Shown here: in pieces, positions 1 to 64,000 of the stretch
How positions within the stretch are numbered: the first letter of the stretch is position 1
How the letters are laid out: each line of letters starts with the position of its first letter
DNA from: Verrucomicrobiota bacterium
GTDB taxonomy: Bacteria > Verrucomicrobiota > Kiritimatiellia > RFP12 > UBA1067
Reading direction: 5' to 3'
Length of the DNA stretch: 64,000 bases
Assembly (NCBI GenBank): GCA_023269675.1
Contig: JAHFSX010000008.1
Span: 85,999-149,998, forward strand
Position numbers and translations under genes: made by a program
The notes under the pieces: model-generated
Database searches by the model: none
What the model was told of the DNA's origin: nothing
What the model saw: only the letters and a program-made list of their open reading frames with translations

Positions 1-357
1 ACAGCCCCTCGCCGCAATGGCCGTTGTCGCCCGACACCCAGGGCTTCGTGATGCCGAAGCAGTGCCAGCGGCTGTCTCCGCCCTTGATGAAGGTGTGGTC
101 ATTGGTCCGCCACTCCGGATAGGTCACGCCTTGCGTGTAGGTGATCTGGCCGTCCGGCGTGCTGACCGTCGGCAGGGTGTAGACGTCCGGCTGCGGCTTG
201 TAGATGTTGACGAAGGCCCCCGTGACCTTCGGGACAAGCGGGCGGCGCAACGCATCGGGCGGCTGGACCGCACCGGCCCAGGTGCGGCGCGGGAAGCCCG
301 CGGCCGCTGCGGCAACAAGTGATCCTGCGAGTAACTGACGGCGTGATACGTGTGGCA
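1..357 (-). CDS. Hypothetical exported protein with a twin-arginine (Tat) signal; N-terminal part only (gene runs off the left edge)
   Basis: Minus-strand frame open from ATG (rc of 355-357) to position 1 with no stop; N-terminus MPHVSRRQLLAGSLVAAAAAGFP carries an RRxLL Tat motif; strong G/C third-position bias; absent from ORF track only because no in-window stop. Confidence 0.55.
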
Positions 358-399
358 TGTGGCTCTCCGGGTCGTGTTTCTCCGTTCACCGACAGCGGC

Positions 400-1617
400 T
401 TATTGCTTCTCGGGGGCCGACGGGGCCAGCGCCGTCATCACCTGGGCGATGATCTGGGCGGCGAACGCCGCATGGCCGCGCGGATTCGGATGCAAGCCGC
501 CCCAGTAGCCGTTCTTGGGCGAGAGCGCCCGCGCCGCGTCGGGGCCCAGATCGATGACCGAAATCTTCCGCTCGTCGGGGTGGGCCGTGCGGTAGGCGCT
601 GACCGTCGCCATGATCTCGGCCGCCTTGTACTGTCCGAACGGGATGATGAAGAAGAGATGCGCGCCCGGCGCCGCGCGCCGCAGCGCCTCCAGACTCTGG
701 GCCATGCTGGCCTGCACGTCGCCCGCATTCGCCGGATGGATCGCATCGTTCGTGCCGTAGTTGATCAGGATCACCGACGGCTCCTGCCCGGTCGCGCCGT
801 ACGCGCTGACACGTCCTTTTGCGTCCAGCAGCGAGTGAAGCGAGTCGATCCTGTTCCAGCGGCTCAGGGCGTCCAGGTACTGGCCGCCGGCGCCGCTGGC
901 CGAATTCGTCACCACATAATAGCCGGGCACGTCGCCCGGCGGATTGTCGCCCCTGTGCAGCCAGCCGCTCCAGCCGCAGGCGCTGACCGAATACTCGTAG
1001 CCCAGCGAGCGGAAGGCCTGCCCCACCAGATGGGAGTAGCCTTCGAGCTCGTTCGCGCCCACACCCTCGGTGATGCTGTCGCCCACGATCAGCGCCCACT
1101 TCGGCTGCGCGGCGTCGGTGCCAGCCTTGCTGCCGGGCCCCACCCGCAGACCCGCGAGGCGCACGATGTTCGACCCGCTCGCGCCCTCCGAACCCCAGCG
1201 CTTGATTTGGGCCGACGACTTCAGGTAGCCGGTCAGCACGTGGGTCTTGACCCGCGGGTTCATGCCGGGCACGGGAAGCTCTTTCGCGCACCGCAGGTCG
1301 CCGGTCCAGATCCCGTCCAGATTGCAGGCGAGCACCGGCGGGCTGAAGGAGCCGTCATACGTCGAGGCGTCCAGCAGCAGCGTCGGCACGGCGTTGGTCG
1401 TCTCCGACTCCCACGTCACCCGGAAATACGCGCCGGGATTCCAGGTTTGCCGGAAGAGGCCGCCCCCGCGCCCCGCGTCGCCCACCCAATTGCCCGGCGA
1501 GAACACGAACGCCGGCGAATCCACCGGGATCGTCACCCCCGCCGTGCCCTGCGCATAGCCCATGCGCATGATCCCCAGAATCACAAACGCAACCGCACCG
1601 ATCATCATTTTCTGCAT
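400..1617 (-). CDS. SGNH/GDSL-family hydrolase (esterase/lipase-like) with N-terminal beta-sandwich domain and signal peptide
   Basis: ORF 400..1632; internal start MQKMMIGAVAFVILG gives signal peptide; GDSL block I LIVGDSITEG, block III GTND, block V HPNPRGH (DxxH-type). Confidence 0.8.
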   Translation of the reverse strand: MQKMMIGAVAFVILGIMRMGYAQGTAGVTIPVDSPAFVFSPGNWVGDAGRGGGLFRQTWNPGAYFRVTWESETTNAVPTLLLDASTYDGSFSPPVLACNLDGIWTGDLRCAKELPVPGMNPRVKTHVLTGYLKSSAQIKRWGSEGASGSNIVRLAGLRVGPGSKAGTDAAQPKWALIVGDSITEGVGANELEGYSHLVGQAFRSLGYEYSVSACGWSGWLHRGDNPPGDVPGYYVVTNSASGAGGQYLDALSRWNRIDSLHSLLDAKGRVSAYGATGQEPSVILINYGTNDAIHPANAGDVQASMAQSLEALRRAAPGAHLFFIIPFGQYKAAEIMATVSAYRTAHPDERKISVIDLGPDAARALSPKNGYWGGLHPNPRGHAAFAAQIIAQVMTALAPSAPEKQ

Positions 1618-1653
1618 ACGTCTCTCCCCCAACTCCTATAACTTCAACCGGAT

Positions 1654-1736
1654 CACGATTAAGAGTACGATTACGATTAAGAGGAATCAGGGACCCTTCT
1701 TACCCGTAATCTTAATCCTAATCTTAATCCTAATCG
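1654..1736. promoter_or_regulatory. AT-rich inverted/tandem array of GATTAAG / CTTAATC motifs in the 5' region of the SGNH gene
   Basis: GATTAAG at 1657-1663 and 1675-1681; reverse complement CTTAATC at 1711-1717 and 1722-1728; 11-bp tandem period cttaatcctaat; flanked by direct AACTCCTA motifs at 1631-1640 and 1791-1800; ~40% GC in a ~65% GC context. Confidence 0.4.
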
Positions 1737-1796
1737 TTCAAAAAGTTACCCCGCCGTTTGTTCCCGCTCCGCGGGCGGCGTGGTAAACCCTAACTC

Positions 1797-3173
1797 CTAC
1801 TTCCTCTCCGCTCCCGCAGGTACGACCGCGTAGGCGTGCGGCACCGGCTTGCGACTCGCCAGCGCGTCTTTCTCGAAAGCCCCCACCTTTTTGCGGAGTT
1901 CGCCGTATTGGGGCCAGGTCTTGATGTAGTTGAGCGCCATCGCGGCGCTGTACTCCGTCTTGTCCTTAAAGCCGTCGTAGTGCGCCTGCACCGCAGCCGG
2001 GTCCTCCACGTTGATCTTGTAGTGGCTCTGCATCCAGCGCCGCGTGTTCATCAGGCTGCACGCCTGAGCCTCAGCGTTCCGACGCTGCTCGTTGAGTTGA
2101 GCAACGCGGCGCGCCTGCTTGGCCTGCGGCGTCGCGGCGTTGGATGCGAGGTTGACGCCCTTCGCCAGTTCGTCCGCCGCATACCGTCCCACAAAACCGC
2201 CGTCGATCTTCAGCTCATACGCTCCTGCCGCAAGGCCGGTCACCGACAGCAGTTCCTGGTTCAGGTCCTTCTCGATCGGCAGCAGTTCCAGCATCGGCTT
2301 GGCCGCCGGATCGACCGGAAAAGGCAGGGCCTTCTCCAGCACCGTGAAGGCCACGCCGCCGTCCTTCCTGGCGACGGACGCCACCTCCGCGTTGACGCTC
2401 TCCGCCGCGCGGCCCGCGGCCGCGTCCACCGTAACCTTCGAGACCAGCGACGGCGCGCCCTGCGTCTTCAGGAACAGCCACGTCATCATCAGGTACCCCG
2501 GCGCGCCCGGATGCACGCGGTCGCCGCCCACGATGGTCCACTTCGGGTCTTTTTTCTGCTGTTCCAGATTGAGAGCCGTCATCGGCCCGTGGAAATCCAC
2601 CACGGTCCCGTTGTTCTTCGCCGCCAGCTCCCGCACGATCGCCGCACATTTCCCGAGGCCCTCGTTGCATCCCGGCTGGTTATTGTTCTTTTCAAGCACC
2701 ACAGTCTGGTCAAACGGCGACGGCGTGAGGAAGAACAGCTTCGGCTCTCCCGCCTCGGCGCGGATGCGGCCGACAACCTTCTCCATGTTTCCCCGGTACC
2801 CGTCGAGCGCCTGCTTCTGCCCCCTGATCTGGTCTGCGGTTGGCGCTGCCACATAATAGCCGCGCCCGACATCGTTCATGCCGAACATGATGGCCACCGA
2901 GGTCGGCTTCTGATCGATCACGTCTTCCTGCAGCCGGCCGAGCGAACCTCCGGCCGAATCGCCCGAGCGGCCCGCGTTCGCGAACCGGATCGTCCGCTCT
3001 GGAAAACGGGTCAGGTAATAGTCCGCGAGCATCGTCTGGCAACGCCCGCCGGCCGAGATGCTGTCCCCCAGGAAACACACGGTCTCGCCGTCCTTGAACA
3101 CCTCGCCGCGCGCGGCGCTTCCGACCGTCATGACGCCTAACAGCAAAACGGCAACTGTAACCAATCTGTGCAT
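1797..3173 (-). CDS. SGNH/GDSL-family hydrolase (second copy) with signal peptide
   Basis: 458-aa ORF; MHRLVTVAVLLLGVMTVGSA signal; motifs CFLGDSISAGG, GMNDV, DRVHPG. Confidence 0.8.
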   Translation of the reverse strand: MHRLVTVAVLLLGVMTVGSAARGEVFKDGETVCFLGDSISAGGRCQTMLADYYLTRFPERTIRFANAGRSGDSAGGSLGRLQEDVIDQKPTSVAIMFGMNDVGRGYYVAAPTADQIRGQKQALDGYRGNMEKVVGRIRAEAGEPKLFFLTPSPFDQTVVLEKNNNQPGCNEGLGKCAAIVRELAAKNNGTVVDFHGPMTALNLEQQKKDPKWTIVGGDRVHPGAPGYLMMTWLFLKTQGAPSLVSKVTVDAAAGRAAESVNAEVASVARKDGGVAFTVLEKALPFPVDPAAKPMLELLPIEKDLNQELLSVTGLAAGAYELKIDGGFVGRYAADELAKGVNLASNAATPQAKQARRVAQLNEQRRNAEAQACSLMNTRRWMQSHYKINVEDPAAVQAHYDGFKDKTEYSAAMALNYIKTWPQYGELRKKVGAFEKDALASRKPVPHAYAVVPAGAERK

Positions 3174-3289
3174 CGCATTCCCCCTTATTGATTTGAAGCA
3201 ACCCGTTCGGCACAGCCGCGGCCTCCGTGCTCACGGAAGACGCGGCTCGCCATCAACACGCACTCCTTGCCGGCTTCACGCGAACCGTC

Positions 3290-6200
3290 CTACTGGACCA
3301 GTATCAGCGTGCCCGTGGGCCGGACACGCACATAGACGGTGCCGTTGTCAGCATAGGCGCTCATGTAAAGCCGGCCGGCATATTTCGACTCACCTGAAAC
3401 CCAAAGCTTCAGATTTTCCGCCCCGGAGATCGTATCGTAAGTGAAGATCGCGGTGCAGCCGACAACCGGCGTCACGCCCGGCCACTCGATCAGACCCGCG
3501 CCCCCGACGGTCAGCTTGCCGTTCACGTCGACCGTATGGTCTGGGCTCACCCGAACGGTGACGCCGCCGGCGAGGGCGAGGTCGCCGTTGACCGTCAGCG
3601 TTCCGGCGTCCGGATCAGACAGGTCGACGAGGCCGGTGACCGACAGCGAACCGCCGCTGACCGTGCCGCCGCCCACGAGCGCGCGCGTGTTCTGGGTGAA
3701 ACCGCCCAACTCCAGCGTGGCGCCGACCGCGACGCGCACCGTGTCGGCCGACGCGCCGGACAAGGGCATGTAGAGCAGATTGGTCGCTGCGCGGCCGAAC
3801 CACTTCCAGCCGAGATAGGCTTCGACCGCGAGGCGCTCGTCATCGGAGATCGAACGGTTGAAGATCAGCAGCTCGGCCAGGCGTTGGCCGCCGTTCCGGC
3901 TCCCAATGGTGGTGGGACGGTCAGCGGCGAGCGTGTCGACGCGGGCGTTGCCGGTGGTGTGGTTTTCGATGATCTGGTAGGCCCCGTTCAGCACGTTGGA
4001 GGCCACGGTGGGGTTGGGCAACAGAGCCCCGTCGATGTAGGTCCGGCCACCAATGACTTGGCCGACCGCGTTGAACCCGTACAGCCGGTTCTCGGTGGTG
4101 ATCGGTTCGAGGTTGCCGTTGACGCGGGGGCCCCGGTGCCAGTCGGAGATTTGCTGGTCACTGACGATGTTCGTGTTGCCGAGCAGGAAGCCGCCGCCGT
4201 TCTGGCTGCCCAGCACCCAGAAGACAGAGCGCGCGTCGGGGATCTGACGGTCGAGCATCATGTAGGGGCTGGTGCCGTAGGTGCCGAAGTCGACCGTGCG
4301 CCGGCCGCCGAGCGCCGCGTCGACGTAGTTCGAAGGGGCCAGTCCCGGCGCGTAGGCGTAGCGTCCATTACCCCGAGGGTCACGCCATTCCGTCACCTTC
4401 CCGGCTCCGTCCATGGTCAGGGTGTTGGTGCGTGCGGCGTCGAGGTTGATCACCAGTTGATTGGTCACGGGCGTGTTAAGGCCAAGGGTTCCTGCGGTGT
4501 AGCGCAGGGTGCCCTGCCGAACATTCAGCGTGCCGTTGAACCCGACCGTGCTGCCAGCGATGTCCAGCGTGCCAGTGCCGCTCTTGACCAAGCTGCCGGA
4601 ACCTGCGAGCCAGCCGACGCTGTTGGTCTGTCCGGCGGCGAGTTCAAACGCGGTCGTCGCGGCGAGTGTCAGGCCGGGAAGGGTCGGCGCGCCAGGCGCG
4701 GTGTAGCCGTGGACGGCCCGGTTGAACCACTTGGCCGACAGATAGGCCTCTACGGTCTTGCGGTCCGCATCGGCCAGCGGCTTGTCGTAGACGATCACTT
4801 CGGCCAGACGCTGGCCGCCTGTGTTGCCGCCCGCGCCGTTGTGGGCGAAGCCATCGACCGAAATGTCGCCGCCAGTCAGGAACGAGACGAGCTGGTAGCC
4901 GCCGCTCAGGCCCTGCACGTTCGGGAAGACGGGCAGGCCGTCGATCCACGCGAAGCTGCGGCTGAGCCACATCCGCTCCCGCTCATTGTACGAATTGTCG
5001 GAGGTATAGGCATCGAACAGAGGCGAGGACGCGTTGTTATAGGTGCGGGAAAAGAGCGAGTTGTTAACGCTGGAGCCGAGCAGGTAGCCGCCGCCGTTCT
5101 GGCTGCCCAAGACCATGAAGACCGTGCGGATGCCGCCGGTCGGCGCGGTCCAGACCAGGTAGCGTCCGCTTCCCGCGACATCAAAGTCCACGACCGGCAG
5201 CGCGTTCAGCGCGCTGTTGACCAGCAGGGGTGCTTTGCTCAGCCCGTTGGTGGCGGCTCGCGACGGATTCGAGGCGTCTTCCCAACGGGTGACCTTCAGC
5301 GTGGCGGCATCGATCGTCATCGTGTTGGTGCGTGATGCGTCGAACCAAGCCGCGTATCCCGCCAACGGCTGGGTGGGCGCAGCGCCCAAGGATTTGAGCA
5401 CAAAGGCGCCGCCGTCGCCGCCGAGCGAACCGGTAAAGGAGGCCAACCCGTTGAGGGTCACCTTGCCGGGGCCGGTCTTGGTCACGGTTCCCGTTCCCGT
5501 GAGCGTGTCGAGCGCCAGATCGTTTTCAGCCCTCAGCCCGACATTTCCCGCCACCTCCAGTGTTGCCAATGCGGGCCGGGCAGGCATCCACTTGGCCCGT
5601 AGCGCGGCCTCGGTGTCCAGCCGCTCCTGTTCGGTCAGGGTGCGGGTGTAGAGGATCAATTCCGCCAGACGCATGCCGCCACTGCGATCATACATGGCGC
5701 GGTCCTGTCCGATCCGGCTCGCGGCGAAGTTGGAGCAGCGGGCGGAGATGATTTGGTACCCGCCCGACATCGGCGTCGCCAGGGTGTCGCACAGGCGCCC
5801 GTCCACCCAGGTGGTCATGCTGTTCGCGCACAAGCCGGCCTCCACCTTGATCCAATCGGGTGACCGGTAGGGAGACCCGCCGCGGTGGAAGTTCGGGGCG
5901 ATGTCCGGCTCGCACAGCAGGAAGCCGCCGTTGTTCTGGCTGCCATACACCCAGAACACGGTCAAGATGCCTGTGATCCGCTGGCTCCAGTCCAGGAACT
6001 GGCGAGAGTATTGCGAGCCGAAGTCCACGACCGGCAACCCGTTCATCGCGTTCCGGATCAGAGCCGGCGGCCGCGCGTTGACGTTGGTGATCATGGCGCT
6101 GATCGTCTTGCCGTCCGCATCGCTCCAGGCGTACACGCGGTCATTGGTGAGTGTCAGGGTGTTCAAAGCCGAGGCATCCAGATGAAAAGCCGGCGAAGCG

Positions 6201-7714
6201 GCGACCTGACCCGAACCGGTGCTTGAGGCCGCGTTCGTCAAGGCGAGCGTGCCTTCGGTTAGTCGAAGGGTTCCGGGGTAAGAACTGCTCTCCTCCAGGC
6301 GCAGCGTGCCCGCGCCGGTCTTGGTCAGTTTGCCCCTGCCCTGCAACTTGCGCACCGTGGTGTCGCTGTCCGTGGACGCCGTCTGCAGGGTCGCATCGGT
6401 CACGACCTGGACATGGCGGAGGTCCGAGGTTTTGGCGAGCCACTTGTCGTACAGGTAATGCTCGACCTGCCGGCGCTCGGAGTCGGAGAGCATCCGGTCA
6501 TAGATGATCAGCTCGGCCAGGCGCTGGCCGCCGCTGCGTCCCGCCCCGAAACTGCGGTCGAAAGCCAGTCCGTCGGCGGTAAGGCCCGAGGATTGCACAA
6601 TGCTCACGAGATCATAGCCGCCTGAAAGTCCGGTGCCCCAGCCGTTCACGCTCTGACCGTTCAGGTAGGAGGTTGAGAGTCCGCTGTCATATCCCCAGAT
6701 CGGGTCATCCGCCAGCGCGCCGAGGCTTCCGCCGCGGTGGAAGTTCGCCACGCTCCTGCCGCCGAGCAAGAACCCGCCGCCGTACTGACTTCCAATGACC
6801 CAGAAGACCGAGCGGACGGTCGAAAGCGTGGCTGCCCAGGTCATGTATCGGCCGGAACCGAAGGTGCCGAAATCCACGGCAGGCATAACGCCGAGTTCGT
6901 TGTCGAGGCGCAGGGGGCAGTTGTTGGTGGCGGCAGCTCGCGCGTGATAGCCGTTGCCCGAGAGGTCGCGCCACTCTAAGACCTGGATACCGTTCGTGAA
7001 GGTGAACGAATCCGTCCTGCTCGCATCAAGCCGCAGGAGGGGAGATGCCACAAGAAGCGGCGGATAGTTGGTGTCTGCGAGCGCGGCGGGCAGGGTCTTG
7101 ACCGTGCGGAGCGTTCCGTTTCCGATGTACCAAGAGCCACCCGCGAAGGAGGCGGGGTTTGTCACCGTCAGCGTGCCGCCGGCCGCGCTGCTAAAGCCGG
7201 AGAAGCCTACCCCCTGCAGGTTGGGCAAGGTGCTTTGACCGCCCGGGAAGTCGAAGAACAGGCCGCCCGGATTCCGGATGATCGTCGTGCCGGAAAACCG
7301 GTTGGTGTTCTGGATCATGAACATGCCGTTTACGAGGAGGTTGGACTCGACCGTTAGCCGGGACTTGAGGTAGAACTGCGTCGTCGAGTCGGATTTCAGC
7401 TCGGCGGGTGAACCGTGTAAGAGAAACTCGCCGCTCTTGAAAGTCACCTGACTGTTATATTGGTTCTTGTTATCGATTTTCCCCAGCAGCCAAGGCGAAT
7501 CCTGCTCAGCCAGATTCACGGTGAACGCGAAGTTCGTGGCGAAGATCGTGACCTTGGCGTTCTCACCGCTGGCGGGAACGCCGTTTGTCCACTGGGTCGA
7601 ATCCGTCCAAATGACATTGTTGCTGACCGCCTTTAGGAATCCGTCCCCGGCCGACAGCCAGAACGGAACACAACACGCCGCGGTCCAACCCCACGCTCTC
7701 ATCCAGTTTCTCAT
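3290..7714 (-). CDS. Giant secreted protein (1474 aa) with four repeated LamG/concanavalin-like lectin modules
   Basis: Four ~330-aa repeats each containing DFG..GSGRY..W....RSVFWV.GSQ.GGGFLLG and GGQRLAEL(I/L)IY(D/N)R.LSD.ER..VE.YL..KW (Laminin_G_3-type jelly-roll signature); N-terminal signal peptide; C-terminus TGTLILVQ. Confidence 0.85.
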   Translation of the reverse strand: MRNWMRAWGWTAACCVPFWLSAGDGFLKAVSNNVIWTDSTQWTNGVPASGENAKVTIFATNFAFTVNLAEQDSPWLLGKIDNKNQYNSQVTFKSGEFLLHGSPAELKSDSTTQFYLKSRLTVESNLLVNGMFMIQNTNRFSGTTIIRNPGGLFFDFPGGQSTLPNLQGVGFSGFSSAAGGTLTVTNPASFAGGSWYIGNGTLRTVKTLPAALADTNYPPLLVASPLLRLDASRTDSFTFTNGIQVLEWRDLSGNGYHARAAATNNCPLRLDNELGVMPAVDFGTFGSGRYMTWAATLSTVRSVFWVIGSQYGGGFLLGGRSVANFHRGGSLGALADDPIWGYDSGLSTSYLNGQSVNGWGTGLSGGYDLVSIVQSSGLTADGLAFDRSFGAGRSGGQRLAELIIYDRMLSDSERRQVEHYLYDKWLAKTSDLRHVQVVTDATLQTASTDSDTTVRKLQGRGKLTKTGAGTLRLEESSSYPGTLRLTEGTLALTNAASSTGSGQVAASPAFHLDASALNTLTLTNDRVYAWSDADGKTISAMITNVNARPPALIRNAMNGLPVVDFGSQYSRQFLDWSQRITGILTVFWVYGSQNNGGFLLCEPDIAPNFHRGGSPYRSPDWIKVEAGLCANSMTTWVDGRLCDTLATPMSGGYQIISARCSNFAASRIGQDRAMYDRSGGMRLAELILYTRTLTEQERLDTEAALRAKWMPARPALATLEVAGNVGLRAENDLALDTLTGTGTVTKTGPGKVTLNGLASFTGSLGGDGGAFVLKSLGAAPTQPLAGYAAWFDASRTNTMTIDAATLKVTRWEDASNPSRAATNGLSKAPLLVNSALNALPVVDFDVAGSGRYLVWTAPTGGIRTVFMVLGSQNGGGYLLGSSVNNSLFSRTYNNASSPLFDAYTSDNSYNERERMWLSRSFAWIDGLPVFPNVQGLSGGYQLVSFLTGGDISVDGFAHNGAGGNTGGQRLAEVIVYDKPLADADRKTVEAYLSAKWFNRAVHGYTAPGAPTLPGLTLAATTAFELAAGQTNSVGWLAGSGSLVKSGTGTLDIAGSTVGFNGTLNVRQGTLRYTAGTLGLNTPVTNQLVINLDAARTNTLTMDGAGKVTEWRDPRGNGRYAYAPGLAPSNYVDAALGGRRTVDFGTYGTSPYMMLDRQIPDARSVFWVLGSQNGGGFLLGNTNIVSDQQISDWHRGPRVNGNLEPITTENRLYGFNAVGQVIGGRTYIDGALLPNPTVASNVLNGAYQIIENHTTGNARVDTLAADRPTTIGSRNGGQRLAELLIFNRSISDDERLAVEAYLGWKWFGRAATNLLYMPLSGASADTVRVAVGATLELGGFTQNTRALVGGGTVSGGSLSVTGLVDLSDPDAGTLTVNGDLALAGGVTVRVSPDHTVDVNGKLTVGGAGLIEWPGVTPVVGCTAIFTYDTISGAENLKLWVSGESKYAGRLYMSAYADNGTVYVRVRPTGTLILVQ

Positions 7715-7766
7715 CCACTGCTCCTTCCAATCGGAAGCCGCGCCACGCTGACGCGGCCCCTTTGTG

Positions 7767-9035
7767 TTATTTCCTTGCCGAAAGAACCTTCTCGATTTCC
7801 TTGATGATCTCCGCCGCCATCAGGCGGGCGACCTCCGCGTTCCAATGGACGGCGTCCTGCGAGCCCTCCGCCACGGTGCCAAGCTTCGTCTCGCAAAGCC
7901 CATAGAGGTCGACCTCGGGAATCTTATCGTGCGCCATGATCTCATCGGTCATCCGGTTGAAGCGGATAATACGCTCGTTCTCCGCTGTATACAACGTCGG
8001 TCTCCCGGCGGTCGGCGTGGTCCGCCACGGGGTGGTCCTGACCCAAATGAACTTCGAGTCCGGGGCGTTGTTCGTGATGAACTCCACGGCGCGGGTCATG
8101 CGGGCGGCATACGTGGCCTCCGGGCACCGCTCCGGCTTGGGCCAGGCATGCAACGCCATGGAGTTCCAGGTGACCACGTCATAAGGGCCGTTGGAAAGGA
8201 CCCCTTTCCAGGCGCTCCTGCCTGAAGCCTTCTCGCCCTCCATGTCGTCCGTCCCTCCCCCGACCCAGTAGTCGACGTAGGCTTTGCCCTTGAAGTGCTC
8301 GGCAATGAAGCCACGATACCCCATGGAGATGGAGTCGCCGATCACGAGGATCCGCGGCAGCGCGGGGTCTTTGATCTCGGCGCGCTGCATGAAATACTGG
8401 TCGCCGCTGAAGTTGCGCATCCGTTCGGCGCTCCGGTCGAACCCGGTGGGGAAAACCGGCCGGTCATAAATCCGGATGTTGCGCAGTTCATAGGCTTGGG
8501 GCGGACGCGCAGCGCTGGCGGAACCGCCGAAAACGAGCGGCCGATCGCTCGGCTTGACCGCGTCGGTCAGCGCGAGCAGAAGACCGTTCCTGAACAGCGT
8601 CATCCGCTTGTCCTTGACCACGAAGGTGAGCTTCGTGAAGGCGTCGCCAAGAAAGCCGCGCTGCTCGCAGGTCTGATACCCGTTGCAGAAAAGCCAACAC
8701 GCGTTGTACTGGGGCGGAAAGTACTTGAGAGCGAACCCGGCCTTGCTCTTCTCGTCCGTGTTCGACACCAAGACGATGCCGCAGCCCGGCTTCGTGCCGG
8801 CCGGACGCTTCACCTCGAACTCGATGGTGTAGTCGTTCTGCGCTCCGAGGACGCTCGCAGGCACAGCGAAAACGTTCGACCCGTCCAGCCTGACCGCACC
8901 GTTGACGACCTCGACTTGGCCCGTGGTCCCATTCGGGGAGACCGGATTCCGTCCCAGCTCCCAAACAGGGGCGGTCGTCTGCGCCTGGATGGCGGATGCC
9001 GCAAGCGTCAGCATGAACAGGGATGGAATCGTCAT
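7767..9035 (-). CDS. Fusion protein: N-terminal LamG/concanavalin-like domain + C-terminal SGNH hydrolase
   Basis: ORF 7767..9173; start placed at MTIPSLFMLTLAASAIQAQ (signal peptide); LamG tail motif AYELRNIRIYDRPVF; SGNH motifs ILVIGDSISMG and DAVHWN; start overlaps upstream ORF stop as ATGA. Confidence 0.8.
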   Translation of the reverse strand: MTIPSLFMLTLAASAIQAQTTAPVWELGRNPVSPNGTTGQVEVVNGAVRLDGSNVFAVPASVLGAQNDYTIEFEVKRPAGTKPGCGIVLVSNTDEKSKAGFALKYFPPQYNACWLFCNGYQTCEQRGFLGDAFTKLTFVVKDKRMTLFRNGLLLALTDAVKPSDRPLVFGGSASAARPPQAYELRNIRIYDRPVFPTGFDRSAERMRNFSGDQYFMQRAEIKDPALPRILVIGDSISMGYRGFIAEHFKGKAYVDYWVGGGTDDMEGEKASGRSAWKGVLSNGPYDVVTWNSMALHAWPKPERCPEATYAARMTRAVEFITNNAPDSKFIWVRTTPWRTTPTAGRPTLYTAENERIIRFNRMTDEIMAHDKIPEVDLYGLCETKLGTVAEGSQDAVHWNAEVARLMAAEIIKEIEKVLSARK

Positions 9036-9432
9036 TTGATTGCTCCTTGAAGGGTGAGGGAGTGAGCCTTCTCCGTCTGGGCCGCCTTCGCCGCTAAGAG
9101 ATCGACCACATCGGCCCACTCGGCCTCGGGGTCGGCCGAGATCCGCTCCAAGATGGACTCGAGCCAGGCCCACAGCTCCGGGTTGTCCCCCAGCTCACAG
9201 GAGTGCCCCCAGAAATAGAACACGCCGCCGCTCTTCTTCGCCTCCACGTGCCGTTCCCAGAAGTTGGAGGCGGACCAATGGCCGCTGGCCGGCAAGGCCA
9301 TCGGTTCATCCAGCGGCAGCGGCGCGCGGGCGCTTTCGTCGTGCGGGCATAGAGATACCCGGCCCTCTTGACGTCCGCCATGGCGACCACCGCCGCCATG
9401 ATCGCCGTAACAAGCAGGACGCTTCGTTTCAT
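9032..9432 (-). pseudogene. Possible frameshifted remnant of a small secreted protein (signal peptide in one frame, C-terminal 89 aa in another)
   Basis: Frame A from 9432 reads MKRSVLLVTAIMAAVVAMADVKRAGYLYA then turns into low-complexity junk; frame B (ORF 9032..9301) reads ..SGHWSASNFWERHVEAKKSGGVFYFWGHSCELGDNPELWAWLESILERI.. and its stop overlaps the next gene's ATG (ATGA). The junction lies near 9345. Alternatively, only the 89-aa frame-B ORF is real. Confidence 0.3.
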
Positions 9433-9440
9433 TGGTTTTT

Positions 9441-12416
9441 TCACTTCTTGGAGGTGCGCCCGTCGTGGATATAGCTGAACGGCGTGCCGGACTGCGCTTG
9501 CGGGACGATCCAGACCTGATATTCGCCCTCGTCGACCTGCCACTTTCCGTCGCGGGTTGTAAAGCCCAATACGTCGCCAGTCAACGGGAAGACGACGTCC
9601 GCCTTTTCGCCGGGCTTCAGCGCGAGCCGCTTGAAGCCGCGCAGCTCCTGCTCCGGCCGCGCTCCCGCATGACACACCATCTGGCGGATATACAGCTGGG
9701 CCGTTTCGACGCCCTCGCGCGTGCCGGTGTTGGTTATCGTCACAACGGCCTCGGCGGGCCTGCCGGCCGCCGGCGGGGTGAGCCGGACCGGGCTGTATTC
9801 GAACGTCGTGTAGGTCAGTCCGTAACCGAACCAGAATTTGGCGTCTCTGAAGGCCGCGTCGCGGTACTGTCCCGACCCCGGGCGCCCCGTGTGGTAGCGG
9901 TTGTAATAGGCGGGGACCTGCGCCACGTCGCGCGGCACCGACATGCTCAGGCGCGCGGAGGGCGCCACATTGCCGACCAACAGATCGGCCAGTCCGTTGC
10001 CCGCCTCGCTTCCGGGCTGCCAGGCGTAGAGCACGGCCGCGGATTTCTCCCACACCGCCGGCAGGGCCAAAGGACGCCCGCTGAAGACGATCGTCACCAC
10101 CGGCTTTCCGGCGGCGGCCACCGCATCAAACAGGGCCTGCTGATTCCCGGAGAGCGTCAGAAAAGCGCGCGACGCGTTTTCCCCGGTCCACCCTTTGGGC
10201 TCGCCCACCGCCATGACGACCACATCCGCATCCTTGGCGGCACGGACGGCGTCCTCGATCCTGAGATCCGCGTCCTTGGGCGGCGCGCTCTCATCCGGCA
10301 CGATCCGCCCGTCCTGAAGGGTCTTTGTCGTGGGCACGGTGTTCATGGAGCACCCTTTGACCACCGTCAGCAGGGCCTCCTCGGGGAGCGCGGCCTTGAG
10401 CGCGCTCGCCAGCGTCGGCTCACTCCAGGAGCAGCGTCCCGTCCAGCATCCCAGGATTTCGCGATGGTCCTCGCCCACCGGCCCGATGAGCGCCACCCTC
10501 CTGACCTCCTTCGAAAGCGGCAGAACACCCGTGTTCTTGAGCAGGACCGTCGACTTCGTCACGCATTCCCGCGCCAGCGCCAGATCCTCCGGCCTCTTCT
10601 GCGCGGGCTTGTATCCCGCCTCGTCCACATACGGCCGCTCGAAAAGGCCTACTTGGAATTTCACGCGCAACACACGCCGCACGGCTTCGTCAACCGTGGC
10701 TTGTGTCACCCGCCCCGCTTTGACTTCCGCCGCCAGGTTCGGCGAGTAGGCTTCGGCCTTCATGTCCATGTCGTTGCCCGCGTTGAGCGCCAGCCTCGCC
10801 GCGTCGGCCTTGTCCTCGGCATACCCCCATTTGATCATCTCCTTGACCGACTCCCAGTCGCTGACCACAAAGCCGGTGAACCCCCACTCGTCGCGGAGGA
10901 TCTCCGTCAGCGCATGGCGGTTCGCCACGGCGGGAATGCCCCCGATCGTGTTGAAGCTGCTCATGACGGTCAGCGCGCCCGACTGGATACCGGCACGAAA
11001 GGATGGCAAATGTGCGTTGCGCAGCGTCCACTCGGTGATCTCGGAGTCGTTATAGTCCCGCCCGCCCGTGACCGCGCTGTAGCCGACATAGTGCTTCAGA
11101 CAGGCCGCCACCCGGTCGGGCGCGGCGGGGTTGGCCCCCTGGAACCCCCTCACTTGCGCGGCATCGCAGAGCGCGGAGAGATAGGGATCTTCGCCGCAGG
11201 TCTCCGCCACGCGTCCCCAGCGCGGATCGCGGGCCAGGTCGCACATCGGCGCGAACACCCAGTCGACGCCTTCCGCGCGCGACTCCCGCGCGGCCACGGT
11301 CTGCGCCCGCTCAAGCAGCTCCGGGTCAAACGAGCAGGAAAGCCCCAGCGCGATGGGGAACAGCGTGCTCGTCCCGTGTATCATGTCCATCCCGAAGATG
11401 ATCGGGATGCCCAGCCGGGACTCCTGCACGGCGATGCGCTGGAATTGATTGCGCAAGGCGGGAGCCGTGGTCGTCCAGATGTAGGAGCTCACCTCGCCCC
11501 GTCGCATCAGCGGAAACAGCTGCGCATCATCCTGCCTTCTCCCTCCGAGAACCAGCTGGTTCAGCTGCCCGATCTTCTCCTCCTGCGTCATTTGCGTGAG
11601 GAGATTTTCCACGCGCTTGGCGAGCGGCTGAGCCGGATCCTCATAGGCATCCTTGTTCCCGTTTTTGTTCAGGTCGAGCCACCCCGCCTGATCGATCACG
11701 GGAAATTTCTTCCCGGCCGTCGCCGGGTCGGGAATCACCGCGAACGTCAGCCCCGCCAGCGCCCGGAAAGAGCCCTTGGCTCCGCTGCGCACCGCCACGC
11801 TAAAGACATCCGAGAGCGAAGCCTTAGTGACGATGAACTTGGTGAACTCGCAGCCGGCGGCTCCCTGGACGGTCTGGCAAGCGGCGACCGGCTCGCCGCC
11901 GTTGACCCGGAACGCCAGGCCCGCGTTGCAGTTGGCGGCGGGCTTCAGCGTGCTGTCCAAGACCCAGACGGCGAACGAGGTCACCGCGGGGTTGGTGATG
12001 CGGAAGGTCGCCAGATCCGCGAAGGTGTTGGTGCCTCCGCCCCGGTTGTTGTAGAGGATGCCGGTCACCACGGGCGTCCCGCCGGGGGCGAGCACGTGGG
12101 TGCAGTCCGCGGAGGAGGGGTTGGCCGGAATCAGCCGGCCCTGCTCATCGCCCGGGGCCGTGACGCTGAAATCGGCCAACCGGGCCAGATTCATGGCCGG
12201 ATCGTCGCCCTCCTTGCCGCCCGGCTTCGGGTCGGCCCCGAAAAAGATGTACTGCTCGCCGGGCGCCTGACTTCCGGCCGGGCTGATCACCTGACTGTCG
12301 AAGGCGACCGCGGCCGACGGCGGCTGCGCCTGCAGGGCCGCAACCGCCGCCAACGACAGCAGCATCATCATCCGTTTCTTTTTCCGTTCAGTCGTCTGGT
12401 TCTCGCGCATGTCCAT
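9441..12416 (-). CDS. Glycoside hydrolase family 3 (beta-glucosidase/beta-xylosidase-type) with ~270-aa N-terminal extra domain
   Basis: ORF 9441..12533; start placed at MDMRENQTTERKKKRMMMLLSLAAVAALQA (signal); GH3 signatures KHYVGYS and GFTGFVVSDWESV (catalytic Asp in SDW). Confidence 0.85.
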   Translation of the reverse strand: MDMRENQTTERKKKRMMMLLSLAAVAALQAQPPSAAVAFDSQVISPAGSQAPGEQYIFFGADPKPGGKEGDDPAMNLARLADFSVTAPGDEQGRLIPANPSSADCTHVLAPGGTPVVTGILYNNRGGGTNTFADLATFRITNPAVTSFAVWVLDSTLKPAANCNAGLAFRVNGGEPVAACQTVQGAAGCEFTKFIVTKASLSDVFSVAVRSGAKGSFRALAGLTFAVIPDPATAGKKFPVIDQAGWLDLNKNGNKDAYEDPAQPLAKRVENLLTQMTQEEKIGQLNQLVLGGRRQDDAQLFPLMRRGEVSSYIWTTTAPALRNQFQRIAVQESRLGIPIIFGMDMIHGTSTLFPIALGLSCSFDPELLERAQTVAARESRAEGVDWVFAPMCDLARDPRWGRVAETCGEDPYLSALCDAAQVRGFQGANPAAPDRVAACLKHYVGYSAVTGGRDYNDSEITEWTLRNAHLPSFRAGIQSGALTVMSSFNTIGGIPAVANRHALTEILRDEWGFTGFVVSDWESVKEMIKWGYAEDKADAARLALNAGNDMDMKAEAYSPNLAAEVKAGRVTQATVDEAVRRVLRVKFQVGLFERPYVDEAGYKPAQKRPEDLALARECVTKSTVLLKNTGVLPLSKEVRRVALIGPVGEDHREILGCWTGRCSWSEPTLASALKAALPEEALLTVVKGCSMNTVPTTKTLQDGRIVPDESAPPKDADLRIEDAVRAAKDADVVVMAVGEPKGWTGENASRAFLTLSGNQQALFDAVAAAGKPVVTIVFSGRPLALPAVWEKSAAVLYAWQPGSEAGNGLADLLVGNVAPSARLSMSVPRDVAQVPAYYNRYHTGRPGSGQYRDAAFRDAKFWFGYGLTYTTFEYSPVRLTPPAAGRPAEAVVTITNTGTREGVETAQLYIRQMVCHAGARPEQELRGFKRLALKPGEKADVVFPLTGDVLGFTTRDGKWQVDEGEYQVWIVPQAQSGTPFSYIHDGRTSKK

Positions 12417-12661
12417 CCTCCCTCGACTCTCTCGACTCCCTCGCCAACCGCTCTCGCCCGCGACCTCATCCCCGCCGGCGCACCTTCGATCGCCATGCGT
12501 AAACCGGCACCGGAGATGAGCAGGTCGCCGCATAAACCTGGAACTCGGCGATCGTCACGCTCCGGCGCTTGACCGGCTTCCCGATCCGCACCGGGCGTCC
12601 CGGCCCGCGCTGTTCCCGCATGTGGGAGCAGCGCAGTTCCTCAGACGGCGCCGACGATCCC

Positions 12662-15600
12662 TTACATGACCGAGATCAGCGTGCCGGGCGTCGCGTAATA
12701 CAGCACCACACTGTTCGGATGGTAGCCCACGTGCCAATTCTCCGGCAGCCCGGCGACCGGCGCAAAGCTCCCGCTGCGCGCGCCGGTCCACGTGACGAGC
12801 GTGTAGGTCTGGCCGCGCACCAGCGTCCCGGCCGACACCGCGAGCCGCGCGCCCGTCCCCAGCGTCAGGTTGCCGGTCACCGCGAGCGTCCCCGTGCCGC
12901 CCGTGCCGGCGGTCACCGTCAGCGTGTTGGTGAGCGTGACGTCGCTCTGCACGACGAGCTGGCCCTCCCGCACCGCGGTGGGCCCGGTGTTGCTGACCAC
13001 GCCCGTCAGGTAGACCGTGCCGACGCCCGTCTTGGCGATCCCGCCCGGCCCCGTGATCTTGCCCGAGAAGGTCACCCCGTTCGCGTCGGTGTTAGCCGAG
13101 GTCAGGATCACGTCGCGCGTCAAAACCAAGGCGTTGGTGAACGCCGAAGCGCCCGCGACCTGGCCTCCGCCCAGCGTGACCGTTCCTCCGGAGTCGGCCA
13201 GGACCATCGCGTTACCGACCGTGTAAGGGCCATCCGTCAGCAGGGCCACATCCCCCGCGCCCGTGCTGGCATCGCCAAGCAACACCGACGCCTTGCCTAG
13301 CGCGCCAGCAGCGCCATTCCCGGACGAATTCGCTCCGACCAAGACCTTGCCTCGACGGATCGTGACGTCACCCGTCATGGCGTTGGTCGTGCCCGAGATG
13401 CGCCACGTGTTGGACCCGACTTTGGTATAGCGGAACGGGAAGGCGCTGTTGCCGATGCTGTTGTACGTGCCCCACAGATAGCCGGAGTATTCGAACGTCT
13501 CGTCGGCATCGCGTCCGACCAGCAGCGGCGGCTGCGCCTGGTTGTCCGGGCATTTGCCGCCGAACGAGCCCGAGCCGGTCAAACGGCCCAGCGCGATCGC
13601 ATAGGGGAAGGTGACCCAGCCGAAGTCGACCGCCGCGCCGTCCGGCACCGCGAACTCGCCGGCCGGGAGACCGCCCCCGACGTTCCGGGTGTAATATCTG
13701 GCGCCGTCGAAGACGCCCGTGAAGTGGTTGAAGTGCGCCCCGTTGAACGAGACCGTCGCCGCGGTCGCCGAACTGTTGGTGATGGTCAGGCGCCCCGGCC
13801 CGGAGATGAAGTCGCAGGAATAGGTCTCATCCCCTTTGACGCCCATATTGACGGACACCCCGTCCAAATCGACGATGCCGCCCGTCGCCTCGACGCGCAC
13901 GTGGTAGCCGCCCTGCTCGTCTTCCGAACTTCCGCCGCCGTTGGTCGCGCCGTTGCCGGAAAGGAACAAGGCGCCGCGCAGAACGGCATTGTTCCTGACG
14001 ATCACGGTCCCCAGCTTCTCGCCCGAAATCACCCGCGGGCCGGCCCCGTTCTTGCTGATGTCCAGCGTCCCCTCCTCCACCGCGAAGGTTTTGGACAGAT
14101 CGTCCAAGAAATTTTCATTGGCCATCATGGACCAGTTGCCGGCGATGGTCAGCATCCCTTTGCCGGTCTTGGTCAGCAGGCCGTGCGCCTGCGCCCCGGT
14201 GCGCCCAATGAAGATGGTGCGGTCACTGGCGTCCGGCACGTCGATCCTGCCGCCCGCCTCGTTGAAGAACAGGCTGTTCGCCCCCGCAACGCCAAAACTT
14301 TGCTGGCCTCGCAGACGCAGGGTCGCCCCGTTGTAGACATACACGGACCGGTTGGTCGCGCCGAACGCCTGCCCGCTCTCGATCTCCAGCGTCCCGCCAA
14401 TCACATAAATCGTGCCGGAGAACGTGTTCCGGACATCTGAAAGGATGAGCGTTCCCGGCCCGGTCTTGGTCAAAGTCAGCGCGCCTCCGGCCGGCGTGTT
14501 GGTCAGGACCGAGCTGATACGCAGCACCGCCTGGGTGTTGTACTGGTGCACGGTCAGCTCGCTGCCCTGCGCGGAGGTCAACGTGCCGCCCTGGATGTGA
14601 ACCGCGTTCGCGCCCATCGCCGCCGTCACCAGAATCGCGCCGTTCGTCAGGCCGGTGTCGCCCTGCAGCGTCAGCTGCCCGGCGGCGGGGTCGTTGAAGC
14701 GCAGCGTGCGGATCCGGGCGTCCGCCGGCACCGAGGCGGGCGTGAGCGCCGTCACATCCATGTGCCGGGGAGTCACGTTGTCCCAGTCCGTTGCGGCCGA
14801 CGCGTAGGGGATCGCCGTGCCGTCTGCGCTTCGCGCGACAAAAGCCCCGCCGCCATACGTGATGCGGGTGTTCAGCATGCCCGCGTCGACGCCGGAGCGA
14901 GACAGCCTCAACGTGGTGCCCTCCTGGACACGCAGGTCGAGCGATTCGCCCGCTCCCACGGCGCACGCCGCGGCGCCTTCCGGATCGAAGCGCGTCCCCG
15001 CGGCCCCGCTGAGGCTGACCACGCCCGCGCACCCGGCGGCCGGATTCAGACTGTGGATGGTGTTGGTGAACGGCTGCGCCCCGCCGATGATGTTCAACCT
15101 TGCGTCGTTGTAGAGGTTCACGTACCACGCGACGGGCAGTTTGGCCTCGCTGTTCCCCGTGTAATCCAGATTGACCGCCCCAGAACAGATGTGCAGGTTC
15201 TGGTGCTGTCCTGCGCGGGTCAGGGTCAGCGTACCGAGCCCCGACTTATAAACTTGGCCGCTGAAAGGACCGAGCACACCATTGAAGGTCACGTTCTGGT
15301 CCGCCGTGCGCAGCCGGACGTCGGCCCTGTTGGTCAGTACAAGACCCGCCGAGGTGATGTCCCACGGCGTCTCGAAGAGGAACGCGCCGCCCCCGAAGAT
15401 CAGCGGGCCCGCGCCAAGGTTCTCCCTGCAGGTCGCGCTCAGATAACCGTTCGAGATGATCGTGCCGCCGCTGTAGGTGTTCGTGCCGCGCAGGAACAGC
15501 GCATTCAGCGAGTTCTTGATCAGCGTTCGGCCCGCGCCCTGCTCGCCGATCGCCCCTGTGAGCGCGATGGCGCTGCCCACGGCACGCGGATAAGAGCCCA

Positions 15601-16486
15601 TATAACCCATGCCGATGGCGCTGTCGCCCGCCAACGTGATGGGGCCCGACCAGACCGAGGTGTAGCACGGCGACTGCTGGCTGGCCGCCAGAACACCGAG
15701 CCCCCCCACGCCGCAACCGGACAGGAGCATGCTCTGATCCGGCCCGAACGAAAACCCGCCGAGGTCGACCTGGCTTCCCGCGTTCGTCGCGATGAGCGTA
15801 TTGTCGCGTCCGAACTGATGCCCCTCGCCGCCCAGCCGCGTATGTGCCTGCGCCCGCACGATGCCGTTCCGCACCTCAAGGTCGCCTGAGAATACGTTTT
15901 CACCGAACAGGGCGACCTGATTCTCCGCCGCGAAATTCGAGACGGTCAACCCGCGCCGCGATCCGTCCTCTGAGATGTTTCCCGTCAGATAAACCGCCGT
16001 CCCCGGCTTGATCAGCTTATTGGTCGGATTGTATGAAATGGCCAGATCCGCTTTCAGCTGGACATCGCAACGGATCCTCATGCGCGTCGTATTCGTGACA
16101 CAGTTGTTCTGGAGCGTGGCGGGCACGCCCCCGACCCCGCTGTCCAGGATGAGCGATTCCGTGCGTCCATACGCCCCGAACCCGGGGGAGATCACGAGAG
16201 CGGCACTGACCGGAGCCTGGTCGGGGACGATCATATTGCCCAAGACCACGTTGGTTCGGCTGTTGAGCACGGGCAAGGGAAGGTCCATTTGCACCCCTGA
16301 GGTGGAAGAGAGCGTAGCGCCTGCTCCGCCCGCGACCGCCCCGTTCGCCCAATTGTTCGTTCGCCCGTAATCGCCGCCGCCGCCCCCGCCGGGCGAGGTC
16401 CACGTCCCGTCCGTCGCCTGCGCCGATCCGGCCGCCAGCAAAAACGCCGCGCATGCGGCCAGCCACTGTCTTACGTTTCTTTTCAT
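12662..16486 (-). CDS. Giant (1275 aa) beta-helix / autotransporter-associated-repeat adhesin-like secreted protein
   Basis: ORF 12662..16870; start placed at MKRNVRQWLAACAAFLLAAGSAQA (signal); Gly/Thr/Asn-rich with recurring GTLTL/GGG beta-strand repeats; N-terminal TDGTWTSPGGGGGGDYGRTNNW; C-terminus TPGTLISVM. Confidence 0.8.
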   Translation of the reverse strand: MKRNVRQWLAACAAFLLAAGSAQATDGTWTSPGGGGGGDYGRTNNWANGAVAGGAGATLSSTSGVQMDLPLPVLNSRTNVVLGNMIVPDQAPVSAALVISPGFGAYGRTESLILDSGVGGVPATLQNNCVTNTTRMRIRCDVQLKADLAISYNPTNKLIKPGTAVYLTGNISEDGSRRGLTVSNFAAENQVALFGENVFSGDLEVRNGIVRAQAHTRLGGEGHQFGRDNTLIATNAGSQVDLGGFSFGPDQSMLLSGCGVGGLGVLAASQQSPCYTSVWSGPITLAGDSAIGMGYMGSYPRAVGSAIALTGAIGEQGAGRTLIKNSLNALFLRGTNTYSGGTIISNGYLSATCRENLGAGPLIFGGGAFLFETPWDITSAGLVLTNRADVRLRTADQNVTFNGVLGPFSGQVYKSGLGTLTLTRAGQHQNLHICSGAVNLDYTGNSEAKLPVAWYVNLYNDARLNIIGGAQPFTNTIHSLNPAAGCAGVVSLSGAAGTRFDPEGAAACAVGAGESLDLRVQEGTTLRLSRSGVDAGMLNTRITYGGGAFVARSADGTAIPYASAATDWDNVTPRHMDVTALTPASVPADARIRTLRFNDPAAGQLTLQGDTGLTNGAILVTAAMGANAVHIQGGTLTSAQGSELTVHQYNTQAVLRISSVLTNTPAGGALTLTKTGPGTLILSDVRNTFSGTIYVIGGTLEIESGQAFGATNRSVYVYNGATLRLRGQQSFGVAGANSLFFNEAGGRIDVPDASDRTIFIGRTGAQAHGLLTKTGKGMLTIAGNWSMMANENFLDDLSKTFAVEEGTLDISKNGAGPRVISGEKLGTVIVRNNAVLRGALFLSGNGATNGGGSSEDEQGGYHVRVEATGGIVDLDGVSVNMGVKGDETYSCDFISGPGRLTITNSSATAATVSFNGAHFNHFTGVFDGARYYTRNVGGGLPAGEFAVPDGAAVDFGWVTFPYAIALGRLTGSGSFGGKCPDNQAQPPLLVGRDADETFEYSGYLWGTYNSIGNSAFPFRYTKVGSNTWRISGTTNAMTGDVTIRRGKVLVGANSSGNGAAGALGKASVLLGDASTGAGDVALLTDGPYTVGNAMVLADSGGTVTLGGGQVAGASAFTNALVLTRDVILTSANTDANGVTFSGKITGPGGIAKTGVGTVYLTGVVSNTGPTAVREGQLVVQSDVTLTNTLTVTAGTGGTGTLAVTGNLTLGTGARLAVSAGTLVRGQTYTLVTWTGARSGSFAPVAGLPENWHVGYHPNSVVLYYATPGTLISVM

Positions 16487-16578
16487 GACCTCGTCTCCTG
16501 TGTTGCACACCTGCCCAGAGGACTCCTCGTCCGCCAGGCGCATGCCGTTCCCACGTGAACTGTTCCGGCCGGGACGCC

Positions 16579-19500
16579 TCATTGCGGCGTCGGCGGACGG
16601 TTCGGTGAGCCGTCCCTTGCTACGGGAGGGCTCCGCAACCACGCCGCCGGCACCGGCTGGCGCGCCAGCCCCGGCCCTGAAAGCTCGAGCACCGGCGCGA
16701 TGCCGCGCCACACGACCCACGGCGAGGGATACCCCCACCAGTAGTCGATGCGCTGACGCTCGATGTCCCTGGCCCGCGCATCGGAGAAAACCACCTGGAA
16801 GCGGTGCAGCCCTTTGGCGAGCGGGATCGACCAGCAGCCGCGACCGTGCCACAGCTGACCGAGCCGCCACTCCCCGCCGTCAACGAACACCCGCAAATCA
16901 TACCCCGGCTCACAGCCGTTGACCACGTATTCTTCAGGCGCATGGAAGGTGTAGACGCCGGCGGACGGCACTTCCAGATACCCGCTGTAGCGCACCGCGA
17001 ACGGGCCGTCGGTCTGCCGCATGCCCACATCCAAAAGCCGCTCCACGGTTCCGGAACTTTTCGCGGGCAGCCGGTCGGCCGCGCCGAAGAGCCGGAGCCA
17101 GCTGCCCTCCAGATACTCGTAAGCGAGTCCCGGCCGCACATCGTCCACCTTCACCGCAGGCCGCACCGGCTCTTTCCGGAACCGCGCGAAGCTGACGTCG
17201 CTCACGCGCGTGCCGTCGGTCGCGAACGGGATCTCGGTGGCGCCGGGCCTGAACGCCCGCGCCTGCACCATGCAGCTCTTGCCGATCATGAACGGTGCCG
17301 TGTACCGCGCCGACCCCGCAGTCGGCTCGCTGCCGTCGAGGGTGTAGCGCAGTTCCACACCCGGCGTCTTCGACACCACCGAAACCTCCAGCGTAGCGCT
17401 GAACACCTCCGTCTCCGGCAGGACGCCCGGCGGGTCGATCGGACGCCAGACCTGCGTCAGCTTCGGCTCCGCCATCCCGCGCGCGAGCTCGAACGCGCAG
17501 TCCGGCCCGGCCAACTTCACGGTCGTCCCCTCCAAATCCACCGTGTCACTCCCCAGCGCCAGCCCGCTCCAGCTCTTCTCCCGGGATTGCACCGCCAGCA
17601 CGGCCTGCTCCGCGTCCGGCTCCTGCGCGGGGCCCCCGCGCAGGAGCGGGACGCGGAAGGCGATCTTGCCGCCGTCGCGGGTGACCGCGTCGAAACCGGT
17701 CTCCCTCGCCGTGGTGACACCGCGGACCTCCGCCAGCGTGGCCGGCGCGGAGGGGTCGCGGCGCGGCTCCAGCAGCGTCACCAGCACGGTCTCGCCCTGC
17801 GCCGTCCACGAGGCCTGGAGGACCGTCCGGCCCTTGATCGGCTTCAAGGTCTCATACGCGAGGCCGCGAACGCCGAACTGGCGGAGCGTCAGTTGCGCAC
17901 CCGCCGGGCGGACCAGGCGGATCTCGCCCTTGGCCGCCTCGGTCTCGGCCCGCGCGTCTTTGTCGACCGGCAGCAGCAGGTACCGCGCGCTCACCCGGTG
18001 CGGCGCGCCGTCGCTGAAACGCACCCGGTCGACGACCACGAAGAGACGCTGCTCCCGAAGCTGGATGACCTGGCGCGTGGTGTGGACGTTCGTGACGGCC
18101 GTGTCGGTGATGACCAGCTGTTTGCGGGGATGCTCCCCCTTGGACATTTCGATATTCCAGTTCTGGTACGCCCCGGTGAAAAAGCACTCCTGATAATCGT
18201 AGCGCGCCGAGCAGTGGAAGCGGTTCGGCAAAGGCTTTTCAGGCGCCTCCACCAGCCGCTCGGTCTTGGAACCCGGCTTCCACCCTTTGGTCTCGAACGA
18301 CTGGCACTGGTTCTGCCCGTCGATCAGCAGCGGGCGCGACAGCAACAGCGGCTCGCCGAAGTCCCAGTAGTGATACTGCGTGTCCCAGAAATCGTTGCCG
18401 TACCACGTGTCGCTGAGCGTGTCCATGTAGCGGTCGTTGGCGCTGCCGCCCGGCGGCTGGCAGACCATCTCGATGAACGACGCGTCCGGCGACCAGTCGC
18501 GCCGCAGGTAGTGGATGCCCGCGTACGGCATGTAGTCCGAGACCATCTTCGGCGCGCCCTGATAGCTGCCGGGCAGACGGTTGGTCACCACGCTGTAACA
18601 GCCCTGCAGCCGTTTCGGGAGCGCGTCGTATGTCCGGCCCCGCCCGTAGACCGTGTCGATGACCGCCCGCACCTCCGGTTCGCGCAGGATCACGCCCGCA
18701 AGCTCATCGCACCCCGGAGCCTCCGTGTAGTCCGACAAGAACGGTTTGGGATACTTTTCTCCCGGCTGACGCAGCAGAAGCTGATACGCCTGCTCGAAAC
18801 AGGCGGTATCGGAATCCTGGCCGGAACGGTGCTCCACGCCGTTGGGCGCGATGAAGCGCACCGGATACCGCGCCGCCGTGCGGTAGCCTTGCAGGAACCA
18901 CGACTCCAGCTCCGGCGTAAACCACGCGGGCTTGTCGCGCTGCATCTGGAAGTAGCGGTAGGCCGGCGTGCCGAGCGGGCACGGCACATGGCCGAAGTCC
19001 GCGACTTCGATCATCGAGCCGTCGCGCGTCATGGCCAGCGTCCACAGCCGCTCGAAGTGCTGGATCATCTCCTGCTCCAGCCGCTGCCCCGCGTAGAAAT
19101 CCGACAACACGCGCGAGAGCGTGTAGGCGCTGCCCCAGATATTGAACTGGTGGTTGAAGACCGTCTTGCGCGCCAGCCTCCAGTAGGTCGGCAGCGCTTC
19201 CTCGGTCCACAGGTCCAGATACCGGGCAAGGGTCGCGGCGGGCAGTTCGGCGGCGAAGGCGGGGCGCAGCTTCTGCGCCTCGCGCAGGTCGCGCAGCGTG
19301 CCCACGAACCCGCCCAACTGGCTCAGCGGAAAGTAGTCGCGCCTGTCACCGCCGTCGGCCCAGCGCTGGAAGAAGAGCGAGCGCTCGTCGAGCAAATCGG
19401 CCCAGCGGTCGAGGTATTTCCGCTCGCCGGTCGCCACGTAGGCCAGCAGCAGACAGCGCGGATGCGGCTCGCCCCACGGGATGACAGACGGGCTGAAGTC

Positions 19501-20493
19501 CAACACCTCGCCGGACCTGTCCACGCACACGGTCCGCGCCTTGCGGTCCACCTTGCGGCAGGCCAGCAGGTCATCCGCAGCCCTGATCGCCCCGGAGTTC
19601 GCGTCCGCCGGAAACTGGAAGAGCGGTCCGCTCGGCAACCGCGCGTCGAAATATTCGAGCCTCTTCAGAAACGCGCGCTTGAAGGCGTCCAGCGCATCCG
19701 CAGATTGCCCGTCCGCCAGCCGCCGCTTGGCCGCGGCGAGTTCGGGACGCGCGAGATCGATGCCCGAGAAGAAGCGCGGCGCGAAGGACGCCAGCTCTTC
19801 GGGCGCGTTGCGCCGCGCGAATTCGGCGACGCGTGCGGCACGCTCCGCGTCGGCGGGTGTGGAGACCGCTTTGACTCCCAGATACCCGGTCAGAAACTCG
19901 CCCAGGCTGAACCACCCGCGCGTCCCGGCCGCGACCGCGCGCCCCGCGAGCGGCCCCTCGCCCGGCACGGGCCCGACCGACATCACACCCTTGGCCGCCT
20001 GGTATTCCGGCGTGAAGAGCGTCACCAGCCGCGAGAAAACCACCTTCCGGTCCTTGTCCAGCACGCTCACCACGCGCCAGCCCTCAGGATCATTGAACCA
20101 GACCTTGATCTGCGGATTGTCCCAGCGCGAAACGTGGAAGACCACCTGATCGACCGGCACCGTGCCGCCCAGATCGGCCTCCATGCCCGCAAAGCTCGTC
20201 TCAGGGTCGGGCGACCGGACCGTGCCGCGCTGCGCCGGGTCGGTGTTGCCGTCCACGAGCTTCCGCCGCATATCCAGGCGCTCGTCTGCCCCGTACCACC
20301 CCCACCCGTCGCCGGAGCTCAGCCTCTCGGGGTGTCCGCGCAACAGGTTCTGCCCCGCCGAGAAGACCTCCACCTCGGCGTTCTCCATCGCGGGGGCGAG
20401 GCTGTCGATGCGCACATAGCGTCCCTCGACCGCCCCGCGGGCGGAAAGCAGGGCAGCGGCGATGAACGTTCCAGTAACAAGGCTTTTTATCAT
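16579..20493 (-). CDS. Large secreted multidomain protein: N-terminal discoidin (F5/8 type C) domain, heparinase II/III-like polysaccharide-lyase-like core, C-terminal PA14-like domain
   Basis: 1304-aa ORF; signal MIKSLVTGTFIAAALLSARGAVEG; N-terminus RYVRIDSLAPAMENAEVEVFSAG; C-terminus FAVRYSGYLEVPSAGVYTFH (PA14-like); domain assignment is from sequence features only. Confidence 0.7.
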   Translation of the reverse strand: MIKSLVTGTFIAAALLSARGAVEGRYVRIDSLAPAMENAEVEVFSAGQNLLRGHPERLSSGDGWGWYGADERLDMRRKLVDGNTDPAQRGTVRSPDPETSFAGMEADLGGTVPVDQVVFHVSRWDNPQIKVWFNDPEGWRVVSVLDKDRKVVFSRLVTLFTPEYQAAKGVMSVGPVPGEGPLAGRAVAAGTRGWFSLGEFLTGYLGVKAVSTPADAERAARVAEFARRNAPEELASFAPRFFSGIDLARPELAAAKRRLADGQSADALDAFKRAFLKRLEYFDARLPSGPLFQFPADANSGAIRAADDLLACRKVDRKARTVCVDRSGEVLDFSPSVIPWGEPHPRCLLLAYVATGERKYLDRWADLLDERSLFFQRWADGGDRRDYFPLSQLGGFVGTLRDLREAQKLRPAFAAELPAATLARYLDLWTEEALPTYWRLARKTVFNHQFNIWGSAYTLSRVLSDFYAGQRLEQEMIQHFERLWTLAMTRDGSMIEVADFGHVPCPLGTPAYRYFQMQRDKPAWFTPELESWFLQGYRTAARYPVRFIAPNGVEHRSGQDSDTACFEQAYQLLLRQPGEKYPKPFLSDYTEAPGCDELAGVILREPEVRAVIDTVYGRGRTYDALPKRLQGCYSVVTNRLPGSYQGAPKMVSDYMPYAGIHYLRRDWSPDASFIEMVCQPPGGSANDRYMDTLSDTWYGNDFWDTQYHYWDFGEPLLLSRPLLIDGQNQCQSFETKGWKPGSKTERLVEAPEKPLPNRFHCSARYDYQECFFTGAYQNWNIEMSKGEHPRKQLVITDTAVTNVHTTRQVIQLREQRLFVVVDRVRFSDGAPHRVSARYLLLPVDKDARAETEAAKGEIRLVRPAGAQLTLRQFGVRGLAYETLKPIKGRTVLQASWTAQGETVLVTLLEPRRDPSAPATLAEVRGVTTARETGFDAVTRDGGKIAFRVPLLRGGPAQEPDAEQAVLAVQSREKSWSGLALGSDTVDLEGTTVKLAGPDCAFELARGMAEPKLTQVWRPIDPPGVLPETEVFSATLEVSVVSKTPGVELRYTLDGSEPTAGSARYTAPFMIGKSCMVQARAFRPGATEIPFATDGTRVSDVSFARFRKEPVRPAVKVDDVRPGLAYEYLEGSWLRLFGAADRLPAKSSGTVERLLDVGMRQTDGPFAVRYSGYLEVPSAGVYTFHAPEEYVVNGCEPGYDLRVFVDGGEWRLGQLWHGRGCWSIPLAKGLHRFQVVFSDARARDIERQRIDYWWGYPSPWVVWRGIAPVLELSGPGLARQPVPAAWLRSPPVARDGSPNRPPTPQ

Positions 20494-20625
20494 ACCGTGG
20501 ATGTCACATGACTAATTCATGCTGACAAACTTACTTGACCCGCAAGCGGATTGCAATGGCAAAGCGAAGAAATGCAGAAACTCTTTGCACTGTTCCGGCT
20601 TCGCCTGTTTGTGGTATAAAACCGC

Positions 20626-21603
20626 ATGCCTGATTCCGCCACGCCGCTGCTCGAAATTCACGGGCTCAAGACCTGGTACCCGATCAAAAAAGGTGTTCTC
20701 GCCCGCACCGTCGGCTTCGTGCGCGCGGTGGACGGCGTGGACCTGACCTTGAACCGCGGCGAGACCCTCGGCATCGTGGGCGAATCGGGCTGCGGCAAGT
20801 CGACCCTCGCCCGCACGATCCTGCGCCTTGAGAAGGCCCGCGAGGGGACGGTCACGCTCGGCGGCCGGAACGTCCTGGCCCTGCGCGGGGCGGGCCTGCG
20901 CGCCTTCAGGCGGAAGGTGCAGGTGGTCTTCCAGGACCCCCACGCCTCGCTCAACCCGCGCCACACCGTGCTCGACCTGCTCACCGAAGCCATGCTCGTC
21001 CACGGCCTCGTCACGCGCGAGGGCCGCCGCGATGCGGCCGTGCGCCTGCTGTCCGACGTGGGCCTGCCGCCCGACGTGCTCGACCGCTATCCCCACGCCT
21101 TTTCGGGCGGCCAGCGCCAGCGCATCTGCATCGCCCGCGCCCTGGCCCTCGGGCCGGAGCTGCTCATCTGTGACGAGGCCGTCAGCGCGCTGGACCTCTC
21201 GGTGCGCGCGCAGGTGCTGAACCTGCTGCAGGACCTCAAGGCGAAGCACGGGCTCTCCTACCTCTTCATCACCCACGACATCGGCGTGGTGCAGCACATC
21301 TCCGACCGCATCGCCGTCATGTACCTCGGAAAGATCGTCGAGACCGGCCCGACCGACGACGTGCTGGGCAAACCCGCCCACCCCTACACGCGCCTGCTGA
21401 TGCGGGCGGTGCCCCGCATCGGCACCCCCCTGCCGGAAAACGATGCCGCGGCCGCGGAAGCGACCCCCGCCCCCGATCCCGCCGGGTGCGCCTTTGCCCC
21501 GCGCTGCCCGCTGGCCGACGCGGCCTGCAGGCGCGCGTCACCCGCGCTCGAAGCGCACGGCGCAGGCGCCGCGCGGCGCTGCGCCTGCTTCAAGGCCGGC
21601 TAG
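20626..21603 (+). CDS. ABC transporter ATP-binding protein, oligopeptide/dipeptide (OppF/DppF) type; no cognate permease or binding-protein genes nearby
   Basis: Walker A GESGCGKST, signature LSGGQRQRICIARAL, Walker B LLICDEAVSALD, plus Opp/Dpp C-terminal extension (GKPAHPYTRLLM). Confidence 0.9.
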   Translation: MPDSATPLLEIHGLKTWYPIKKGVLARTVGFVRAVDGVDLTLNRGETLGIVGESGCGKSTLARTILRLEKAREGTVTLGGRNVLALRGAGLRAFRRKVQVVFQDPHASLNPRHTVLDLLTEAMLVHGLVTREGRRDAAVRLLSDVGLPPDVLDRYPHAFSGGQRQRICIARALALGPELLICDEAVSALDLSVRAQVLNLLQDLKAKHGLSYLFITHDIGVVQHISDRIAVMYLGKIVETGPTDDVLGKPAHPYTRLLMRAVPRIGTPLPENDAAAAEATPAPDPAGCAFAPRCPLADAACRRASPALEAHGAGAARRCACFKAG

Positions 21604-21801
21604 AGCATTTCCACTTTTAGTGTGGCCACTTTGTGTAAGCGGTTAAAACCTGCCTCCCATTTGATTCATCTTACCACCAAGACTCGAAGAACACGGAGTC
21701 CACCAAGAATAAACTTTGTGTTCTTGGTGGACTTTGTGTCTTGGTGGTGAGATGTTTTCTGGACACAAAACGGCTACACCGTTAATTAAAATGCTCTAGC
21801 C
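21598..21801. repeat. 204-bp AT-rich nested palindromic element between convergent genes; candidate bidirectional terminator or MITE
   Basis: Perfect 13-bp terminal inverted repeats GGCTAGAGCATTT (21598-21610 vs 21789-21801), each containing the TAG stop of the flanking gene; inner IRs accaccaagac/gtcttggtggt (21673-21683 / 21738-21748) and gtccaccaagaa/ttcttggtggac (21698-21709 / 21721-21732, 11-nt loop). Confidence 0.6.
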
Positions 21802-23169
21802 CAGGTGCGAGAGCGCGGGCTTGCCGACCGCGTACACGTTGAATCCCAACGCGTGCAGCGCCGCATGATCCACGCAGTTGCGCCCGTCGAAGAGAAACGC
21901 AGGCTGCCGCATCCCGGCGTACACGCGCGCGTAGTCCAGCGTGCGGAAGCAGCTCCAGTCGGTCAGCACCGCCACGGCGTCCGCGTTCCGGGTCGCCTCG
22001 TAGGGATCGGCTTCGAAAAGGACGCGCCCCTCCAGATCCGCCAGGTCCTGCCGCGCATTCGGCAGCGCCTGCGGATCGCAGATCACCACCACAGCATGCT
22101 CCTCGACCAGCATCCGCGCCACGCGGATCGCGGGGCTTTCGCGCGTGTCCCCGGTGTCGGCCTTGAACGCGAAGCCCAGCACGGCGATGCGCTTGCCCGC
22201 CACCGTGTTGAACATGGCGTGCAGGATGTTCGCCACAAAACGGTCCTGCTGCCAGTCGTTCAAGGCCACGACCTGCCGCCAGTAATCCGCGGCCTCTTGC
22301 AGGTTGTAGGATTCGCAGAGGTAGACCAGGTTGAGGATGTCCTTCTTGAAGCAGGAGCCGCCGAACCCCACGCCCGCCTTGAGGAACTTCGGCCCGATGC
22401 GCGTGTCCATGCCCACCGCGTGCGCGACCTCCGTGATGTCCGCCTCGGTCGCCTCGCACAGCGCCGAAAGCGCGTTGACGGAGCTGACGCGCTGCGCGAG
22501 GAAGGCGTTCGCCGCCAGCTTGGAGAGCTCGCTCGACCAGACATTGGCGGTGAGAATTTTGGCGCGCGGCACCCAGTGCGCGTACAGGCCCACAACCGCC
22601 GCGAGCGCGGCCTGGCCCGTCGGCGTGGCGTCCGCGCCGATCAGCACGCGGTCGGGGCTCTCCAGGTCCGCGACCGCCGTGCCCTCCGCGAGGAACTCGG
22701 GGTTGGAGAGCACCTCGAAGTGGTGCGGCGTGCGTCCCGAGTGCAGGATGCGCGACATGGCCGCCGCGGTCCTCACCGGCAGCGTGCACTTCTCGATGAC
22801 GATCTTGTCACCCTTGGCGCAGTCGTGGATCAGCCGCGCCGTCTTCTCCCAATACTGCAGGTCGGCCGCGCACCCCGCCCCGTGCCCGAAGGTCTTGGTC
22901 GGCGTGTTGACCGCCACGAAGATGATGTCGTTGTCCTCGATCCCCTGCTGGATCTCGGTCGAAAAAAACAGGTTCCGGCCGCGGCACTGCCGCACGACCT
23001 CGTCGAGACCCGGCTCGTAAATCGGCAGGGTGTCGGAGTTCCAAGCCGCGATGCGCTGCGCGTTCACGTCGACGACCGTCACGCGGATCTCGGGGCACTT
23101 CAGGGCGAGCATGGCCATCGTGGGGCCGCCCACGTAGCCCGCGCCGATGCAGAGGATATGTTGATTCAT
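21796..23169 (-). CDS. ugd: UDP-glucose 6-dehydrogenase
   Basis: 457 aa; N-terminal Rossmann MNQHILCIGAGYVGGPT; conserved GFAFKADTGDTRESPA; full-length UGDH architecture. Confidence 0.9.
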   Translation of the reverse strand: MNQHILCIGAGYVGGPTMAMLALKCPEIRVTVVDVNAQRIAAWNSDTLPIYEPGLDEVVRQCRGRNLFFSTEIQQGIEDNDIIFVAVNTPTKTFGHGAGCAADLQYWEKTARLIHDCAKGDKIVIEKCTLPVRTAAAMSRILHSGRTPHHFEVLSNPEFLAEGTAVADLESPDRVLIGADATPTGQAALAAVVGLYAHWVPRAKILTANVWSSELSKLAANAFLAQRVSSVNALSALCEATEADITEVAHAVGMDTRIGPKFLKAGVGFGGSCFKKDILNLVYLCESYNLQEAADYWRQVVALNDWQQDRFVANILHAMFNTVAGKRIAVLGFAFKADTGDTRESPAIRVARMLVEEHAVVVICDPQALPNARQDLADLEGRVLFEADPYEATRNADAVAVLTDWSCFRTLDYARVYAGMRQPAFLFDGRNCVDHAALHALGFNVYAVGKPALSHLG

Positions 23170-23221
23170 AAGTTGAAAATAACACAGCGCCCGCTCACTG
23201 GCAAGCGCCGGCGGGCGGCTA

Positions 23222-23340
23222 TCTAATTATGGCCGATACCGCCTGAAGGCGGGACTACAAACGCTCCATAAACATGCGGTGTTCCGTTTGTAGTACCGGC
23301 TTTAGCCGGAGTCTTTGCATGCCTGACGGCCATAATTAGA
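23222..23340. repeat. REP-like intergenic element with 14-bp TIRs and internal hairpins
   Basis: TIRs TCTAATTATGGCCG (23222-23235) / rc at 23327-23340; hairpin ccgcctgaaggcgg (23239-23252); ctacaaacg/cgtttgtag IR; cgtttgtagtaccggctttagccgg matches the family core seen at 30867-31078 and 41811-41880. Confidence 0.55.
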
Positions 23341-23358
23341 ACTGCTCTCCCACGGAGG

Positions 23359-26300
23359 TCACGGCTGAATGCCGACGCCCACCTTGAAAAACCGCAGCGG
23401 ACCGAGCGCCTGCAGCGGCACCGGCGCGCCTGCGGGGAGGTTCGTTGCGGGTGTCGGAGGGAATACGTTCGCGAGGTTGCTCACGCCGAACACCGCGTAC
23501 GCGCGCGCCGGCACCGCGCCGGTCAAGTCCGGCGCCCACGAGAGGCAGGGTATCCCGCCCGACTGCACGAGCGTCGCCCTGAACACGGAGGCGGCGTTGG
23601 TCGGCGTTGTCCCGGCGACGTATTCCTGCCACGCGGCGACGCCGTCGCCGTCCGTGTCGCCCGCGTCGGCGGCCTCGTAGTTGCCGCCGCTCACCAGCCC
23701 GTACTGGTCGAGCCACGGCTCCGGTGTTCCGTGCGTCGTGGCCACGACCGTCCACTTCGCATACAGCGTATGGGCCTGTGCCGCCGTCACGGTCGTCGCG
23801 GCGCTCACCGCCGTGCCGGTCCCGCCCGCCCCGGTCCACCACCCGCCGAACGCGTACCCCGGCCGCGCCGGCGTCGGCAAGAGGCCATAAGCCAGCCCGT
23901 TCGTCACCGTCGCGCCCGTCGGGCTGACCGTCCCGCTCTGAGGATCGAAGGTCACGACGCAGGTCGCCGCCAGAGAGAATGCCGCGCTGGCAGCCCAAGA
24001 GGAATCCGTGCAGTTGCTCCCGACGAGCTTCACGCGCACGCCGTAATTGGTGCCGGGAGCGGCGGGCAGCGTCCAGGCATAGCTGGAGGTGTTGGTGGGC
24101 GTGGTCGCGACCGCCGTCCAGATGGCGTCCACGGTGATCGTGATGTCGTCCACCCACCAGCCGGAGTACGCGTACATAGAGTCGTCCACCTCGCGGAACC
24201 GGAGGGAGACCGTCTTGCCCGCGTAAGCCGTCAAGGGAATCCGGGTTTCCACGAACCCGCCGCTGGAGCCGGTGAACGCACGGCGGCCGGCGATGGCGCT
24301 GAAATCAGAAGGCGAAATCGTATCGTTGTAGCCGTTCTGGGTGGCGTTGGTGCCCAAGTCGATCCAGGTCGTGCCGTTGTTGGTGCTGATCTCCACGACG
24401 CCCCCGTCGTAACTGCCTTCCAAGTCGTACATATGCCGGAAGGCCAGGACCGCCCCGTTCGTAACTGACAGGGATGAACGGGTCAGTGACTGGTCCGCCG
24501 TGCCGGCATCGTTAGCCGCGAACCAGGCGTGCGTGGGACTGTAGCTGGCCGTGGTGGCGATGGCCCAGGCCGTACCGCCGGACTTGGTCGCGACCCACCC
24601 GTTCACGCCGCCCTCCACCGGGTCAGAGAAGGTGGTCCCTCCCCCGCTCAGCTGGGACGTGTACTCGATGCGGGCCGCGGCCTGGGCGGGCGCCCCGTTG
24701 CGGTTCCATTGGACCGGCAGAGTCGAACCCGACGCCAGAAGCTCGCTCCCGACCGGATAGACCAGCGTGGGATCAGGCAACGGGTACGCGACCAGGATCA
24801 GCTGGTTCGCAAAGCGGCTGTAGTAGACAGCCGCATGATTTCCGGCAGGGTAAAGTTCCATGGCCGCCTTAACGGTGGCGCTGGCCATGTCGCGCATCTT
24901 CACGCCGTATCCCACGCCAAAGAACGACTCGATGATGATCGTATCCATCTCGGTCCTTGGCCGTCCCTGACCGATCAGATCCCGGAAGGCCTGATAGAGA
25001 GGCGTGCCCCAGAGCTGATCCGAGTAATTGTCAATGCCGCCGATGGTTTCATGATCAAGATAGTACGTGTGACTGGTGTCGTAGGTGAGGTTCGTCTTGT
25101 CGAGGAAGCGCCCGTCCCACGAGTCGGCGCTGTGCCCGTCCCAGGAGAAAGCCCACGCCGGATGATAGGTGGACCCGTTGGTGCAGGTCCAGCTGTACGA
25201 CGCGCCCCAGTAGTCGCCGAATCCTTCGCCGATGGCGGCGGAATCGCCGCCGCCCCAGTAGGGAGCGATGTCGTGCGTGAGGGCATGGCCGTACTCGTGC
25301 AGGATCACATCGGCGTCCTCGTCGTCATCCACCCCTCCATGGCCGAAAGCGATATAGTTCAGATCCGGCACATACCAGGAGTTGTCCGCACCTCCGGCGC
25401 CGTCCGAATCGACGCCGATCGATGCCGCTTGGATGCCGGCCGCGTTGGTATAGCCGAGCGACTGGAGATAGCGCTGGTTCTGATCGATGTGGAAATAGCA
25501 CATCACGTCGTTGAAGGCATTGTTCCCGCGCTTGGCCGTCCAGTTGCCGGTCGTCGTGGTCGACACCGCCGTCAGCGGCGACTCCGCGGCCAGGTTGGTG
25601 ATGGTCACCCACGGCCCCTGCAGCGTGTAGACGCCGGCGTTCAGGGTGATCTGCCGCAGGGGTTTCGTGAAGTAGGCGGCGTCGAACGAAGCCGCGGCGC
25701 TGGTGTTGGTCAAGGCGTCGTTGGCGAGCGTCGTGCGCGGGTCCGGATCGAAGACCAGGGCGGTGCCGTCCACCGTGGTCTTGGCGGCCGCCGCGTCCGG
25801 CACCGGCACCGCAAGCGCGGCGGCATCCAGGCGGAGCATTTCCATCTGCAGGGAGGTGGTCGGGCCTTGATAGGCGGCGAAATCCGGGACATCCCCGGCC
25901 TTATGTTTTTCGTTGATCTCATGCCGCCGCACGGAGACCACGTCGCCCGACAGCGCGTCGATCGTGTGTTCCCAATATCCGGCCGGCCCGTCCACGCTGA
26001 CCAGCGTCTTGTAGACCAGCCTGAAGCCGGTCTTGTCGGGCACATAGAGCAGTTCGGCTTTGGGGCGGGCCGTGAGGCGGCCGTGCACCCGCAGGTGGTC
26101 CCAGGCCCTCTGCAGAGCCGCCTCCCGGCTGATCCGGTTCTTCGCGGCCGGGACCGGCGTCTCGACGGGATAGGTGTTGTTGTAGACCTGATAAACGGAG
26201 CCGTCCGCGCTGCGCTGGGAAACGACGATTTCAGCGCCCTCCACGGGCACGCCGTTCAGCACCTGCCGATACCGCGTATGCAGTCCGGCCAGACTGTGCC

Positions 26301-26610
26301 GGACGGCCACCCGCTCCAGATTGGACAGATCTGCGGGGATCCTGAAGCGCGCGCTCTGGGCCCGCAGATAGCCGTCGGCGGACTTCGCCCGGGAGGCCGC
26401 CGGTTCCGGAAAATCGAGCCGCGGCGTGCCGCGGGCGTCCTCATGGCGGGAGCCGGCCAGCTCGATCGGATCAGAAAAAACCGGCCCCGACAGCATCACC
26501 ACACCCGCAAAAACGGCCGCATAACCCTTCACCGCGCGCTGGCGCCTATCCCTGTCGGCCGTCCGCACGCTTTGCGAAGGCGTGAAATCTAGGCAGCTCT
26601 TCCGGTTCAT
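23359..26610 (-). CDS. Secreted HExxH zinc metalloprotease (M6/InhA-like) with C-terminal Listeria-Bacteroides-type repeat and Asp-rich calcium-binding motifs
   Basis: 1083 aa; zinc motif VILHEYGHALTHD; C-terminal VTFDPQSGTVSPTGATV...AFGGWWTG...TLYAKW repeat; GDTDGDGVAAWQEY; N-terminal propeptide-like region. Confidence 0.75.
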   Translation of the reverse strand: MNRKSCLDFTPSQSVRTADRDRRQRAVKGYAAVFAGVVMLSGPVFSDPIELAGSRHEDARGTPRLDFPEPAASRAKSADGYLRAQSARFRIPADLSNLERVAVRHSLAGLHTRYRQVLNGVPVEGAEIVVSQRSADGSVYQVYNNTYPVETPVPAAKNRISREAALQRAWDHLRVHGRLTARPKAELLYVPDKTGFRLVYKTLVSVDGPAGYWEHTIDALSGDVVSVRRHEINEKHKAGDVPDFAAYQGPTTSLQMEMLRLDAAALAVPVPDAAAAKTTVDGTALVFDPDPRTTLANDALTNTSAAASFDAAYFTKPLRQITLNAGVYTLQGPWVTITNLAAESPLTAVSTTTTGNWTAKRGNNAFNDVMCYFHIDQNQRYLQSLGYTNAAGIQAASIGVDSDGAGGADNSWYVPDLNYIAFGHGGVDDDEDADVILHEYGHALTHDIAPYWGGGDSAAIGEGFGDYWGASYSWTCTNGSTYHPAWAFSWDGHSADSWDGRFLDKTNLTYDTSHTYYLDHETIGGIDNYSDQLWGTPLYQAFRDLIGQGRPRTEMDTIIIESFFGVGYGVKMRDMASATVKAAMELYPAGNHAAVYYSRFANQLILVAYPLPDPTLVYPVGSELLASGSTLPVQWNRNGAPAQAAARIEYTSQLSGGGTTFSDPVEGGVNGWVATKSGGTAWAIATTASYSPTHAWFAANDAGTADQSLTRSSLSVTNGAVLAFRHMYDLEGSYDGGVVEISTNNGTTWIDLGTNATQNGYNDTISPSDFSAIAGRRAFTGSSGGFVETRIPLTAYAGKTVSLRFREVDDSMYAYSGWWVDDITITVDAIWTAVATTPTNTSSYAWTLPAAPGTNYGVRVKLVGSNCTDSSWAASAAFSLAATCVVTFDPQSGTVSPTGATVTNGLAYGLLPTPARPGYAFGGWWTGAGGTGTAVSAATTVTAAQAHTLYAKWTVVATTHGTPEPWLDQYGLVSGGNYEAADAGDTDGDGVAAWQEYVAGTTPTNAASVFRATLVQSGGIPCLSWAPDLTGAVPARAYAVFGVSNLANVFPPTPATNLPAGAPVPLQALGPLRFFKVGVGIQP

Positions 26611-26740
26611 CTGGGTTTCCTCTGCATGTCCGCGAACATCATAGGAGCTTCCAACCGCAAAATCAATGGCTTTAGGCTTGTCGCGGGCTCTTCAATTCCC
26701 CAAACCGTGCCTTTATTAGAACCACGCCCTACCATTCGCT

Positions 26741-26769
26741 TTTACACACGGGCATCTTCTGCTATATTT
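26741..26769 (+). promoter_or_regulatory. Sigma70-like promoter candidate for the fmdB-epmA pair
   Basis: TTTACA (26741-26746), 17-nt spacer, TATATT (26764-26769); ~45 bp upstream of the FmdB ATG at 26813, which is preceded by AAAGGAG RBS. Confidence 0.4.
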
Positions 26770-26812
26770 TCAATGCGGTTGAACGCAAAGCATCACATGC
26801 AAAGGAGTCTCC

Positions 26813-27064
26813 ATGCCGGTTTACGATTACGAGGCCGTCACCCCTGAAAAAAGCTGTCCCCAGTGCGCCAAGAGTTTCGAGACCGTGCAGTCGATTCATG
26901 ATGAGCGCCTGAAGGTCTGCCCCGCCTGTGGCGCGCCCATCCGGCGCGTCATCTCGGCCCCGGCCATCGGACGCTCGAAGTCCAAGCTCGACGACCGCGC
27001 CAAGGCCGCCGGATTCAAGAAGCTGAAGCGCATCGGCAAAGGCGAATACGAAAAGATGTATTAG
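26813..27064 (+). CDS. FmdB-family zinc-ribbon protein (putative regulatory)
   Basis: 83 aa beginning MPVYDYE with two CxxC pairs (CPQC...CPAC); characteristic FmdB/zinc-ribbon pattern. Confidence 0.85.
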   Translation: MPVYDYEAVTPEKSCPQCAKSFETVQSIHDERLKVCPACGAPIRRVISAPAIGRSKSKLDDRAKAAGFKKLKRIGKGEYEKMY

Positions 27065-27072
27065 ACTGGAAG

Positions 27073-27167
27073 CGTTACAGGTTACTTGTTACACGTTACC
27101 GGTTGAAAATCTTTGACCCTTTCTCAAACGTGCAGCCTGTAACGTGTAACCTCCGACGTGTAACCTG
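27073..27167. promoter_or_regulatory. Inverted + direct GTAAC-motif repeats between fmdB and epmA (candidate operator/attenuator)
   Basis: Perfect 12-bp IR gttacacgttac (27088-27099) / gtaacgtgtaac (27139-27150), 39-bp spacer; aggttac (27079-27085) vs gtaacct (27147-27153 and 27159-27165); tandem acgtgtaacct x2. Confidence 0.4.
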
Positions 27168-27186
27168 CAACCACCCACGTGCACCC

Positions 27187-28098
27187 ATGAACCTACCCAA
27201 TCTCGAAACCCGCAGCCGCGTTCTGCGCGCCGTGCGCGAGTTCTTTTACGCGCGCGGTTTCACGGAGGTGGAGACCCCGGTTCGCATCCCGGCTCCGGCT
27301 TTGGAAACGTTTATCGACGCGCCGCCCTCGGGCCGCGCGTGGCTGCGCGCCTCGCCCGAGCTGCACATGAAACGCCTGCTCGCGTCCGGCAGCACGCGCA
27401 TCTTCCAGCTCGGCCCCTGTTTCCGCAGCGGCGAGTGCGGCAGCCGCCACAATCCCGAGTTCACCCTGCTGGAGTGGTACCGCACCGAGGCCGACTACAC
27501 CGAGATCCTGCGCGACACCGAGGCGCTCTGCGCCCACGTCTTCCAGTCCGTCACGGGCCGGACGACCTTCACCTACCGCGGCGCCGCCATCGACCTGGCC
27601 CGCCCCTGGCACTGCCTCACCGTGCGGCAGGCGTTCCTGAAGTGGGCCGGCTGGGACCCGGTCGCCGACTGGGACGCCGACCGCTTCGACCTGGACATGC
27701 TGGCGAAGGTCGAACCCGCCCTGCCCCAGGACAGGCCCTGCGTGCTGACCGACTACCCCGCGCCCGCCGCCTCCCTCGCCCGGCTGAAGCCGCACGACCC
27801 GCGCGTCGCGGAGCGCTGGGAGGTTTATGTCGGCGGACTCGAGCTCGCCAACGCCTACAGCGAACTCTGCGACCCGACGGCCCAGCGCGCGCGCTTCCTG
27901 GAGGCGGCCGAAGAGCGCCGCCGCCTCGGCAAGGAGGTCTACCCGCTGGACGAGCCGTTTCTCGCCGCGCTCGAAAAAGGGATGCCGCCGTGCGGCGGGA
28001 TCGCGCTCGGCATCGACCGCCTCGTCATGCTCGTTTGCGACGCCACCGACATCGCCGAGGTGCGCCCCTTCTGCCAGCGCCCCGGCGCATTGCTCTGA
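27187..28098 (+). CDS. epmA: EF-P lysine aminoacylase (class II LysRS paralog, EpmA/PoxA/GenX)
   Basis: ORF 27103..28098; start placed at MNLPNLETRSRVLRAVREFF; class II aaRS core motifs (FRSGECGSRHNPEFTLLEWY; GGIALGIDRLVML); ~300 aa with no anticodon-binding domain. Confidence 0.85.
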   Translation: MNLPNLETRSRVLRAVREFFYARGFTEVETPVRIPAPALETFIDAPPSGRAWLRASPELHMKRLLASGSTRIFQLGPCFRSGECGSRHNPEFTLLEWYRTEADYTEILRDTEALCAHVFQSVTGRTTFTYRGAAIDLARPWHCLTVRQAFLKWAGWDPVADWDADRFDLDMLAKVEPALPQDRPCVLTDYPAPAASLARLKPHDPRVAERWEVYVGGLELANAYSELCDPTAQRARFLEAAEERRRLGKEVYPLDEPFLAALEKGMPPCGGIALGIDRLVMLVCDATDIAEVRPFCQRPGALL

Positions 28099-28167
28099 AC
28101 CCGGCCCGTGCCGCGGGCCGCGAGGCCACGCCCGCACAGCCGCCTCCACCCATCGAAAGGTGTCCCG

Positions 28168-29748
28168 ATGAACCGCGCTTTCGTCATGCCCCTCTTTCTT
28201 GTGGCCCTCACCTCCGCGGCCGCCTCCCTGATCCCCAACGGCTCGCTGGAAAACGCCGCAGCGGGACCATGGCCGGCCGGCTGGCCGCGCCACGCGCACG
28301 CCGCCTATCTGGAGGAGTCCGGCAACCACTTCCTGCGCCAGACCGCGGCGGGTCCTGACACAATGGTGATGCTCTACCAGAGCATCCGGCTGCCGCAGGG
28401 AGCGGAGGCGCTCAAGCTGTCGATGCGCGTGCGCTACGAGGGCGTGAAAGCCGGCCGGGAGAAGTGGCACGACGCGCGGGTGATCATCGATTTCAAGGAC
28501 GCGGCCGGCAACAAGCTGCCCGGCGGGCCCGCGCATCCGAGTTTCAAAGGAACCTCCAAAGGCTGGGAGAAGCGCACGCTCGGCATGGCGGTGCCGCCCG
28601 CCGCGGTGACGCTCGAGATCATGCCCGCGCTCTTCAACGCCTCCGCCGGCACGCTGGACATCGACGACCTGGAGCTGGTGCCGATTCCCGCGGAGGAGGC
28701 GGGCTTCGTGAACTTCAGTCTGAGCGCGCCGATGCCGGTGCCGCAGGCGTGCGCGAGCGCCGAGCTGGTCGTGAAAGGCAACCGCCTCGTGACCCGCTCC
28801 GGCGGCCGCGAAGTGTGGCTGCAGGGCGTGGCCGTCGCCAGCCTCGAGTGGTCGGCGGGCGGCGACCATATCCTCACATCCGTCACGAACGCCCTGACCG
28901 AATGGCGGGCGAACGCGATCCGGCTGGCGCTGAAGTCGGACTTCTGGTTCGGACGCGGTCCCTGGCAGGGCGACGGAGGCCTCAAATACAGGGCGCTGGT
29001 CGACCAGGTTGTCAAACAGGTTCAGGAACAGGGCGCGTGGGTGGTCCTCGACCTGCACGAGTACCGCGCGCCGGAGCAGAAGCACGCCGATTTCTGGCGC
29101 GACGTGTCCACGCGTTACGCCAACCATCCCGGCGTGATCTTCGGGCTGCTCAACGAGCCGCACGACGTGTCGTGGAAGATCTGGCGCGACGGCGGCACGG
29201 TGGATGAGAAGGTCGCGCCCAAGGCGGGCGTGCCGGCCGAGAACGGCGAGGCCCTCCGGCGTTTCGAGTCGGTCGGCATGCAGAAGCTCGTGGATGTGGT
29301 GCGCAAGGCCGGCGCGCGCAATCTGGTCACCGCCAGCGGGCTCGACTGGGGCTACGACCTTTCCGGCGTGCTGGAAGGGTTCGCGCTGACGGAGCGCGGC
29401 GGCAACGGCATCCTTTACGAGTCGCACGTCTACCCGTGGAAGCGCGGCTGGCAGAAGAGCTTCATCGACGCGGCCGCCCGGCACCCGATCCTGATCGGCG
29501 AGGCTGGGTGTCAGCCGGAGCGCATGCCCTTCATCCCGCCCGAGGCGCACGAGCTGCCCGCGACCTGGGCCCCCGACATGCTGGGCTGCATTCAGAAATA
29601 CAGGCTCAACTGGACGGCGTGGTGCTTCCACCCCAGCGCCTCACCGTGCCTGCTGAGCGACTGGAGCTACACGCCGACGCCCTATTGGGGCGTCCCGGCG
29701 AAAGCGGCGCTCGCGGGCAAACCGTTTGAGATGAAGCGCATGCGATAG
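28168..29748 (+). CDS. Glycoside hydrolase family 5 (cellulase/mannanase-type) with N-terminal carbohydrate-binding-like domain
   Basis: ORF 28108..29748; start placed at MNRAFVMPLFLVALTSAAASLI (signal); acid/base motif FGLLNEPHD; nucleophile motif ILIGEAG. Confidence 0.8.
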   Translation: MNRAFVMPLFLVALTSAAASLIPNGSLENAAAGPWPAGWPRHAHAAYLEESGNHFLRQTAAGPDTMVMLYQSIRLPQGAEALKLSMRVRYEGVKAGREKWHDARVIIDFKDAAGNKLPGGPAHPSFKGTSKGWEKRTLGMAVPPAAVTLEIMPALFNASAGTLDIDDLELVPIPAEEAGFVNFSLSAPMPVPQACASAELVVKGNRLVTRSGGREVWLQGVAVASLEWSAGGDHILTSVTNALTEWRANAIRLALKSDFWFGRGPWQGDGGLKYRALVDQVVKQVQEQGAWVVLDLHEYRAPEQKHADFWRDVSTRYANHPGVIFGLLNEPHDVSWKIWRDGGTVDEKVAPKAGVPAENGEALRRFESVGMQKLVDVVRKAGARNLVTASGLDWGYDLSGVLEGFALTERGGNGILYESHVYPWKRGWQKSFIDAAARHPILIGEAGCQPERMPFIPPEAHELPATWAPDMLGCIQKYRLNWTAWCFHPSASPCLLSDWSYTPTPYWGVPAKAALAGKPFEMKRMR

Positions 29749-29769
29749 GGTCAGATCCGGCTCACCGGT

Positions 29770-30750
29770 TCAGATATGCGGCTCGTGGCCATAATTCAGG
29801 CTGCATTGTTTGATCAGGCAGGTCTCGGCCTCGTGCGCTTCCAGCTGGATGGTCGCATGTTCGATCTGGAAACGGCCGTGCAGCTCCTCGCGGATGCGCG
29901 CCAGCAGGGCGTTGTTCAGGTCGGTCTGCGACAGCACCACGTGGGCGGTCATCGCCGCCGCGGACGTGCTGAGCCCCCAGATGTGGACGTGATGCACGTC
30001 CTTCACCCCCGGCAGGCCCTGCAGATAGGCGCGCACCGCATCCGCGTCGATGTTCGTCGGCACCGCGTCCATGGCCAGGCTGACCGAGTCGCGCAGCAGC
30101 GACCACGTCCCGACGAGGATGATCGCGGCGATGGCCAGGCTGACCATCGGGTCAATCACCGTGCGGCCGGTCCAGGCGATCAGCACGCCGGCCACCACCA
30201 CGCCGGCGGAGATGGCGGCGTCCGCCAGCATGTGCAGGAACGCGCTGCGGATGTTCAGGTCCTCCCGGCGTCCCCGCAGGAACAGCAGCGCCGTGGCCGT
30301 GTTGATGACGATGCCGACCGCCGCCACCGCGATCATGGTCCCGGATTGCACCGGCGCGGGCGTCCGGAGACGCCCGATGGCCTCCCAGGAGATCGCCCCG
30401 ATGCTCACCAGCAGAAACAGCGCGTTCAAAAGCGCCGCGAGCACCGACGATTTCCGGAAGCCGAAGGTGAAGCGCTGCGTCGGCTGCCACTGCGACAGAT
30501 AGAGCGCTCCCCAGGCCACGACCAGCCCCATGACGTCGCCCAGGTTGTGGCCGGCGTCCGTCAGCAGCGCAAGCGAGTCCGCATAAAAGCCGAAGACCGC
30601 CTCGACCACGACAAAGGCGACGTTCAGCGCGATGCCGACCGCAAAGGCCCGCCCGAAATCGTGCGGGTGGTGGCAGTGGTCATGTCCGTGGTGGTGATCG
30701 TGATGTGTCATGCGCGCGTGTCCCGTTCCGTAGCCGGTAGTCGCGCCCAT
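29770..30750 (-). CDS. czcD: Cation diffusion facilitator (CDF) family divalent-metal efflux transporter, CzcD/ZitB-like
   Basis: 326 aa; His-rich N-terminus HHDHHHGHDHCHHPHD; TM motifs ..HNLGDVMGL.. and HMLADAAIS; C-terminal cytoplasmic domain. Confidence 0.85.
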   Translation of the reverse strand: MGATTGYGTGHARMTHHDHHHGHDHCHHPHDFGRAFAVGIALNVAFVVVEAVFGFYADSLALLTDAGHNLGDVMGLVVAWGALYLSQWQPTQRFTFGFRKSSVLAALLNALFLLVSIGAISWEAIGRLRTPAPVQSGTMIAVAAVGIVINTATALLFLRGRREDLNIRSAFLHMLADAAISAGVVVAGVLIAWTGRTVIDPMVSLAIAAIILVGTWSLLRDSVSLAMDAVPTNIDADAVRAYLQGLPGVKDVHHVHIWGLSTSAAAMTAHVVLSQTDLNNALLARIREELHGRFQIEHATIQLEAHEAETCLIKQCSLNYGHEPHI

Positions 30751-30866
30751 CGTACCACGCGGGTTCGTCGCCTTTCAAACGAAAAGGCCGGAAGCCCGCA
30801 GTCCCGCAGCCCGGGGCGCATCCGCGATGAGGTGCCTTTGTGTAACACGGCGTCGGCGGCTGCCCG

Positions 30867-31078
30867 GGGCCGGCACAAGCCGGTACAACATGCGGGCAAG
30901 GGCGCTGGCGTCATTTAAGATGGTTCACGGCGCTCTGGGCCGGCACAAGCCGGTACAACATGCGGGCAACGACGCCTGCGTCATTTAAGATGTGTCATGG
31001 TGCTCTGGGCCGGCTAAAGCCGGTACTACATACGGGACTCGGGCATGTTGTACCGGCTTTAGCCGGCCCCGGTCATGG
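30867..31078. repeat. BIME/REP-like cluster: 3 x 70-bp tandem units, each carrying a gccggcNNaagccggtac hairpin; the third unit closes into a 20-bp perfect palindrome
   Basis: Units begin at 30867, 30937 and 31007 (gggccggcacaagccggtacaacatgcgggcaa...); third unit ggccggctaaagccggtaca (31008-31027) pairs with tgtaccggctttagccggcc (31049-31068), 21-nt loop. Confidence 0.65.
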
Positions 31079-31134
31079 AGCGCGAGTCCCCGGCGCCGGT
31101 GGCGTACACCGGTTCGCCGAAGGCGCGCGGCCCG

Positions 31135-31770
31135 CTAGCGTTGGAGACGGAGCCCCGCCATGGCCGAGAGGATGACGCGGGTGGCCGAGCGCAGCAGAAG
31201 AACCACGAGACAAGACGCGACCAGGATATCGGGCCAGCCCGCTCCGGTCAGCCAAACCGCGCCCGCCGCGACAACGACCGACAGGTTGGTGGCGATGTCG
31301 TTGCGCGAGCACTCCCACACCGAGCTCATGTTGACGTCCTCGTGGCGGTGGCGCCACAGCAGAAACAGGCAGAACAGGTTGGCGGCCAGGCTCATCAGGC
31401 TGAACGCGCCCATGACTTCGAAGACCGGCACGGTCGGGGTCATCAGCTTTGAAACGATTTGCGCGGCGACGCCGCAGGCCGCCAGAAAAATGAGCGCGCC
31501 CTTAAACAAAGCGACCCTGGCCTTGGTGGCGGCGCCTCTGGAAACCGCATACAGGCTCAGCCCGTAGGTCAGGGCGTCGCCCAGGTCGTCGAGGCTGTCG
31601 GAGAGCAGCGCCGTGGAGCGGCCGTAAAACGCGGCGGCGACCACCACCAGGAACATCACCGCGTTCACGCCGAGGACGGCCCACAGCGTTCCACGCTGAC
31701 GGCCCTGAAGCTCTGCACACGTATCGTCACAGCAACATCCACTCATCAGGAAGCCTCCCTCTCTTATCAT
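31135..31770 (-). CDS. Short CDF-like cation transporter (membrane domain only) with Cys-rich N-terminus CCCDDTC
   Basis: 211 aa; TM helices with CDF motif LSDSLDDLGDALTYGLSL; start ATG overlaps the stop of the upstream gene as ATGA; alternative start M9 at 31746. Confidence 0.7.
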   Translation of the reverse strand: MIREGGFLMSGCCCDDTCAELQGRQRGTLWAVLGVNAVMFLVVVAAAFYGRSTALLSDSLDDLGDALTYGLSLYAVSRGAATKARVALFKGALIFLAACGVAAQIVSKLMTPTVPVFEVMGAFSLMSLAANLFCLFLLWRHRHEDVNMSSVWECSRNDIATNLSVVVAAGAVWLTGAGWPDILVASCLVVLLLRSATRVILSAMAGLRLQR

Positions 31771-34598
31771 CCTTGCGGTGCCGGCGACGGTACGGTCACG
31801 ATCGCCTCATCATACCCGCCGGTGAACGGCGCGTTGCAGTCGATCCACGCGGCCAGCGCGTGCCAGTCGGCCTCCGGCAACGCGACGCGGTTGTGGCCGG
31901 CCTTGAGCATCTTCATCAGCGGGCTCACGGCCGAACCGGTCGCGTACGGCGCCAGCGGCAGCTTCTCGCCCGCGTAGCCGGTGACCGCGACATACCGCAC
32001 CTGCGGCAGCAGCGCCAGAAACGAATCGCTCACGCAGTGCTGGGGCCCCTCGTCCTTGTCCCCCTTGTGCGGCGCCGCGACAAGCCGCAGGCCGCGCAGG
32101 TCAAAGGCCTTCTTCCCGCCCTTGGAGCCGTCGTGGCACGCGACGCAGTGGCGATCGAGGACCGGCTGCACCACCCGGACAAAGCTCATGGGCCCGGCGC
32201 CGAACGGCGCGGGCCGGATCGTCTCGGGCTTCTTCGCGAAGGCCTGCCGGTTGCCGGAGGGCGCGGCCGCGCCGGGCCGCTCGTGGCACCCCACGCACCC
32301 CTGGGACTCGCCGGGCTTAAGGCCGACGTAGTTGCGCATGCGGCGGACCTCCAGGAGGTCCGCGTCCAGCGCCTCCAGGAACAACATGCGGTCCGGCGGC
32401 ACCTCGAAATAAGCGGAGCCGTCCGCGGCCACCGGCACCACGCCCAGCACGCCGCGCGCGTCCCAGCCGCAGCCCGCGCCGAGGTCCGAACGGTGGGGAT
32501 CGGTGTGGCGCCGCTTCGGATAGCTCTCGCACACGCGCAGCCACTTGACGGTGCCGCGCGGCACCCCCTCGAGCCCGATGTTCACATCCTGCACGTAGAG
32601 CGTGCCGGGCGTGCCGGGCGGCGCTTCGGGCTGCGCCGAGATGACGACCGGCAGCGGGCGCGGCTTCAGAGGAACCGGCGCGTAGCAGGAGCCCTGGTCC
32701 ATGCGGTAAATCAGCTCGCAGTTGCCGTGGCGGTCCAGCAGGTAGATCCCGTAGGCGTCCGCGCTGTCGCGCGCCTCGAGCGAATGGCTCACGAGGAAGA
32801 GCCGGTCGGACAGGGGCCAGGGCGAAGCATACCATCCCCGCGCCGTCACCGGATGGTCCAAAGCGTCCGGCACGTTCTTGTCCGCCCGTTCATCCAGCAG
32901 CGCGTGCATCTCCGGATAGCGGATCTCGGGCGTGATGTTCTGGAAGCCCGACGGCCCCCCGCGGTTCTGATTCAGATCGGCGATGACGACCGGGCCCGCG
33001 CCGGTGTTGTGGTGCGCGGCGCCCACGGCGACGATCTTGCGCGTGCCCGGGATCTGGCGCGCCTCCTGCAGGGCGATGGGGCCGCGCGAAAAGCTGTACC
33101 AGTCGCCGTAGGCCAGCTGCGCGCGGGTGCCGTCGGGATTCACCACCCACGGCATCTGGATCACGTTGTAGGCCTTCATCACGTAGTCCCAGCGGGTATA
33201 GAGGATGCGGCCGTCGTCCAGCATGGCGGGGTAGAACTCGGTGTCCTGCGGCTGGGTGATCGCCCGCACGCCCGAGCCGTCGGCGGCGCAGGTGAAGAGG
33301 CCGAAGACCAGCGCCCAGTCGCCGCACTGCACCAGGCGGTTGTCGCGCGACGAGGTGAAGCAGACGCGGCCGTCCGGCAGCCAGCACGGCTCCGTGTCCT
33401 CCGCGTCCTCCCGCTCCGTGAGGTTGCGCAGACCGCTGCCGTCCGTGTTGACGGTGTAGATGTCGTACATGTGGCAGGCCCCGCCGCGATAGGCGGAACT
33501 GTCGGCCGGGCGGGCCGGGTCATAGGCGGCGTGTCCCGCGGCCCAGCGGTAGGGCGTCGGCGGGTCTCGCGGGCGGGCGAGCGGGAAGACGACGCGCCGT
33601 CCGTCAAACGACAGGTCGGCCCGCCCCACGCCGCAGCGCGCCGCGAGCTCCGGCGGCAGCAGCCCGCGCACGGCGCCGTCCGGGCGCAGCCCCGTCAGGA
33701 CGCAGAGGTCCGCGCCGGGCGTCTGGTGCTCGCCCATGCGGTGGGCGCACTGGTGGCCGCCGCCGGGCCAGCGGCGCTTCACGAAAAGCAGCTCGTCGAA
33801 ATCGAGCGCCGGATCGGCGAAAAGCGCCGCGCGGACGGCCTGCCGGGCCGCGTGGTAGGCGGACAGCCGCCCGTCCGTGGTCTGGCTGAGTCCGGCGGCC
33901 GCCACGTAGGCCGTCAGTTCCGGGTCATCGGGGCCGGCGGGCGCGCGGTCCGCCCAGATCTCGATGGCCGAGACGACGGCGTTGTGGCCCTCGAGGATGG
34001 CGATCCGCACCTGCAGCGTGCCGTTGGTCACCAGCCCCGGCGGCAACTCCCAGACCCCTTCCGCATCCGCATTGGCCCGGACCGCCACCTCGCCCAGGAC
34101 GCGGCCGTTGGCCGTCACCCGCTCGCGGCGGTCGTGGTCCGAAAAGAAGCCGCACCGCAAGCGGAACGCGGCGGCGTCAGGCAGCCGGACGGCCGTGTAG
34201 ACCACCTCGCGCTCATGCCATTTCATGGCACGCCCTTGAAAGGCGTAATCCTTGCCCGGGGCAAAGCCGGCCGCGTCCGGCGCGCACGCCGAGGCGCGCA
34301 GCAGGTAGCGGCCCTCCCGCATCGCCGCCGTCGTCGCGGGCGCGGCCGCGGCCGCGAAATCCCGCTCCGCCCGCGCGAGCTCGCCCAGCAGCGCCTCGGC
34401 CTCGGCCGTCCGGCCGCACTGGCGCAGGTCCCCGGCCAGCAGGCGCCCTTTGCGCAGCGTTTCGGCGAAGGCCGGCGCGCCTCCGGATGCGCGTCCGAAG
34501 GCCGCCTCCTGGCGCGACCAGTCGTGTGTGACCGCATCGGCCCACACGGCCGCGACGCCCCCCGCGACCGCCGCGATCATGCTTGCGAGACGAACCAT
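31767..34598 (-). CDS. PD40/TolB-like beta-propeller protein with C-terminal di-haem c-type cytochrome motifs (hydrazine-synthase-alpha-like architecture)
   Basis: 943 aa; signal MVRLASMIAAVAGGVAAVWADA; PD40-like repeats (YDIYTVNTDGSGLRNLT...DTEPCWLPDGRVCFTSSRDN); two CxxCH haem sites CVGCHE and CVACHD. Confidence 0.75.
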   Translation of the reverse strand: MVRLASMIAAVAGGVAAVWADAVTHDWSRQEAAFGRASGGAPAFAETLRKGRLLAGDLRQCGRTAEAEALLGELARAERDFAAAAAPATTAAMREGRYLLRASACAPDAAGFAPGKDYAFQGRAMKWHEREVVYTAVRLPDAAAFRLRCGFFSDHDRRERVTANGRVLGEVAVRANADAEGVWELPPGLVTNGTLQVRIAILEGHNAVVSAIEIWADRAPAGPDDPELTAYVAAAGLSQTTDGRLSAYHAARQAVRAALFADPALDFDELLFVKRRWPGGGHQCAHRMGEHQTPGADLCVLTGLRPDGAVRGLLPPELAARCGVGRADLSFDGRRVVFPLARPRDPPTPYRWAAGHAAYDPARPADSSAYRGGACHMYDIYTVNTDGSGLRNLTEREDAEDTEPCWLPDGRVCFTSSRDNRLVQCGDWALVFGLFTCAADGSGVRAITQPQDTEFYPAMLDDGRILYTRWDYVMKAYNVIQMPWVVNPDGTRAQLAYGDWYSFSRGPIALQEARQIPGTRKIVAVGAAHHNTGAGPVVIADLNQNRGGPSGFQNITPEIRYPEMHALLDERADKNVPDALDHPVTARGWYASPWPLSDRLFLVSHSLEARDSADAYGIYLLDRHGNCELIYRMDQGSCYAPVPLKPRPLPVVISAQPEAPPGTPGTLYVQDVNIGLEGVPRGTVKWLRVCESYPKRRHTDPHRSDLGAGCGWDARGVLGVVPVAADGSAYFEVPPDRMLFLEALDADLLEVRRMRNYVGLKPGESQGCVGCHERPGAAAPSGNRQAFAKKPETIRPAPFGAGPMSFVRVVQPVLDRHCVACHDGSKGGKKAFDLRGLRLVAAPHKGDKDEGPQHCVSDSFLALLPQVRYVAVTGYAGEKLPLAPYATGSAVSPLMKMLKAGHNRVALPEADWHALAAWIDCNAPFTGGYDEAIVTVPSPAPQG

Positions 34599-34667
34599 AC
34601 GCCCTCCCCCGTTTTTGTGTTCTGATCATACCCTATCCGAGGCCGGTGTCAAGTGCAGGGCCGCGCG

Positions 34668-34933
34668 GGGCGCATCCCCGTTTCATTGACTAACGTGGGC
34701 AAAGCCCGCAACCCAATTGAACCGCAGATGGCCGAATACTGAACCGCAGATTGTCGAAGTTAAGCTTCCTCTACGCAATTGAAGCTCTTTCCTTCATGAT
34801 TCGCCAATCGTCATTCGTCAATCTGCGGTTTGTTCAGGTACAAAACAACGTGGTTTTTATTGTCGGTTTCGAGCCGTAAGGCGCTACCCGCACAGGTTAT
34901 CCCCCGACAAGGCAGTGAAACGGGGATGCGCCC
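34668..34933 (+). mobile_element. MITE-like element, copy 1 (266 bp), with 18-bp hairpin-forming terminal inverted repeats; ~93% identical over ~215 bp to the inverted copy at 61463-61785
   Basis: TIRs GGGCGCATCCCCGTTTCA (34668-34685) and TGAAACGGGGATGCGCCC (34916-34933); internal aaccgcagat x2 direct + atctgcggtt inverted; ~45% GC; sits 191 bp upstream of the MFS transporter ATG; contains spurious ORF MFRYKTTWFLLSVSS. Confidence 0.7.
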
Positions 34934-35123
34934 GGCCGCGCGGACCAAGGCCCGTTCACGCGGCCCCCTGAGGCGCCGGGTCGCCGGCAAAAGGAGGCGC
35001 AGGCGCCGAACGGCAGATTTGGGGGTTTGTAAACCGGAAAAAAAGGTGTATACTGCCGCCCATTAAATGGTTGAGGCCGGATTAAGCCGCCCGACCGTTC
35101 TGACGTGAAAGAGGGAGAGTGTT

Positions 35124-36578
35124 ATGGCAGATGTCGCGGTCAAGCCGTCCACCCGCGTGGTGGCGGCGCATTTCGTGTTCCCGTTCGTGCTCGTCACCAG
35201 CTGCTTCGCCTTGTGGGGCTTCGCGAACGACATCACCAACCCGATGGTCGCGGCGTTCAAGAACATCCTGCTGATCAGCAATTTCCAGAGCTCGCTCGTG
35301 CAGTTCGCCTTCTACGGCGGCTACTGCGTGATGGCGATTCCGGCCGCAATCTTCATCAAGCGCTTCAGCTACCAGGCCGGGCTCATTTTAGGTCTCGCGC
35401 TCTACGCCGCCGGCTGCCTCCTGTTCATCCCCTCGGGCTGGATGATGGCCTTCTGGGCGTTTCTGCTGGCGTACTTCATCATGACCTGCGGGCTCTCCTT
35501 CCTTGAGACCAGCGCCAACCCCTACATCCTCTCGCTGGGCGCGGAGGAGACCTCGACCCGCCGCCTCAATTTCGCCCAGGCCTTCAACCCCATGGGCTCG
35601 CTCACGGGCATGCTCGTGGCGAAGAACTTCATCCTGCAGAAGATCGACCCCATGACCGAGGAGGCGCGCCGGGCCCTGCTGGCGACGGATCCCGCGAAAT
35701 TCAAGGCCATCGCCGACCATGACCTCAGCGTCATCATCCTGCCCTACGCGCTGCTCGGGCTCGTCGTGCTGGTCATGATGGTCGTCTTCTGCATCGCCAA
35801 AATCCCCCGCCACAAGGGCGAGGAGCACGCCTCGCTGGATCTGTTGCCCACCCTCGGCCGGCTCGTCAAGAACCGCCGCTATGTCGCCAGCGTCATCGCC
35901 CAGACCTTCTACGTCGGCGCGCAGATCATGTGCTGGACCTTCATCATCCAGTACGCGGAAAGCACCCTGGGCATGAGCAAGGCCGACGGCCAGTTCTACA
36001 ACATGATCGCCATGACGATCTTCGTCACCAGCCGCTTCATCTGCACCTTCCTGCTGAAGTTCTTCAACCCCGGCGGCCTGCTGCTGTCCCTCGCCACGAT
36101 CGGGCTCCTGCTGCTCGGCTGGACCATCTTCGGCGGCGGCAACCCCGCGGCCGGCGCGGCCCTGCAGGCCCAGATGCAGCAGGCGACCGGCGCCGCCACG
36201 GGCATGGCCTCCGCCTTCGCGGCGCTGGGCGTCTACCTGAAGGCGCCGTTCCTGATCCACGGCATGTCGGGGCTCATGGCGCTGGTCGGCGCGTCGGCCT
36301 GCATGTCGCTGATGTTCCCGACCATTTACGGCATCGCGCTGAAGGGGCTGGGCGAAGACGCCAAGCTCGGCGCGGCGGGCCTGATCATGGCGATCGGCGG
36401 CGGCTGCCTCATGCCCCCCATGCAGGGATGGATCATGGACCAGAGCGCCTTCAACCTCGGCTTCATGACCCTCGCCAGCGTGCGGGTCTCGTTCGTCCTG
36501 CCGCTGATCTGCTTCGCCGTCATCATGGAGTACGGCTGGAAGACCTACCGGACCTACCTGCCCACCGCCCATGCCTGA
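35124..36578 (+). CDS. MFS transporter, L-fucose:H+ symporter (FucP)/glucose-galactose transporter family
   Basis: 484 aa, 12 predicted TM segments; N-terminal FucP-like motifs (ALWGFANDITNPMVAAFKNIL, FAFYGGYCVMAIPAAIFIKRFSYQAG). Confidence 0.85.
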   Translation: MADVAVKPSTRVVAAHFVFPFVLVTSCFALWGFANDITNPMVAAFKNILLISNFQSSLVQFAFYGGYCVMAIPAAIFIKRFSYQAGLILGLALYAAGCLLFIPSGWMMAFWAFLLAYFIMTCGLSFLETSANPYILSLGAEETSTRRLNFAQAFNPMGSLTGMLVAKNFILQKIDPMTEEARRALLATDPAKFKAIADHDLSVIILPYALLGLVVLVMMVVFCIAKIPRHKGEEHASLDLLPTLGRLVKNRRYVASVIAQTFYVGAQIMCWTFIIQYAESTLGMSKADGQFYNMIAMTIFVTSRFICTFLLKFFNPGGLLLSLATIGLLLLGWTIFGGGNPAAGAALQAQMQQATGAATGMASAFAALGVYLKAPFLIHGMSGLMALVGASACMSLMFPTIYGIALKGLGEDAKLGAAGLIMAIGGGCLMPPMQGWIMDQSAFNLGFMTLASVRVSFVLPLICFAVIMEYGWKTYRTYLPTAHA

Positions 36579-36614
36579 GGCCGACCTCTCAAACCCTGAA
36601 CCCCCTCCCCTTTT

Positions 36615-37988
36615 ATGCCTCCGAAAGCCGCACCCCGCCGCCCCAAGCGCAAAACCGTTAAGACCTTTGTCCTCGACACCAACGTCCTGCTCCACTCCCC
36701 GGTGGCGCTGGGCGTCTTCGACGACAACCACCTCGTGCTGCCCATGGCGGTGCTCGAGGAACTGGACAAGTTCAAGACCCAAAGCTCCGAACTCGGACGC
36801 AACGCCCGCGAATCGATCCGCAAGCTCGACGCCCTGCGCGCCGGCGGCAAGCTCTCCAAAGGCGTCGCGCTCCCCAACGGCGGCACCCTGCGCGTGCTCG
36901 TCACGCCCGCGGTCGAGAAAGCCGGCCTCGAGGAGGACACGCCCGACAACGCGCTCATCCGCCTGGCCTACTCCCTCGGGCGCAAGGGCGAGCGCGTCAT
37001 CATCATCTCCATGGACATCAACGTGCGCGTCAAAGCCAACGCGCTGGATCTCGAGACCGAGGACTTCGAGCACGAGAAGGTCAACTTCGACGAGCTTTAC
37101 AGCGGGTACGCCGAAACCGTCGTGCCGAGGGAGCTCATCGAACGCCTCTACGAAGGCCAGTCGCTCGCCTCCGTCCCCGTGAAGTGCTACCCCAACATGT
37201 TCCTGGAGCTGACCGCCGCCGAGATCCCGGAGATGAAGGCCATCGCGCGCGTCTTCCCGGACGGCACCCTCGCGGAGATCAACGTCGACATCGACACGGT
37301 CTACGGCATCCAGGCCCGCAACGTCGAGCAGCGCATGGCGCTGGAGCTGCTGATGGACCCTTCGGTCAGCATCGTCACCCTGGTGGGCCAGGCCGGCACG
37401 GGCAAGACCCTGCTGGCCCTCGCCGCCGGCCTGCAGCTCGTGCAGCGCGAACACCTCTACGACCGCATCCTGGTCTCGCGCCCGATCGTGCCGCTCGGCA
37501 AGGACATCGGCTACCTGCCCGGCAGCAAGGAGGAGAAGCTCTCGCACTGGATGGAGCCGATCTTCGACAACCTCGACTACCTGCTGCGCAAACACCAGCC
37601 GGACCAGCCGCCGGCCGGCGCCAAGAAGCCGCCCAAGCTCTCGAACCCGCAGGAGCGCATCCAGCAGCTGCTCGACACCGACACGCTGGAGCTGGAGGCG
37701 CTCACCTATATCCGCGGACGCTCCATCTCCCGCCAGTTCATCATCATCGACGAGGCGCAGAACCTCACGCCGCACGAGGTGAAGACCGTGGTCAGCCGCG
37801 CGGGCGAGGGCTCGAAGGTGATCCTCACCGGCGACCCCTACCAGATCGACAACCCGTACCTGGACGCCTCCAGCAACGGCCTCACCTACGCCGCCGAGCG
37901 CATGAAAGAGCTGCCGCTGCACGGCCACGTCACGCTCCACCACAGCGAGCGCAGCCAGCTCGCCGCAGCAGCCGCGAAATACCTCTGA
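36615..37988 (+). CDS. PhoH-like ATPase with N-terminal PIN domain (PhoH2/YlaK-type)
   Basis: N-terminal PIN FVLDTNVLLHSP...MAVLEELD; C-terminal PhoH P-loop GQAGTGKTLLALAAG and ..IIDEAQNLTPHE.. box. Confidence 0.9.
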   Translation: MPPKAAPRRPKRKTVKTFVLDTNVLLHSPVALGVFDDNHLVLPMAVLEELDKFKTQSSELGRNARESIRKLDALRAGGKLSKGVALPNGGTLRVLVTPAVEKAGLEEDTPDNALIRLAYSLGRKGERVIIISMDINVRVKANALDLETEDFEHEKVNFDELYSGYAETVVPRELIERLYEGQSLASVPVKCYPNMFLELTAAEIPEMKAIARVFPDGTLAEINVDIDTVYGIQARNVEQRMALELLMDPSVSIVTLVGQAGTGKTLLALAAGLQLVQREHLYDRILVSRPIVPLGKDIGYLPGSKEEKLSHWMEPIFDNLDYLLRKHQPDQPPAGAKKPPKLSNPQERIQQLLDTDTLELEALTYIRGRSISRQFIIIDEAQNLTPHEVKTVVSRAGEGSKVILTGDPYQIDNPYLDASSNGLTYAAERMKELPLHGHVTLHHSERSQLAAAAAKYL

Positions 37989-38128
37989 TCATGAACCGTG
38001 CGAACTCTCAGCGCTGAACGCCTAGCTTTCAACGTCCGATGAAGGCCAGCGCTCTTCGCTTGAGCGTTGAAGGCAGGGCGCTGAACGTTGAGCGTCATAT
38101 TTCTGGCTTACAAATCAGGATCCTTAAA

Positions 38129-38626
38129 ATGTTGACCCTTCCAGGCACCACGTTTTGGCAGAAGGCCTCGGTCTTCGCCGCCACCGGCTTCGGGCTGGGC
38201 CTCGTCGCCCCCATCGCCCCCGGCACGCTCGGCTCGCTCCCCGGCGTGCTGCTCGCGCTGTGGGTGACGCGGCAGCACCTGCCGCTGCAACTGCTCGTCT
38301 GCCTCGGCATGACGCTCCTCGCGGTCCCCATCTGCGACGTGGCCGAGCGCGTGCTGGGCAAGAAAGACGACGGCCGCATCTGCGCGGACGAGTGGATGCT
38401 CTTCCCCATCTGCGTCATCGGGCTGCCGCTGCTGCAGCACCTGTGGCTCATCCCCGTCTGCTTCGTGGTGGCGCGCGTGTGCGACATCATCAAACCGCCG
38501 CCCGCGCGGCAGCTGCAGGAGATCCACGGCGGCATCGGCATCGTCATCGACGACTTCTTCGCCTCGCTCTATGCGCTGGCGATCAACCACGGCGTTTATT
38601 GGGCCGTGATGCGCTTCCTCGCTTAA
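38129..38626 (+). CDS. pgpA: Phosphatidylglycerophosphatase A
   Basis: ORF 38039..38626; start placed at MLTLPGTTFWQKASVFAATGFGLG; PgpA hallmarks (GTLGSLPG..., ..DDGRICADEW.., IKPPPARQLQE.GGIGIVIDD). Confidence 0.8.
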   Translation: MLTLPGTTFWQKASVFAATGFGLGLVAPIAPGTLGSLPGVLLALWVTRQHLPLQLLVCLGMTLLAVPICDVAERVLGKKDDGRICADEWMLFPICVIGLPLLQHLWLIPVCFVVARVCDIIKPPPARQLQEIHGGIGIVIDDFFASLYALAINHGVYWAVMRFLA

Positions 38627-38733
38627 CACCGCTTTTCAGCATTGCGAACTAGGCAACCTTTCTGTAAATTAGTCACTCTTTTGTGCCGCCAATCACACGC
38701 CCGTGTCCGGCACCCATGATCGGAGGATTTTTG

Positions 38734-39228
38734 ATGAGCGAATTATGTCCCTGTGGCAGCGGCCTTGCCTTTGAGGCCTGCTGCGAACCGTTCCTGCTGG
38801 AGCGCCAGAAGCCCCGTACCGCCAAAGCCCTGATGCGTTCCAGGTATTGCGCCTACGCCATGGGCTCGGTCGATTATCTGTACAAGACCTCCGGGCCCAA
38901 AGTCCGCAAAGAGTTCGACGCCGAAAGCAGCCGCAAATGGGCCGAGTCGGCCAAGTGGACCGGCATCGAGATCCTCTCCGAGGAGGGCGGCGGCGAAAAG
39001 GAAGACTCCGGCGTGGTGGAGTTTCTCGCCCACTATTCGGTCAACGAAACCAGCTTCGACCACCACGAGCGGGCCGAGTTCGCCAAGGTCGACGGCGAGT
39101 GGTGCTTCATCGACGGCAAAATCTTCGGGCCCGACCCGGTGCGCCGCGACCAGCCCAAAGTCGGCCGCAACGACCCGTGCCCCTGCGGCAGCGGCAAGAA
39201 GTTCAAGAAGTGCTGTAGCGCGGCATGA
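38734..39228 (+). CDS. ychJ: YchJ-family (UPF0225) protein with N- and C-terminal SEC-C zinc-binding motifs
   Basis: ORF 38683..39228; start placed at [10 protein letters not shown]; CPCGSG at both termini (C-terminus [13 protein letters not shown]); candidate TTGCGA-N17-TAAATT promoter at 38642-38670. Confidence 0.8.
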
Positions 39229-39893
39229 ACCTCGACGCGTTCATCTTCGATCTGGACGGCACGCTGGTCGACACGGAGCTGCTGTGGGCCGACGCCATGC
39301 GGCTCTACCTCGCCGACCGCCGGTGCGACTGCCCGCGGCAAACGGTGCTGCACATCGTCTTCGGCCGCTCGTGGACGGACATCTACCGCGATGTCACGGC
39401 CCGCTTCCCTCTGCTCGCGTCCACCCCGGTGGACGCGATGGCCGAAGGGCTGCGCAACGTGTATCTGCGGCTGCGCAACCAGCACGAAAACGTCATCATC
39501 CACTCGTCGGCGCTCCTGCTCAAGTCCCTGTCGCAAAGCTACCCCGTGATTATCGTCTCGGGGTCGCCGCGCGCCGACGTGGAGGAGGCTGTGCTCCTCC
39601 TGGAGGCGTCCGCCCATGTGCGGTTCGTGCTCGGCGCGGAGGACTACGCGCCCGGCAAGCCCTCGCCCGCGGGCTTCCTGCTGGGCGCACACCGCCTCGG
39701 CGTCGCTCCCGCCAACTGCCTCGTGTTCGAAGATTCCCACGCCGGCGTCACGGCCGCCAAGGCCGCCGGCATGTGGTGCGTCGCGCTTGCGCGCGACTGC
39801 GCACACCCGCAGGACCTCTCCGCCGCCGACTGGGTCCTGACCGACCTGTCCGAGTTTTCGGTTGAGGCTTTCCGCCAGCGCCTCACCGTCTGA
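39225..39893 (+). CDS. HAD-superfamily hydrolase, subfamily IA (beta-phosphoglucomutase-like phosphatase)
   Basis: Motif [14 protein letters not shown]; later VSGSPR and [15 protein letters not shown] (motifs III/IV); ATGA overlap with ychJ stop. Confidence 0.8.
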
Positions 39894-39899
39894 CGCTCT

Positions 39900-41801
39900 T
39901 CACCAACTCAGCTCGAAGAGCGCCGTATCCGGCGACTTGAACGTGTAGGTGAAGCTTCGTCCCGCCACAGGGACCACCTGCCCGGTGTAGAGCTCCTTGA
40001 CCTCCCGGCACGCGCAGGGAAGCGTGACCGTCTTCGCTCCGCCCTGCGCCATGTGGACAGCCACGAGCCGCTCGTTGGCGTACACCGGCACCGCGTCCTC
40101 GCAGTAGATCGTCACCCCCGCCGCCACGGCCGCCTCCCGCAGCGCCTGCGGCGTGACCGCGTCGTAACCGGACGCGTAGACCGCCTGCCAGCCGTCCCGC
40201 GCCACCGCCGTAACGCCGGGCGCCTTGAAGGCCGTGCCGGTCAGTTCTTTGACGCGCGCCGTATCCAGACTCTTGCCGTCACTGATGCCGGGCGCATAGA
40301 CGAAGAAGGCCGTGCGGTTCTTGTTGAACACGTGTTTCCTGAGGATCTCGGCCTTTTCGGGCGTGACCTCGAAAAGCCCGGGGAAGACGAGCAGCTTGTA
40401 TTGCGACAGGTCGGCGCGCGGCAGATCGTTGAACGAGAAGACCTCGAACGGCGCGCCCAGGCGGTTCAGCTTGTTGCGCGTGGCCTGATAGATCTGCGCC
40501 ACCAGCGGGTTCTGGTCGTTGACCAGCCGCGCGCTCTGCGGGTCCACCACCAGCGCCACCTCGGCGCGGCTCTTGAGCGGGAGCGCCGCATAGGCGTCCC
40601 ACAGCCGCTTGCTCTGCGCCACGATCTTCATGGTCTCCGGCGTCTTGAACACGCCGCCCCACATGTCGAAGCACCAGAGCGAGGTCTGGTTGATGATCGC
40701 CAGCGCGAACTCGCGCTTCAGCCCGGCGTCGGTCTCCGCCTGATCCTTCCACGGCACCATCCAGCCGATCGACACGTACTCGTCGAGCGCGCAGTTGTAG
40801 GTCGGCGTGCGGTGGTCGATCTCGTGCAGGAAGCCCTTGCCGTTCAGCACGCGCGTGCCGTTGGGCACCATGAAGCCGCTGCCGCCGCCCATCGGCCGGT
40901 CCCCGTAGGTGCCGGGACTGATAAAGAAGTCGATGTCCGGCGACGCGTAGAGCCTCTCATACTCCAGATGGCCGGCCCACACCATGCGCGAATGCGTCAG
41001 TTCGAGGATGTAGCCGAAGAACATGCCGATCTGCCGGCCCCGCGGGATGAGCGACCGCGTCTTCGCGGCGAAACCGAGCACCGTGTCCGCCACGACATCG
41101 CCCGTGAACTGGGCGTAGTCGATCACGTCGCGCTCGGCCGCGTGATCGCGGAGCAGCCCCTCGAAACCGGCGCGGTCGATGCGCTCCAGCGCGGGCACCG
41201 GCGCATCTTCCATACCCTTGCCTGTGCGCCATGTTTTCCAGGCCTGCGCCTTGGCGCGGCCCGCCACGCCGCGGCTGTAGTCCATCCACTCGTCGGTCTG
41301 GCCGCATGCCAGCAGGTAGGCTTTCACGCGGTCGCCGTAGCGCGCCTCCAGATGGCTGACCACCGCCGCCAGATACTCGGCCGTGGCCTTGCGCCACGCC
41401 GGGTTGGCGCAGGCGCAGCTCAGCATGGTGAAGCTCTCGCACTCGGCGCTGTGACCCTGCAGCGACAGCTGCCGCTGCAGCCAGACCGGCGTGTTGAGGT
41501 CGACCATGCAGATGAACTGCGCGTTGGTGTTCACCGCCAGCACGTCATCGTATTGCTTGTCCAGCGACGCGAAATCGTATTTGCCGAACCAGCGCCAGAC
41601 CGGCGCATACTTGCAGTATGGCAAGCCCAGCGAGTTGTCGGTGTTCGCCGCGAAGATGCAGACCGTGTCCACGCCGGCGTCCTTGAACTGCCGCATCGCC
41701 CCGAACTCCGGCCAGAACGAGCGGTAGGAAAAGGCGAGCGGCCGCGACGGCTCGGCGGCAGGAGACGGCAAAGCTGAAGCGACTAGCGCCAGCGTAAGCA
41801 T
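39900..41801 (-). CDS. Putative glycoside hydrolase, GH42-like (beta-galactosidase-like TIM barrel + trimerisation-type C-terminal domain)
   Basis: ORF 39900..41921; start placed at MLTLALVASALPSPAAEP (signal); C-terminal LLVFPGLFEVTPEKAEILRKHVFNKNRTAFFVYAPG resembles the GH42 trimerisation domain; family call is tentative. Confidence 0.65.
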   Translation of the reverse strand: MLTLALVASALPSPAAEPSRPLAFSYRSFWPEFGAMRQFKDAGVDTVCIFAANTDNSLGLPYCKYAPVWRWFGKYDFASLDKQYDDVLAVNTNAQFICMVDLNTPVWLQRQLSLQGHSAECESFTMLSCACANPAWRKATAEYLAAVVSHLEARYGDRVKAYLLACGQTDEWMDYSRGVAGRAKAQAWKTWRTGKGMEDAPVPALERIDRAGFEGLLRDHAAERDVIDYAQFTGDVVADTVLGFAAKTRSLIPRGRQIGMFFGYILELTHSRMVWAGHLEYERLYASPDIDFFISPGTYGDRPMGGGSGFMVPNGTRVLNGKGFLHEIDHRTPTYNCALDEYVSIGWMVPWKDQAETDAGLKREFALAIINQTSLWCFDMWGGVFKTPETMKIVAQSKRLWDAYAALPLKSRAEVALVVDPQSARLVNDQNPLVAQIYQATRNKLNRLGAPFEVFSFNDLPRADLSQYKLLVFPGLFEVTPEKAEILRKHVFNKNRTAFFVYAPGISDGKSLDTARVKELTGTAFKAPGVTAVARDGWQAVYASGYDAVTPQALREAAVAAGVTIYCEDAVPVYANERLVAVHMAQGGAKTVTLPCACREVKELYTGQVVPVAGRSFTYTFKSPDTALFELSW

Positions 41802-41810
41802 TGCCACAAA

Positions 41811-41880
41811 CGTATGTTGTACCGCCTTCAGGCGGATGCTTGCGCACATGCGTTGCCGGCTGAAGCCGGTACAACATACG
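41811..41880. repeat. REP-like element (same family as 23222-23340 and 30867-31078) in the 5' region of the GH42-like gene
   Basis: 13-bp perfect IR cgtatgttgtacc (41811-41823) / ggtacaacatacg (41868-41880); hairpin ccgccttcaggcgg (41823-41836; its rc ccgcctgaaggcgg is at 23239-23252); core gccggctgaagccggtacaacatacg (41855-41880). Confidence 0.6.
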
Positions 41881-41917
41881 AGACACGGCATCTGTTCTTT
41901 GCGACTGCGCACCATGC

Positions 41918-42838
41918 TCACGATCCCTTTCCTCCCAGCTTACCGATCTTATCGAGGTCTACGGCTTCTTGCGCTTTAGGGAAGCGGTGCGGCAACAGCT
42001 CCCACTCTTCCGCGTAGGAGGCCGAGGCCCCCGGCGCGAGGGTCTCGCGCGGGCCGATCGGCTCCAGCTCGCACATCTCGTCCCTGAAGTACCAGATCGA
42101 GATCGTGAGCCCCGCCATTTCGCTGTAGACACGGTCGGGATAGACCGGGAAGCGTTTGACGAACAGCAGGTCGCTGCGCATGAGGTAGCAGAACCAGCCG
42201 GCCGCCGAGTCCATGCCGAGCTTCGGGTTCGCGGGCGTGCCGAGGATCTCGAGGAAGCCGTCGCGGACCCGGATGTTCGGATCTGCCGGCTTGAAATTCA
42301 TCACCGGCCCCGGCCCGTACATGAGGTAGCCCCTCGGGAAGCGGCTGCCGGGCGTCAGCGGCACCAGGCAGAGGCCGCCGCCCACCGCCAGCGTGCGGCT
42401 CCAGTGGCAGCAGGACACCGGCTTGTCGGACGCGTTGATCATGCGCTGCTCACACACGAGGCGCGACGTGTCGGCCGCCAGCGTGAACTCGCGCACCAGC
42501 CGGATGCCCGTCACCCGGTCGCACACGCTGGTGAGCCGCGCCCGACCTTCGCCGGTCACCTCGCCGGTCCAGTCGCCCAACCACAAATCAGGGTGCGGCG
42601 CGAGGACGTTCTCGGGGCCGATGTCGAGCCGCCCGCCGCACGGATCCACGCTCGGGATACCGGGCACGTGCCGCCACCCCTGCTGCGCCGGATTCAGATA
42701 CAGGGCGTTCACGCCGTTGAGCGAATACTCCAGCACGCGACCGCCGGCCTGCGGACAGAGCACCACGCGCGTGCCTGCGCCGTTCTCAAGGGCGATACAA
42801 TTCTTGTACCCGAAAAATTCGATGACCTCTGTTTTCAT
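41918..42838 (-). CDS. Hypothetical protein (unknown function, ~306 aa)
   Basis: ORF 41918..42928; start placed at MKTEVIEFFGYKNCIALENGAG, the first ATG downstream of the tandem hairpins at 42858-42920; high coding GC3; no recognisable catalytic motifs. Confidence 0.55.
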   Translation of the reverse strand: MKTEVIEFFGYKNCIALENGAGTRVVLCPQAGGRVLEYSLNGVNALYLNPAQQGWRHVPGIPSVDPCGGRLDIGPENVLAPHPDLWLGDWTGEVTGEGRARLTSVCDRVTGIRLVREFTLAADTSRLVCEQRMINASDKPVSCCHWSRTLAVGGGLCLVPLTPGSRFPRGYLMYGPGPVMNFKPADPNIRVRDGFLEILGTPANPKLGMDSAAGWFCYLMRSDLLFVKRFPVYPDRVYSEMAGLTISIWYFRDEMCELEPIGPRETLAPGASASYAEEWELLPHRFPKAQEAVDLDKIGKLGGKGS

Positions 42839-42943
42839 GTTTCTCATCCCTCGGCAGGGACGGTTCCCCGAACCGTCCGCCGCTCCCGTTGTGCCACACG
42901 GACGGCTCGGGGAGCCGTCCCTACCCAATTCGACCGATTCGAA

Positions 42944-45139
42944 TCATTCGCGGTTCTTTTTCCACACCAGCAGCCGCACGGTCTGCGGCGGCAGCTCGCT
43001 GAACGCCTCCACTTTATCCTTTTCCGGCTCCGAAGCCGAGAGCAACTCCGCCTTCGGCACGCTGAGCGAGAAGGCGGCCGGCTTGTCGGTCGTGTTCCAA
43101 AGCAGCACGCCGAACGCGTCCGCCGAACAATAGCCTTTGGCCACAATGCCCGCCCCGCTGAACGAGAAGCCCTCCGAGTCCGTGAAGGTCCCGGCCATCA
43201 GCAGCCCGGAGTTCCGCTTTTGGAACAAGGCCGCCCGCTTCAGGTACTCGGCCGTCGCTTGGGGCGGCAGGCTCCGGACCAGCCCGATGTCGGGTTTCGA
43301 CAGAACCACGCCGTAATCCGCAACCGCCGGGATGCGCCCCTCCAGCAGGTAGTCGCGGTCCGGGATATAGCGCGATTCGATCTCGTAGCGCAACCCGTAC
43401 GTGACCGTGTAGTTGGCCATCGGACGATCGACGAGCGGCGACGGGAAGCGGATCGTGCTGGCCACCTCGGGATAGGTGTAGCGCATCATCTCGGGAAACA
43501 GGTCGTCGCCCTGAGCGCCCTCCAGCCGCCGCGCGATCAGGCCCGCCGACTCCTGAAAAGCCCCGCGCACGCAGCCGTGAAAGTAGGCGACCGAGTCCAG
43601 AATGGCGTCGTGGAACCCCTCGGTCATGATGATGAACTCAGGGTTGACCCTCTTCATTTTTTCGGAGATCTGCCGCAGCATCTCCTTGCGGTCCGCCTCG
43701 TAGGACATGAACGGCACCGGATGTCCATGGTCAGCGGCATAGCAGGCCGTGGGCCCGCGCATGCCGAGCTGGTCGTACAGGATGCCGTCCGCACCGAAGT
43801 CGCTGGCCTGAATCGCGAGCGACAGCATGCGCTCGCGCCAGCCCTTCGTGGCCTGGCAGCCGATGTCGAAGTGGTAGCCCGGCGTGTTGCCGTACTTGTG
43901 CCAGAACTCCTGCACCGTGCCGCCATCCTTCCGGGTCACCGCCAGATGTTGACCCGTCGTGGTCCAGTAAGCCGTGCCGCGCTCCTCCAGCTGGCCGTTG
44001 GCATAGAGCACGACGCGCTTGCCGCGCACATGCGCCTGCCGGATGCCTTCGCGCAAGGCCTGCTCGCCGCCCATCACCGGGCAGGGATTGTAGTCGGGGT
44101 AGAGGTGATCATGCCCGCCGTAGCCCCAGCCGAAAAGACCGATGATGTCCAGCCCGCGCGCCTCGGCCACCTCGCTGAGTTTGTCCAGCGTGTTGTAGGG
44201 CCACATGACATCGCCGTTCTGCTGCTTGAGGATGGCCAGCAGCCAGCCTGTGGCGGTCTGGGCCCACGCCGGCTTCCCGATCGGTTTCCCGACGGAGTCG
44301 ACCCAGGCGCGATAGCGCCGCGCCCCCACGTGCCAATCGCCCGCGTACGGCATGACGGTCATGGGCGGCAGCGCCACGCGCTCTCCGGGGCGGACAAAGA
44401 CCTGGTGCTGGAAGGCGGCCCCGAACGTCTTGCGCTCCGGATCGTAACGCACGCTCAACGTCTTGGCCCCGAAGCGCGGATCGTGGCTGCCGAAGTAGAG
44501 CCCGCCCGCATCGCCCGCGAAAGCGAACCACTGCATCGTTCCCTGGGCGCTCGGATAAGGGGCGGCGAGCGTCAGGTTGTTCCCGCTCCTGGCCCACGGC
44601 TTCAGGTTCTTGTCATCCGCGGGCACCCGGTTGACGCGCCAGCCGAAGCCGCTCGGCATCAGCAGCGGGGTCTTGGAAAGATCGGTCCGGATGCCGTTGA
44701 AGACCGGGCCCGTGAAGCCTTTGACGACCCACGCTTTCGTGCCGTTGCGGATGGTCCCGCCGATCTCGAAGGCGTCGCCCGCGGCACGCACGGTCAGCGC
44801 GAGCGCAATCTGGTACACCGCCTTCCCGTCGGTCAGAGATCGATAGCCCAGCTCCAGCCCGTCCCCCGTTCTTTTGACCTTAGGCGGCGGCTGGGCCTGG
44901 CTTTCCAAGATGACGTCCGCGGCATCGCCCATGCCCGGAGCAGCCTCCAGCACCACGGCCCAATAAGGCTCACCCGTCGCCTCGCTCGCCGGGCACGCCG
45001 CCGCGGCAGGCGTCAGGCTCAGCCCCGCGGCCTCCACTCGCAACTCGCCGGCGGCACCCGTGACGCACACCGGCGCGTCCGCCGCCAGCCCGGCAAAAGC
45101 CAACACCACCAGCGCCATTCCTGTTTTCGCCACTGTCAT
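42944..45139 (-). CDS. Putative glycoside hydrolase, DUF6259-like; paralog of 50862-52994
   Basis: ORF 42944..45190; start placed at MTVAKTGMALVVLAFAGLAADA; shares FAFAGDAGGLYFGSHDP, FGADGILYDQLG and FPEMMRYTYPEV blocks with the 50862-52994 protein. Confidence 0.7.
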   Translation of the reverse strand: MTVAKTGMALVVLAFAGLAADAPVCVTGAAGELRVEAAGLSLTPAAAACPASEATGEPYWAVVLEAAPGMGDAADVILESQAQPPPKVKRTGDGLELGYRSLTDGKAVYQIALALTVRAAGDAFEIGGTIRNGTKAWVVKGFTGPVFNGIRTDLSKTPLLMPSGFGWRVNRVPADDKNLKPWARSGNNLTLAAPYPSAQGTMQWFAFAGDAGGLYFGSHDPRFGAKTLSVRYDPERKTFGAAFQHQVFVRPGERVALPPMTVMPYAGDWHVGARRYRAWVDSVGKPIGKPAWAQTATGWLLAILKQQNGDVMWPYNTLDKLSEVAEARGLDIIGLFGWGYGGHDHLYPDYNPCPVMGGEQALREGIRQAHVRGKRVVLYANGQLEERGTAYWTTTGQHLAVTRKDGGTVQEFWHKYGNTPGYHFDIGCQATKGWRERMLSLAIQASDFGADGILYDQLGMRGPTACYAADHGHPVPFMSYEADRKEMLRQISEKMKRVNPEFIIMTEGFHDAILDSVAYFHGCVRGAFQESAGLIARRLEGAQGDDLFPEMMRYTYPEVASTIRFPSPLVDRPMANYTVTYGLRYEIESRYIPDRDYLLEGRIPAVADYGVVLSKPDIGLVRSLPPQATAEYLKRAALFQKRNSGLLMAGTFTDSEGFSFSGAGIVAKGYCSADAFGVLLWNTTDKPAAFSLSVPKAELLSASEPEKDKVEAFSELPPQTVRLLVWKKNRE

Positions 45140-45186
45140 TTTGCTTCCCCTCCTCCTGTCAAACTTGCGCTTTAAACGTTGAGCAT

Positions 45187-45492
45187 TCACTTCACCGTGA
45201 TCTCCCCGATCCTGTACCGTCTCGCCCCGACGCCGCAGAGGAACAGATCGAAAGCGGTCCCCTTGATCGCAGAGGCGTCCAGATTGGACGAGCCTACATT
45301 CAGCAAGCGCAGCCCGCCGATATCGAAAAGGAACGCGAAGACGTCCCCGCAGCAGACCGGCGGCGGCTCAAGCGTCGCCCCTGAATACCGACAGGGCCGC
45401 GTGGGCGCGACGGGGCCTGAGACCGTCCCCGTCGCCGCGGCGAGTCCGCCCGCGGCAAAAGCCCGCCGCGCCATTTGCAGAACCGTTCTCAT
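45187..45492 (-). CDS. Small hypothetical protein (~101 aa) with signal-like N-terminus, between two GH genes
   Basis: ORF 45187..45540 begins with GTG immediately after the upstream stop; ATG start at 45492 gives MRTVLQMARRAFAAGGLAAATG; high GC3; stop overlaps the next gene's start (ATGA at 45187-45190). Confidence 0.3.
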   Translation of the reverse strand: MRTVLQMARRAFAAGGLAAATGTVSGPVAPTRPCRYSGATLEPPPVCCGDVFAFLFDIGGLRLLNVGSSNLDASAIKGTAFDLFLCGVGARRYRIGEITVK

Positions 45493-45536
45493 CTTAGAGC
45501 CTCCTCTCCACGTCTGCGCGTCCGCCCAAGCACCGC

Positions 45537-48155
45537 TCACGGGCGGGTGATCAGATACCAGAGCGTCGCGTGAGCGGGATCAGTGGTCAGCCGAGACCCG
45601 TCCATCGGGACCTCGGACGCGACCTGTCCTTTGCCGTTCAGCGCGCGCGCCTGCCAGCCGCTTCCCGGCAACGTCAGCGCCAGCGGCACGGGCTCGGCGA
45701 CCGTCGGTCCCTCGCCCCAATCGTCCATGACATACGTGCGCTTCTCGTCCCATTTCTGGCCCTTGTTCTCCACACGCGCAACGGCGGTGAGCAGGAGCTT
45801 GCGCGAGTCGGCGACCGGCTTCCCGTCCAGCGCCACCAGCGAGATGTCCGCATAGTCGTGCAAGGTCTCTTTGCCGAGCTTCAGGCGGACATCGCCCAGC
45901 TGGAACTCGCGCCCGCCGACGGTGCCGATCAGCAGACGCGCGGCCGGGGCATTCACCTGAAGCGACTCGGCGCCCTTCACCGAACGGTCGAACGCGATCT
46001 CGCCCGTGTCGCTCCGAATCGACGACGCGTCGCGGCCAGAGCCCCCGGACAGTCCAGCCTCGCCGCTTTCGGCGATCCGGCACGCGGCCTTGCAACGCCA
46101 CACGTCGGACACGCTCCCCTTGAGCCCGCCCAGCAGCTCGGGCACGCCGCACCAGACGTTCTCGGACAGCCGTGAGGGAATCTCCTTTTCCGGAACGGTG
46201 ACCAGCAGCCGGGCGCGCGCCGGAGAGACCAGCCCCTGACGGTAGAGGAGCGCCATCGAAGGAATCATGCACATCTGGCCGGCGTGGCCGGTCGTGGCGA
46301 AATGGCTGCTAATCCGGCTGTGCCCCTGCTTGCCGCCTTGGAAGTTGTACCACGCGTACTCCGCGAAACCGGCCCAGCCCTGATAGGCCGCGAGCAGCGC
46401 CAGCAGCGGGAAGTTCTCGGACGCGTGGTCGTTCGGCGGGTTGAGGTCGAACTCGGTCATCAGGAAGGGCTTGCCCTCCACGCGCCACAGCGCCGCGCGC
46501 TCGATAGGCCCGAAGGCGGCGCCGACCATAGACTCGTTCTGGACCGCCCGGACGCTCCGGCCTTGGGCGTCCTTGCCCTCATGCGGGTGGCACGGGTAGC
46601 AGTGCATGTCGATGGCATCGCCGAGCCGCGCCTCGCGCCGGAGCCCCGCCAGTCCGCCGTAGCTGGCCTGCGTGCAGTAGACCAGGGCGTGCGCCCCGAG
46701 CTCGTCTTTCAGAACGCGCTTCATCGCGGTCACGTAGTCGGCCTCGGCGTCCATCAGGAACGACAGGAAATCGGCCGTCCGCGCCGGGCAGGCGGTGTCG
46801 CCGACCAGCGGCACGGCGCCGTCCTCGACGCGCTCGTTGGCTCCCAGGCCGGGGACGGGGAAGACGCCCTCGCGCACAGAAACGTCCGCGATCTCGAAGA
46901 TGCCGGTCTGGGTTCCCGCCGAGAAGTTCAGCCGCAGCGGAATGTGGTCGGGATTGGTGACCGGGCAGATCACCGCGTACTCGCTCCACCCGCTTTTCAG
47001 AGCCACATTCACGCCGCCGGCCACGCGGAGCCAGGGCGCCTTCATCATCATGACAGCCGTTGAGAGCTTCAGTTTTTTTCCGCCCTCAGCCCGCGCGCGG
47101 AAAGAGACCGTGTACGTCTTGCCGTTCTCGACGGGCAGATCCTTCACGTAAGCCTGCACGTGCCAATCCTGCGTGCCGGGCTTGGTCACCACCCAGCGCA
47201 GATGCCGGCGGCCGCCCGCGGGGTCTGTGACGACTTCCGTCTGGACCTCGGCGCCCCCTGCGCGCTGAAACTCCCAGCCCTGCGTCTTCTGGCTGAAATC
47301 GCCGTTCGCGAGGATCTCCGGTCCCTTCGGCCCCGACGCGCCCCCGCTCCACGCGTCCCGCAGGCGCTCCGTGCTCCCGTACTTGGCCTTCAGCCACGCG
47401 TTCCACTTGGCGGCGGCCGGCCGGCTGAACGCCTCCGGCAGTCCGCCGAGTTCGCTCCAGATCGAGAACACCGTGTTCTCGTTGTTGAGCTCGATCACCG
47501 CCACGGCCGGGTCTTTCGCGTAGGTCAGCCGCGTATAGGGATTGACATGGCCGATCAGGTCGCGCGCGTAACGCTTTTGCGATTCGATGTAGGGACCGTG
47601 GATGAAGTCGATGCCCTTGCCGAAACGGTGGACTTCCGCGGGCTGGCCGGGATAAGGCCGGCAGATGTGGAGGTTGATGTCGACATAGATGCCGTTCTCC
47701 TTCAGCTGCGCGACCAGCCAGTCGAACTGGTCGAGCTTCTCCGGGTTCAGCGTCTGCATGTCGTCGTTGAGGATGCCCTGCGGCGCCTTGGCGAAATCGA
47801 AGTAGTGCAGCCGGATGAAGTTGAAGCCCAGCTGCTTCAGGCGCCGCGCCATGAGGGGCGCGTTCGCTTTGGGCGGCATGGGATGGAGGTCGCAGATGTT
47901 GGAGCCGAAGAGGCGGACCTCCTCGCCGCGGCCGTTGACGATCCTCTCGCCGTCGGGGCGCAGGAAGCCGCGGCTGCCCGCGGGCTCCGGGTTCAGGAAC
48001 GACAGGTCGATCGGCGTGCCGGCCGTCCCCTCGTCCGCCAGGTCGGGGATCACGAACGGGAACCAGCCGGCGTGTTTGTCCTCCTGCGCGGAAAGCCCGC
48101 CGGCCAACACGCAGGCGAGAGTGGCGGAGGCGATGGCCCGATTCAAAGTTTTCAT
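45537..48155 (-). CDS. Clan GH-A (GH5-like) glycoside hydrolase with central carbohydrate-binding-like domain
   Basis: 872 aa; signal MKTLNRAIASATLACVLAGGLSAQ; TIM-barrel motifs FNFIRLHYFD, acid/base VIELNNEN, nucleophile FLMTEFD; middle ~170-aa beta-sandwich (ILANGDFSQKTQGWEF...). Confidence 0.7.
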   Translation of the reverse strand: MKTLNRAIASATLACVLAGGLSAQEDKHAGWFPFVIPDLADEGTAGTPIDLSFLNPEPAGSRGFLRPDGERIVNGRGEEVRLFGSNICDLHPMPPKANAPLMARRLKQLGFNFIRLHYFDFAKAPQGILNDDMQTLNPEKLDQFDWLVAQLKENGIYVDINLHICRPYPGQPAEVHRFGKGIDFIHGPYIESQKRYARDLIGHVNPYTRLTYAKDPAVAVIELNNENTVFSIWSELGGLPEAFSRPAAAKWNAWLKAKYGSTERLRDAWSGGASGPKGPEILANGDFSQKTQGWEFQRAGGAEVQTEVVTDPAGGRRHLRWVVTKPGTQDWHVQAYVKDLPVENGKTYTVSFRARAEGGKKLKLSTAVMMMKAPWLRVAGGVNVALKSGWSEYAVICPVTNPDHIPLRLNFSAGTQTGIFEIADVSVREGVFPVPGLGANERVEDGAVPLVGDTACPARTADFLSFLMDAEADYVTAMKRVLKDELGAHALVYCTQASYGGLAGLRREARLGDAIDMHCYPCHPHEGKDAQGRSVRAVQNESMVGAAFGPIERAALWRVEGKPFLMTEFDLNPPNDHASENFPLLALLAAYQGWAGFAEYAWYNFQGGKQGHSRISSHFATTGHAGQMCMIPSMALLYRQGLVSPARARLLVTVPEKEIPSRLSENVWCGVPELLGGLKGSVSDVWRCKAACRIAESGEAGLSGGSGRDASSIRSDTGEIAFDRSVKGAESLQVNAPAARLLIGTVGGREFQLGDVRLKLGKETLHDYADISLVALDGKPVADSRKLLLTAVARVENKGQKWDEKRTYVMDDWGEGPTVAEPVPLALTLPGSGWQARALNGKGQVASEVPMDGSRLTTDPAHATLWYLITRP

Positions 48156-48188
48156 AGTTGCGATTTTCCAGCGGGCACCAGAGCCCGG

Positions 48189-49619
48189 CTATTCCTGACG
48201 ACCTTTCGCGACCTCGACCTTGCTCAGCGCGTACCACCCGTCCGCGCCACGCCCTTTGATCGCCAGCCGCACCGCGGGCACCGACGATTCGTCCACCACG
48301 GCAACCGACAGCGTGTAGGTCCCTGCCGGCAGGTCGGCGGGCACCGCGATCTTCTCGCTAACGTCATAGACCGGCCCCGGCGGCAGATCGGGGACCTCCT
48401 TGAAAAACGTCTCCGTGAACAGCTCGACGGATCCCGGCAGCCACCGGTTCACCGCCGTCTCACTGGTCAACACTTTCGAGACGCCGCGGTCGTTCGCGAG
48501 CCGGAAGGCGAGCCGGTACGCCCTGTAGCAGGGCGCGGAACCGACGTTCTGCCACTTCATGCCGACGTCGAGCGTGGCGCCGGCCTGCGCCGGATGGCGG
48601 ATCTCCCTGAGCACCAGCCGGTAGCCCAGCCGCTTCAGGAACCGCTCCAGCTCCTGCCTGAACAGCGGGTCGTCCGGCAGCTTTCCCGACTTGCCGCTGA
48701 ACAGGCTGCGGTGGCAGGCCAGCGCGTAGTTGAAGATCCAGCGCAGCGGCCACTTCCTCTCGACGAACTCGCTCACCTCCATGGGCGGCTCGTAAGCGAC
48801 CGGCGCACGCGTCCACACGTCCTGCACGCGCGTCGCACGAATCCAGTCGGGGTAGGCGTTGCGCATGTGGCTCCATTTCGGCGAGAAACTCCCGAGGTCC
48901 CCCATCGAGTCGGCGCGCCATCCCGCGCCGTGAGCCGTCGCATACGTCGTGCACTCCTTGCCATTCAGCAGCATGATCAGCGGCGTTTTCCTGAAGGCGG
49001 CGAGATACGCGTCCACCACCTTCATGCGGTTCTCCAGCGTCGGCACCTTGCAGTTCTTGCTGCCGCTCAGGTGCCACTCGCCCCACCAGCCGATGGACCC
49101 GAGGTCCAGGTGGTCGAGGTCGGGATGGCCGTCGTAGCGCGCCCCCAGCCGTTTGATGAACTCCAGGTGCGCGTTCAGCACCACCGGGTCGTCCATATCC
49201 GGAATCGGGAACGGCCCCTTGCCGTTGTGGTCCGCCAGCAGCTCTCTTCCGCCGATCGTCTTGAGCCACGCGGGATGATAGACCTGCTTGGCGTAAGGCG
49301 AACAGCACATCACCCGGAACGCGAGCCGCTGCCCCGCGGCACGGGACTCCCGCAGCGCCTGATCGACGCGGTTCGTGTTGAGCACGCCGGGCTCCGTCTC
49401 CAGATCCTTCCAGCCCCAGCGGATGTACTGCACCGTCGAGGGAATCCAAGCCGGCAGGTTCTTGTCCTGCCGGCACGTGTGGTGAAAGGTCTCCCACCCC
49501 ATGCCGGGATTGGCGAGAAGCTCGTCCGTCTCCTCGGGCGTCACGACCACCTGCTGCGCGGCCGAGACAACGCCAGCCGCCAGCATGCCGCCGACAGCAA
49601 CCATCCATCGTTTTTCCAT
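48189..49619 (-). CDS. Putative glycoside hydrolase, DUF4874/DUF4832-like
   Basis: ORF 48189..49721; start placed at MEKRWMVAVGGMLAAGVVSAAQQ (signal); N-terminus NPGMGWETFHH typical of DUF4874-type TIM barrels; family call is tentative. Confidence 0.6.
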   Translation of the reverse strand: MEKRWMVAVGGMLAAGVVSAAQQVVVTPEETDELLANPGMGWETFHHTCRQDKNLPAWIPSTVQYIRWGWKDLETEPGVLNTNRVDQALRESRAAGQRLAFRVMCCSPYAKQVYHPAWLKTIGGRELLADHNGKGPFPIPDMDDPVVLNAHLEFIKRLGARYDGHPDLDHLDLGSIGWWGEWHLSGSKNCKVPTLENRMKVVDAYLAAFRKTPLIMLLNGKECTTYATAHGAGWRADSMGDLGSFSPKWSHMRNAYPDWIRATRVQDVWTRAPVAYEPPMEVSEFVERKWPLRWIFNYALACHRSLFSGKSGKLPDDPLFRQELERFLKRLGYRLVLREIRHPAQAGATLDVGMKWQNVGSAPCYRAYRLAFRLANDRGVSKVLTSETAVNRWLPGSVELFTETFFKEVPDLPPGPVYDVSEKIAVPADLPAGTYTLSVAVVDESSVPAVRLAIKGRGADGWYALSKVEVAKGRQE

Positions 49620-49651
49620 CGCACTCTCCAGCCTCGCTGTTTGGCCCGGGC

Positions 49652-50854
49652 TTACGGCTTCGTCAGAATCCCCAATTTCATCGCCCGCCAGTAGGCGGCC
49701 GAAAGATGGGCCGTCCGGCACGTGCCGATGCTGGCGGCGTTTGAGTCCATGATCGACTTGTAAAGCAGCTTCTTTTGCCCGTCCGTAAACGCGAAGTCCT
49801 TCGCCATCAGCTGGGCGAGCGCCGCTTCGCCGCAGGCGCAGAGCGACGACTTCTCCTCGCCGCCGTTGATACGGACGGCCCGCTCCGCCGCCATCTTCGC
49901 CACCGGCTGCATGGCTTCGGCCAGCCGCGCTTTCATCGCCGCGTCCGTTTCCACCCCGAGAAGAAGCTCGAGCGACGTCTGCATCTGCAGCAGCGTGTAG
50001 GTCGGCATGAACGCCCGGATCTGCGCCGGCGGCAAACCGGGGAGCGTCAGCGTCTGTTCCACCGCAGGCGCCAGATACTCGCGGTACCGGCGGTAATACT
50101 TCTCATCGCGGGTGACGTCCCAGGCCGCCGCATACACCATCGGCAGCCGCGCCGCCTCGTGGGGCCGGACGTTCCACATGCGGCAGATCCCGCGCGGATC
50201 GCGGGAGCCGTCGGCCCGCAGGAAGTCGTAGTCGTTCTCCGGCGTCACGTTCCGGATCATCCGGTCCGCGACGGCGCTCAGCAGCGCGCGGATCTCCGCC
50301 TTCGTCGCTTCCGCGCACATCGGGCTGTGATAGTAGCGCCACAGGCCGTGAACGAAGTGCGTGACCTGGTCGCGCGACGAGGTGATGCAGATGCTCTTGC
50401 CGTCCTCAGCGCAGACGCCGCGGGCCACAAACCCCGGCACACCGTGGGCCGTCGCGCACAGCTTGAGCCCCTTGAACACGTCCAACGCGACCGCCGCCAG
50501 CGCGCCCTCTTGCGTCGCCTCATAGCGGTCGGTTAGCATAGAGAGCAACAGCCCGCTGTAGATCGAGCAGTCCGCCATCCCCGCGCCGTAGCCGACCTTC
50601 TTCTTCTCGGGGTCGAGGAAGCCGTTCTCAAAGAGGCTCGCGGGCGCCACGCGCTCCACCGGCGACGCGTAGTAGAGATGCGTCTTGGGACTGTAAAAAA
50701 CGGTCCGAACGCGCTCCCACGCCTGATCCAGCCTGATGGACATCTCCCCGTACTGCGCGTCCGTGAAATCGTCAGGGGCCCCTGCCGCCGACGGCAGAGA
50801 CGCGATCGCGATCGCCGCCCCGAAACACAAACAGCAGATTCGTCCCTTGCGCAT
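49652..50854 (-). CDS. Hypothetical secreted/lipoprotein-like protein, largely alpha-helical (possibly an (alpha/alpha)6-type glycosidase)
   Basis: 400 aa; N-terminus MRKGRICCLCFGAAIAIASLPSAAGA; no confident family motif. Confidence 0.5.
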   Translation of the reverse strand: MRKGRICCLCFGAAIAIASLPSAAGAPDDFTDAQYGEMSIRLDQAWERVRTVFYSPKTHLYYASPVERVAPASLFENGFLDPEKKKVGYGAGMADCSIYSGLLLSMLTDRYEATQEGALAAVALDVFKGLKLCATAHGVPGFVARGVCAEDGKSICITSSRDQVTHFVHGLWRYYHSPMCAEATKAEIRALLSAVADRMIRNVTPENDYDFLRADGSRDPRGICRMWNVRPHEAARLPMVYAAAWDVTRDEKYYRRYREYLAPAVEQTLTLPGLPPAQIRAFMPTYTLLQMQTSLELLLGVETDAAMKARLAEAMQPVAKMAAERAVRINGGEEKSSLCACGEAALAQLMAKDFAFTDGQKKLLYKSIMDSNAASIGTCRTAHLSAAYWRAMKLGILTKP

Positions 50855-50861
50855 TTACCGC

Positions 50862-52994
50862 CTACTCCTTCTGGTAAACCAGAACCGCGATCCCATCGCG
50901 GCCAGCCTGCACCGACTGTCCGCCGTCCGGCGCGGAGCCCACCGTCATTTCGCCCGCGCCGTCAGACTCTTTGAACGCATAGCCCGGCACGCGGATGCGG
51001 GTCGTCGCCGTCTTCTCCGAACTTTGAGTCACGACAACCGCCAGACGGTCCCCGTTCCTGAAGCACCGCGCACTGATCCGGGAATTGTCCGAGAGGAACC
51101 CGTCCGTGTCGCGATACAGTCCCGACAGCAACAGGTCGCCGTATTTGTCGCGCAGCCGGTTGACCTTGGCAAGATAAGCCTGATAGACCGGCGTCTTATC
51201 AATCAGGTCGCGGCACCGGTAGATCTCGATGTCGTTCCGCAGGCCCTTCAGCACCGACAGATTCACGCGGCGCGGAATATCCGTGTCGTCCCGGATCTCG
51301 CGGTCGGAGAGCACGACCTCCGGAAACGTGTAGCGGCCCCATTCCGGGAACGCCTCGGGCCCGGCAGCCCCGGTCACATTGTGCACATAATCCACATGCT
51401 GCGCCGTCACGTCCGTGAAATGTTCCGTCCCGAGCGCGAAGTCAGCATTGCCCTTTGTGTCCAGGTAATCGTGGATCAGCTTCAGCGTTTCGGCCTTGTC
51501 GGCTATCACCCGCGTGTTCGGCACAGGAAATTCGCCGCTCAGATCCCAGTTGGAGTTCGCCTCGCAGTAGCCCAACTGGTCGTAAAACACGCTATCCGCG
51601 CCGAAACGGATCGCGCGGTCGGCCATCCGCAGCAACCGTGTGCGCCACGCCTCGCGCCGCGTGTCGGCGACGACAAACGTCCGGGCGTTGTAATGCCCCG
51701 TGAAGGTCCCCAGCCCTTTAAACAGGTATTGCTCCGTGTAGTCGGAGCCCGTGTTGTCACGGTAGCAGACGGCCTTGCCCTCGCCGGTCCTGTAGAACGC
51801 GCTTTCACGGTCAATCAGCTTGCCGTTGAAATACAGCAGCACTTTACCTCCGCTCTTCCGGTAGGCCGCGATCGCCGCCGCCCACCCCGCATCGCCCCCC
51901 TGTTCAGGGTCAGTAACCCAGTAGGAATCCGGGTACCCGTTGTCCATGCCGCTCTGCCACCAGCCGAACGGGAAAACCGCATTCACGCCCACGCTTTCGC
52001 CCGCCTTGCGTATCCGGGTGTCCAGATCCGCGTAACGGAAAAGCGTCTCGCCGTACTGATGGCGGAAGATGATGCGTTGCCAGCCTTTCATCCGGGTCAC
52101 CCACACGGGGGCTTCGCGGTGGCGCCACCAGGTGTCCGCCCACTTGCGGTAAATTGTGGACGTCTGATGCCAACTGCCGGAATAAGGCGCGATCACGTTC
52201 GCATCGCACGTCCAGACCTGCCCGCTCGTACAGTTCGGATACTTGTACAGTCCCGTTTCAAGCCGGTTGAACGCGCCGGCCTCGTCGGTATAAACGCGCA
52301 GCCCGTGCCACGTGTCCTGATACGTCGGGTCGTGGCTCCCCAGATAGAGTCCCTGTGCCGCGCCGACGAAGGCGAAACAGTTCGCCGCCGTGTGCGCCGG
52401 ATATTTCAGATCCATCTGGCGGTAGTATTGCGACGGGGCCATGTACGGCGGAGCGTTGCCGGCCGCGATGATGCGTTTCACGGGGTCGGCGACAAGCTGC
52501 CCGCCGAGATGGGTGGTCAGCAGTCTATAGCCCGACGGCAACCGGCAATCGCCCACCAGCGGATAGTGCAGCTCGCGGATGATCGTATGAGGTTCGTTGT
52601 TCGCGACTTCGGAACCGAACCGCACAAGCCCGTCCTCGACGCGGACCGAAAGCGTGAGCGCCATGTTCAGCGCCACGCCGCGCGCCTTGAGCGCGCGGTA
52701 CGTGAGGACGATCCGGCCGCCCTCCTGTCGGACCTCAGGAACATTTTCAGCAGCCGACAGCTCGATCTCTTTCTCGCCATCCTTGCGGTCGAAGTAGAGG
52801 CGCCACAGCGGCCGGCCCGCGGCGTACTCCTGCCCCGTCGCCACATTCTTCAGCGACGTCAGATTTCCCTGCGCGTCGACCGCCACCTCGACCTGCGGGT
52901 CATTCAACGCATAGCGCTGTGCCAGCGCCTGCGTTGACGCAAGCGCCAACGCCGACAGCATGCAAACCACCCGCAGTCCTCTCACCATCCGCAT
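50862..52994 (-). CDS. Putative glycoside hydrolase, DUF6259-like; paralog of 42944-45139
   Basis: 710 aa; signal MRMVRGLRVVCMLSALALASTQALA; shared blocks FAFVGAAQGLYLGSHDP, FGADSVFYDQLG, FPEWGRYTFPEV. Confidence 0.7.
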   Translation of the reverse strand: MRMVRGLRVVCMLSALALASTQALAQRYALNDPQVEVAVDAQGNLTSLKNVATGQEYAAGRPLWRLYFDRKDGEKEIELSAAENVPEVRQEGGRIVLTYRALKARGVALNMALTLSVRVEDGLVRFGSEVANNEPHTIIRELHYPLVGDCRLPSGYRLLTTHLGGQLVADPVKRIIAAGNAPPYMAPSQYYRQMDLKYPAHTAANCFAFVGAAQGLYLGSHDPTYQDTWHGLRVYTDEAGAFNRLETGLYKYPNCTSGQVWTCDANVIAPYSGSWHQTSTIYRKWADTWWRHREAPVWVTRMKGWQRIIFRHQYGETLFRYADLDTRIRKAGESVGVNAVFPFGWWQSGMDNGYPDSYWVTDPEQGGDAGWAAAIAAYRKSGGKVLLYFNGKLIDRESAFYRTGEGKAVCYRDNTGSDYTEQYLFKGLGTFTGHYNARTFVVADTRREAWRTRLLRMADRAIRFGADSVFYDQLGYCEANSNWDLSGEFPVPNTRVIADKAETLKLIHDYLDTKGNADFALGTEHFTDVTAQHVDYVHNVTGAAGPEAFPEWGRYTFPEVVLSDREIRDDTDIPRRVNLSVLKGLRNDIEIYRCRDLIDKTPVYQAYLAKVNRLRDKYGDLLLSGLYRDTDGFLSDNSRISARCFRNGDRLAVVVTQSSEKTATTRIRVPGYAFKESDGAGEMTVGSAPDGGQSVQAGRDGIAVLVYQKE

Positions 52995-53031
52995 GGCTGC
53001 TCCTTAATCCGTCCGCACTCCGTTTTCCGGA

Positions 53032-54252
53032 TCACTTCACCTTGCTGACGCTCAGCGTAACCGGTTGCGTCGTGATCCTCAGCTGGGGCACGGTCACGCA
53101 GCCGCTGTCATCGGCCGTGGCCGTGCCCTTCGCCTTGCCGAACTTCCAGCGCACCGTCTCGCCCGGCGCGACCCTCAGCGCCTGGAGCCGGCGCAGGCTC
53201 ACGTTCGCGATCGCCTCCGACGGGATGACAAAGGACGTCTTAAGCTCCGAAGGGTTCACCAGAAAGAGCGACAGCTCGACGCCCTCGGGCGTGTCGCGGA
53301 GCAGCGTCCAGCGGAAGAAGGCGTTGACCTGGCCCGCCTTCGGGTCGTCACGGCGGTCCGGCCACGGCAGCGGGTCGTTCGTCGAGGCGTCGGTGAAGAC
53401 CGGATAGGCCTCGTTCTTCCTGACGTTCAGCCAGTCGAACGAATGGACCAGGTCGTTGACCTTCAGGATCTTCTCGTTGTTGTTCGCGTGGCCGAACGGG
53501 CCCCAGTAGAGGAAGAGCGCGTACTTGCGCTCGTTCATCGCCGACGCGAAGGCCTCATGGTTGGTGGACCACGAGTCGTTCTGGGCGGAGTAGTCGACGC
53601 AGACCGGCGGATCGGGCAGCACCGTGCCCGCAGGCAACGGCGCATACGGCGGGAAGCCCATGCGGCTCGAGACGTGCTCGATCCGGGCGGGCACGTTCGC
53701 CTTGATCGCGGCGAAGACGTCCCCGTGGCGCATGCCGATGCCCAGCGTGCCGCTGCCGCCCATCGAGTTGCCGCACAGGTAGACGCGGTTCGTGTCGATG
53801 CCATACGTCTGGATCACCCACCGCACCGTGTCCATCACCCGTTGCTCCGTGGGGCTGACCTCGGGGCCCTTGTACTTCTGGATCCCCCACCACCAGTCAC
53901 CCTTGTTGGCGCGGCAGTCGAGGTAGAGCGCGAAGAAATCCTCCGGCGAGTGGTAGATGTCGTGATTGCCGGGCGTGAGCGTGCATTGCAGGCAGGAGTT
54001 GACGTCATGACCGGCCGAGTGCAGCACCACGTAGAGCGGCGCGTCCGCGCGCGGCTGCTTGGGGTGCAGCACGAAGAACGTGTCCTGCTGCGGCGCCGCG
54101 TAGCCCCACGCCGCCTTCACGCCGTGCTTGAAGACCTCCAGCTTGCGGCCGAGGTGGTCCTGCTCCTTATCCTTTTGAGGAGCCCACGCATCCTCCCCGT
54201 AACAGACGGCACAGGCCAAGACCAAGCCCAACAGGAACATCCCTCTTTTCAT
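53032..54252 (-). CDS. Alpha/beta-hydrolase-fold esterase (carbohydrate esterase/peptidase S9-like)
   Basis: ORF 53032..54288; start placed at MKRGMFLLGLVLACAVCYG; nucleophile elbow GNSMGG; LYVVLHSAGHD. Confidence 0.7.
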   Translation of the reverse strand: MKRGMFLLGLVLACAVCYGEDAWAPQKDKEQDHLGRKLEVFKHGVKAAWGYAAPQQDTFFVLHPKQPRADAPLYVVLHSAGHDVNSCLQCTLTPGNHDIYHSPEDFFALYLDCRANKGDWWWGIQKYKGPEVSPTEQRVMDTVRWVIQTYGIDTNRVYLCGNSMGGSGTLGIGMRHGDVFAAIKANVPARIEHVSSRMGFPPYAPLPAGTVLPDPPVCVDYSAQNDSWSTNHEAFASAMNERKYALFLYWGPFGHANNNEKILKVNDLVHSFDWLNVRKNEAYPVFTDASTNDPLPWPDRRDDPKAGQVNAFFRWTLLRDTPEGVELSLFLVNPSELKTSFVIPSEAIANVSLRRLQALRVAPGETVRWKFGKAKGTATADDSGCVTVPQLRITTQPVTLSVSKVK

Positions 54253-54284
54253 ATCACGCCCTTTGCTTAACTTTTCAGTCTCTC

Positions 54285-56540
54285 TCAATTCCCACGTATG
54301 ACTTCCGTCCGGCCCTTGAACACGATCACGATCCGCTTATTCCCGCCTTGAGCTGTCACTTCTTTGACCGCGGCCTGGTTGAGCGACGCCCCTTCGATGA
54401 GACCGGCCGGCAACACCAGCGTCCGCCGTTGCTCACGGTCCGCATCGCCCGGCAGTAGCATCAGCCGCGCGAGCCGCCCGCCCTTGACCTCAACCTCTAC
54501 GGCGAGGTTGCCGTGACACGCGAGCTTGAACGCGTAATCCTTCCACGTCTCGGGCACGCCACCCGCGATCAGGATCCGCTCTTCCCGGCTCTGCACCAGC
54601 ATCTGGTTCAACGCGTACACGACGTTCCCCGACGCGGTCGCGAACCACGGGGTCCGCGACACCTTGGCCTCGTTGATCTCGAACATCTCGCCGAAGCAGC
54701 CCGCGCCGGAGGCCGCCTCGTCCAGCAGCTTGCCCGGCTCCGTCTTGTCGCCCAGCTCAGCCAGCGCCGCGGCCATCCACCCCAGATACCACGCGCACAC
54801 CGACTGCCCCATCTGGTACATGTTGCCGAAGGCCCGGCCGTTCTGCACGTAATGATAGACCGCGTTGCGCTGGCGCACCTCCGTCTCATCGAACACCGGA
54901 TACGGGAAGAGCCCGCCCAGCGAGGCCACGCTCTCGTCCGTGCAGCCCGCATACGGAACGTACCGGTCGCCCTCGACCGGCAGCGACGCGCGCAGCTTCG
55001 CGGCCGCCCGGTCCCAGGCCGCGGCTTCCGCGCCGTCCGCCTTGAGCACTGAGGCCGCCCGCGCCGCAGCCTCCAGCGTGTAGATCGCGCCGCAGGAGGT
55101 CATGAACGGGTTGATCCTCGCGGGACCCAGCCGCTCCAGGTCGGTGCACTTGCCGATGAACATCCCGCCGTCCGGGGACTCGTACACCATATTGGCGAGA
55201 AAAAAGCGCGCGCACTCCTTGATCACCGGGTAGCCCGTCTTCGCCAAGTAGTCCGCGTCGTCCGTGTATTGGTACTGATACCACGCCGCCAGCGCGATGT
55301 TGGACATGTGGAACACGTGCTCCATCCAGAATCCGGGCGGCGCGGCCTCGGCCCCGTCCTCCAGCGTCTCCCACGGATAACGCGCGCCGTACGTCCCCGC
55401 CTTGCCGTAGTGGGCGGCACGGTAGAGCGCCGTCTTCAGCCCCGCGAAGCGGAACTCGGGGCCGCGCCGCGCGATGTCGCGGTGGTTGCTGCTGACCAGC
55501 GCCTGATAGCAGAACATCTCGTCCCAGCCGAAGAAACGGCCCGCCCAGTGCGAATTGAAGATGCCGACCGGGAACGACCACCGGGTCGCGTTGGCCCGCA
55601 GGTGGTACTGCGCCGTGCAGTAGGCGGTCTCCAGCTTGGCGTCCGGCAGATGCACGTACGACTCGGCCCAATACGCGCCCCACGCTTTCTGATGGCCGGC
55701 GAACAAGCCGTCATAGCCCTCTTTTAGCGCGGCCGCCTGCAAGCTCGCCGCCCGTCCGCCAAAATCCTTGCCGTCCAGCGAGTCCTCGAAAAGGAGGAAG
55801 AATGTCACCTCGGCCGGCTTGCCCGCTTCGAGCGCGAACTCGGAAGTCAACGCGGCGGCCTGACCGTCGACGGCGGCCGTCACCGGTTTGTCCGCGAAGA
55901 CCGCAATCATGCCATCGCTGGGCCGATGGGCGTCCGCTTGGAAACGGTACTCCGCGCGCCTGTGCGCCTCGTTCCACGCGCACGCGCTGACCACGCGCTT
56001 CGGCGGCTTGTTGGCGCTACCCTGCGGCGTGAAGCGGTAGTTGAATGTCACCCGGGCCGAACGGACCGCGGCACGGCTGGATGAAACGCGTTTTTTGATC
56101 ACGACCAGATCGCGGGAGAGCGGCGTGAATACGGAGGTCTCGACCACCAGGCCGTTGCCGTACTCGTTGCGGCAGGTCACCCGCGCCGACTTCGTATCGA
56201 GCGTCTGCGTCCAGCTGGACGGCACCGCCAGTTTCTGGCCGTCGGCGAACACGTCGGTCTCGAAATGGCCGAAGGGGATAAGCTGGTCGTTCGGCGGTCC
56301 GTAGCGCCGTCCCTCCCAAAAGATGGTCGGCGTCATGTTGACATAGCTGCACTGGGCCTGGCCGCCCAGATAATCGACCAGCATGCAGAGGCTGCCGTTG
56401 CTGACCAGCGGCGGCACATAGCCTTCCGGAATGGCGTTCGTCGCACCGCCAACCGTATTCAGATGCGCGGAAACGGCGTCTGCAAATCCCCCTGCCGACG
56501 CCAGCGCCAAACACAAGACTAGACTCCATCCCCTGACCAT
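54285..56540 (-). CDS. Putative six-hairpin (alpha/alpha)6-barrel glycoside hydrolase (GH65/GH95-like architecture)
   Basis: ORF 54285..56558; start placed at MVRGWSLVLCLALASAGGFADA; N-terminal beta-sandwich + long helical C-terminal region; family not resolved from sequence alone. Confidence 0.6.
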   Translation of the reverse strand: MVRGWSLVLCLALASAGGFADAVSAHLNTVGGATNAIPEGYVPPLVSNGSLCMLVDYLGGQAQCSYVNMTPTIFWEGRRYGPPNDQLIPFGHFETDVFADGQKLAVPSSWTQTLDTKSARVTCRNEYGNGLVVETSVFTPLSRDLVVIKKRVSSSRAAVRSARVTFNYRFTPQGSANKPPKRVVSACAWNEAHRRAEYRFQADAHRPSDGMIAVFADKPVTAAVDGQAAALTSEFALEAGKPAEVTFFLLFEDSLDGKDFGGRAASLQAAALKEGYDGLFAGHQKAWGAYWAESYVHLPDAKLETAYCTAQYHLRANATRWSFPVGIFNSHWAGRFFGWDEMFCYQALVSSNHRDIARRGPEFRFAGLKTALYRAAHYGKAGTYGARYPWETLEDGAEAAPPGFWMEHVFHMSNIALAAWYQYQYTDDADYLAKTGYPVIKECARFFLANMVYESPDGGMFIGKCTDLERLGPARINPFMTSCGAIYTLEAAARAASVLKADGAEAAAWDRAAAKLRASLPVEGDRYVPYAGCTDESVASLGGLFPYPVFDETEVRQRNAVYHYVQNGRAFGNMYQMGQSVCAWYLGWMAAALAELGDKTEPGKLLDEAASGAGCFGEMFEINEAKVSRTPWFATASGNVVYALNQMLVQSREERILIAGGVPETWKDYAFKLACHGNLAVEVEVKGGRLARLMLLPGDADREQRRTLVLPAGLIEGASLNQAAVKEVTAQGGNKRIVIVFKGRTEVIRGN

Positions 56541-56752
56541 GGCTCCCCCGTTTGTCATCTCACAACCATGGAACCACTATAGGTGTTCCTCCACCGGCAA
56601 GCAACCTCGATAATGCGAACTCAACCCTCGATTTCACGAACTTCCAAAGCGCCCTCTCGCGTTTCAGACGCCAGCCGGCAAGCACCCGCCGCAACGGCCA
56701 AGCGCCTTCGCCACGACCGTGCGGTCCGTTCATCGCGCGCCCGACCGGGCCC

Positions 56753-58570
56753 TTATTGAATTTCCTTCAGCAGCACGCAGGCGCCGCCGCCGGGCGCGAG
56801 CTTCACGCGGAGCGCGTCGGCGCGCGTCACGGCGCGCGTCACCGCCGTGTAGCTCTCCTTGTGGGTCCGGTAGTCCGAGTCGGCGCCGTCCCCCAGCACG
56901 AGCGCCTCATAGCGGCCCTCGCCGAGGAAAGAGAGCGGGATGTCGAGCTCGCGCGGATCCTCGTTCGTCGCGGCGCCCACCAGCCATGCGCCGTCCGCCG
57001 CCTGCCGGGCCATGACGATGTGCTCGCCGATCACGCCGCTCAGCGTCCGGCTCTCGCGCCACGGCTGCTTCTCGGCGGCAATGAACTGGAGGAGTTCCGG
57101 ATGCTTCCGGTAATTCTCCGGGATGTCGGGGATGACCGTCGCGCCCGAGAACACGATCAGCGTGCGGGCCGCCTCGCCCGCCAGCGTCGACGGCACCGGC
57201 TGCGCCTGGTCCACGCGCCCCGCCTGCGTCAGGTCGGCCAGCCCGTTGTTCATGTCGATGGGGCCGGAGAGCATGTTGACGAAGACCGTCGTCACGAACG
57301 TCTTGGGCTGGAACACGCGGTGCGCGTCGAGCTGCGCGTGGCACAGCTCGCGCGTCACGGCGTTCGGCCACGTGCGCATCTGGCCGTACGGGTGCACCGG
57401 GCCGTCGTGGAAATCGCAGAGCAGCCTGTTCTTCGCGCACAGCTCGGTGATGAGCCGCGTCCGCTCGTTCTTCTCCTGCGGGGTGCCCTTCATGAAACCG
57501 TACTTGATCCCCGCCGCGCCCCACTCACCGTAGTTCTTCAACGTCTGGTCGATCGGATAGCCCCTTCCCGCGACATCGTTCAGATAGAGCCAGATGCCCA
57601 CGTGCTTCTGCTTGGCATAGACGATCAGCTTCCGCGCGTCGCCCGCATAGCCGCCCTTGGTCGGATCGGACTCCTTGCTGAACTCCTTGCCGTACCAGTC
57701 GGCGTCGAGCACCAGATAGCGGATGTTGTTCTCCGCCGCAAAGTCCACCATCCGCACCCACGAAGGATACGACATCTCGTACTTGAAGCCGTCCCCCTGC
57801 GCGCCGTTGATGCGCCAGTCCCACACCGCCACGCCCGGCTTCACCCACGAGAAGTCCAGACCTTCCGCCGGCGGCGGGTTAAGCAGCTCGATCAGGTGGG
57901 AATCCACGAGCGCGCCCGGCTTCCGCCCGAACAGGAGCACGCGCCAGGCCGCGCTCGGCTTCGACGCGAGGCTGAAAGCGGTCTCGCCCTTTTTGGTCTG
58001 CAGCGCGAGCGGGTCGCCGTCCCCCAGGTCCGCCTCGAGCACGGCGAGATAGGCGTCGTCCGCCGCCTTGACCGTCATCGGCGGCATCCGCTTGCCGTCG
58101 CTCTCCGAGAGCTTTTCCGGGCCGAGGTTATGATGCTCGCCGTTGTAGAACCACGCCGTGTAGTCGCCCGCGAAGCAGAACTGCGTGCGTTCCGCGCCCG
58201 AGCCGCCGAGGCAGCGGAACGCCACGCCGTCGTCGTACGCGCGCGCCACCAGCCGGTAGGCCGTCAGGTCAAGCGTCACCTCGTTGTAGCGCTCCGGCAC
58301 GCTGGCGCGCTTGCCCCACACCGGCTTCCAGACCGAGTCCGCCGAACGCCGCGCGACGCCGGCCAGCGCCCCGCCCTCGTAGCCGACCGGCGACGCCTGG
58401 ATCAGCGCCTTGCCGTCCGCCTGCAGCGAATACGACACCCGGCCGCCGTCGCACGCAAACGCGAGCGAGACCTTGCCGTCCGGCGACGTCACCCCCACCG
58501 GCGCCGCCATCACCGACCATCCGCACGCCGCAACCGCCGCCAGCCAACCGATTCTACCCGTCATACGCAT
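56753..58570 (-). CDS. Glycoside hydrolase family 97 (alpha-glucosidase/alpha-galactosidase-type)
   Basis: 605 aa; signal; N-terminal GVTSPDGKVSLAFACDGGRVSYSLQADGKALI matches the GH97 N-domain pattern (SPDG.L...F.L...G...Y.V); TIM-barrel core YLVLDADWYG; strong RBS AGGGAGG before ATG. Confidence 0.7.
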   Translation of the reverse strand: MRMTGRIGWLAAVAACGWSVMAAPVGVTSPDGKVSLAFACDGGRVSYSLQADGKALIQASPVGYEGGALAGVARRSADSVWKPVWGKRASVPERYNEVTLDLTAYRLVARAYDDGVAFRCLGGSGAERTQFCFAGDYTAWFYNGEHHNLGPEKLSESDGKRMPPMTVKAADDAYLAVLEADLGDGDPLALQTKKGETAFSLASKPSAAWRVLLFGRKPGALVDSHLIELLNPPPAEGLDFSWVKPGVAVWDWRINGAQGDGFKYEMSYPSWVRMVDFAAENNIRYLVLDADWYGKEFSKESDPTKGGYAGDARKLIVYAKQKHVGIWLYLNDVAGRGYPIDQTLKNYGEWGAAGIKYGFMKGTPQEKNERTRLITELCAKNRLLCDFHDGPVHPYGQMRTWPNAVTRELCHAQLDAHRVFQPKTFVTTVFVNMLSGPIDMNNGLADLTQAGRVDQAQPVPSTLAGEAARTLIVFSGATVIPDIPENYRKHPELLQFIAAEKQPWRESRTLSGVIGEHIVMARQAADGAWLVGAATNEDPRELDIPLSFLGEGRYEALVLGDGADSDYRTHKESYTAVTRAVTRADALRVKLAPGGGACVLLKEIQ

Positions 58571-58675
58571 GTCCTCCCTTAGACTTAGCTTGCATCATCG
58601 CGAAAATGCGCGCCGGAATCAAGCGCTTACTCGCACCCGGGTCTGATTCAACTTCGTTGAATCCACACCCGGAGG

Positions 58676-58890
58676 AGGAGTTAGGATTTAGGAGTTAGGA
58701 ATTGCAATGCCATGGCCGCGAACGTGTTCGTACCCTGCTCGAGAGTCCGTGTTCGTGTCTTCAAAATGAGGTCAAACGTATGGCCTCAAGAAACGGTTGT
58801 TCGCGGAAGGGTTCCGCCTTGTCGAACGCCCTGTTTTCAGGGCCTTCCGCGCTTCCAACTCCTCAATCCTAACTCCTGAATGCTCCTTAG
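58676..58890. repeat. Inverted-repeat element in the GH97 5' region: 25-bp arms of tandem AGGAGTTAGGA units flanking a 163-bp core
   Basis: Left arm aggagttaggatttaggagttaggaa (58676-58701); right arm rc ttcaggagttaggattgaggagttggaa (58863-58890), ~23/25 identical; core has direct repeat cgtgttcgt x2 (58722-58730, 58748-58756); adjacent perfect hairpin gattcaac-ttc-gttgaatc (58645-58663). Confidence 0.55.
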
Positions 58891-59000
58891 CCTTCCCCGC
58901 CCTGTCGAACAGCCGAGCCCCCGTCCCTCCGCGACGCCCCCAGCTACGAAAAAAGGGACCTGCCCGGTTGGGCAAGTCCCTCGTGCGTGCGGGAACGGCG

Positions 59001-60389
59001 CTACACCGTGATCTCTTTCAGCTCCCAGCCCTTGCGGAAGAGGGGCTTGACGAAGGCGTTGGCCTTCTCGTTGTTGGTGAAGCGCATGTTCTTGGAGTCC
59101 CACAGGAGCTTCTCGTTCGGGAAGCGCCAGCAGATCGTGCCCAGCAGCATCCACTCCGTGTAAGGCGCGGAGATGCTGAAGTTCGAGCAGGCCGCGGGGC
59201 CGCCCTTGCACGCGCGGATCCAGTCCTTGAAGTGGCCCGGCGAGCGCTCGATCAACTCGGGCGGACGCTTGTAGTCCTTCATCTTGGCCTCGGGAATCAG
59301 GCGCACGCCCTCGCCGCGGCCCGTAGTGCCCATGAACCCCTTGGTGCCGACGAAAATCTCGTTGTAGGGCTTGACATCCTCGCGCGTCAACCCTTCGGGG
59401 ACATTGAACTTGCTGCACATCTTGCCCTCGTACCAGTACACCGTCACGGGCGGCATCTTCCCGCCGGCGACGAACTTGTTCGGGCGCTCGCCGAACTCGA
59501 ACCGGCACGCGTAGTGCGGATAGGTCACGTCGTTGACCTCGTCGACCGCGATGCACTCCACGCTGAGCGGATCGGTCAGCTGCAGGCCCCAGTTGGCGGG
59601 ACCCATGATGTGGACGCCCCAGTCGCCGATCATCATCGTGCCGTAGTCCAGGAAGCCGCGCCACTGGATCGGAGCGATCTTGGCGCTGTACGCATGCATC
59701 GGCGCGCGACCGGTCCAGAGCTCCCAGTCGAGCGTGCGGGGCACATCCTCCCCGGTCGGCCACGCCTTGACGCCGCGCGCGAATCCGCCGCCGTTCATCC
59801 CGTGCACCTCTTTGATTTCGCCGAGGTCGCCGTTCCAGATCGTCTCGCTCGCGATCCGCGTGGCGGGATGCGAATAGCCCTGGTTGCCCATCTGCGTGGC
59901 GACCTTGTACTTCTGCGCGGCCTTGGCCAGCTGACGGCACTCCCAAATGGACTGCGCCAGCGGCTTCTGGCAGTGGACGTGCAGCCCGCGCTCCATCGCC
60001 CACAGCGCGACCGTCGCGTGCATGTGGTCGGGGATCGTGATGGTGATGCCGTCGAGGTTCTTGTACTCCTTGTCCAGCATCTCGCGGAAGTCGCGGTACT
60101 TCTTGGCCTGCGGATATTTCGCCGCGGACTTGTTCAAGAAGTTCTCGTCCACGTCGCAGATCGCGTAGATGTTCTCGCTGCTGACGTTGTTGACATCGCT
60201 CGCGCCCTGCATGCCGCCGACGCCGACGCAGCCGAGGTTCAGCTTCTCGCTCGGCGCCAGTTGCCCGGAGCGCGCGATGACGTGACGCGGCACGATGGAA
60301 AACAGCGCGCCCGCCGTGAGGGCCGAACCCAAGAAACCGCGCCGGGACAGGGGAGCAGCCCCTTTAACCTGTTGACTCATGGCTTTCAT
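59001..60389 (-). CDS. Gfo/Idh/MocA-family NAD(P)-dependent oxidoreductase with Tat signal peptide
   Basis: 462 aa; Tat motif SRRGFLGSALTAGA; Rossmann LNLGCVGVGGMQG; typical Gfo/Idh/MocA core. Confidence 0.85.
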   Translation of the reverse strand: MKAMSQQVKGAAPLSRRGFLGSALTAGALFSIVPRHVIARSGQLAPSEKLNLGCVGVGGMQGASDVNNVSSENIYAICDVDENFLNKSAAKYPQAKKYRDFREMLDKEYKNLDGITITIPDHMHATVALWAMERGLHVHCQKPLAQSIWECRQLAKAAQKYKVATQMGNQGYSHPATRIASETIWNGDLGEIKEVHGMNGGGFARGVKAWPTGEDVPRTLDWELWTGRAPMHAYSAKIAPIQWRGFLDYGTMMIGDWGVHIMGPANWGLQLTDPLSVECIAVDEVNDVTYPHYACRFEFGERPNKFVAGGKMPPVTVYWYEGKMCSKFNVPEGLTREDVKPYNEIFVGTKGFMGTTGRGEGVRLIPEAKMKDYKRPPELIERSPGHFKDWIRACKGGPAACSNFSISAPYTEWMLLGTICWRFPNEKLLWDSKNMRFTNNEKANAFVKPLFRKGWELKEITV

Positions 60390-60402
60390 CCTCCTTTACC
60401 GG

Positions 60403-61347
60403 TTACGCCAACGCCTGCTTGCAGAACTGGACGCACTTCGCGACCTCTTTGACCGCGTCGGAGTCTTTGGAAATCGCGTACTCCAGCTCGATGTCACCGA
60501 AGATCGGGAGCTTGTTTTTCTTGATGTACTGCAGCGCCGCCGGAACCGGCGTGTCACCCTGGCCGAACGGCAGGTTGGCGCCTTTGTTCGCCTTGTTCTT
60601 GCGGTCCTTGAGGTGCAGGCTGATGATCCTGTCATGGTATTTCTCGATCACCGCCAACACCGAGTCGTCGTTCGCGGCGGTGTAGTGGCCGATGTCAAGA
60701 TTGATCGCCAGGTTCTTGCCATAGGTCAGGATCGGACCGTCGTAGGTCGTCGCGTTGATCTGCATGTGGTTGTGGAACCCGATCAGAATCCCGTGCTTGT
60801 CCGCAACCGGGCCGAGGCGCTTGGCCGCGTTCTCGTCGATCTCGCGCGTGATGCCCTTGGCGCCGAGCGCCTTGGCCACGCGGAAGTAGTAGTCGATCTG
60901 ACCGTCGGACATGTCCTTGCCGCCGATGTCGCCGAACTTGACGATGTGGATGCCGACGCCCGCGTCCTGATACAGCTTGCGCAGCGCCTCAAACTTCTCC
61001 ATCGGCGCGGCGAGCCGCCAGTCGAGCATCGCCTTGACCTGCGCCGGATCCTTGGCGTTCCCGCCGGGGCAGCCCGCGAAACTCTCGGCCGTGTTGCCCA
61101 TCAGCTCGATCGAGTTGATGCCGCTCGCGACCACGTGCTTCAGCACCGACGCGGCGTCGCCCGGCATCGAACGGTAGCTGTAGGTGATGACACCGATCTG
61201 AACCCCGCCGAACAACGAATCCGGCTTGGCGTCCGCCCCGAAAACTTTGGCCGGAACCAGCGACGCGGCACCCACAGCCGCCATGCTCCCCAGAAACGAC
61301 CGACGTGACAACGATACCCCGTGACTCTGCATCATACGATCCCCCAT
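60403..61347 (-). CDS. Sugar-phosphate isomerase/epimerase (xylose-isomerase-like TIM barrel) with Tat signal peptide
   Basis: ORF 60403..61623; its first ~92 codons lie inside the MITE-like repeat; start placed at MGDRMMQSHGVSLSRRSFLGSMAAVGAASL (Tat); TIM-barrel motifs GFHNHMQ, IGHYTAAND; 13 bp upstream of the Gfo/Idh/MocA gene. Confidence 0.8.
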   Translation of the reverse strand: MGDRMMQSHGVSLSRRSFLGSMAAVGAASLVPAKVFGADAKPDSLFGGVQIGVITYSYRSMPGDAASVLKHVVASGINSIELMGNTAESFAGCPGGNAKDPAQVKAMLDWRLAAPMEKFEALRKLYQDAGVGIHIVKFGDIGGKDMSDGQIDYYFRVAKALGAKGITREIDENAAKRLGPVADKHGILIGFHNHMQINATTYDGPILTYGKNLAINLDIGHYTAANDDSVLAVIEKYHDRIISLHLKDRKNKANKGANLPFGQGDTPVPAALQYIKKNKLPIFGDIELEYAISKDSDAVKEVAKCVQFCKQALA

Positions 61348-61462
61348 GACTTCCGCTCCGTTTTGCGCCTCATTCTTTCGACCGTCACCACGGTCCCAAG
61401 ACAAGACGTATTGCGACATAGAATAGTGCTTACGTGGCCTTTTTTCAACACCGATGCTAAAC

Positions 61463-61785
61463 GGGCGCATCCCCGTTTCACTCACTACCCGCGCCCGGCG
61501 GTCGCGGGCCACCTTGCGCGGCACCTCTTTCAAGGGTGGTGCGCGACCTTGTCTCTCGGGCGCGGTTAGTGCCTTACGGCTCGACACCGACAATAAAAAA
61601 CACGTTGTTTTGTACCTGAACAAACCGCAGATTGACGAATGACGATTTGCGAATCATGAAGGAACGAGCTTCAATTGCGTGGAGGCAGCTCTACTTCGAC
61701 AATCTGTGGTTCAGTATTCGGCCATCTGCGGTTCAATTGGGTTGCGGGCTTTGCCCACGTTAGTCAATGAAACGGGGATGCGCCC
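61463..61785 (-). mobile_element. MITE-like element, copy 2 (323 bp, inverted relative to copy 1), same hairpin TIRs
   Basis: TIRs GGGCGCATCCCCGTTTCA (61463-61480) and TGAAACGGGGATGCGCCC (61768-61785); rc of 61565-61785 aligns at ~93% to 34668-34885; extra ~57 bp of divergent sequence next to the gene-proximal TIR; 115 bp upstream of the isomerase start. Confidence 0.7.
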
Positions 61786-61871
61786 GTTTGCGACGTGCGC
61801 GTAACCGGCGTCCCGCAAAATGAAAGGCACGCCGCGAAAAAAGTTCACACGCGCCGCCGGCACAGCCCGCC

Positions 61872-63329
61872 TCAATGATTCGCGGGCATGATCGAGAGCA
61901 GGCGCTTGTCCGTGATGAACGCCGGCGCGTCATAGACGGGCATGTCTTTGAAGGTGACCTTGCCCTCTGCGACCAGCACCTTCTCTTTGGGAATCTCATA
62001 GATCCCGCCCGTGATCGCATCCACCCAGACAGGCTCATTGAAGTCGCCTTTCGTGATGGTGAAGGTCGCGCTCACCGTGTCGTTGTGGTTCGACGGCACC
62101 ACGCTCCTGTCCCAGAACACGCACACCTGCTGACCGCTCTTGATGTCCTTGTGCCCGTAGACCGCCAGCGGACGGGCGCACTGCACCTCGCAAGGATAGT
62201 CCGGGATCAGTTCCAGGGCGTCGTTGAAGACCGAGACCACGTTCTGCACCGCGTAGTAGGCCATCTTCACTTTCAGGACCTTGTAGCCTTCCGCCGCCCC
62301 CGCCGTCTTGATCAGGCCGTAGCGCACCAGGCCGTTGTGGAACGAGGTCGTGCGGTAATCGAGATCGGCCGCCGTGAAAACCTCCGAGTCGGCGCCGTTC
62401 CCGATGTCGCCCAGCATGCGGCGCGTGTCCCACTTCGCCTGGGTCAGCTCGGTCCACGGATACTTGCTCAAAGCCCCGGAGGGGCACCATTCCGACTGCG
62501 TGCCGCACTCTCCCTGCCACAGCTTCAGGTTCGGCGCGTACTTGGAAACGATCTCCTTGGCTTTCAAGGCCGAGGCGTTATGGTCGTCCGGGTTCCGCGC
62601 GTACGCGTGGTAAACGACCCAGTGGAAAAGGTCCGGCTTGTTGCGCTCGGACAGCGTCTTGACAAAGTGTTCGACGTAATTGGTTTTCGGGGAACAGATC
62701 ACCAGCCCGCCGATGCGCGCGTCAGGAATCACGCGCTTGATGATCTCGGCCGTGCGGATGTCAAACTCGGTGACGCGCTCGGGCGTGTGCTCCTTGTGGC
62801 CGTCGGGCTCGTTCCACATGCTCCAGTCGCGGACCTTGCCCTTGTAGCGCTCCGCCATCTTTTCCACCCAGGTGTCCCACGCCTTCAGGCCCTCTTCGGA
62901 CTTCGGGAAGCCGCCCGACAGCGTGCGTCCGCCGCCGCCCGGATAGGCCGGGTTGCCGTAGCTGGTCTCCAGCCAGATCTCCATCCCGCGCGAGCGCGCG
63001 TCGTCGATGATGTGGTCCAGCCAGGCGAAATCATAGATGCCGGGGTCCTTCTCGGTCCGCGCCCAGCCGCCCTGCAGCCGGATGCGCTTGATCCCCAGCG
63101 CGGGCAGATATTCCTTGAACGCATCGTAGTCCGCGTACTCGCGGTCGATCGTCTCGCACCCGAGCGTCCAGCGCGACGAGCCGATCTCACTCACGCCCTT
63201 CGGCGCGAGGGTCCCGATGCGTTTCATCCCCGGGTCGAGCGTCGTCTGCACCCGCGTGTCCGTGTTGTCGATCACCTGGGCCGAAACCGCCGCCGCCCAT
63301 CCGAGAGCTACCGCCAGATATGCTTTCAT
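61872..63329 (-). CDS. Clan GH-A glycoside hydrolase (GH5/GH39-like)
   Basis: 485 aa; signal MKAYLAVALGWAAAVSAQ; acid/base motif WSMWNEPDGH; nucleophile motif LWQGECG. Confidence 0.7.
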   Translation of the reverse strand: MKAYLAVALGWAAAVSAQVIDNTDTRVQTTLDPGMKRIGTLAPKGVSEIGSSRWTLGCETIDREYADYDAFKEYLPALGIKRIRLQGGWARTEKDPGIYDFAWLDHIIDDARSRGMEIWLETSYGNPAYPGGGGRTLSGGFPKSEEGLKAWDTWVEKMAERYKGKVRDWSMWNEPDGHKEHTPERVTEFDIRTAEIIKRVIPDARIGGLVICSPKTNYVEHFVKTLSERNKPDLFHWVVYHAYARNPDDHNASALKAKEIVSKYAPNLKLWQGECGTQSEWCPSGALSKYPWTELTQAKWDTRRMLGDIGNGADSEVFTAADLDYRTTSFHNGLVRYGLIKTAGAAEGYKVLKVKMAYYAVQNVVSVFNDALELIPDYPCEVQCARPLAVYGHKDIKSGQQVCVFWDRSVVPSNHNDTVSATFTITKGDFNEPVWVDAITGGIYEIPKEKVLVAEGKVTFKDMPVYDAPAFITDKRLLSIMPANH

Positions 63330-63411
63330 TTTCTCTTTCCTCCCTCTTTCTCAACGCTTGCCTTTCGCCGGACCTTTTCGCAAATCGCACAGCCCGCCGT
63401 CAGAATAACGC

Positions 63412-64000
63412 CTATTCGGTCAGGGACCACTTGGCCCGCAAGTACTGCTCCACCGCTTCTTGCTCGTCAAACCGCAGGGCGCGGTCAAAGACCAGAACCT
63501 CGGCCACGTCCGCGGCTGTGGCCAGCAGGGTGATGTCGGCCAGGGCGGCCTCGCCGGTTCGCTGCACGCTGAAAACCTGCGCGGGATAGGGCCGGGGCTG
63601 CTTGCCCTCGGGGCGGAGAACCTCCCAGTTCGGCTCTTCCCACGACTTGTTTTCGCCGGTGAAGCATTTGATGATGCGACCCCACGTCGGACCGGACGCG
63701 TCCACCCCCTGCGACACGACCAGCGCCGTCACCGCGCCCGGTCCGCGCCTAAGGCCGCTGACCAGCAGGTTCGCGCGGCCGTCGGAGCGGACCACCGGTT
63801 TCCCCCGCAGGCCGTCGGCGACGACCTTCAGGGCTCCGTTCGTGTGAGTCGGCCTGGCAACGAGTGCAGATGAAGAGCGGTCACGCCACGCCAGCACGGT
63901 TCCGTCCGGAGCCCGGTCGAGGGTCGAAGGGGACTGGGCATCGAGCCACAGCACCAGGCCGGCTTGGATCATGGTCGCCGCGGCGATCGGCGGCTGGGGA
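63412..64000 (-). CDS. LamG/concanavalin-like domain protein, C-terminal part only (gene runs off the right edge)
   Basis: ORF 63412..63972 remains open to the window end; tail AEVLVFDRALRFDEQEAVEQYLRAKW matches the LamG tail signature seen in the 3290-7714 protein. Confidence 0.55.
   Translation of the reverse strand, partial: PQPPIAAATMIQAGLVLWLDAQSPSTLDRAPDGTVLAWRDRSSSALVARPTHTNGALKVVADGLRGKPVVRSDGRANLLVSGLRRGPGAVTALVVSQGVDASGPTWGRIIKCFTGENKSWEEPNWEVLRPEGKQPRPYPAQVFSVQRTGEAALADITLLATAADVAEVLVFDRALRFDEQEAVEQYLRAKWSLTE

Follow-up and report, generated by a model that had tools for sequence, protein, structure and literature searches.

The palindrome that separates two convergent genes, for an ABC transporter ATPase and for UDP-glucose 6-dehydrogenase (ugd), in the 64,000-nucleotide stretch of Kiritimatiellia DNA analyzed here (the window) is very probably a MITE derived from an IS630-family (Tc1/mariner-type) IS that is widespread in bacteria of the PVC group. 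The element proper spans positions 21603-21796; its first base is G and its last base C, so that a duplicated TA followed by G is found on each coding strand and provides a TAG stop for both genes. This stop-rebuilding logic can be read directly from the sequence, and the transposition event that would have brought it about is what we infer from it. Insertion of a MITE that re-created the ends of both genes was one of the possibilities put forward in a first-pass annotation of the sequence, and it is supported by an orthologous site that is empty, by the duplication of TA, by ends that match those of IS630-family elements and by many copies of the same family elsewhere. The element can be regarded as one of an ordinary kind in a neat position.

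Structure of the palindrome and its flanking genes

The palindrome (21598-21801) is bounded by 13-bp perfect terminal repeats, in which GGCTAGAGCATTT (21598-21610) is the exact reverse complement of AAATGCTCTAGCC (21789-21801). These are the only two exact copies of the 13-mer in the window, where allowing up to two mismatches yields three matches against 0.57 expected. Both of the nested inverted repeats listed in the first-pass annotation were also recovered where it had placed them, one formed by ACCACCAAGAC (21673-21683) and GTCTTGGTGGT (21738-21748), and the other by GTCCACCAAGAA (21698-21709) and TTCTTGGTGGAC (21721-21732) around an 11-nt loop (21710-21720). With a repeat finder, the outer arms of the palindrome reach 39 nt (74% complementary) and its inner arms 41 nt; the inner stems are still perfect (12/12 and 11/11). 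The GC content of about 45% given in the annotation agrees with measured values of 0.41-0.46, set against 0.66-0.83 in the flanks and about 66% for the window. Folding of 21598-21801, suggested in the same annotation, returns on both strands a single hairpin of nearly full length, with minimum free energies of -103 and -94 kcal/mol and z-scores of -12.5 and -11.5, and none of 200 shuffled sequences folds equally well. The palindrome is thus confirmed as real and far beyond chance.

The gene on the left (20626-21603, forward strand) is an orphan ABC ATPase gene of the OppF/DppF type, identified by its ORF, by Pfam domains ABC_tran and oligo_HPY and by homologues that carry the name oligopeptide/dipeptide ABC ATP-binding protein; a lookup of the exact protein returned no record. 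On the right, ugd (21796-23169, reverse strand) encodes a protein of 457 aa, and an identical protein is encoded on a metagenome contig in ENA, where gene order and the 192-bp gap are also the same. For both proteins, named homologues come from Kiritimatiellia MAGs. The ABC ATPase ORF ends in GGC TAG (C-terminus ...CFKAG*), the left junction reading ...AAG GCC GGC TAG AGCATTT... (21598-21610 from GGC), and the ugd ORF ends in GGC TAG on its own strand (C-terminus ...PALSHLG*).

Gap-free alignment to the ends of related ISs and MITEs delimits a non-autonomous element of 194 bp, GAGC...GCTC (21603-21796), framed by the left (21601-21602) and right (21797-21798) copies of a TA target-site duplication and, beyond these, by host GGC (21598-21600) and host GCC (21799-21801). 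The duplication is recognized from the single TA at the empty site of the closest relative (L002, below) and from the invariance of TA in the family. Within the element, the left terminal inverted repeat arm, GAGCATTTCCACTTTTAGTGTGGCCACTTTGTGT (21603-21636), and the right arm (21763-21796, reverse complement GAGCATTTTAATTAACGGTGTAGCCGTTTTGTGT) enclose an inner nested palindrome (21667-21754) with four CCACCAAGA/TCTTGGTGG motifs, which is seen only in this long variant. The 13-bp repeat hence consists of three host bases (GGC/GCC), the duplicated TA and 8 bp of element end (GAGCATTT / AAATGCTC), the host bases belonging to a palindromic context made up of two C-terminal glycine codons. The stop of the ABC ATPase gene (21601-21603, forward strand) is composed of host TA and the first base of the element, G, and that of ugd (reverse complement of 21796-21798, reverse strand) of host TA and the complement of the last base of the element, C. 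The original observation that the repeats contain both stop codons therefore stands insofar as the TAG of each gene lies inside the 13-mer, but the TA is duplicated host DNA and only the G is contributed by the element.

The 194-bp element contains no ORF, and no similarity to transposases was detected within the 64-kb window. A second copy of the long variant was found neither in the window nor among 94 loci nor in an exact-pattern metagenome scan. The motif of the inner palindrome (21667-21754) had no match at the other loci or in the metagenome scan, where the pattern GCCGTTTTGTGT-N10-40-CCACCAAGA retrieved eight matches, all of them by chance and in unrelated sequence. As this single copy represents the long variant, its own mobility is deduced solely from its ends. 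A search of PLSDB plasmids left the element unmatched and returned only generic ABC-gene matches for the flanks. A nested insertion, with an inner MITE sitting in an outer one, was also considered and rejected, the inner palindrome being devoid of TA flanks.

The orthologous junction in related genomes

The junction was compared across fetched contigs with close ugd or ABC ATPase orthologues, leaving out L001, L006 and L009-L011, where the ugd or ABC gene lies in another neighborhood and is uninformative on the junction. In the closest relative, L002 (ugd 93% identical in amino acids, flanks 87-90% in nucleotides, 79% at 4-fold sites), the junction is empty (GGCTAACC, in the context ...TTCAAGGCGGGCTAACCCAGATAC...) and presents a single TA, as GGC-TA-ACC. 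Its sequence, ...TGC TTC AAG GCG GGC TAA CC CAG ATA C..., provides the ABC gene with the stop GGC TAA and ugd with the stop GGT TAG from the same four bases, in a tail-to-tail overlap of 4 bp. The same 4-bp overlap is indicated, from gene calls only, on contig P0122 (ABC ATPase 86% identical in amino acids). In L003, L004, L005 and L007 (ugd 90% in amino acids; 58% at 4-fold sites), the junction holds another element, with 97 bp between the TAs and the structure GGC-TA-GAGCGGATTAAG...GGACGCCTaggggAGGCGTCC...CAAAACGGCTAC...GCGCTC-TA-GGCC, here termed the short form. In L093 (ugd 92% in amino acids), which shares with the window an upstream InhA-like gene and an identical ugd end (...PALSHLG*), a family end with a different arm sequence occupies the identical TA (...GAATCCGCTC-TA-GCC), in an element known for the 46 bp that precede the end of the contig. 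Lastly, L094 (ugd 90% in amino acids) lacks the element and has a spacer of conventional type, 78 bp long, in which two small GC hairpins are found. The empty L002, the short-form L007 and L093 all stem from a single sample (ERZ22680748).

The first-pass annotation had proposed that relatives be inspected for absence of the element and for different gene ends. The first part was corroborated in L002, but the C-termini do not differ. The 457-aa length of Ugd and its C-terminal register are unchanged whether the junction of a relative is empty or filled. Likewise, ...CFKAG* is the C-terminus of the ABC protein both in the window and in the empty L002. The equality of these C-termini indicates that the insertions left comparable protein lengths unchanged.

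These observations are consistent with a simple course of events. Ancestrally, ugd and the ABC ATPase gene would have converged with an overlap of 4 bp, one palindromic C-TA-G (or C-TA-A) acting as both stops. The site before insertion would have read GGC-TA-GCC (cf. GGC-TA-ACC in L002), with one TA taking part in both stops. A transposase provided in trans would bind the terminal inverted repeats, of about 26-34 nt, and excise the element, which would then be inserted through staggered cuts at the shared TA, with repair duplicating the TA. Both genes would keep a TAG stop and their protein lengths, and the insertion, being neutral for coding, could hence persist at a junction without intergenic DNA. 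Following insertion, the stops would lie 192 bp apart, and any read-through transcript would carry a very stable hairpin, a property described for transcripts of other MITEs (PMC2229807).

The presence of three variants in one TA raises the question of whether they derive from one insertion or from several, and the evidence favors, with fair confidence, at least two and probably three independent insertions. A single ancient insertion, made before the lineages of the window, L093 and the L003 group separated and followed by divergence of the variants and by precise loss in L002 and in the lineage of P0122, would account for the fact that all variants occupy exactly the same TA, and the identity of 53-69% between arms at the orthologous site lies within the range of neutral divergence. 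Several observations render this scenario unlikely. The short form is about 93% identical to copies at other loci (L018, L019, and L039, in a Lentisphaeraceae-labeled MAG), far above the neutral identity of 58% between the window and L003 at 4-fold sites, which identifies it as a young insertion from a subfamily of its own and not as an orthologue of the long form. The right arm of the window element is closer to IS ends from a different lineage (31/36) than to the arm in L093 (21/36) or in the short form (25/36), and its inner stems have remained perfect. Furthermore, the closest relative, L002, is empty with its 4-bp overlap intact, so that loss would have required exact restoration of the site; when Tc1/IS630-type elements excise by cut-and-paste, footprints often stay behind. 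For L093, the arm matches the window at 21/36 positions right to right and at 24/36 when set against the left arm of the window, which falls below the neutral identity of 72.5% at 4-fold sites, though over 36 nt not decisively so.

An IS630-type family and its TA target

One end of both the long and the short form carries CAAAACGGCTAC-N15-GCTCTAG, and a family pattern built from the window and L003 (CAAARYGGCYAC-N15-GCTCTAG) was run on species-representative genomes. It returned 73 matches, of which about 60 are in MAGs labeled as Lentisphaerae or Verrucomicrobiota and about 10, in unrelated phyla, are probably due to chance. Individual MAGs carry the pattern on several contigs, about 14 in Lentisphaerales CSMAG_2903, eight in AS10tlH2TH_169 and seven in Umea_bin-05090, and many matches fall within about 150 bp of contig ends, as would be the case for a repeat at which assemblies break. 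Any of the four bases may follow GCTCTAG on its 3' side. No family match was found in viral contigs. The partner end lies at about 135-156 bp in many copies, at 274 bp in one and at about 1000-1013 bp in six. Multiple copies exist of the family as a whole and, within it, of both the 155-bp and the short form.

The copies of about 1 kb provide the link to a transposase. In L069 and L053, they encode two consecutive ORFs, corresponding to a helix-turn-helix (HTH) part and to a 201-aa DDE part with the motifs ...LVFLDES...VVLDNL...PAYSPDLNPIEMMWSKVK..., and they match the IS630-family transposase model NF033545 (NCBIfam) with 129.9 bits (cutoff 100) and Pfam DDE_3 with E-values of 6e-32 and 7e-34. 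This type of transposase is highly abundant in metagenomes, mostly on contigs of about 1 kb.

The relationship between the window element and these ISs is apparent in their termini. Sixteen ends, taken from the window, the short form, four ISs and two 155-bp MITEs, can be aligned gap-free; TA-GAGC, T10 and CC26-27 are invariant in all of them, and a T.TAGCC block is nearly so. The right arm of the window element matches transposase-proximal IS ends at 31/36 (L032) and 30/36 (L069) positions, and a BLAST search aligns 33 nt of it, with 88% identity, to IS ends in L023, L032, L045, L047, L068, L070, and L077. The 155-bp MITEs retain one proximal and one distal end and therefore look like simple internal deletions of an IS. 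Unlike them, the window element has two arms that resemble the transposase-proximal end, both with the proximal-type extension GCCRYTTTGTGT, a feature that was counted against its derivation as proposed here.

The target site can be deduced from the flanks of the copies. Left ends were located by similarity to the right arm alone, leaving their flank unconstrained, and the flank is always N-TA|GAGC, with C-TA in six copies, T-TA in six and one mutated. Of the 14 copies assessed without bias, 13 carry TA, and no other part of the flank is invariant. On the right flank, the final G of the search pattern is imposed, and the deduction hence draws on the left ends. The element proper is accordingly GAGC...GCTC and the duplication TA, which is a hallmark of IS630/Tc1-mariner elements. 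Both IS630 and ISY100 insert at TA and duplicate it (PMC2170065), and the title of Tenzen & Ohtsubo (1991), as listed in the same source, refers to preferential transposition to "TA in the 5'-CTAG-3' sequence" (PMC2170065). The occurrence of CTAG at both ends of the palindrome would also fit a MITE of the IS5/PIF-Harbinger type, with a target duplication of 4 bp (CTAG) or 3 bp (TNA). This origin is extremely improbable, since TTA is as frequent as CTA at the unbiased left ends, full-length relatives encode a transposase of the IS630 family and not of the IS5 type, and a 4-bp duplication of the CTAA found in L002 would not yield CTAG on both sides. An IS5-like element with a CTAG duplication was thus ruled out by the unbiased flanks and by the type of transposase.

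Several known systems resemble the MITE described here. The RUP element (repeat unit of pneumococcus), of 107 bp and non-coding, has ends that match an IS630-family IS, is thought to be mobilized by IS630-Spn1 and is over-represented between convergent genes (PMC2229807; PMC3049150). The window element shares with RUP its IS630-type ends, its insertion at TA, a fold with paired ends and its position between convergent genes, but it is about twice as long, contains extra nested palindromes and has two arms of the transposase-proximal type. RUP resides at high copy number in one genome of a Firmicutes host, whereas the long variant is known here from one copy in Kiritimatiellia, within the PVC group, and no sequence relationship between the two was shown. 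IS630 of Shigella sonnei and ISY100 of Synechocystis duplicate TA and transpose by cut-and-paste; the window element is likewise flanked by TA but, in contrast to them, lacks a transposase. The PVC-group ISs measure about 1.0 kb and encode their transposase by two consecutive ORFs, and their flanks suggest a Y-TA target that is not strictly CTAG.

In Neisseria, Correia elements (NEMIS) also duplicate TA, and RNase III cleaves the transcripts made from them. For Correia elements, a transposase partner is not known, whereas one is evident in the PVC family. The end of the short form, TA-GAGCGGATTAAG, recalls the Correia end TATAGTGGATTAA, and this likeness is regarded as a lead and not as evidence. 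As in the PVC family, Correia elements are MITEs, of about 100-155 bp, with length variants in one family and transcripts that fold stably (PMC2229807). The BOX element of pneumococcus encodes the stop codon at the extreme 3' end of 36 genes without evident truncation (PMC3049150), and is in this respect, as a small repeat that supplies a stop at the 3' end of a gene, similar to the window element. BOX is modular and unrelated, however, and the stops in the window are composed of duplicated host TA and one element base, on both strands at once.

Function and association with stop codons

Alternative readings of the palindrome assign it a function. The first-pass annotation had suggested a strong bidirectional intrinsic terminator, a proposal that found no support: no terminator-like site (stem followed by a T-run) was detected on either strand between 21300 and 22100, in a scan covering loops of 3-8 nt, and the element is absent in the closest relative, L002. 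The stems are rich in A+T, and the sequence 3' of the inner hairpin is predicted to continue pairing, with no U tract. It might still be argued that the element has been exapted as a bidirectional terminator or 3'-end stabilizer, its hairpin being kept to insulate genes that formerly overlapped. The extreme stability of the hairpin on both strands and its position exactly between convergent genes are in line with such a role, and small repeats, some of them terminator-like (SPRITE), accumulate between convergent genes (PMC3049150). Such enrichment is explained equally well by tolerance of insertions (PMC3049150), and no T-run follows the stem on either strand. Furthermore, the element is absent from L002 and P0122, L094 has unrelated small GC hairpins instead and the L003 group and L093 harbor different variants, which means that the specific sequence is not conserved. 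Exaptation is consequently considered improbable.

The last of the proposals in the annotation, a structured sRNA, fared no better. The predicted structure is strong, but no promoter-like site was found, orthologues show no conservation and no Rfam family reached its threshold, the best match being mir-4782, a generic and spurious hairpin match whose 43.1 bits fall short of the gathering score of 100. A chance palindrome is excluded by z-scores of about -12 and by the fact that the element belongs to a repeat family with transposase-bearing members. Small RNA gene and chance palindrome together hence retain next to no probability. The MITE is most likely a selfish insertion without effect on coding, and its predicted hairpin possibly affects 3'-end stability or processing, or convergent transcription. 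Given that a known and simple mechanism explains the presence of two stops in a perfect repeat, annotation of the element as a terminator or an sRNA should be avoided.

The coincidence of element boundary and stop codon is not restricted to the window. Taking ORFs of at least 80 codons as a proxy for genes, 25 of the 67 family ends with enough flank (37%) show an open frame that stops exactly on the boundary TA+G, against 5 and 12 in the control frames at the same 67 ends. These open frames often extend over 300-1300 codons, and 22 of the 25 ends occur in MAGs that are not labeled as belonging to unrelated phyla. According to a rough null derived from the same loci, about 8% of tolerated TAs (those in intergenic regions and in stop codons) are stop-codon TAs, relative to which the association has p<1e-10 for ends and p of about 2e-4 for complete copies (8/22). 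No complete copy elsewhere (0/22) has a long ORF on both sides, and the double stop of the window represents a special case in which two genes shared one TA.

The enrichment at stop codons may reflect selection, with insertions upstream of genes being lost, or a preference for Y-TA targets. Accumulation of small repeats and ISs between convergent genes has been described before, as have repeats that provide a gene with its stop codon (PMC3049150). In the window, CTAG occurs nine times against about 202 expected (about 20-fold depletion), and two of the nine instances were made by the element. Given this rarity, a transposase with a preference for CTAG or YTAR would have few tolerated targets. 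As a tentative extension of the model, the IS630-like family of the PVC group might home to stop-codon TAs, the G...C termini of its elements being an adaptation that guarantees TAG on both strands and renders insertion invisible to the proteome. If so, the preferred context would be Y-TA-R, at its best a CTAG common to two genes that overlap tail to tail, and the depletion of CTAG would funnel independent insertions to few sites, explaining the finding of three variants in one TA among related Kiritimatiellia.

The analysis documents a previously unnamed IS/MITE family of the IS630 type in MAGs of Lentisphaerae, Verrucomicrobiota, and Kiritimatiellia, which breaks assemblies at its copies, often lies exactly on stop codons and is hence of relevance for gene calling and for MAG assembly in these groups. 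If the association with stop codons reflects true target choice and not selection, it would amount to a "safe-haven" strategy for transposons in compact, GC-rich genomes.

Junction states within one metagenome

A single sample, ENA ERZ22680748, is the common source of three contigs from related populations (L002, L007, and L093), and the junction between the ABC ATPase gene and ugd differs in each of them, being empty in L002, occupied by the short element in L007, and present as a third variant in L093. The short element, which in the relative contig L003 spans positions 5374-5470, has the end TA-GAGCGGATTAAG, which may resemble the TATAGTGGATTAA end of the Correia/NEMIS elements of Neisseria.

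Transposase architecture of the IS630-family elements

In the ~1.0-kb IS630-family insertion sequences (L069 and L053; also L020, L032, L044, and L054), the transposase is split into a separate HTH ORF and a DDE ORF, an arrangement that suggests a frameshift. The terminus of the DDE ORF (...ACGYSII*) falls within the distal inverted repeat.

Other repeats and word composition of the window

The window also carries a MITE-like pair, unrelated to the 194-bp IS630-type MITE, at 34665-34936 and 61459-61789, with terminal inverted repeats of 27-29 nt (GGGCGCATCCCCGTTTCAYTSACTA). Its members are inverted relative to each other and share ~90% identity across ~250 nt, and one has ~60 nt extra near one end. 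A family of REP-like hairpins (GTACCGGCTTTAGCCGG and variants) occurs seven times (23293, 30870, 30940, 31010, 31050, 41819, and 41856) against 0.16 expected, apparently in the gaps between long ORFs and frequently as inverted pairs or clusters, such as the four within 30861-31075. An imperfect, GTTAC-rich inverted repeat (27074-27164; 32-nt arms, 75% complementary) lies directly upstream of ORFs starting near 27.1 kb, overlapping their start. The window as a whole has 9 occurrences of CTAG where its base composition predicts ~202, a shortfall of about 22-fold; for TA the shortfall is about 2-fold (990 versus 1865).

The ABC ATPase gene beside ugd

The OppF/DppF-type ABC ATPase gene (window 20626-21603; L003 5470-6447; L004 2758-3735) is an orphan, with neither a permease nor a binding-protein gene among its adjoining genes. 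Despite this, its convergent arrangement with ugd is kept in several Kiritimatiellia relatives.

Follow-up and report, generated by a model that had tools for sequence, protein, structure and literature searches.

The window analysed here, a 64-kb stretch of bacterial DNA, carries eight 25-nt units at three intergenic loci. They are very probably GTAG-type REP (repetitive extragenic palindrome) elements that form REPIN-like inverted dimers and, at one locus, a head-to-tail cluster, and that are linked to RAYTs (REP-associated tyrosine transposases). The identification is founded on the anatomy of the units, their excess over chance, a compensated stem, the hairpins of the dimers and a tight association between the unit and RAYT genes in other genomes. 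A sequence-only reading of this DNA had proposed a REP family, possibly a RAYT substrate, and this proposal is supported by the unit anatomy, the inverted dimers and the units that flank NF047646-matching genes elsewhere.

Eight REP units in the window

The units were found by a degenerate pattern search. An unfiltered scan of the window with a covariance model, built from 59 training sequences that include the window's own units, returns exactly the same eight at 32–43 bits, with the next best match at 12.8 bits. A pattern made from the 15-nt tail matches the window eight times versus 0.21 expected; seven of these matches lie in units and one, with two mismatches, at 32376, while the unit at 23239 falls outside the pattern. 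The eight units are as follows.

23239..23263, plus strand: REP unit U1, CCGCC-TGAA-GGCGG-GACTACAAACG, tag GTAG (pattern; covariance model, 43 bits)
23285..23309, minus strand: REP unit U2, tag GTAG (pattern search; covariance model)
30870..30894, plus strand: REP unit U3, CCGGC-ACAA-GCCGG-TACAACATGCG, opposite-strand tag GTTG (pattern; covariance model, 32 bits)
30940..30964, plus strand: REP unit U4, identical to U3 (pattern search; covariance model)
31010..31034, plus strand: REP unit U5, CCGGC-TAAA-GCCGG-TACTACATACG, tag GTAG (pattern; covariance model, 43 bits)
31042..31066, minus strand: REP unit U6, tag GTTG, inverted partner of U5 (pattern; covariance model, 36 bits)
41811..41835, minus strand: REP unit U7, CCGCC stem, tag GTTG (pattern search; covariance model)
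41856..41880, plus strand: REP unit U8, tag GTTG (pattern search; covariance model)

Each unit consists of a hairpin, CCGSC-N4-GSCGG, with a 5-bp G+C stem and a 4-nt loop in all eight, followed by KAC-WAC-AWRCG. On the opposite strand it reads CG..T-GTAG-(TA/TC)-hairpin, i.e. a tag, a dinucleotide and a hairpin, which is the classic layout of GTAG-tagged REPs. The tag is GTAG in U1, U2 and U5, and the rarer GTTG in U3, U4, U6, U7 and U8. The stem is either CCGGC/GCCGG or, in two units, the compensated CCGCC/GGCGG. The core GCCGGC-N4-GCCGG, by which the family was originally defined, is present but too narrow, as it misses the two compensated stems. The sequence of U1 is identical to the cross-phylum consensus.

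Each of the three loci has a minus-strand gene on either side, as judged from Pfam matches and third-codon-position G+C (GC3), and is thus extragenic, in agreement with its initial description. An apparent longer open reading frame that runs through 41811–41880 is an artefact, as indicated by GC3 and by a signal peptide that follows the ATG.

Inverted dimers and a head-to-tail array

U1/U2, U5/U6 and U7/U8 are inverted REP pairs with a short spacer that form a single hairpin, the arrangement known as REPIN. The U1/U2 dimer is tail-to-tail with a 21-nt spacer (ssDNA fold z = −5.7). U5/U6 is also tail-to-tail, with a spacer of 7 nt. U7/U8 is head-to-head with a 20-nt spacer, folds at −28.7 kcal/mol (z = −7.9) and ends 9 nt upstream of a start codon at 41801. 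The 13-bp inverted repeat noticed earlier at 41811–41880 is exact (41811–41823/41868–41880). The hairpin ccgccttcaggcgg that had been placed at 41823–41836 exists as well, but one base away, at 41822–41835. U3 and U4 are singletons inside a head-to-tail array. The features of this array locus are listed below.

30867..31036, plus strand: head-to-tail array, its 70-bp unit made of one REP unit and a 45-nt spacer (TRF and alignment)
31007..31069, no strand: long hairpin of the U5/U6 dimer, 20-bp perfect arms with an imperfect extension (ssDNA fold −30.4 kcal/mol, z = −8.6)
29770..30750, minus strand: flanking gene, CDF cation efflux protein, czcD-like (Pfam Cation_efflux and ZT_dimer)
31135..31770, minus strand: flanking gene, short CDF protein (Pfam Cation_efflux)

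The array is located upstream of the czcD-like gene and downstream of the short CDF gene, and Pfam matches bear out the placement between these two genes given in the sequence-only reading. Tandem Repeats Finder (TRF) describes 30867–31036 as a repeat of period 70 with 2.4 copies and 88% matches. Units 1 and 2 of the array are both full-length and 86% identical in the alignment; the third shares only its first ~35 nt with them and then continues into the inverted partner. The tandem repeat is therefore genuine, but its copy number is 2.4 and not 3. The perfect 20-bp palindrome ascribed to the third unit is likewise real, with arms at 31007–31026 (GGGCCGGCTAAAGCCGGTAC) and 31050–31069 (GTACCGGCTTTAGCCGGCCC), except that the last base of the left arm had been misquoted. 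Unusually, GTAG and GTTG tags occur side by side in the window, even inside the U5/U6 dimer.

The suggestion that the locus is a BIME analog does not hold. In BIMEs the orientations of the REPs alternate, whereas the 70-bp array reiterates the unit with its flank head to tail: U3, U4 and U5 have one orientation at 70-bp spacing and U6 alone is inverted. A CRISPR array was also considered and rejected, because units 1 and 2 have similar 45-nt spacers and there are only 2.4 copies. Tandem arrays of this REP family are found at other loci, with periods of 57 bp (L204), 74 bp (L198) and 111 bp (L091); arrays resembling the one at 30867 occur both beside RAYT genes and elsewhere.

Each 45-nt spacer contains GTCATTTAAGATG (30909–30921 and 30979–30991, upstream of czcD), a near-palindrome (CATnTTAAnATG) that may represent a duplicated operator or promoter element or be of no significance. 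The czcD side of the locus has a counterpart in a single other public contig encoding an identical CzcD protein (L115, Logan SRR14366756). Compared with window 30751–30896, this contig ends 146 nt upstream of czcD and 2 nt past the first REP unit, as would be expected if the repeat breaks short-read assembly. Annotators should be aware that short-read assemblies can be interrupted at REP repeats in this manner.

Other repeats in the window

Several further repeats are present in the window. Two inverted copies of a ~224-nt element, at 34668–34891 and 61562–61785, are 95% identical, have a lower G+C content and are both intergenic. The element has no relation to the REPs. At 61459–61487/61761–61789 there is an inverted repeat of 29 nt, and Rfam gives no match for the element in 61400–61900. 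A cluster of nested inverted repeats (pairs I8 and I11) and a 17-nt tandem repeat (TRF 21713–21747) occupies 21598–21801, in the intergenic region downstream of ugd, and is also unrelated to the REPs. Finally, four ~81-nt segments spaced ~850–900 bp apart are found at 4182–6845, within the open reading frame 3290–7714, and related segments are found in the neighbouring large reading frames (12900–14500). They represent repeats within the very large secreted or surface proteins encoded there.

A decayed MITE-like shell around the U1/U2 dimer

The third locus was initially described as a 14-bp TIR (23222–23235/23327–23340) enclosing a hairpin. The TIR is exact, and the element can be read further, as a REP dimer in a decayed shell.

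23215..23347, no strand: decayed 133-bp MITE-like shell around the tail-to-tail REP dimer U1/U2 (TIR and consensus match)
Shell members: window 23215–23347, L002, L004, L028, L034, L035, L042, L052 and others
Further shell members: L064, L067, L068, L083, L089, L096, L098

The right end of the shell matches the consensus GGCCATAATGAGAATTGCTG at 17 of 20 positions, and the locus is 93% identical over 114 bp to one in a Lentisphaeraceae MAG (L015). Its left terminus is decayed and no duplication flanks the element (cgccggcgg versus tcccacgga). Elsewhere, the shell family consists of 104–277-bp elements bounded by CAGCAATTCTCATT(A/T)TG... inverted repeats, in Verrucomicrobiota, Kiritimatiellae, Lentisphaerota and Methylococcaceae. 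Flanking 9-bp direct repeats that match at 8 or more of 9 positions accompany 18 of the 29 complete members (13 of them perfectly) and 0 of 29 controls, so the intact shells are true MITEs of a DDE-type transposon. Most shells enclose a REP dimer, head-to-head or tail-to-tail, at varying offsets; some (L002, L012, L058) carry unrelated cargo. This cargo, together with the bare units found at RAYT genes, implies that shell and unit are separable.

Shell and REP are thus distinct from each other, and MITEs can carry REP dimers along as they spread. The copy at 23215–23347 probably arrived in this way, and the 9-bp duplications of its intact relatives point to a DDE-type enzyme, and not a RAYT, for that copy. 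The only TIR-like match in the window is that at 23331–23347, within the element itself, and the loci 30867–31078 and 41811–41880 have neither TIR nor duplication. A search of the fetched loci for an autonomous partner yielded no TIR pair 0.4–4 kb apart with matching flanks, and the plasmid collection contained nothing similar to the shell.

Distribution of the unit among bacteria

A scan of species-representative genomes with the 25-nt pattern gave at least 114 loci, with 125 matches among those listed; related MAGs contributed many matching contigs. The listed matches share far more than the pattern required: 111 of the 125 have a TGAA or TAAA loop. Stem position 4:11, at which the pattern permitted all four combinations, is complementary in 120 of them (65 C:G and 55 G:C). 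Hosts among the listed matches include Verrucomicrobiota, Lentisphaerota, Kiritimatiellae, Acidobacteriota, Anaerolineales and others. Planctomycetota are represented among these matches by, for instance, an 8.3-Mb chromosome and a 6-Mb scaffold, Acidimicrobiia by a 904-kb contig and Methylococcaceae by a 130-kb contig. Four matches, in two Methylobacterium, a Gemmatimonadaceae and a Rugamonas genome (L045, L050, L070, L113), have non-TRAA loops, look like chance occurrences and were set aside. The family had been taken to be lineage-specific; with its unit in at least six phyla, it is not.

In one Lentisphaeraceae MAG, GTTG is the uniform tag (six of six units), which makes it an inherited variant, or a genuine sub-family, and not a product of decay. 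The window's own Ugd is 100% identical to a protein on a 201.5-kb NCBI/ENA contig and 81–85% identical to those of named MAGs, and it places the window in a relative of Kiritimatiellia. Two relatives whose Ugd proteins are 91% and 85% identical to that of the window (L206 and L207) contain no REP unit in 21 kb each, and the genes adjoining their ugd differ from those in the window. This suggests that the family is patchily present among close lineages.

Association of the unit with RAYT genes

In a Verrucomicrobiota MAG (L024), units flank a 218-residue open reading frame at 1033–1689 that scores 81 bits on the NCBIfam model NF047646 'REP-associated tyrosine transposase' (REP_Tyr_transpos; cutoff 80) and 17.3 bits, below cutoff, on Pfam Y1_Tnp. 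At least 1512 proteins are homologous to it; in the 14 that were compared, both the HUH motif LPNHYHxLV and the tyrosine motif NY[IV]HxNPV are conserved, with H87-Y88-H89, Y147 and the Asn-Pro pair invariant in all 14. Judged by the HUH motif, the catalytic tyrosine and the match to a curated model, proteins of this type are identified as RAYTs.

At nine RAYT loci, fetched via an exact protein look-up, units are present on both sides of the gene in seven, on one side in one and on neither side in one. In a further set of 80 RAYT loci from metagenomes, units flank the gene on both sides in 48, lie only upstream in 11 and only downstream in 5, and are absent from 16. Units number 2.56 per kb up to 300 bp from the RAYT gene and 0.19 per kb farther away, a 13-fold difference. 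Stem position 4:11 is C:G in 76 and G:C in 45 of the RAYT-flanking units, and is never unpaired.

The tag is homogeneous at each RAYT locus (GGAG, GTAG or GGTG) and tracks the RAYT clades. The enzymes are on average 68% identical within the GGAG set versus 55% between the GGAG and GTAG sets, and those associated with GGAG and GGTG group more tightly than the GTAG set. This pattern fits co-evolution of enzyme and tag. GTTG adjoins a RAYT gene in one case only (L165).

The 64-kb window contains no RAYT gene that could be detected with a motif regular expression or with tblastn using the L024 protein. The link between unit and RAYT was established in related genomes. For the source genome we infer a cognate RAYT and its action on the copies in the window, the origin of the array, and the genome-wide copy number and present-day mobility of the units.

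The L024 locus has a further peculiarity. The RAYT gene, whose 3′ end overlaps a unit, is located between a membrane-fusion gene and a pump gene. Two REP dimers (units at 3134–3254 and 3464–3572) are inserted in frame within the pump gene itself, which is of the AcrB/CzcA-type RND class (1875–5213; Pfam ACR_tran, 823 bits). The dimers add peptides such as PGFSRK...AFRLKAGL.

Alternative explanations

It is improbable that every copy is a MITE moved by a DDE transposase, with the hairpin units being mere internal sequence. The TIR-bounded elements do usually enclose a dimer of the unit and do carry the 9-bp repeats, and the window copy at 23215–23347 is a decayed member of their family; six of the eight window units, however, lie outside any shell, including all those at 30867–31078 and 41811–41880. 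Furthermore, RAYT genes are flanked by bare units, and some shells move other cargo. The idea that the hairpins are primarily immobile signals of the host, acting in cis as RNA or DNA and selected where they stand (3′-end stabilisers, attenuators or protein-binding sites between co-transcribed genes), is, in our estimate, a shade less probable still. E. coli REPs affect mRNA decay and termination, all three loci are between co-directional genes and the stem is kept via compensatory change. Against this, both orientations of the unit occur within one locus, no unit has the T-tract signature of a terminator, and in many phyla the 25-nt sequence adjoins genes unrelated to one another, with clusters at RAYT genes. 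Signalling roles of this kind would be secondary and compatible with mobility.

A known structured RNA was rejected, as no Rfam family reaches its gathering score anywhere in the window; in 30750–31140, Rfam returns nothing but noise at E values up to 10. A search for tRNA and tmRNA gave none, and a promoter and terminator scan of 30600–31300 placed no terminator-like site at any unit. An origin of the three loci as pieces of a single duplicated segment, or as random matches in G+C-rich DNA, has practically no probability left. They share the core and nothing else, similarity stops at the unit borders where unrelated flanks begin, and the excess of tail matches over the expected number refutes the chance version. 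Several points count against the RAYT-linked REP reading: the window contains no RAYT homologue, GTTG is the tag in five of the eight units, a 5-bp stem is at the short end for REPs, L206 and L207 have no unit in 21 kb each, and the intact relatives of the shell point to a DDE-type enzyme for one locus.

Comparison with known REP systems

The known families most like that of the window are the GTAG REPs, described also in PVC bacteria (e.g. in Opitutus terrae and Rhodopirellula baltica; Di Nocera, De Gregorio & Rocco 2013, PMC3733652), which have the same short G+C hairpin and a terminal GTAG-type tag and are known as head-to-head, tail-to-tail and head-to-tail dimers, tandemly reiterated clusters and intragenic copies. 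The similarity extends to the dinucleotide between tag and stem (GTAG-1/-2), to all three dimer types, to clusters reiterated with their flanking DNA, to intragenic in-frame copies and to the flanking of RAYT genes by units ('REPtrons'). The differences concern sequence. Stem and loop are 5 bp and 4 nt (TRAA) in the window family, but 6–9 bp and 2–3 nt in most families of that study; the peptides of O. terrae GTAG-18/-19 (e.g. VGPALAAG) imply other sequences than those of the window family; GTTG and GGAG are absent from the tag variants reported there; and, unlike those families, the window type is nearly fixed in sequence over many phyla. The unit sequence is absent from the supplements of PMC3733652, and searching the literature for the letters of the unit and of the shell TIR retrieved unrelated human primer sequences only.

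The REPIN/RAYT systems of Pseudomonas and Enterobacteria (Bertels & Rainey 2011, PMC3116915; Nunvar 2010, PMC2817692) display the same inverted pair with a short spacer and one long hairpin. They too are extragenic and tied to a RAYT gene that is itself flanked by REPs. Those families are confined to the genus level, whereas units of the window type are near-identical across phyla. For the E. coli REP/BIME system with TnpA(REP) (PMC3479197) the proposed mechanism is the same, namely recognition of the REP hairpin and GTAG on single-stranded DNA by an HUH/Y1 enzyme. The E. coli REP differs in sequence and length from the window unit, and its BIMEs combine alternating REPs with defined linker motifs, in contrast to the head-to-tail window array with its 45-nt spacer. 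With DDE-type MITEs, the shell at 23215–23347 shares the TIRs, and its intact relatives share the 9-bp target-site duplications as well; unlike such MITEs, the window family has a shell at one of its three loci only, and that copy has lost one terminus and the duplication.

Taken together, the family is of the known GTAG REP/REPIN type. Its phyletic breadth, the co-variation of tag and enzyme and the capture of dimers by MITEs are what make it worth following.

Proposed mechanism and significance

By analogy with REP/RAYT and IS200/IS605 systems, a unit in single-stranded form would fold into its 5-bp G+C hairpin with a 4-nt loop, placing the tetranucleotide tag two bases away. The hairpin would then be bound by an HUH/Y1 RAYT whose gene is at another place in the same genome; guided by the tag, the enzyme would cut the strand and join it again. 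In the course of evolution, this activity may have spread dimers into intergenic DNA. For the 70-bp array, slippage or an unequal exchange between units may have multiplied a unit together with its flank locally.

A broader proposal, to which we give somewhat less than an even chance, is that of a single RAYT/REP module with a near-invariant 5-bp hairpin and a clade-dependent tag (GTAG, GGAG, GGTG or GTTG) in at least six phyla, its dimers captured in several of them as cargo of DDE-type MITEs. In that case, two unrelated transposition chemistries would be spreading one and the same set of REPs, and the natural pairs of tag and enzyme would amount to a readable specificity code for HUH transposases. 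The genome from which the window derives, with its mixed GTAG and GTTG tags, would then host two RAYTs or one of relaxed specificity.

Within the window, three odd intergenic structures are explained as ordinary REP/REPIN DNA, a common form of selfish or domesticated bacterial DNA whose relatives elsewhere surround the gene of a domesticated tyrosine transposase; the number of phyla reached by this family is unusually high. REP families are usually regarded as genus-specific, and the near-identical REP and large RAYT clade described here are found in PVC bacteria, Acidobacteriota, Acidimicrobiia and methanotrophs alike. The co-variation of tag and enzyme provides a natural series for studying how HUH transposases read DNA.

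Follow-up and report, generated by a model that had tools for sequence, protein, structure and literature searches.

What kind of sequence lies in two inverted copies, 26.5 kb apart, directly ahead of two sets of sugar genes? In the window (the whole 64-kb stretch of DNA analysed here) a repeat search identified inverted arms at 34668-34891 and 61562-61785. These are 95% complementary over 224 nt (213 of 224 positions identical) and include a perfect run of 78 nt. The preliminary description had put this core at ~215 bp and ~93% identity; the inverted repeat is real and is slightly longer and better conserved than that. Three readings of the pair were offered at that stage: a non-autonomous mobile element carrying an outward promoter, a structured leader shared by sugar operons, and a substrate for inversion of the intervening segment.

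The two elements (A and B) are bounded by the 18-mer GGGCGCATCCCCGTTTCA, which occurs exactly four times in the window (34668+, 34916-, 61463+ and 61768-); with up to three mismatches allowed, ~0.14 matches would be expected by chance. As had been reported, all four ends are identical at 18 of 18 positions, and comparison with the wider family extends the terminal inverted repeat to ~24-26 nt (24-28 nt across the family). Element A (34668..34933, + strand) measures 266 bp and comprises the left end, an AT-richer core of ~200 nt and the right end. Its left terminal inverted repeat (34668..34691, +) is GGGCGCATCCCCGTTTCATTGACT, of which the first 18 nt are common to all four window ends and ~24 nt are shared family-wide. 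The right repeat (34908..34933, -; reverse complement GGGCGCATCCCCGTTTCACTGCCTTG) matches the 26-nt end of a full-length IS at 25 of 26 positions. A perfect target-site duplication of 9 bp (9/9), GGCCGCGCG, previously missed, flanks A on the left (34659..34667) and on the right (34934..34942). Neither element has coding capacity, the longest stop-free stretch being 52 aa in A and 63 aa in B. The core has a GC content of 49% (not ~45%, as first given) compared with 66% for the whole window. The internal dyads noted earlier are present, and the elements have folding z-scores of -7.3 and -8.8, due mainly to the terminal inverted repeat.

Element B (61463..61785, - strand) is 323 bp long; the length of 266 bp originally given for the element therefore applies to A only. 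Ahead of the right end, the final 25 nt of A and 87 nt of B are unrelated to each other. Judged by its sequence, B is chimeric and combines two lineages of MITE. One part (61562..61785, -) supplies the left end and the core homologous to A. The other (61463..61549, -; 87 nt), which includes the right end, is foreign and shares ~90% identity with the end of another MITE lineage, of 144 bp (L040/L083). The fusion point lies between GACAAGG and TCGCGC. Inspection of its flanks revealed no target-site duplication around B, which fits a chimeric origin. We rejected the idea that an L040-type MITE was split and left its remaining half in the upstream flank of B: the two align poorly (score 38) and in the wrong orientation, through sequence that is GC-rich and palindromic.

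A search for the end across 185,579 genomes returned at least 115 loci. The same ~24-nt end is carried by at least ~100 loci of PVC-group MAGs, many of them at contig ends, and in another assembly of the same strain a contig is broken inside the core. The end is conserved as GGGCGCATCCCCGTTTCAYTGACY; the interiors are diverse and mutually unrelated, as are the genes beside which they lie. Among the 115 loci listed, 50 end pairs bound elements of 108-494 bp, and ~20 of the 50 have perfect 9-bp duplications. A scan of viral contigs gave three matches, of which one alone is a family MITE. REP/RAYT-type elements were rejected because the family has 9-bp duplications and a DDE partner.

One relative (L069), which is syntenic with the window and ~88% identical, provides an empty site for B: the element is absent and the intergenic region is ~170 nt, compared with 525 nt in the window. 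This relative has its own, different MITE 2.5 kb away, at a position where the window has none. A second relative (L153) is without an element at the A site, although its upstream synteny differs from that of the window. If the similarity of A and B simply reflected segmental duplication of an intergenic region, the presence of only two copies in the window would be readily understood. We give this practically no credence. It is refuted by the sharp boundaries (the similarity starts exactly at the left terminal 18-mer, ends ~224 nt inward and leaves the flanking genes untouched), by the 9-bp duplication of A and those across the family, and by the same ends at the 100 or more other loci. Inverted repeats, the duplication around A, copies in many genomes, the empty site of B and an IS with the same ends all uphold the non-autonomous mobile element first suggested.

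The 64-kb window contains no transposase gene. Among the 115 loci listed, no autonomous copy was found, either as end pairs 600-6000 bp apart or as ORF clusters of at least 220 aa. Two candidates were rejected: L075, where an end seemed to adjoin coding sequence, is a chimeric contig that includes adapter, and L094 is unrelated. Full-length ISs of 1749-1759 bp (~1.75 kb) with the same ends as the MITEs are found in other sequences (L130, L132, L135-L151 and L154-L173). They encode an ISKra4-like transposase of 428 aa, together with a DUF6788 ORF in divergent orientation. Perfect 9-bp duplications flank two copies (L139 and L148), and there is no duplication at two others (L130 and L132). The transposase matches the NCBIfam ISKra4 model NF033572 with an E value of 1e-48 over model positions 28-421 of 422, at 166.6 bits, which is below the curated cutoff of 205. 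Models for ISLre2 (68 bits) and ISH6 match more weakly, and the Pfam assignment is UPF0236. By tblastn, the closest relatives with an annotation are cyanobacterial genes labelled 'ISKra4 family transposase' (~32% identity). Homologues of the transposase form 264 clusters, mostly on contigs of 1.5-2.5 kb, as expected of a collapsed multi-copy IS. One MAG contains both MITEs with a homologous core (L030 and L112) and a transposase beside the same end (L105). On these model and similarity matches, the partner transposase is ISKra4-like; it is common in Lentisphaerae, Kiritimatiellae and Verrucomicrobia.

Why, then, should such elements be located at gene starts? The distances to the downstream ATG, 190 nt for A and 115 nt for B, agree with those described before. 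We located promoters as consensus matches to sigma70. The one closest to A, TTGACA-16-TATGAT (11/12; 34625..34652, -), serves the divergent gene 31767-34598(-), with 15 nt between the left end of A and the start of the -35 hexamer. The L-fucose-permease-like MFS gene on the other side (35124-36578) has its own sigma70-like promoter, TTGTAA-16-TATACT (35027..35054, +), 93 nt past the right end of A; this promoter and the leader that follows are nearly identical in L153, without the element. Close to B, the promoter TTGAAA-17-TATTCT (61420..61448, -) precedes the operon for a Tat xylose-isomerase-like protein and a Gfo/Idh/MocA protein. Its -35 hexamer starts 14 nt from the right end of B, the end contributed by the foreign MITE lineage, and the site is kept as TTGATA-17-TATGCT in L069, which lacks B. 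No promoter-like site was found inside A or B on either strand. The outward promoter that the preliminary description had proposed within the element is therefore not supported: the sites lie outside it, between element and ATG, and are conserved in the two relatives without it. The observation that both copies have the same orientation toward the downstream gene is geometrically true but probably without meaning: A has its left end next to a promoter, that of the divergent gene, and B its right end.

The strongly negative folding z-scores, together with the fact that both copies point at a downstream sugar gene, might suggest that operons for sugar uptake and sugar catabolism share a conserved, structured 5' leader or cis-regulatory RNA. 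Against this, the folding energy comes mainly from the terminal repeat, and neither A nor B has an Rfam match at the gathering threshold (with only noise at E<=10). The promoter-like sites are downstream of both elements, which would thus fall outside the leaders, and the orthologous leaders in L069 and L153 occur without an element. In a comparison of the two sequences, 4 of the 11 substitutions between A and B fall in predicted pairs; all four break the pair and none is compensatory. In addition, neither the interiors between these ends nor the genes nearby are related from one locus to the next. We consider a leader function highly improbable.

A different regulatory role would be recruitment by the host, with the MITEs replacing upstream activator, repressor or UP-element DNA, or with the AT-richer core bending the DNA, and so altering expression of the sugar genes or the divergent gene. 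The location of both elements directly upstream of promoter-like sites, the low GC content of the core against its background and the known insertion of this IS group upstream of promoters can all be cited in its favour. However, L069 and L153 retain the promoters and leaders without the element, the elements contain no promoter-like site, and 93 nt separate the copy beside the MFS gene from the promoter of that gene. The family interiors are also unrelated and therefore share no cargo function. Recruitment is thus unlikely in our view.

The position at gene starts is probably due to insertion upstream of promoters by this transposase family. Within the ISKra4 group, IS whose inverted repeats are near-perfect are reported to integrate 13-17 bp ahead of sigmaA promoters and may face either way; their repeats are 18-39 bp long and end in C, and they generate 8-9-bp duplications (Guerillot et al. 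2014, PMC3942029). The ends of the present family (...GCGCCC-3'), its 24-28-nt repeats and its 9-bp duplications match this description. We assembled 169 unique element junctions and recorded the distance to potential -35 boxes. The trinucleotide TTG is found exactly 27 nt from the element end at 32 of the 169, compared with a mean of 3.3 at other offsets (Poisson P = 5.6e-21), and 25 of these 32 junctions also have a -10-like hexamer at the correct spacing. With IS junctions added, the count becomes 35 of 176. Both element ends are used at promoter-side junctions. The modal family distance of 27 nt is unlike the 15 and 14 nt of the window copies; near those offsets there is a weak excess (six strict promoter matches at offsets 9-15).

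Inversion must be considered separately. An identity of 95% over 224 nt, including a perfect run of 78 nt, is enough for RecA-dependent recombination, and the inverted copies could in principle serve as substrates for programmed or recurrent flipping of the 26.5-kb carbohydrate-gene segment. While such an event is physically possible, as had been pointed out, the junction at B is collinear with L069, which itself lacks B, and another assembly of this genome (ENA contig ERZ27297709, available as gene calls only) has the same gene order. A short Logan contig (L152) also matches the window downstream of A. Finally, there is no invertase gene, and the elements show no sign of a switchable promoter. 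Flipping of the segment is very unlikely.

The explanation that we favour with considerable confidence is that A and B are non-coding MITEs, passengers of the ISKra4 group that are moved in trans and were placed by promoter-upstream integration. The parent IS would be a member of this group (Mutator-like DDE, p-MULT 4), widespread in Lentisphaerae, Kiritimatiellae and Verrucomicrobiota. Its 428-aa transposase, made elsewhere from the 1.75-kb IS, would bind both 24-26-nt ends and relocate the element, creating a 9-bp target duplication. Integration would occur a defined distance ahead of sigma70-type -35 boxes and would leave genes and core promoters intact; targeting of this kind, rather than selection, would account for the promoter-side position. 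In this scheme A would be a simple insertion upstream of the divergent gene promoter, and B a core-type MITE fused to the end of the second lineage upstream of the isomerase-operon promoter. Most likely B arose where it now lies, when a deletion or a recombination event joined two adjacent insertions, and such a fusion would account for its missing duplication.

The closest known system is the ISKra4 group (p-MULT 4; PMC3942029). The transposases appear to be homologous over essentially their full length, and both groups have near-perfect inverted repeats (24-26 nt here) ending in C and 9-bp duplications. They also seem to share a fixed spacing of the insertions ahead of sigma70-type promoters, whichever way the element faces. 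Some ISKra4-group members also have an extra ORF of unknown function. The differences are that the present transposase falls below the NCBIfam cutoff and is only ~32% identical to the annotated cyanobacterial members, that its hosts (Lentisphaerae, Kiritimatiellae and Verrucomicrobiota) are absent from the phyla listed in 2014, that the junctions most often lie 27 nt from the -35 box instead of 13-17 nt, and that the IS is always accompanied by the divergent DUF6788 ORF, with the window containing non-autonomous derivatives only. TnGBS and ISLre2 (p-MULT 3) likewise have Mutator-like DDE transposases, duplicate 8-9 bp of the target and integrate 15-17 bp ahead of the sigmaA -35 box, a 'safe' position which leaves genes intact. 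Their homology to the present transposase is weaker, their hosts are Firmicutes, some are ICEs, and the asymmetry of their inverted repeats restricts them to one orientation.

Classical bacterial MITEs (for example, the Correia elements of Neisseria, RUP, ERIC and IS-derived MITEs) likewise occur as multiple short, non-coding copies that carry terminal inverted repeats and show target duplications. They too are mobilised in trans, are usually intergenic and form long hairpins if transcribed. They differ in their ends, duplication length (9 bp here) and partner transposase family. Moreover, one conserved end here joins many unrelated interiors and occurs in chimeric copies, and the transposase apparently determines where the element lies relative to promoters. 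The same superfamily of transposases also takes in the eukaryotic Mutator/MULE elements with their derived MITEs, which have 9-bp duplications and favour gene 5' ends and promoter regions. Their kinship is at the superfamily level only, with different hosts, inverted-repeat lengths and sequences.

A literature search found neither the end sequence nor any link of such MITEs to these taxa. We lean slightly towards regarding the copies as part of an undescribed, PVC-wide ISKra4-like IS/MITE superfamily which integrates exactly 27 bp 5' of the -35 box and whose 24-nt ends are freely recombined with unrelated interiors. If this is true, the 27-bp spacing would be approximately one helical turn beyond the 13-17 bp reported for ISKra4, ISLre2 and TnGBS, and the existence of ~15- and 27-nt spacing classes would indicate that a promoter-bound protein or a face of the DNA is recognised and not a sequence. 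Promoter targeting by Mutator-like transposases would be extended to new phyla and to a different spacing.

For the window itself, the result removes a false lead: the sequence common to the upstream regions of two sugar operons would be transposon debris and not a shared regulator. More generally, it describes an unnamed IS/MITE family that is abundant in polysaccharide-degrading PVC bacteria, and the many matches at contig ends indicate that this family fragments metagenome assemblies. In uncultured Lentisphaerae, Kiritimatiellae and Verrucomicrobia, every insertion may also naturally flag a promoter of the sigma70 type. The insertion sites would mark promoters with base-pair regularity and could aid promoter annotation in lineages with almost no cultured members.

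The window contains a single long inverted repeat, with arms of 224 nt at 34668-34891 and 61562-61785 that are 95% complementary (213 of 224 positions identical). The 18-mer GGGCGCATCCCCGTTTCA occurs at four sites (34668 and 61463 on the plus strand, 34916 and 61768 on the minus strand), where about 0.14 matches would be expected by chance with up to three mismatches permitted. In a pairwise alignment, similarity starts precisely at the left 18-mer and stops approximately 224 nt inward. The flanks share no similarity, and the stretches preceding the right 18-mer (25 nt in copy A, 87 nt in copy B) are likewise unrelated. These limits, together with the 18-mer positions, define A as a 266-bp element (34668-34933, plus strand) and B as a 323-bp element (61463-61785, minus strand). 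The GC content of the common core is 49% compared with 66% for the window. A perfect 9-bp direct repeat, GGCCGCGCG, borders A on both sides (34659-34667 and 34934-34942) and was overlooked in the preliminary description; none is present at the two junctions of B. Both elements are MITEs belonging to a family of ISKra4-like ISs: A is a simple copy with a 9-bp target duplication and B is chimeric. The mobile-element reading proposed earlier is upheld by the duplication on A, by copies in many genomes, by an IS with the same ends and by a relative that lacks B.

The 18-mer was used to scan 185,579 species, each represented by a single genome (596 Gb in all), giving at least 115 matching loci. About 12 of the matches listed are scattered through Proteobacteria, Terriglobia, Firmicutes and others, approximately the number expected by chance of an 18-mer in 596 Gb. 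All the remaining listed matches are in MAGs labelled Kiritimatiellae, Lentisphaerae, Victivallales, Verrucomicrobiota or Akkermansia, about 100 of the listed loci being in PVC-group MAGs. Many listed matches fall 10-55 nt from where their contig stops, as is characteristic of repeats present in many copies. The conserved family end is approximately 24 nt long (GGGCGCATCCCCGTTTCAYTGACY), and the interiors beyond it differ completely between lineages. Pairing of ends among the matches listed yielded 50 short elements (108-494 bp), of which about 20 carry perfect 9-bp duplications and several others show an 8/9 match or a one-base offset. A 331-bp element in the Kiritimatiellae MAG STF1_28 (L030) has approximately 50 nt at each end homologous to the A/B core. 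In two MAGs labelled Akkermansia, a two-module family MITE of 214-217 bp is present in dozens of copies, the majority with a perfect 9-bp duplication (L004, L011, L036, L050, L068, L096-L098 and L106 from CAMBQN01, and the CAZDLY01 loci).

One end variant, …CACTTGCTTG…, was met only at contig ends, and metagenome contigs were therefore scanned for that 26-mer. The scan yielded complete elements of 1749-1751 bp (L130, L132 and L135, the last a whole contig), each with two genes: one for a 428-436-aa transposase-like protein and a divergent 100-110-aa DUF6788 ORF. The larger protein matches the NCBIfam ISKra4-family transposase model over positions 28-421/422 (E 1e-48; 166.6 bits, below the curated cutoff of 205) and, more weakly, the ISLre2 and ISH6 models; its Pfam match is UPF0236. 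Its homologues form 264 clusters at 70-99% identity, nearly all on 1.5-2.5-kb contigs and none carrying a name. The nearest genes in annotated plasmids are cyanobacterial 'ISKra4 family transposase' genes (about 32% identity). Copies with longer flanks measure 1757-1759 bp with inverted repeats of 26-28 nt, and two have perfect 9-bp duplications (L139, CCAACTCGC; L148, AACCGGAAA). Flanks are mismatched at other copies, and the recurrence of left flanks joined to differing right flanks suggests that assembly has fused separate copies of a multi-copy IS. The MAG that contains core-homologous MITEs, STF1_28, encodes the IS transposase as well (83% aa identity), adjoining a CACTGAC-type end (L105). 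A search of the 64-kb window found no such transposase.

The DUF6788 ORF, to which no function is assigned, is present in every full-length IS (L135 1352-1684; L136-L173), approximately 66 nt from the transposase start. Among the Ga0209098 scaffolds (L119-L134), ten loci break off at precisely 184 nt into the DUF6788-side end. In one scaffold two such ends, identical in sequence, point towards one another and have flanks that are unrelated; a gap in the scaffold, an artefact of assembly or a palindromic derivative with two right ends may account for this.

A Lentisphaeraceae MAG contig (L069) is syntenic with 56765-62303 at approximately 88% identity. Its interval between the GH39-like and Tat xylose-isomerase-like genes is approximately 170 nt, compared with 525 nt in the window, and contains no family end. 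L069 has its own 268-bp family MITE (2984-3251) at a place where the window has none. Between its GH97 and Gfo/Idh/MocA genes, an interval of only 375 nt in the window (58626-59001), it also has an additional gene of approximately 540 aa (3440-5070, minus strand), accompanied by a MITE and a repeat of REP-like type. The nearest relative that could be read at the A locus, L153 (its MFS protein is 89% identical), has no family end; the exact empty site is not visible because its upstream gene differs.

Over its last 87 nt, up to and including the end, B matches the end of another MITE lineage, 144 bp long (L040, L083), at about 90% identity, and the switch point GACAAGG|TCGCGC is the exact start of A's own right repeat. 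Had B formed elsewhere and then transposed, a duplication would be expected. Its chimeric sequence and missing duplication fit a probable origin in which two insertions lying close together were joined, either through deletion or through recombination.

The preliminary description also proposed that the copies carry an outward promoter or form a structured 5' leader of sugar operons. Neither reading is supported. A consensus scan of both strands found no promoter-like site within A or B. Predicted promoters lie outside: TTGACA-16-TATGAT (11/12; 34652-34625, minus strand) for the divergent gene 31767-34598, encoding an HZS_alpha-domain protein; TTGTAA-16-TATACT (35027-35054, plus strand) for the MFS permease gene; and TTGAAA-17-TATTCT (61448-61420, minus strand) for the isomerase and Gfo/Idh/MocA operon. 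In the element-less relatives, the isomerase promoter is kept as TTGATA-17-TATGCT (L069), and the MFS promoter with approximately 70 nt of leader is nearly identical (L153). Folding z-scores of both copies are strongly negative, as expected of any element with inverted ends. An Rfam search gave no match. A and B differ by 11 substitutions; the four that fall in predicted pairs all break the pair, none being compensated. A and B adjoin host promoters on their upstream side and leave them intact.

For TnGBS, ISLre2 and thirteen ISKra4-group ISs, insertion was shown to occur upstream of sigmaA promoters at a constant spacing of 15-17 bp, or 13-17 bp when counted from the repeat-genome junction (Guerillot et al. 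2014, PMC3942029). They have 18-39-bp repeats ending in C and 8-9-bp duplications, and those whose inverted repeats are near-perfect insert in either orientation (PMC3942029). In the window, 15 nt separate the left end of A from the -35 hexamer in the promoter of the divergent gene, and 14 nt separate the right end of B from that of the isomerase promoter. A's relevant neighbour is therefore the opposite-strand gene rather than the permease; the shared orientation towards the downstream genes was correctly noted but is probably incidental. In a set of 169 unique end-genome junctions, 32 have a TTG beginning exactly 27 nt from the end of the element (other offsets: mean 3.3, maximum 9; Poisson 5.6e-21), and 25 of the 32 have a -10-like nAnnnT at 16-18 spacing. 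A strict two-hexamer rule also peaks at 27 nt, and with 24 junctions from additional full-length IS copies the count is 35 of 176. Both IS ends are used. Given this peak, promoter targeting is a property of the family, with a modal spacing of 27 nt in contrast to the 13-17 nt of ISKra4, ISLre2 and TnGBS. Offsets of 9-15 nt show a weak excess, with six strict promoter matches that include both window copies. With the mode at 27 nt, we regard targeted insertion as a moderately likely, rather than demonstrated, reason for the position of A and B.

As judged from their sequence, recombination between A and B is possible: the 224 nt at 95% identity include a perfect run of 78 nt. Nothing points to the inversion of the intervening segment suggested earlier: the B junction is collinear with L069, an ENA contig of the same strain has the same gene order, and a short Logan contig of that strain (L152) is identical to the window downstream of A, breaking within the core at 34823 as expected of a repeat.

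Other repeats are present in the window. A second MITE-like element, unrelated to A and B (21598-21801, approximately 204 bp, AT-rich), has 39-nt imperfect inverted ends (GGCTAGAGCATTTCC... / ...GGAAATGCTCTAGCC-like) and internal hairpins of CACCAAGA/TCTTGGTG motifs, with no clear target duplication at its flanks. A REP-like palindromic repeat, GGCCGGC(A/T)NAAGCCGGTACAACATGC, forms two to three 70-nt tandem units and an inverted copy 3' of a gene (30861-31075), and recurs at 41855-41894 and in L069 (3300-3370). An inverted repeat rich in GTTAC/GTAAC motifs at 27074-27164, with 27 nt between its 32-nt arms, resembles an array of operators. At 4182-6845 (also 12900-14500; repeat families D1-D3, D5 and D10), four tandem paralogous coding units, spaced 837-897 nt with segments 60-75% identical, suggest a minus-strand tandem gene array.

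The searchable literature appears to contain no description of the family, of its distribution in PVC lineages or of its 27-nt spacing from promoters. The family's biology is that of known Mutator-like bacterial ISs and their MITEs, and the Akkermansia-labelled copies are the richest set for the study of its recent activity.
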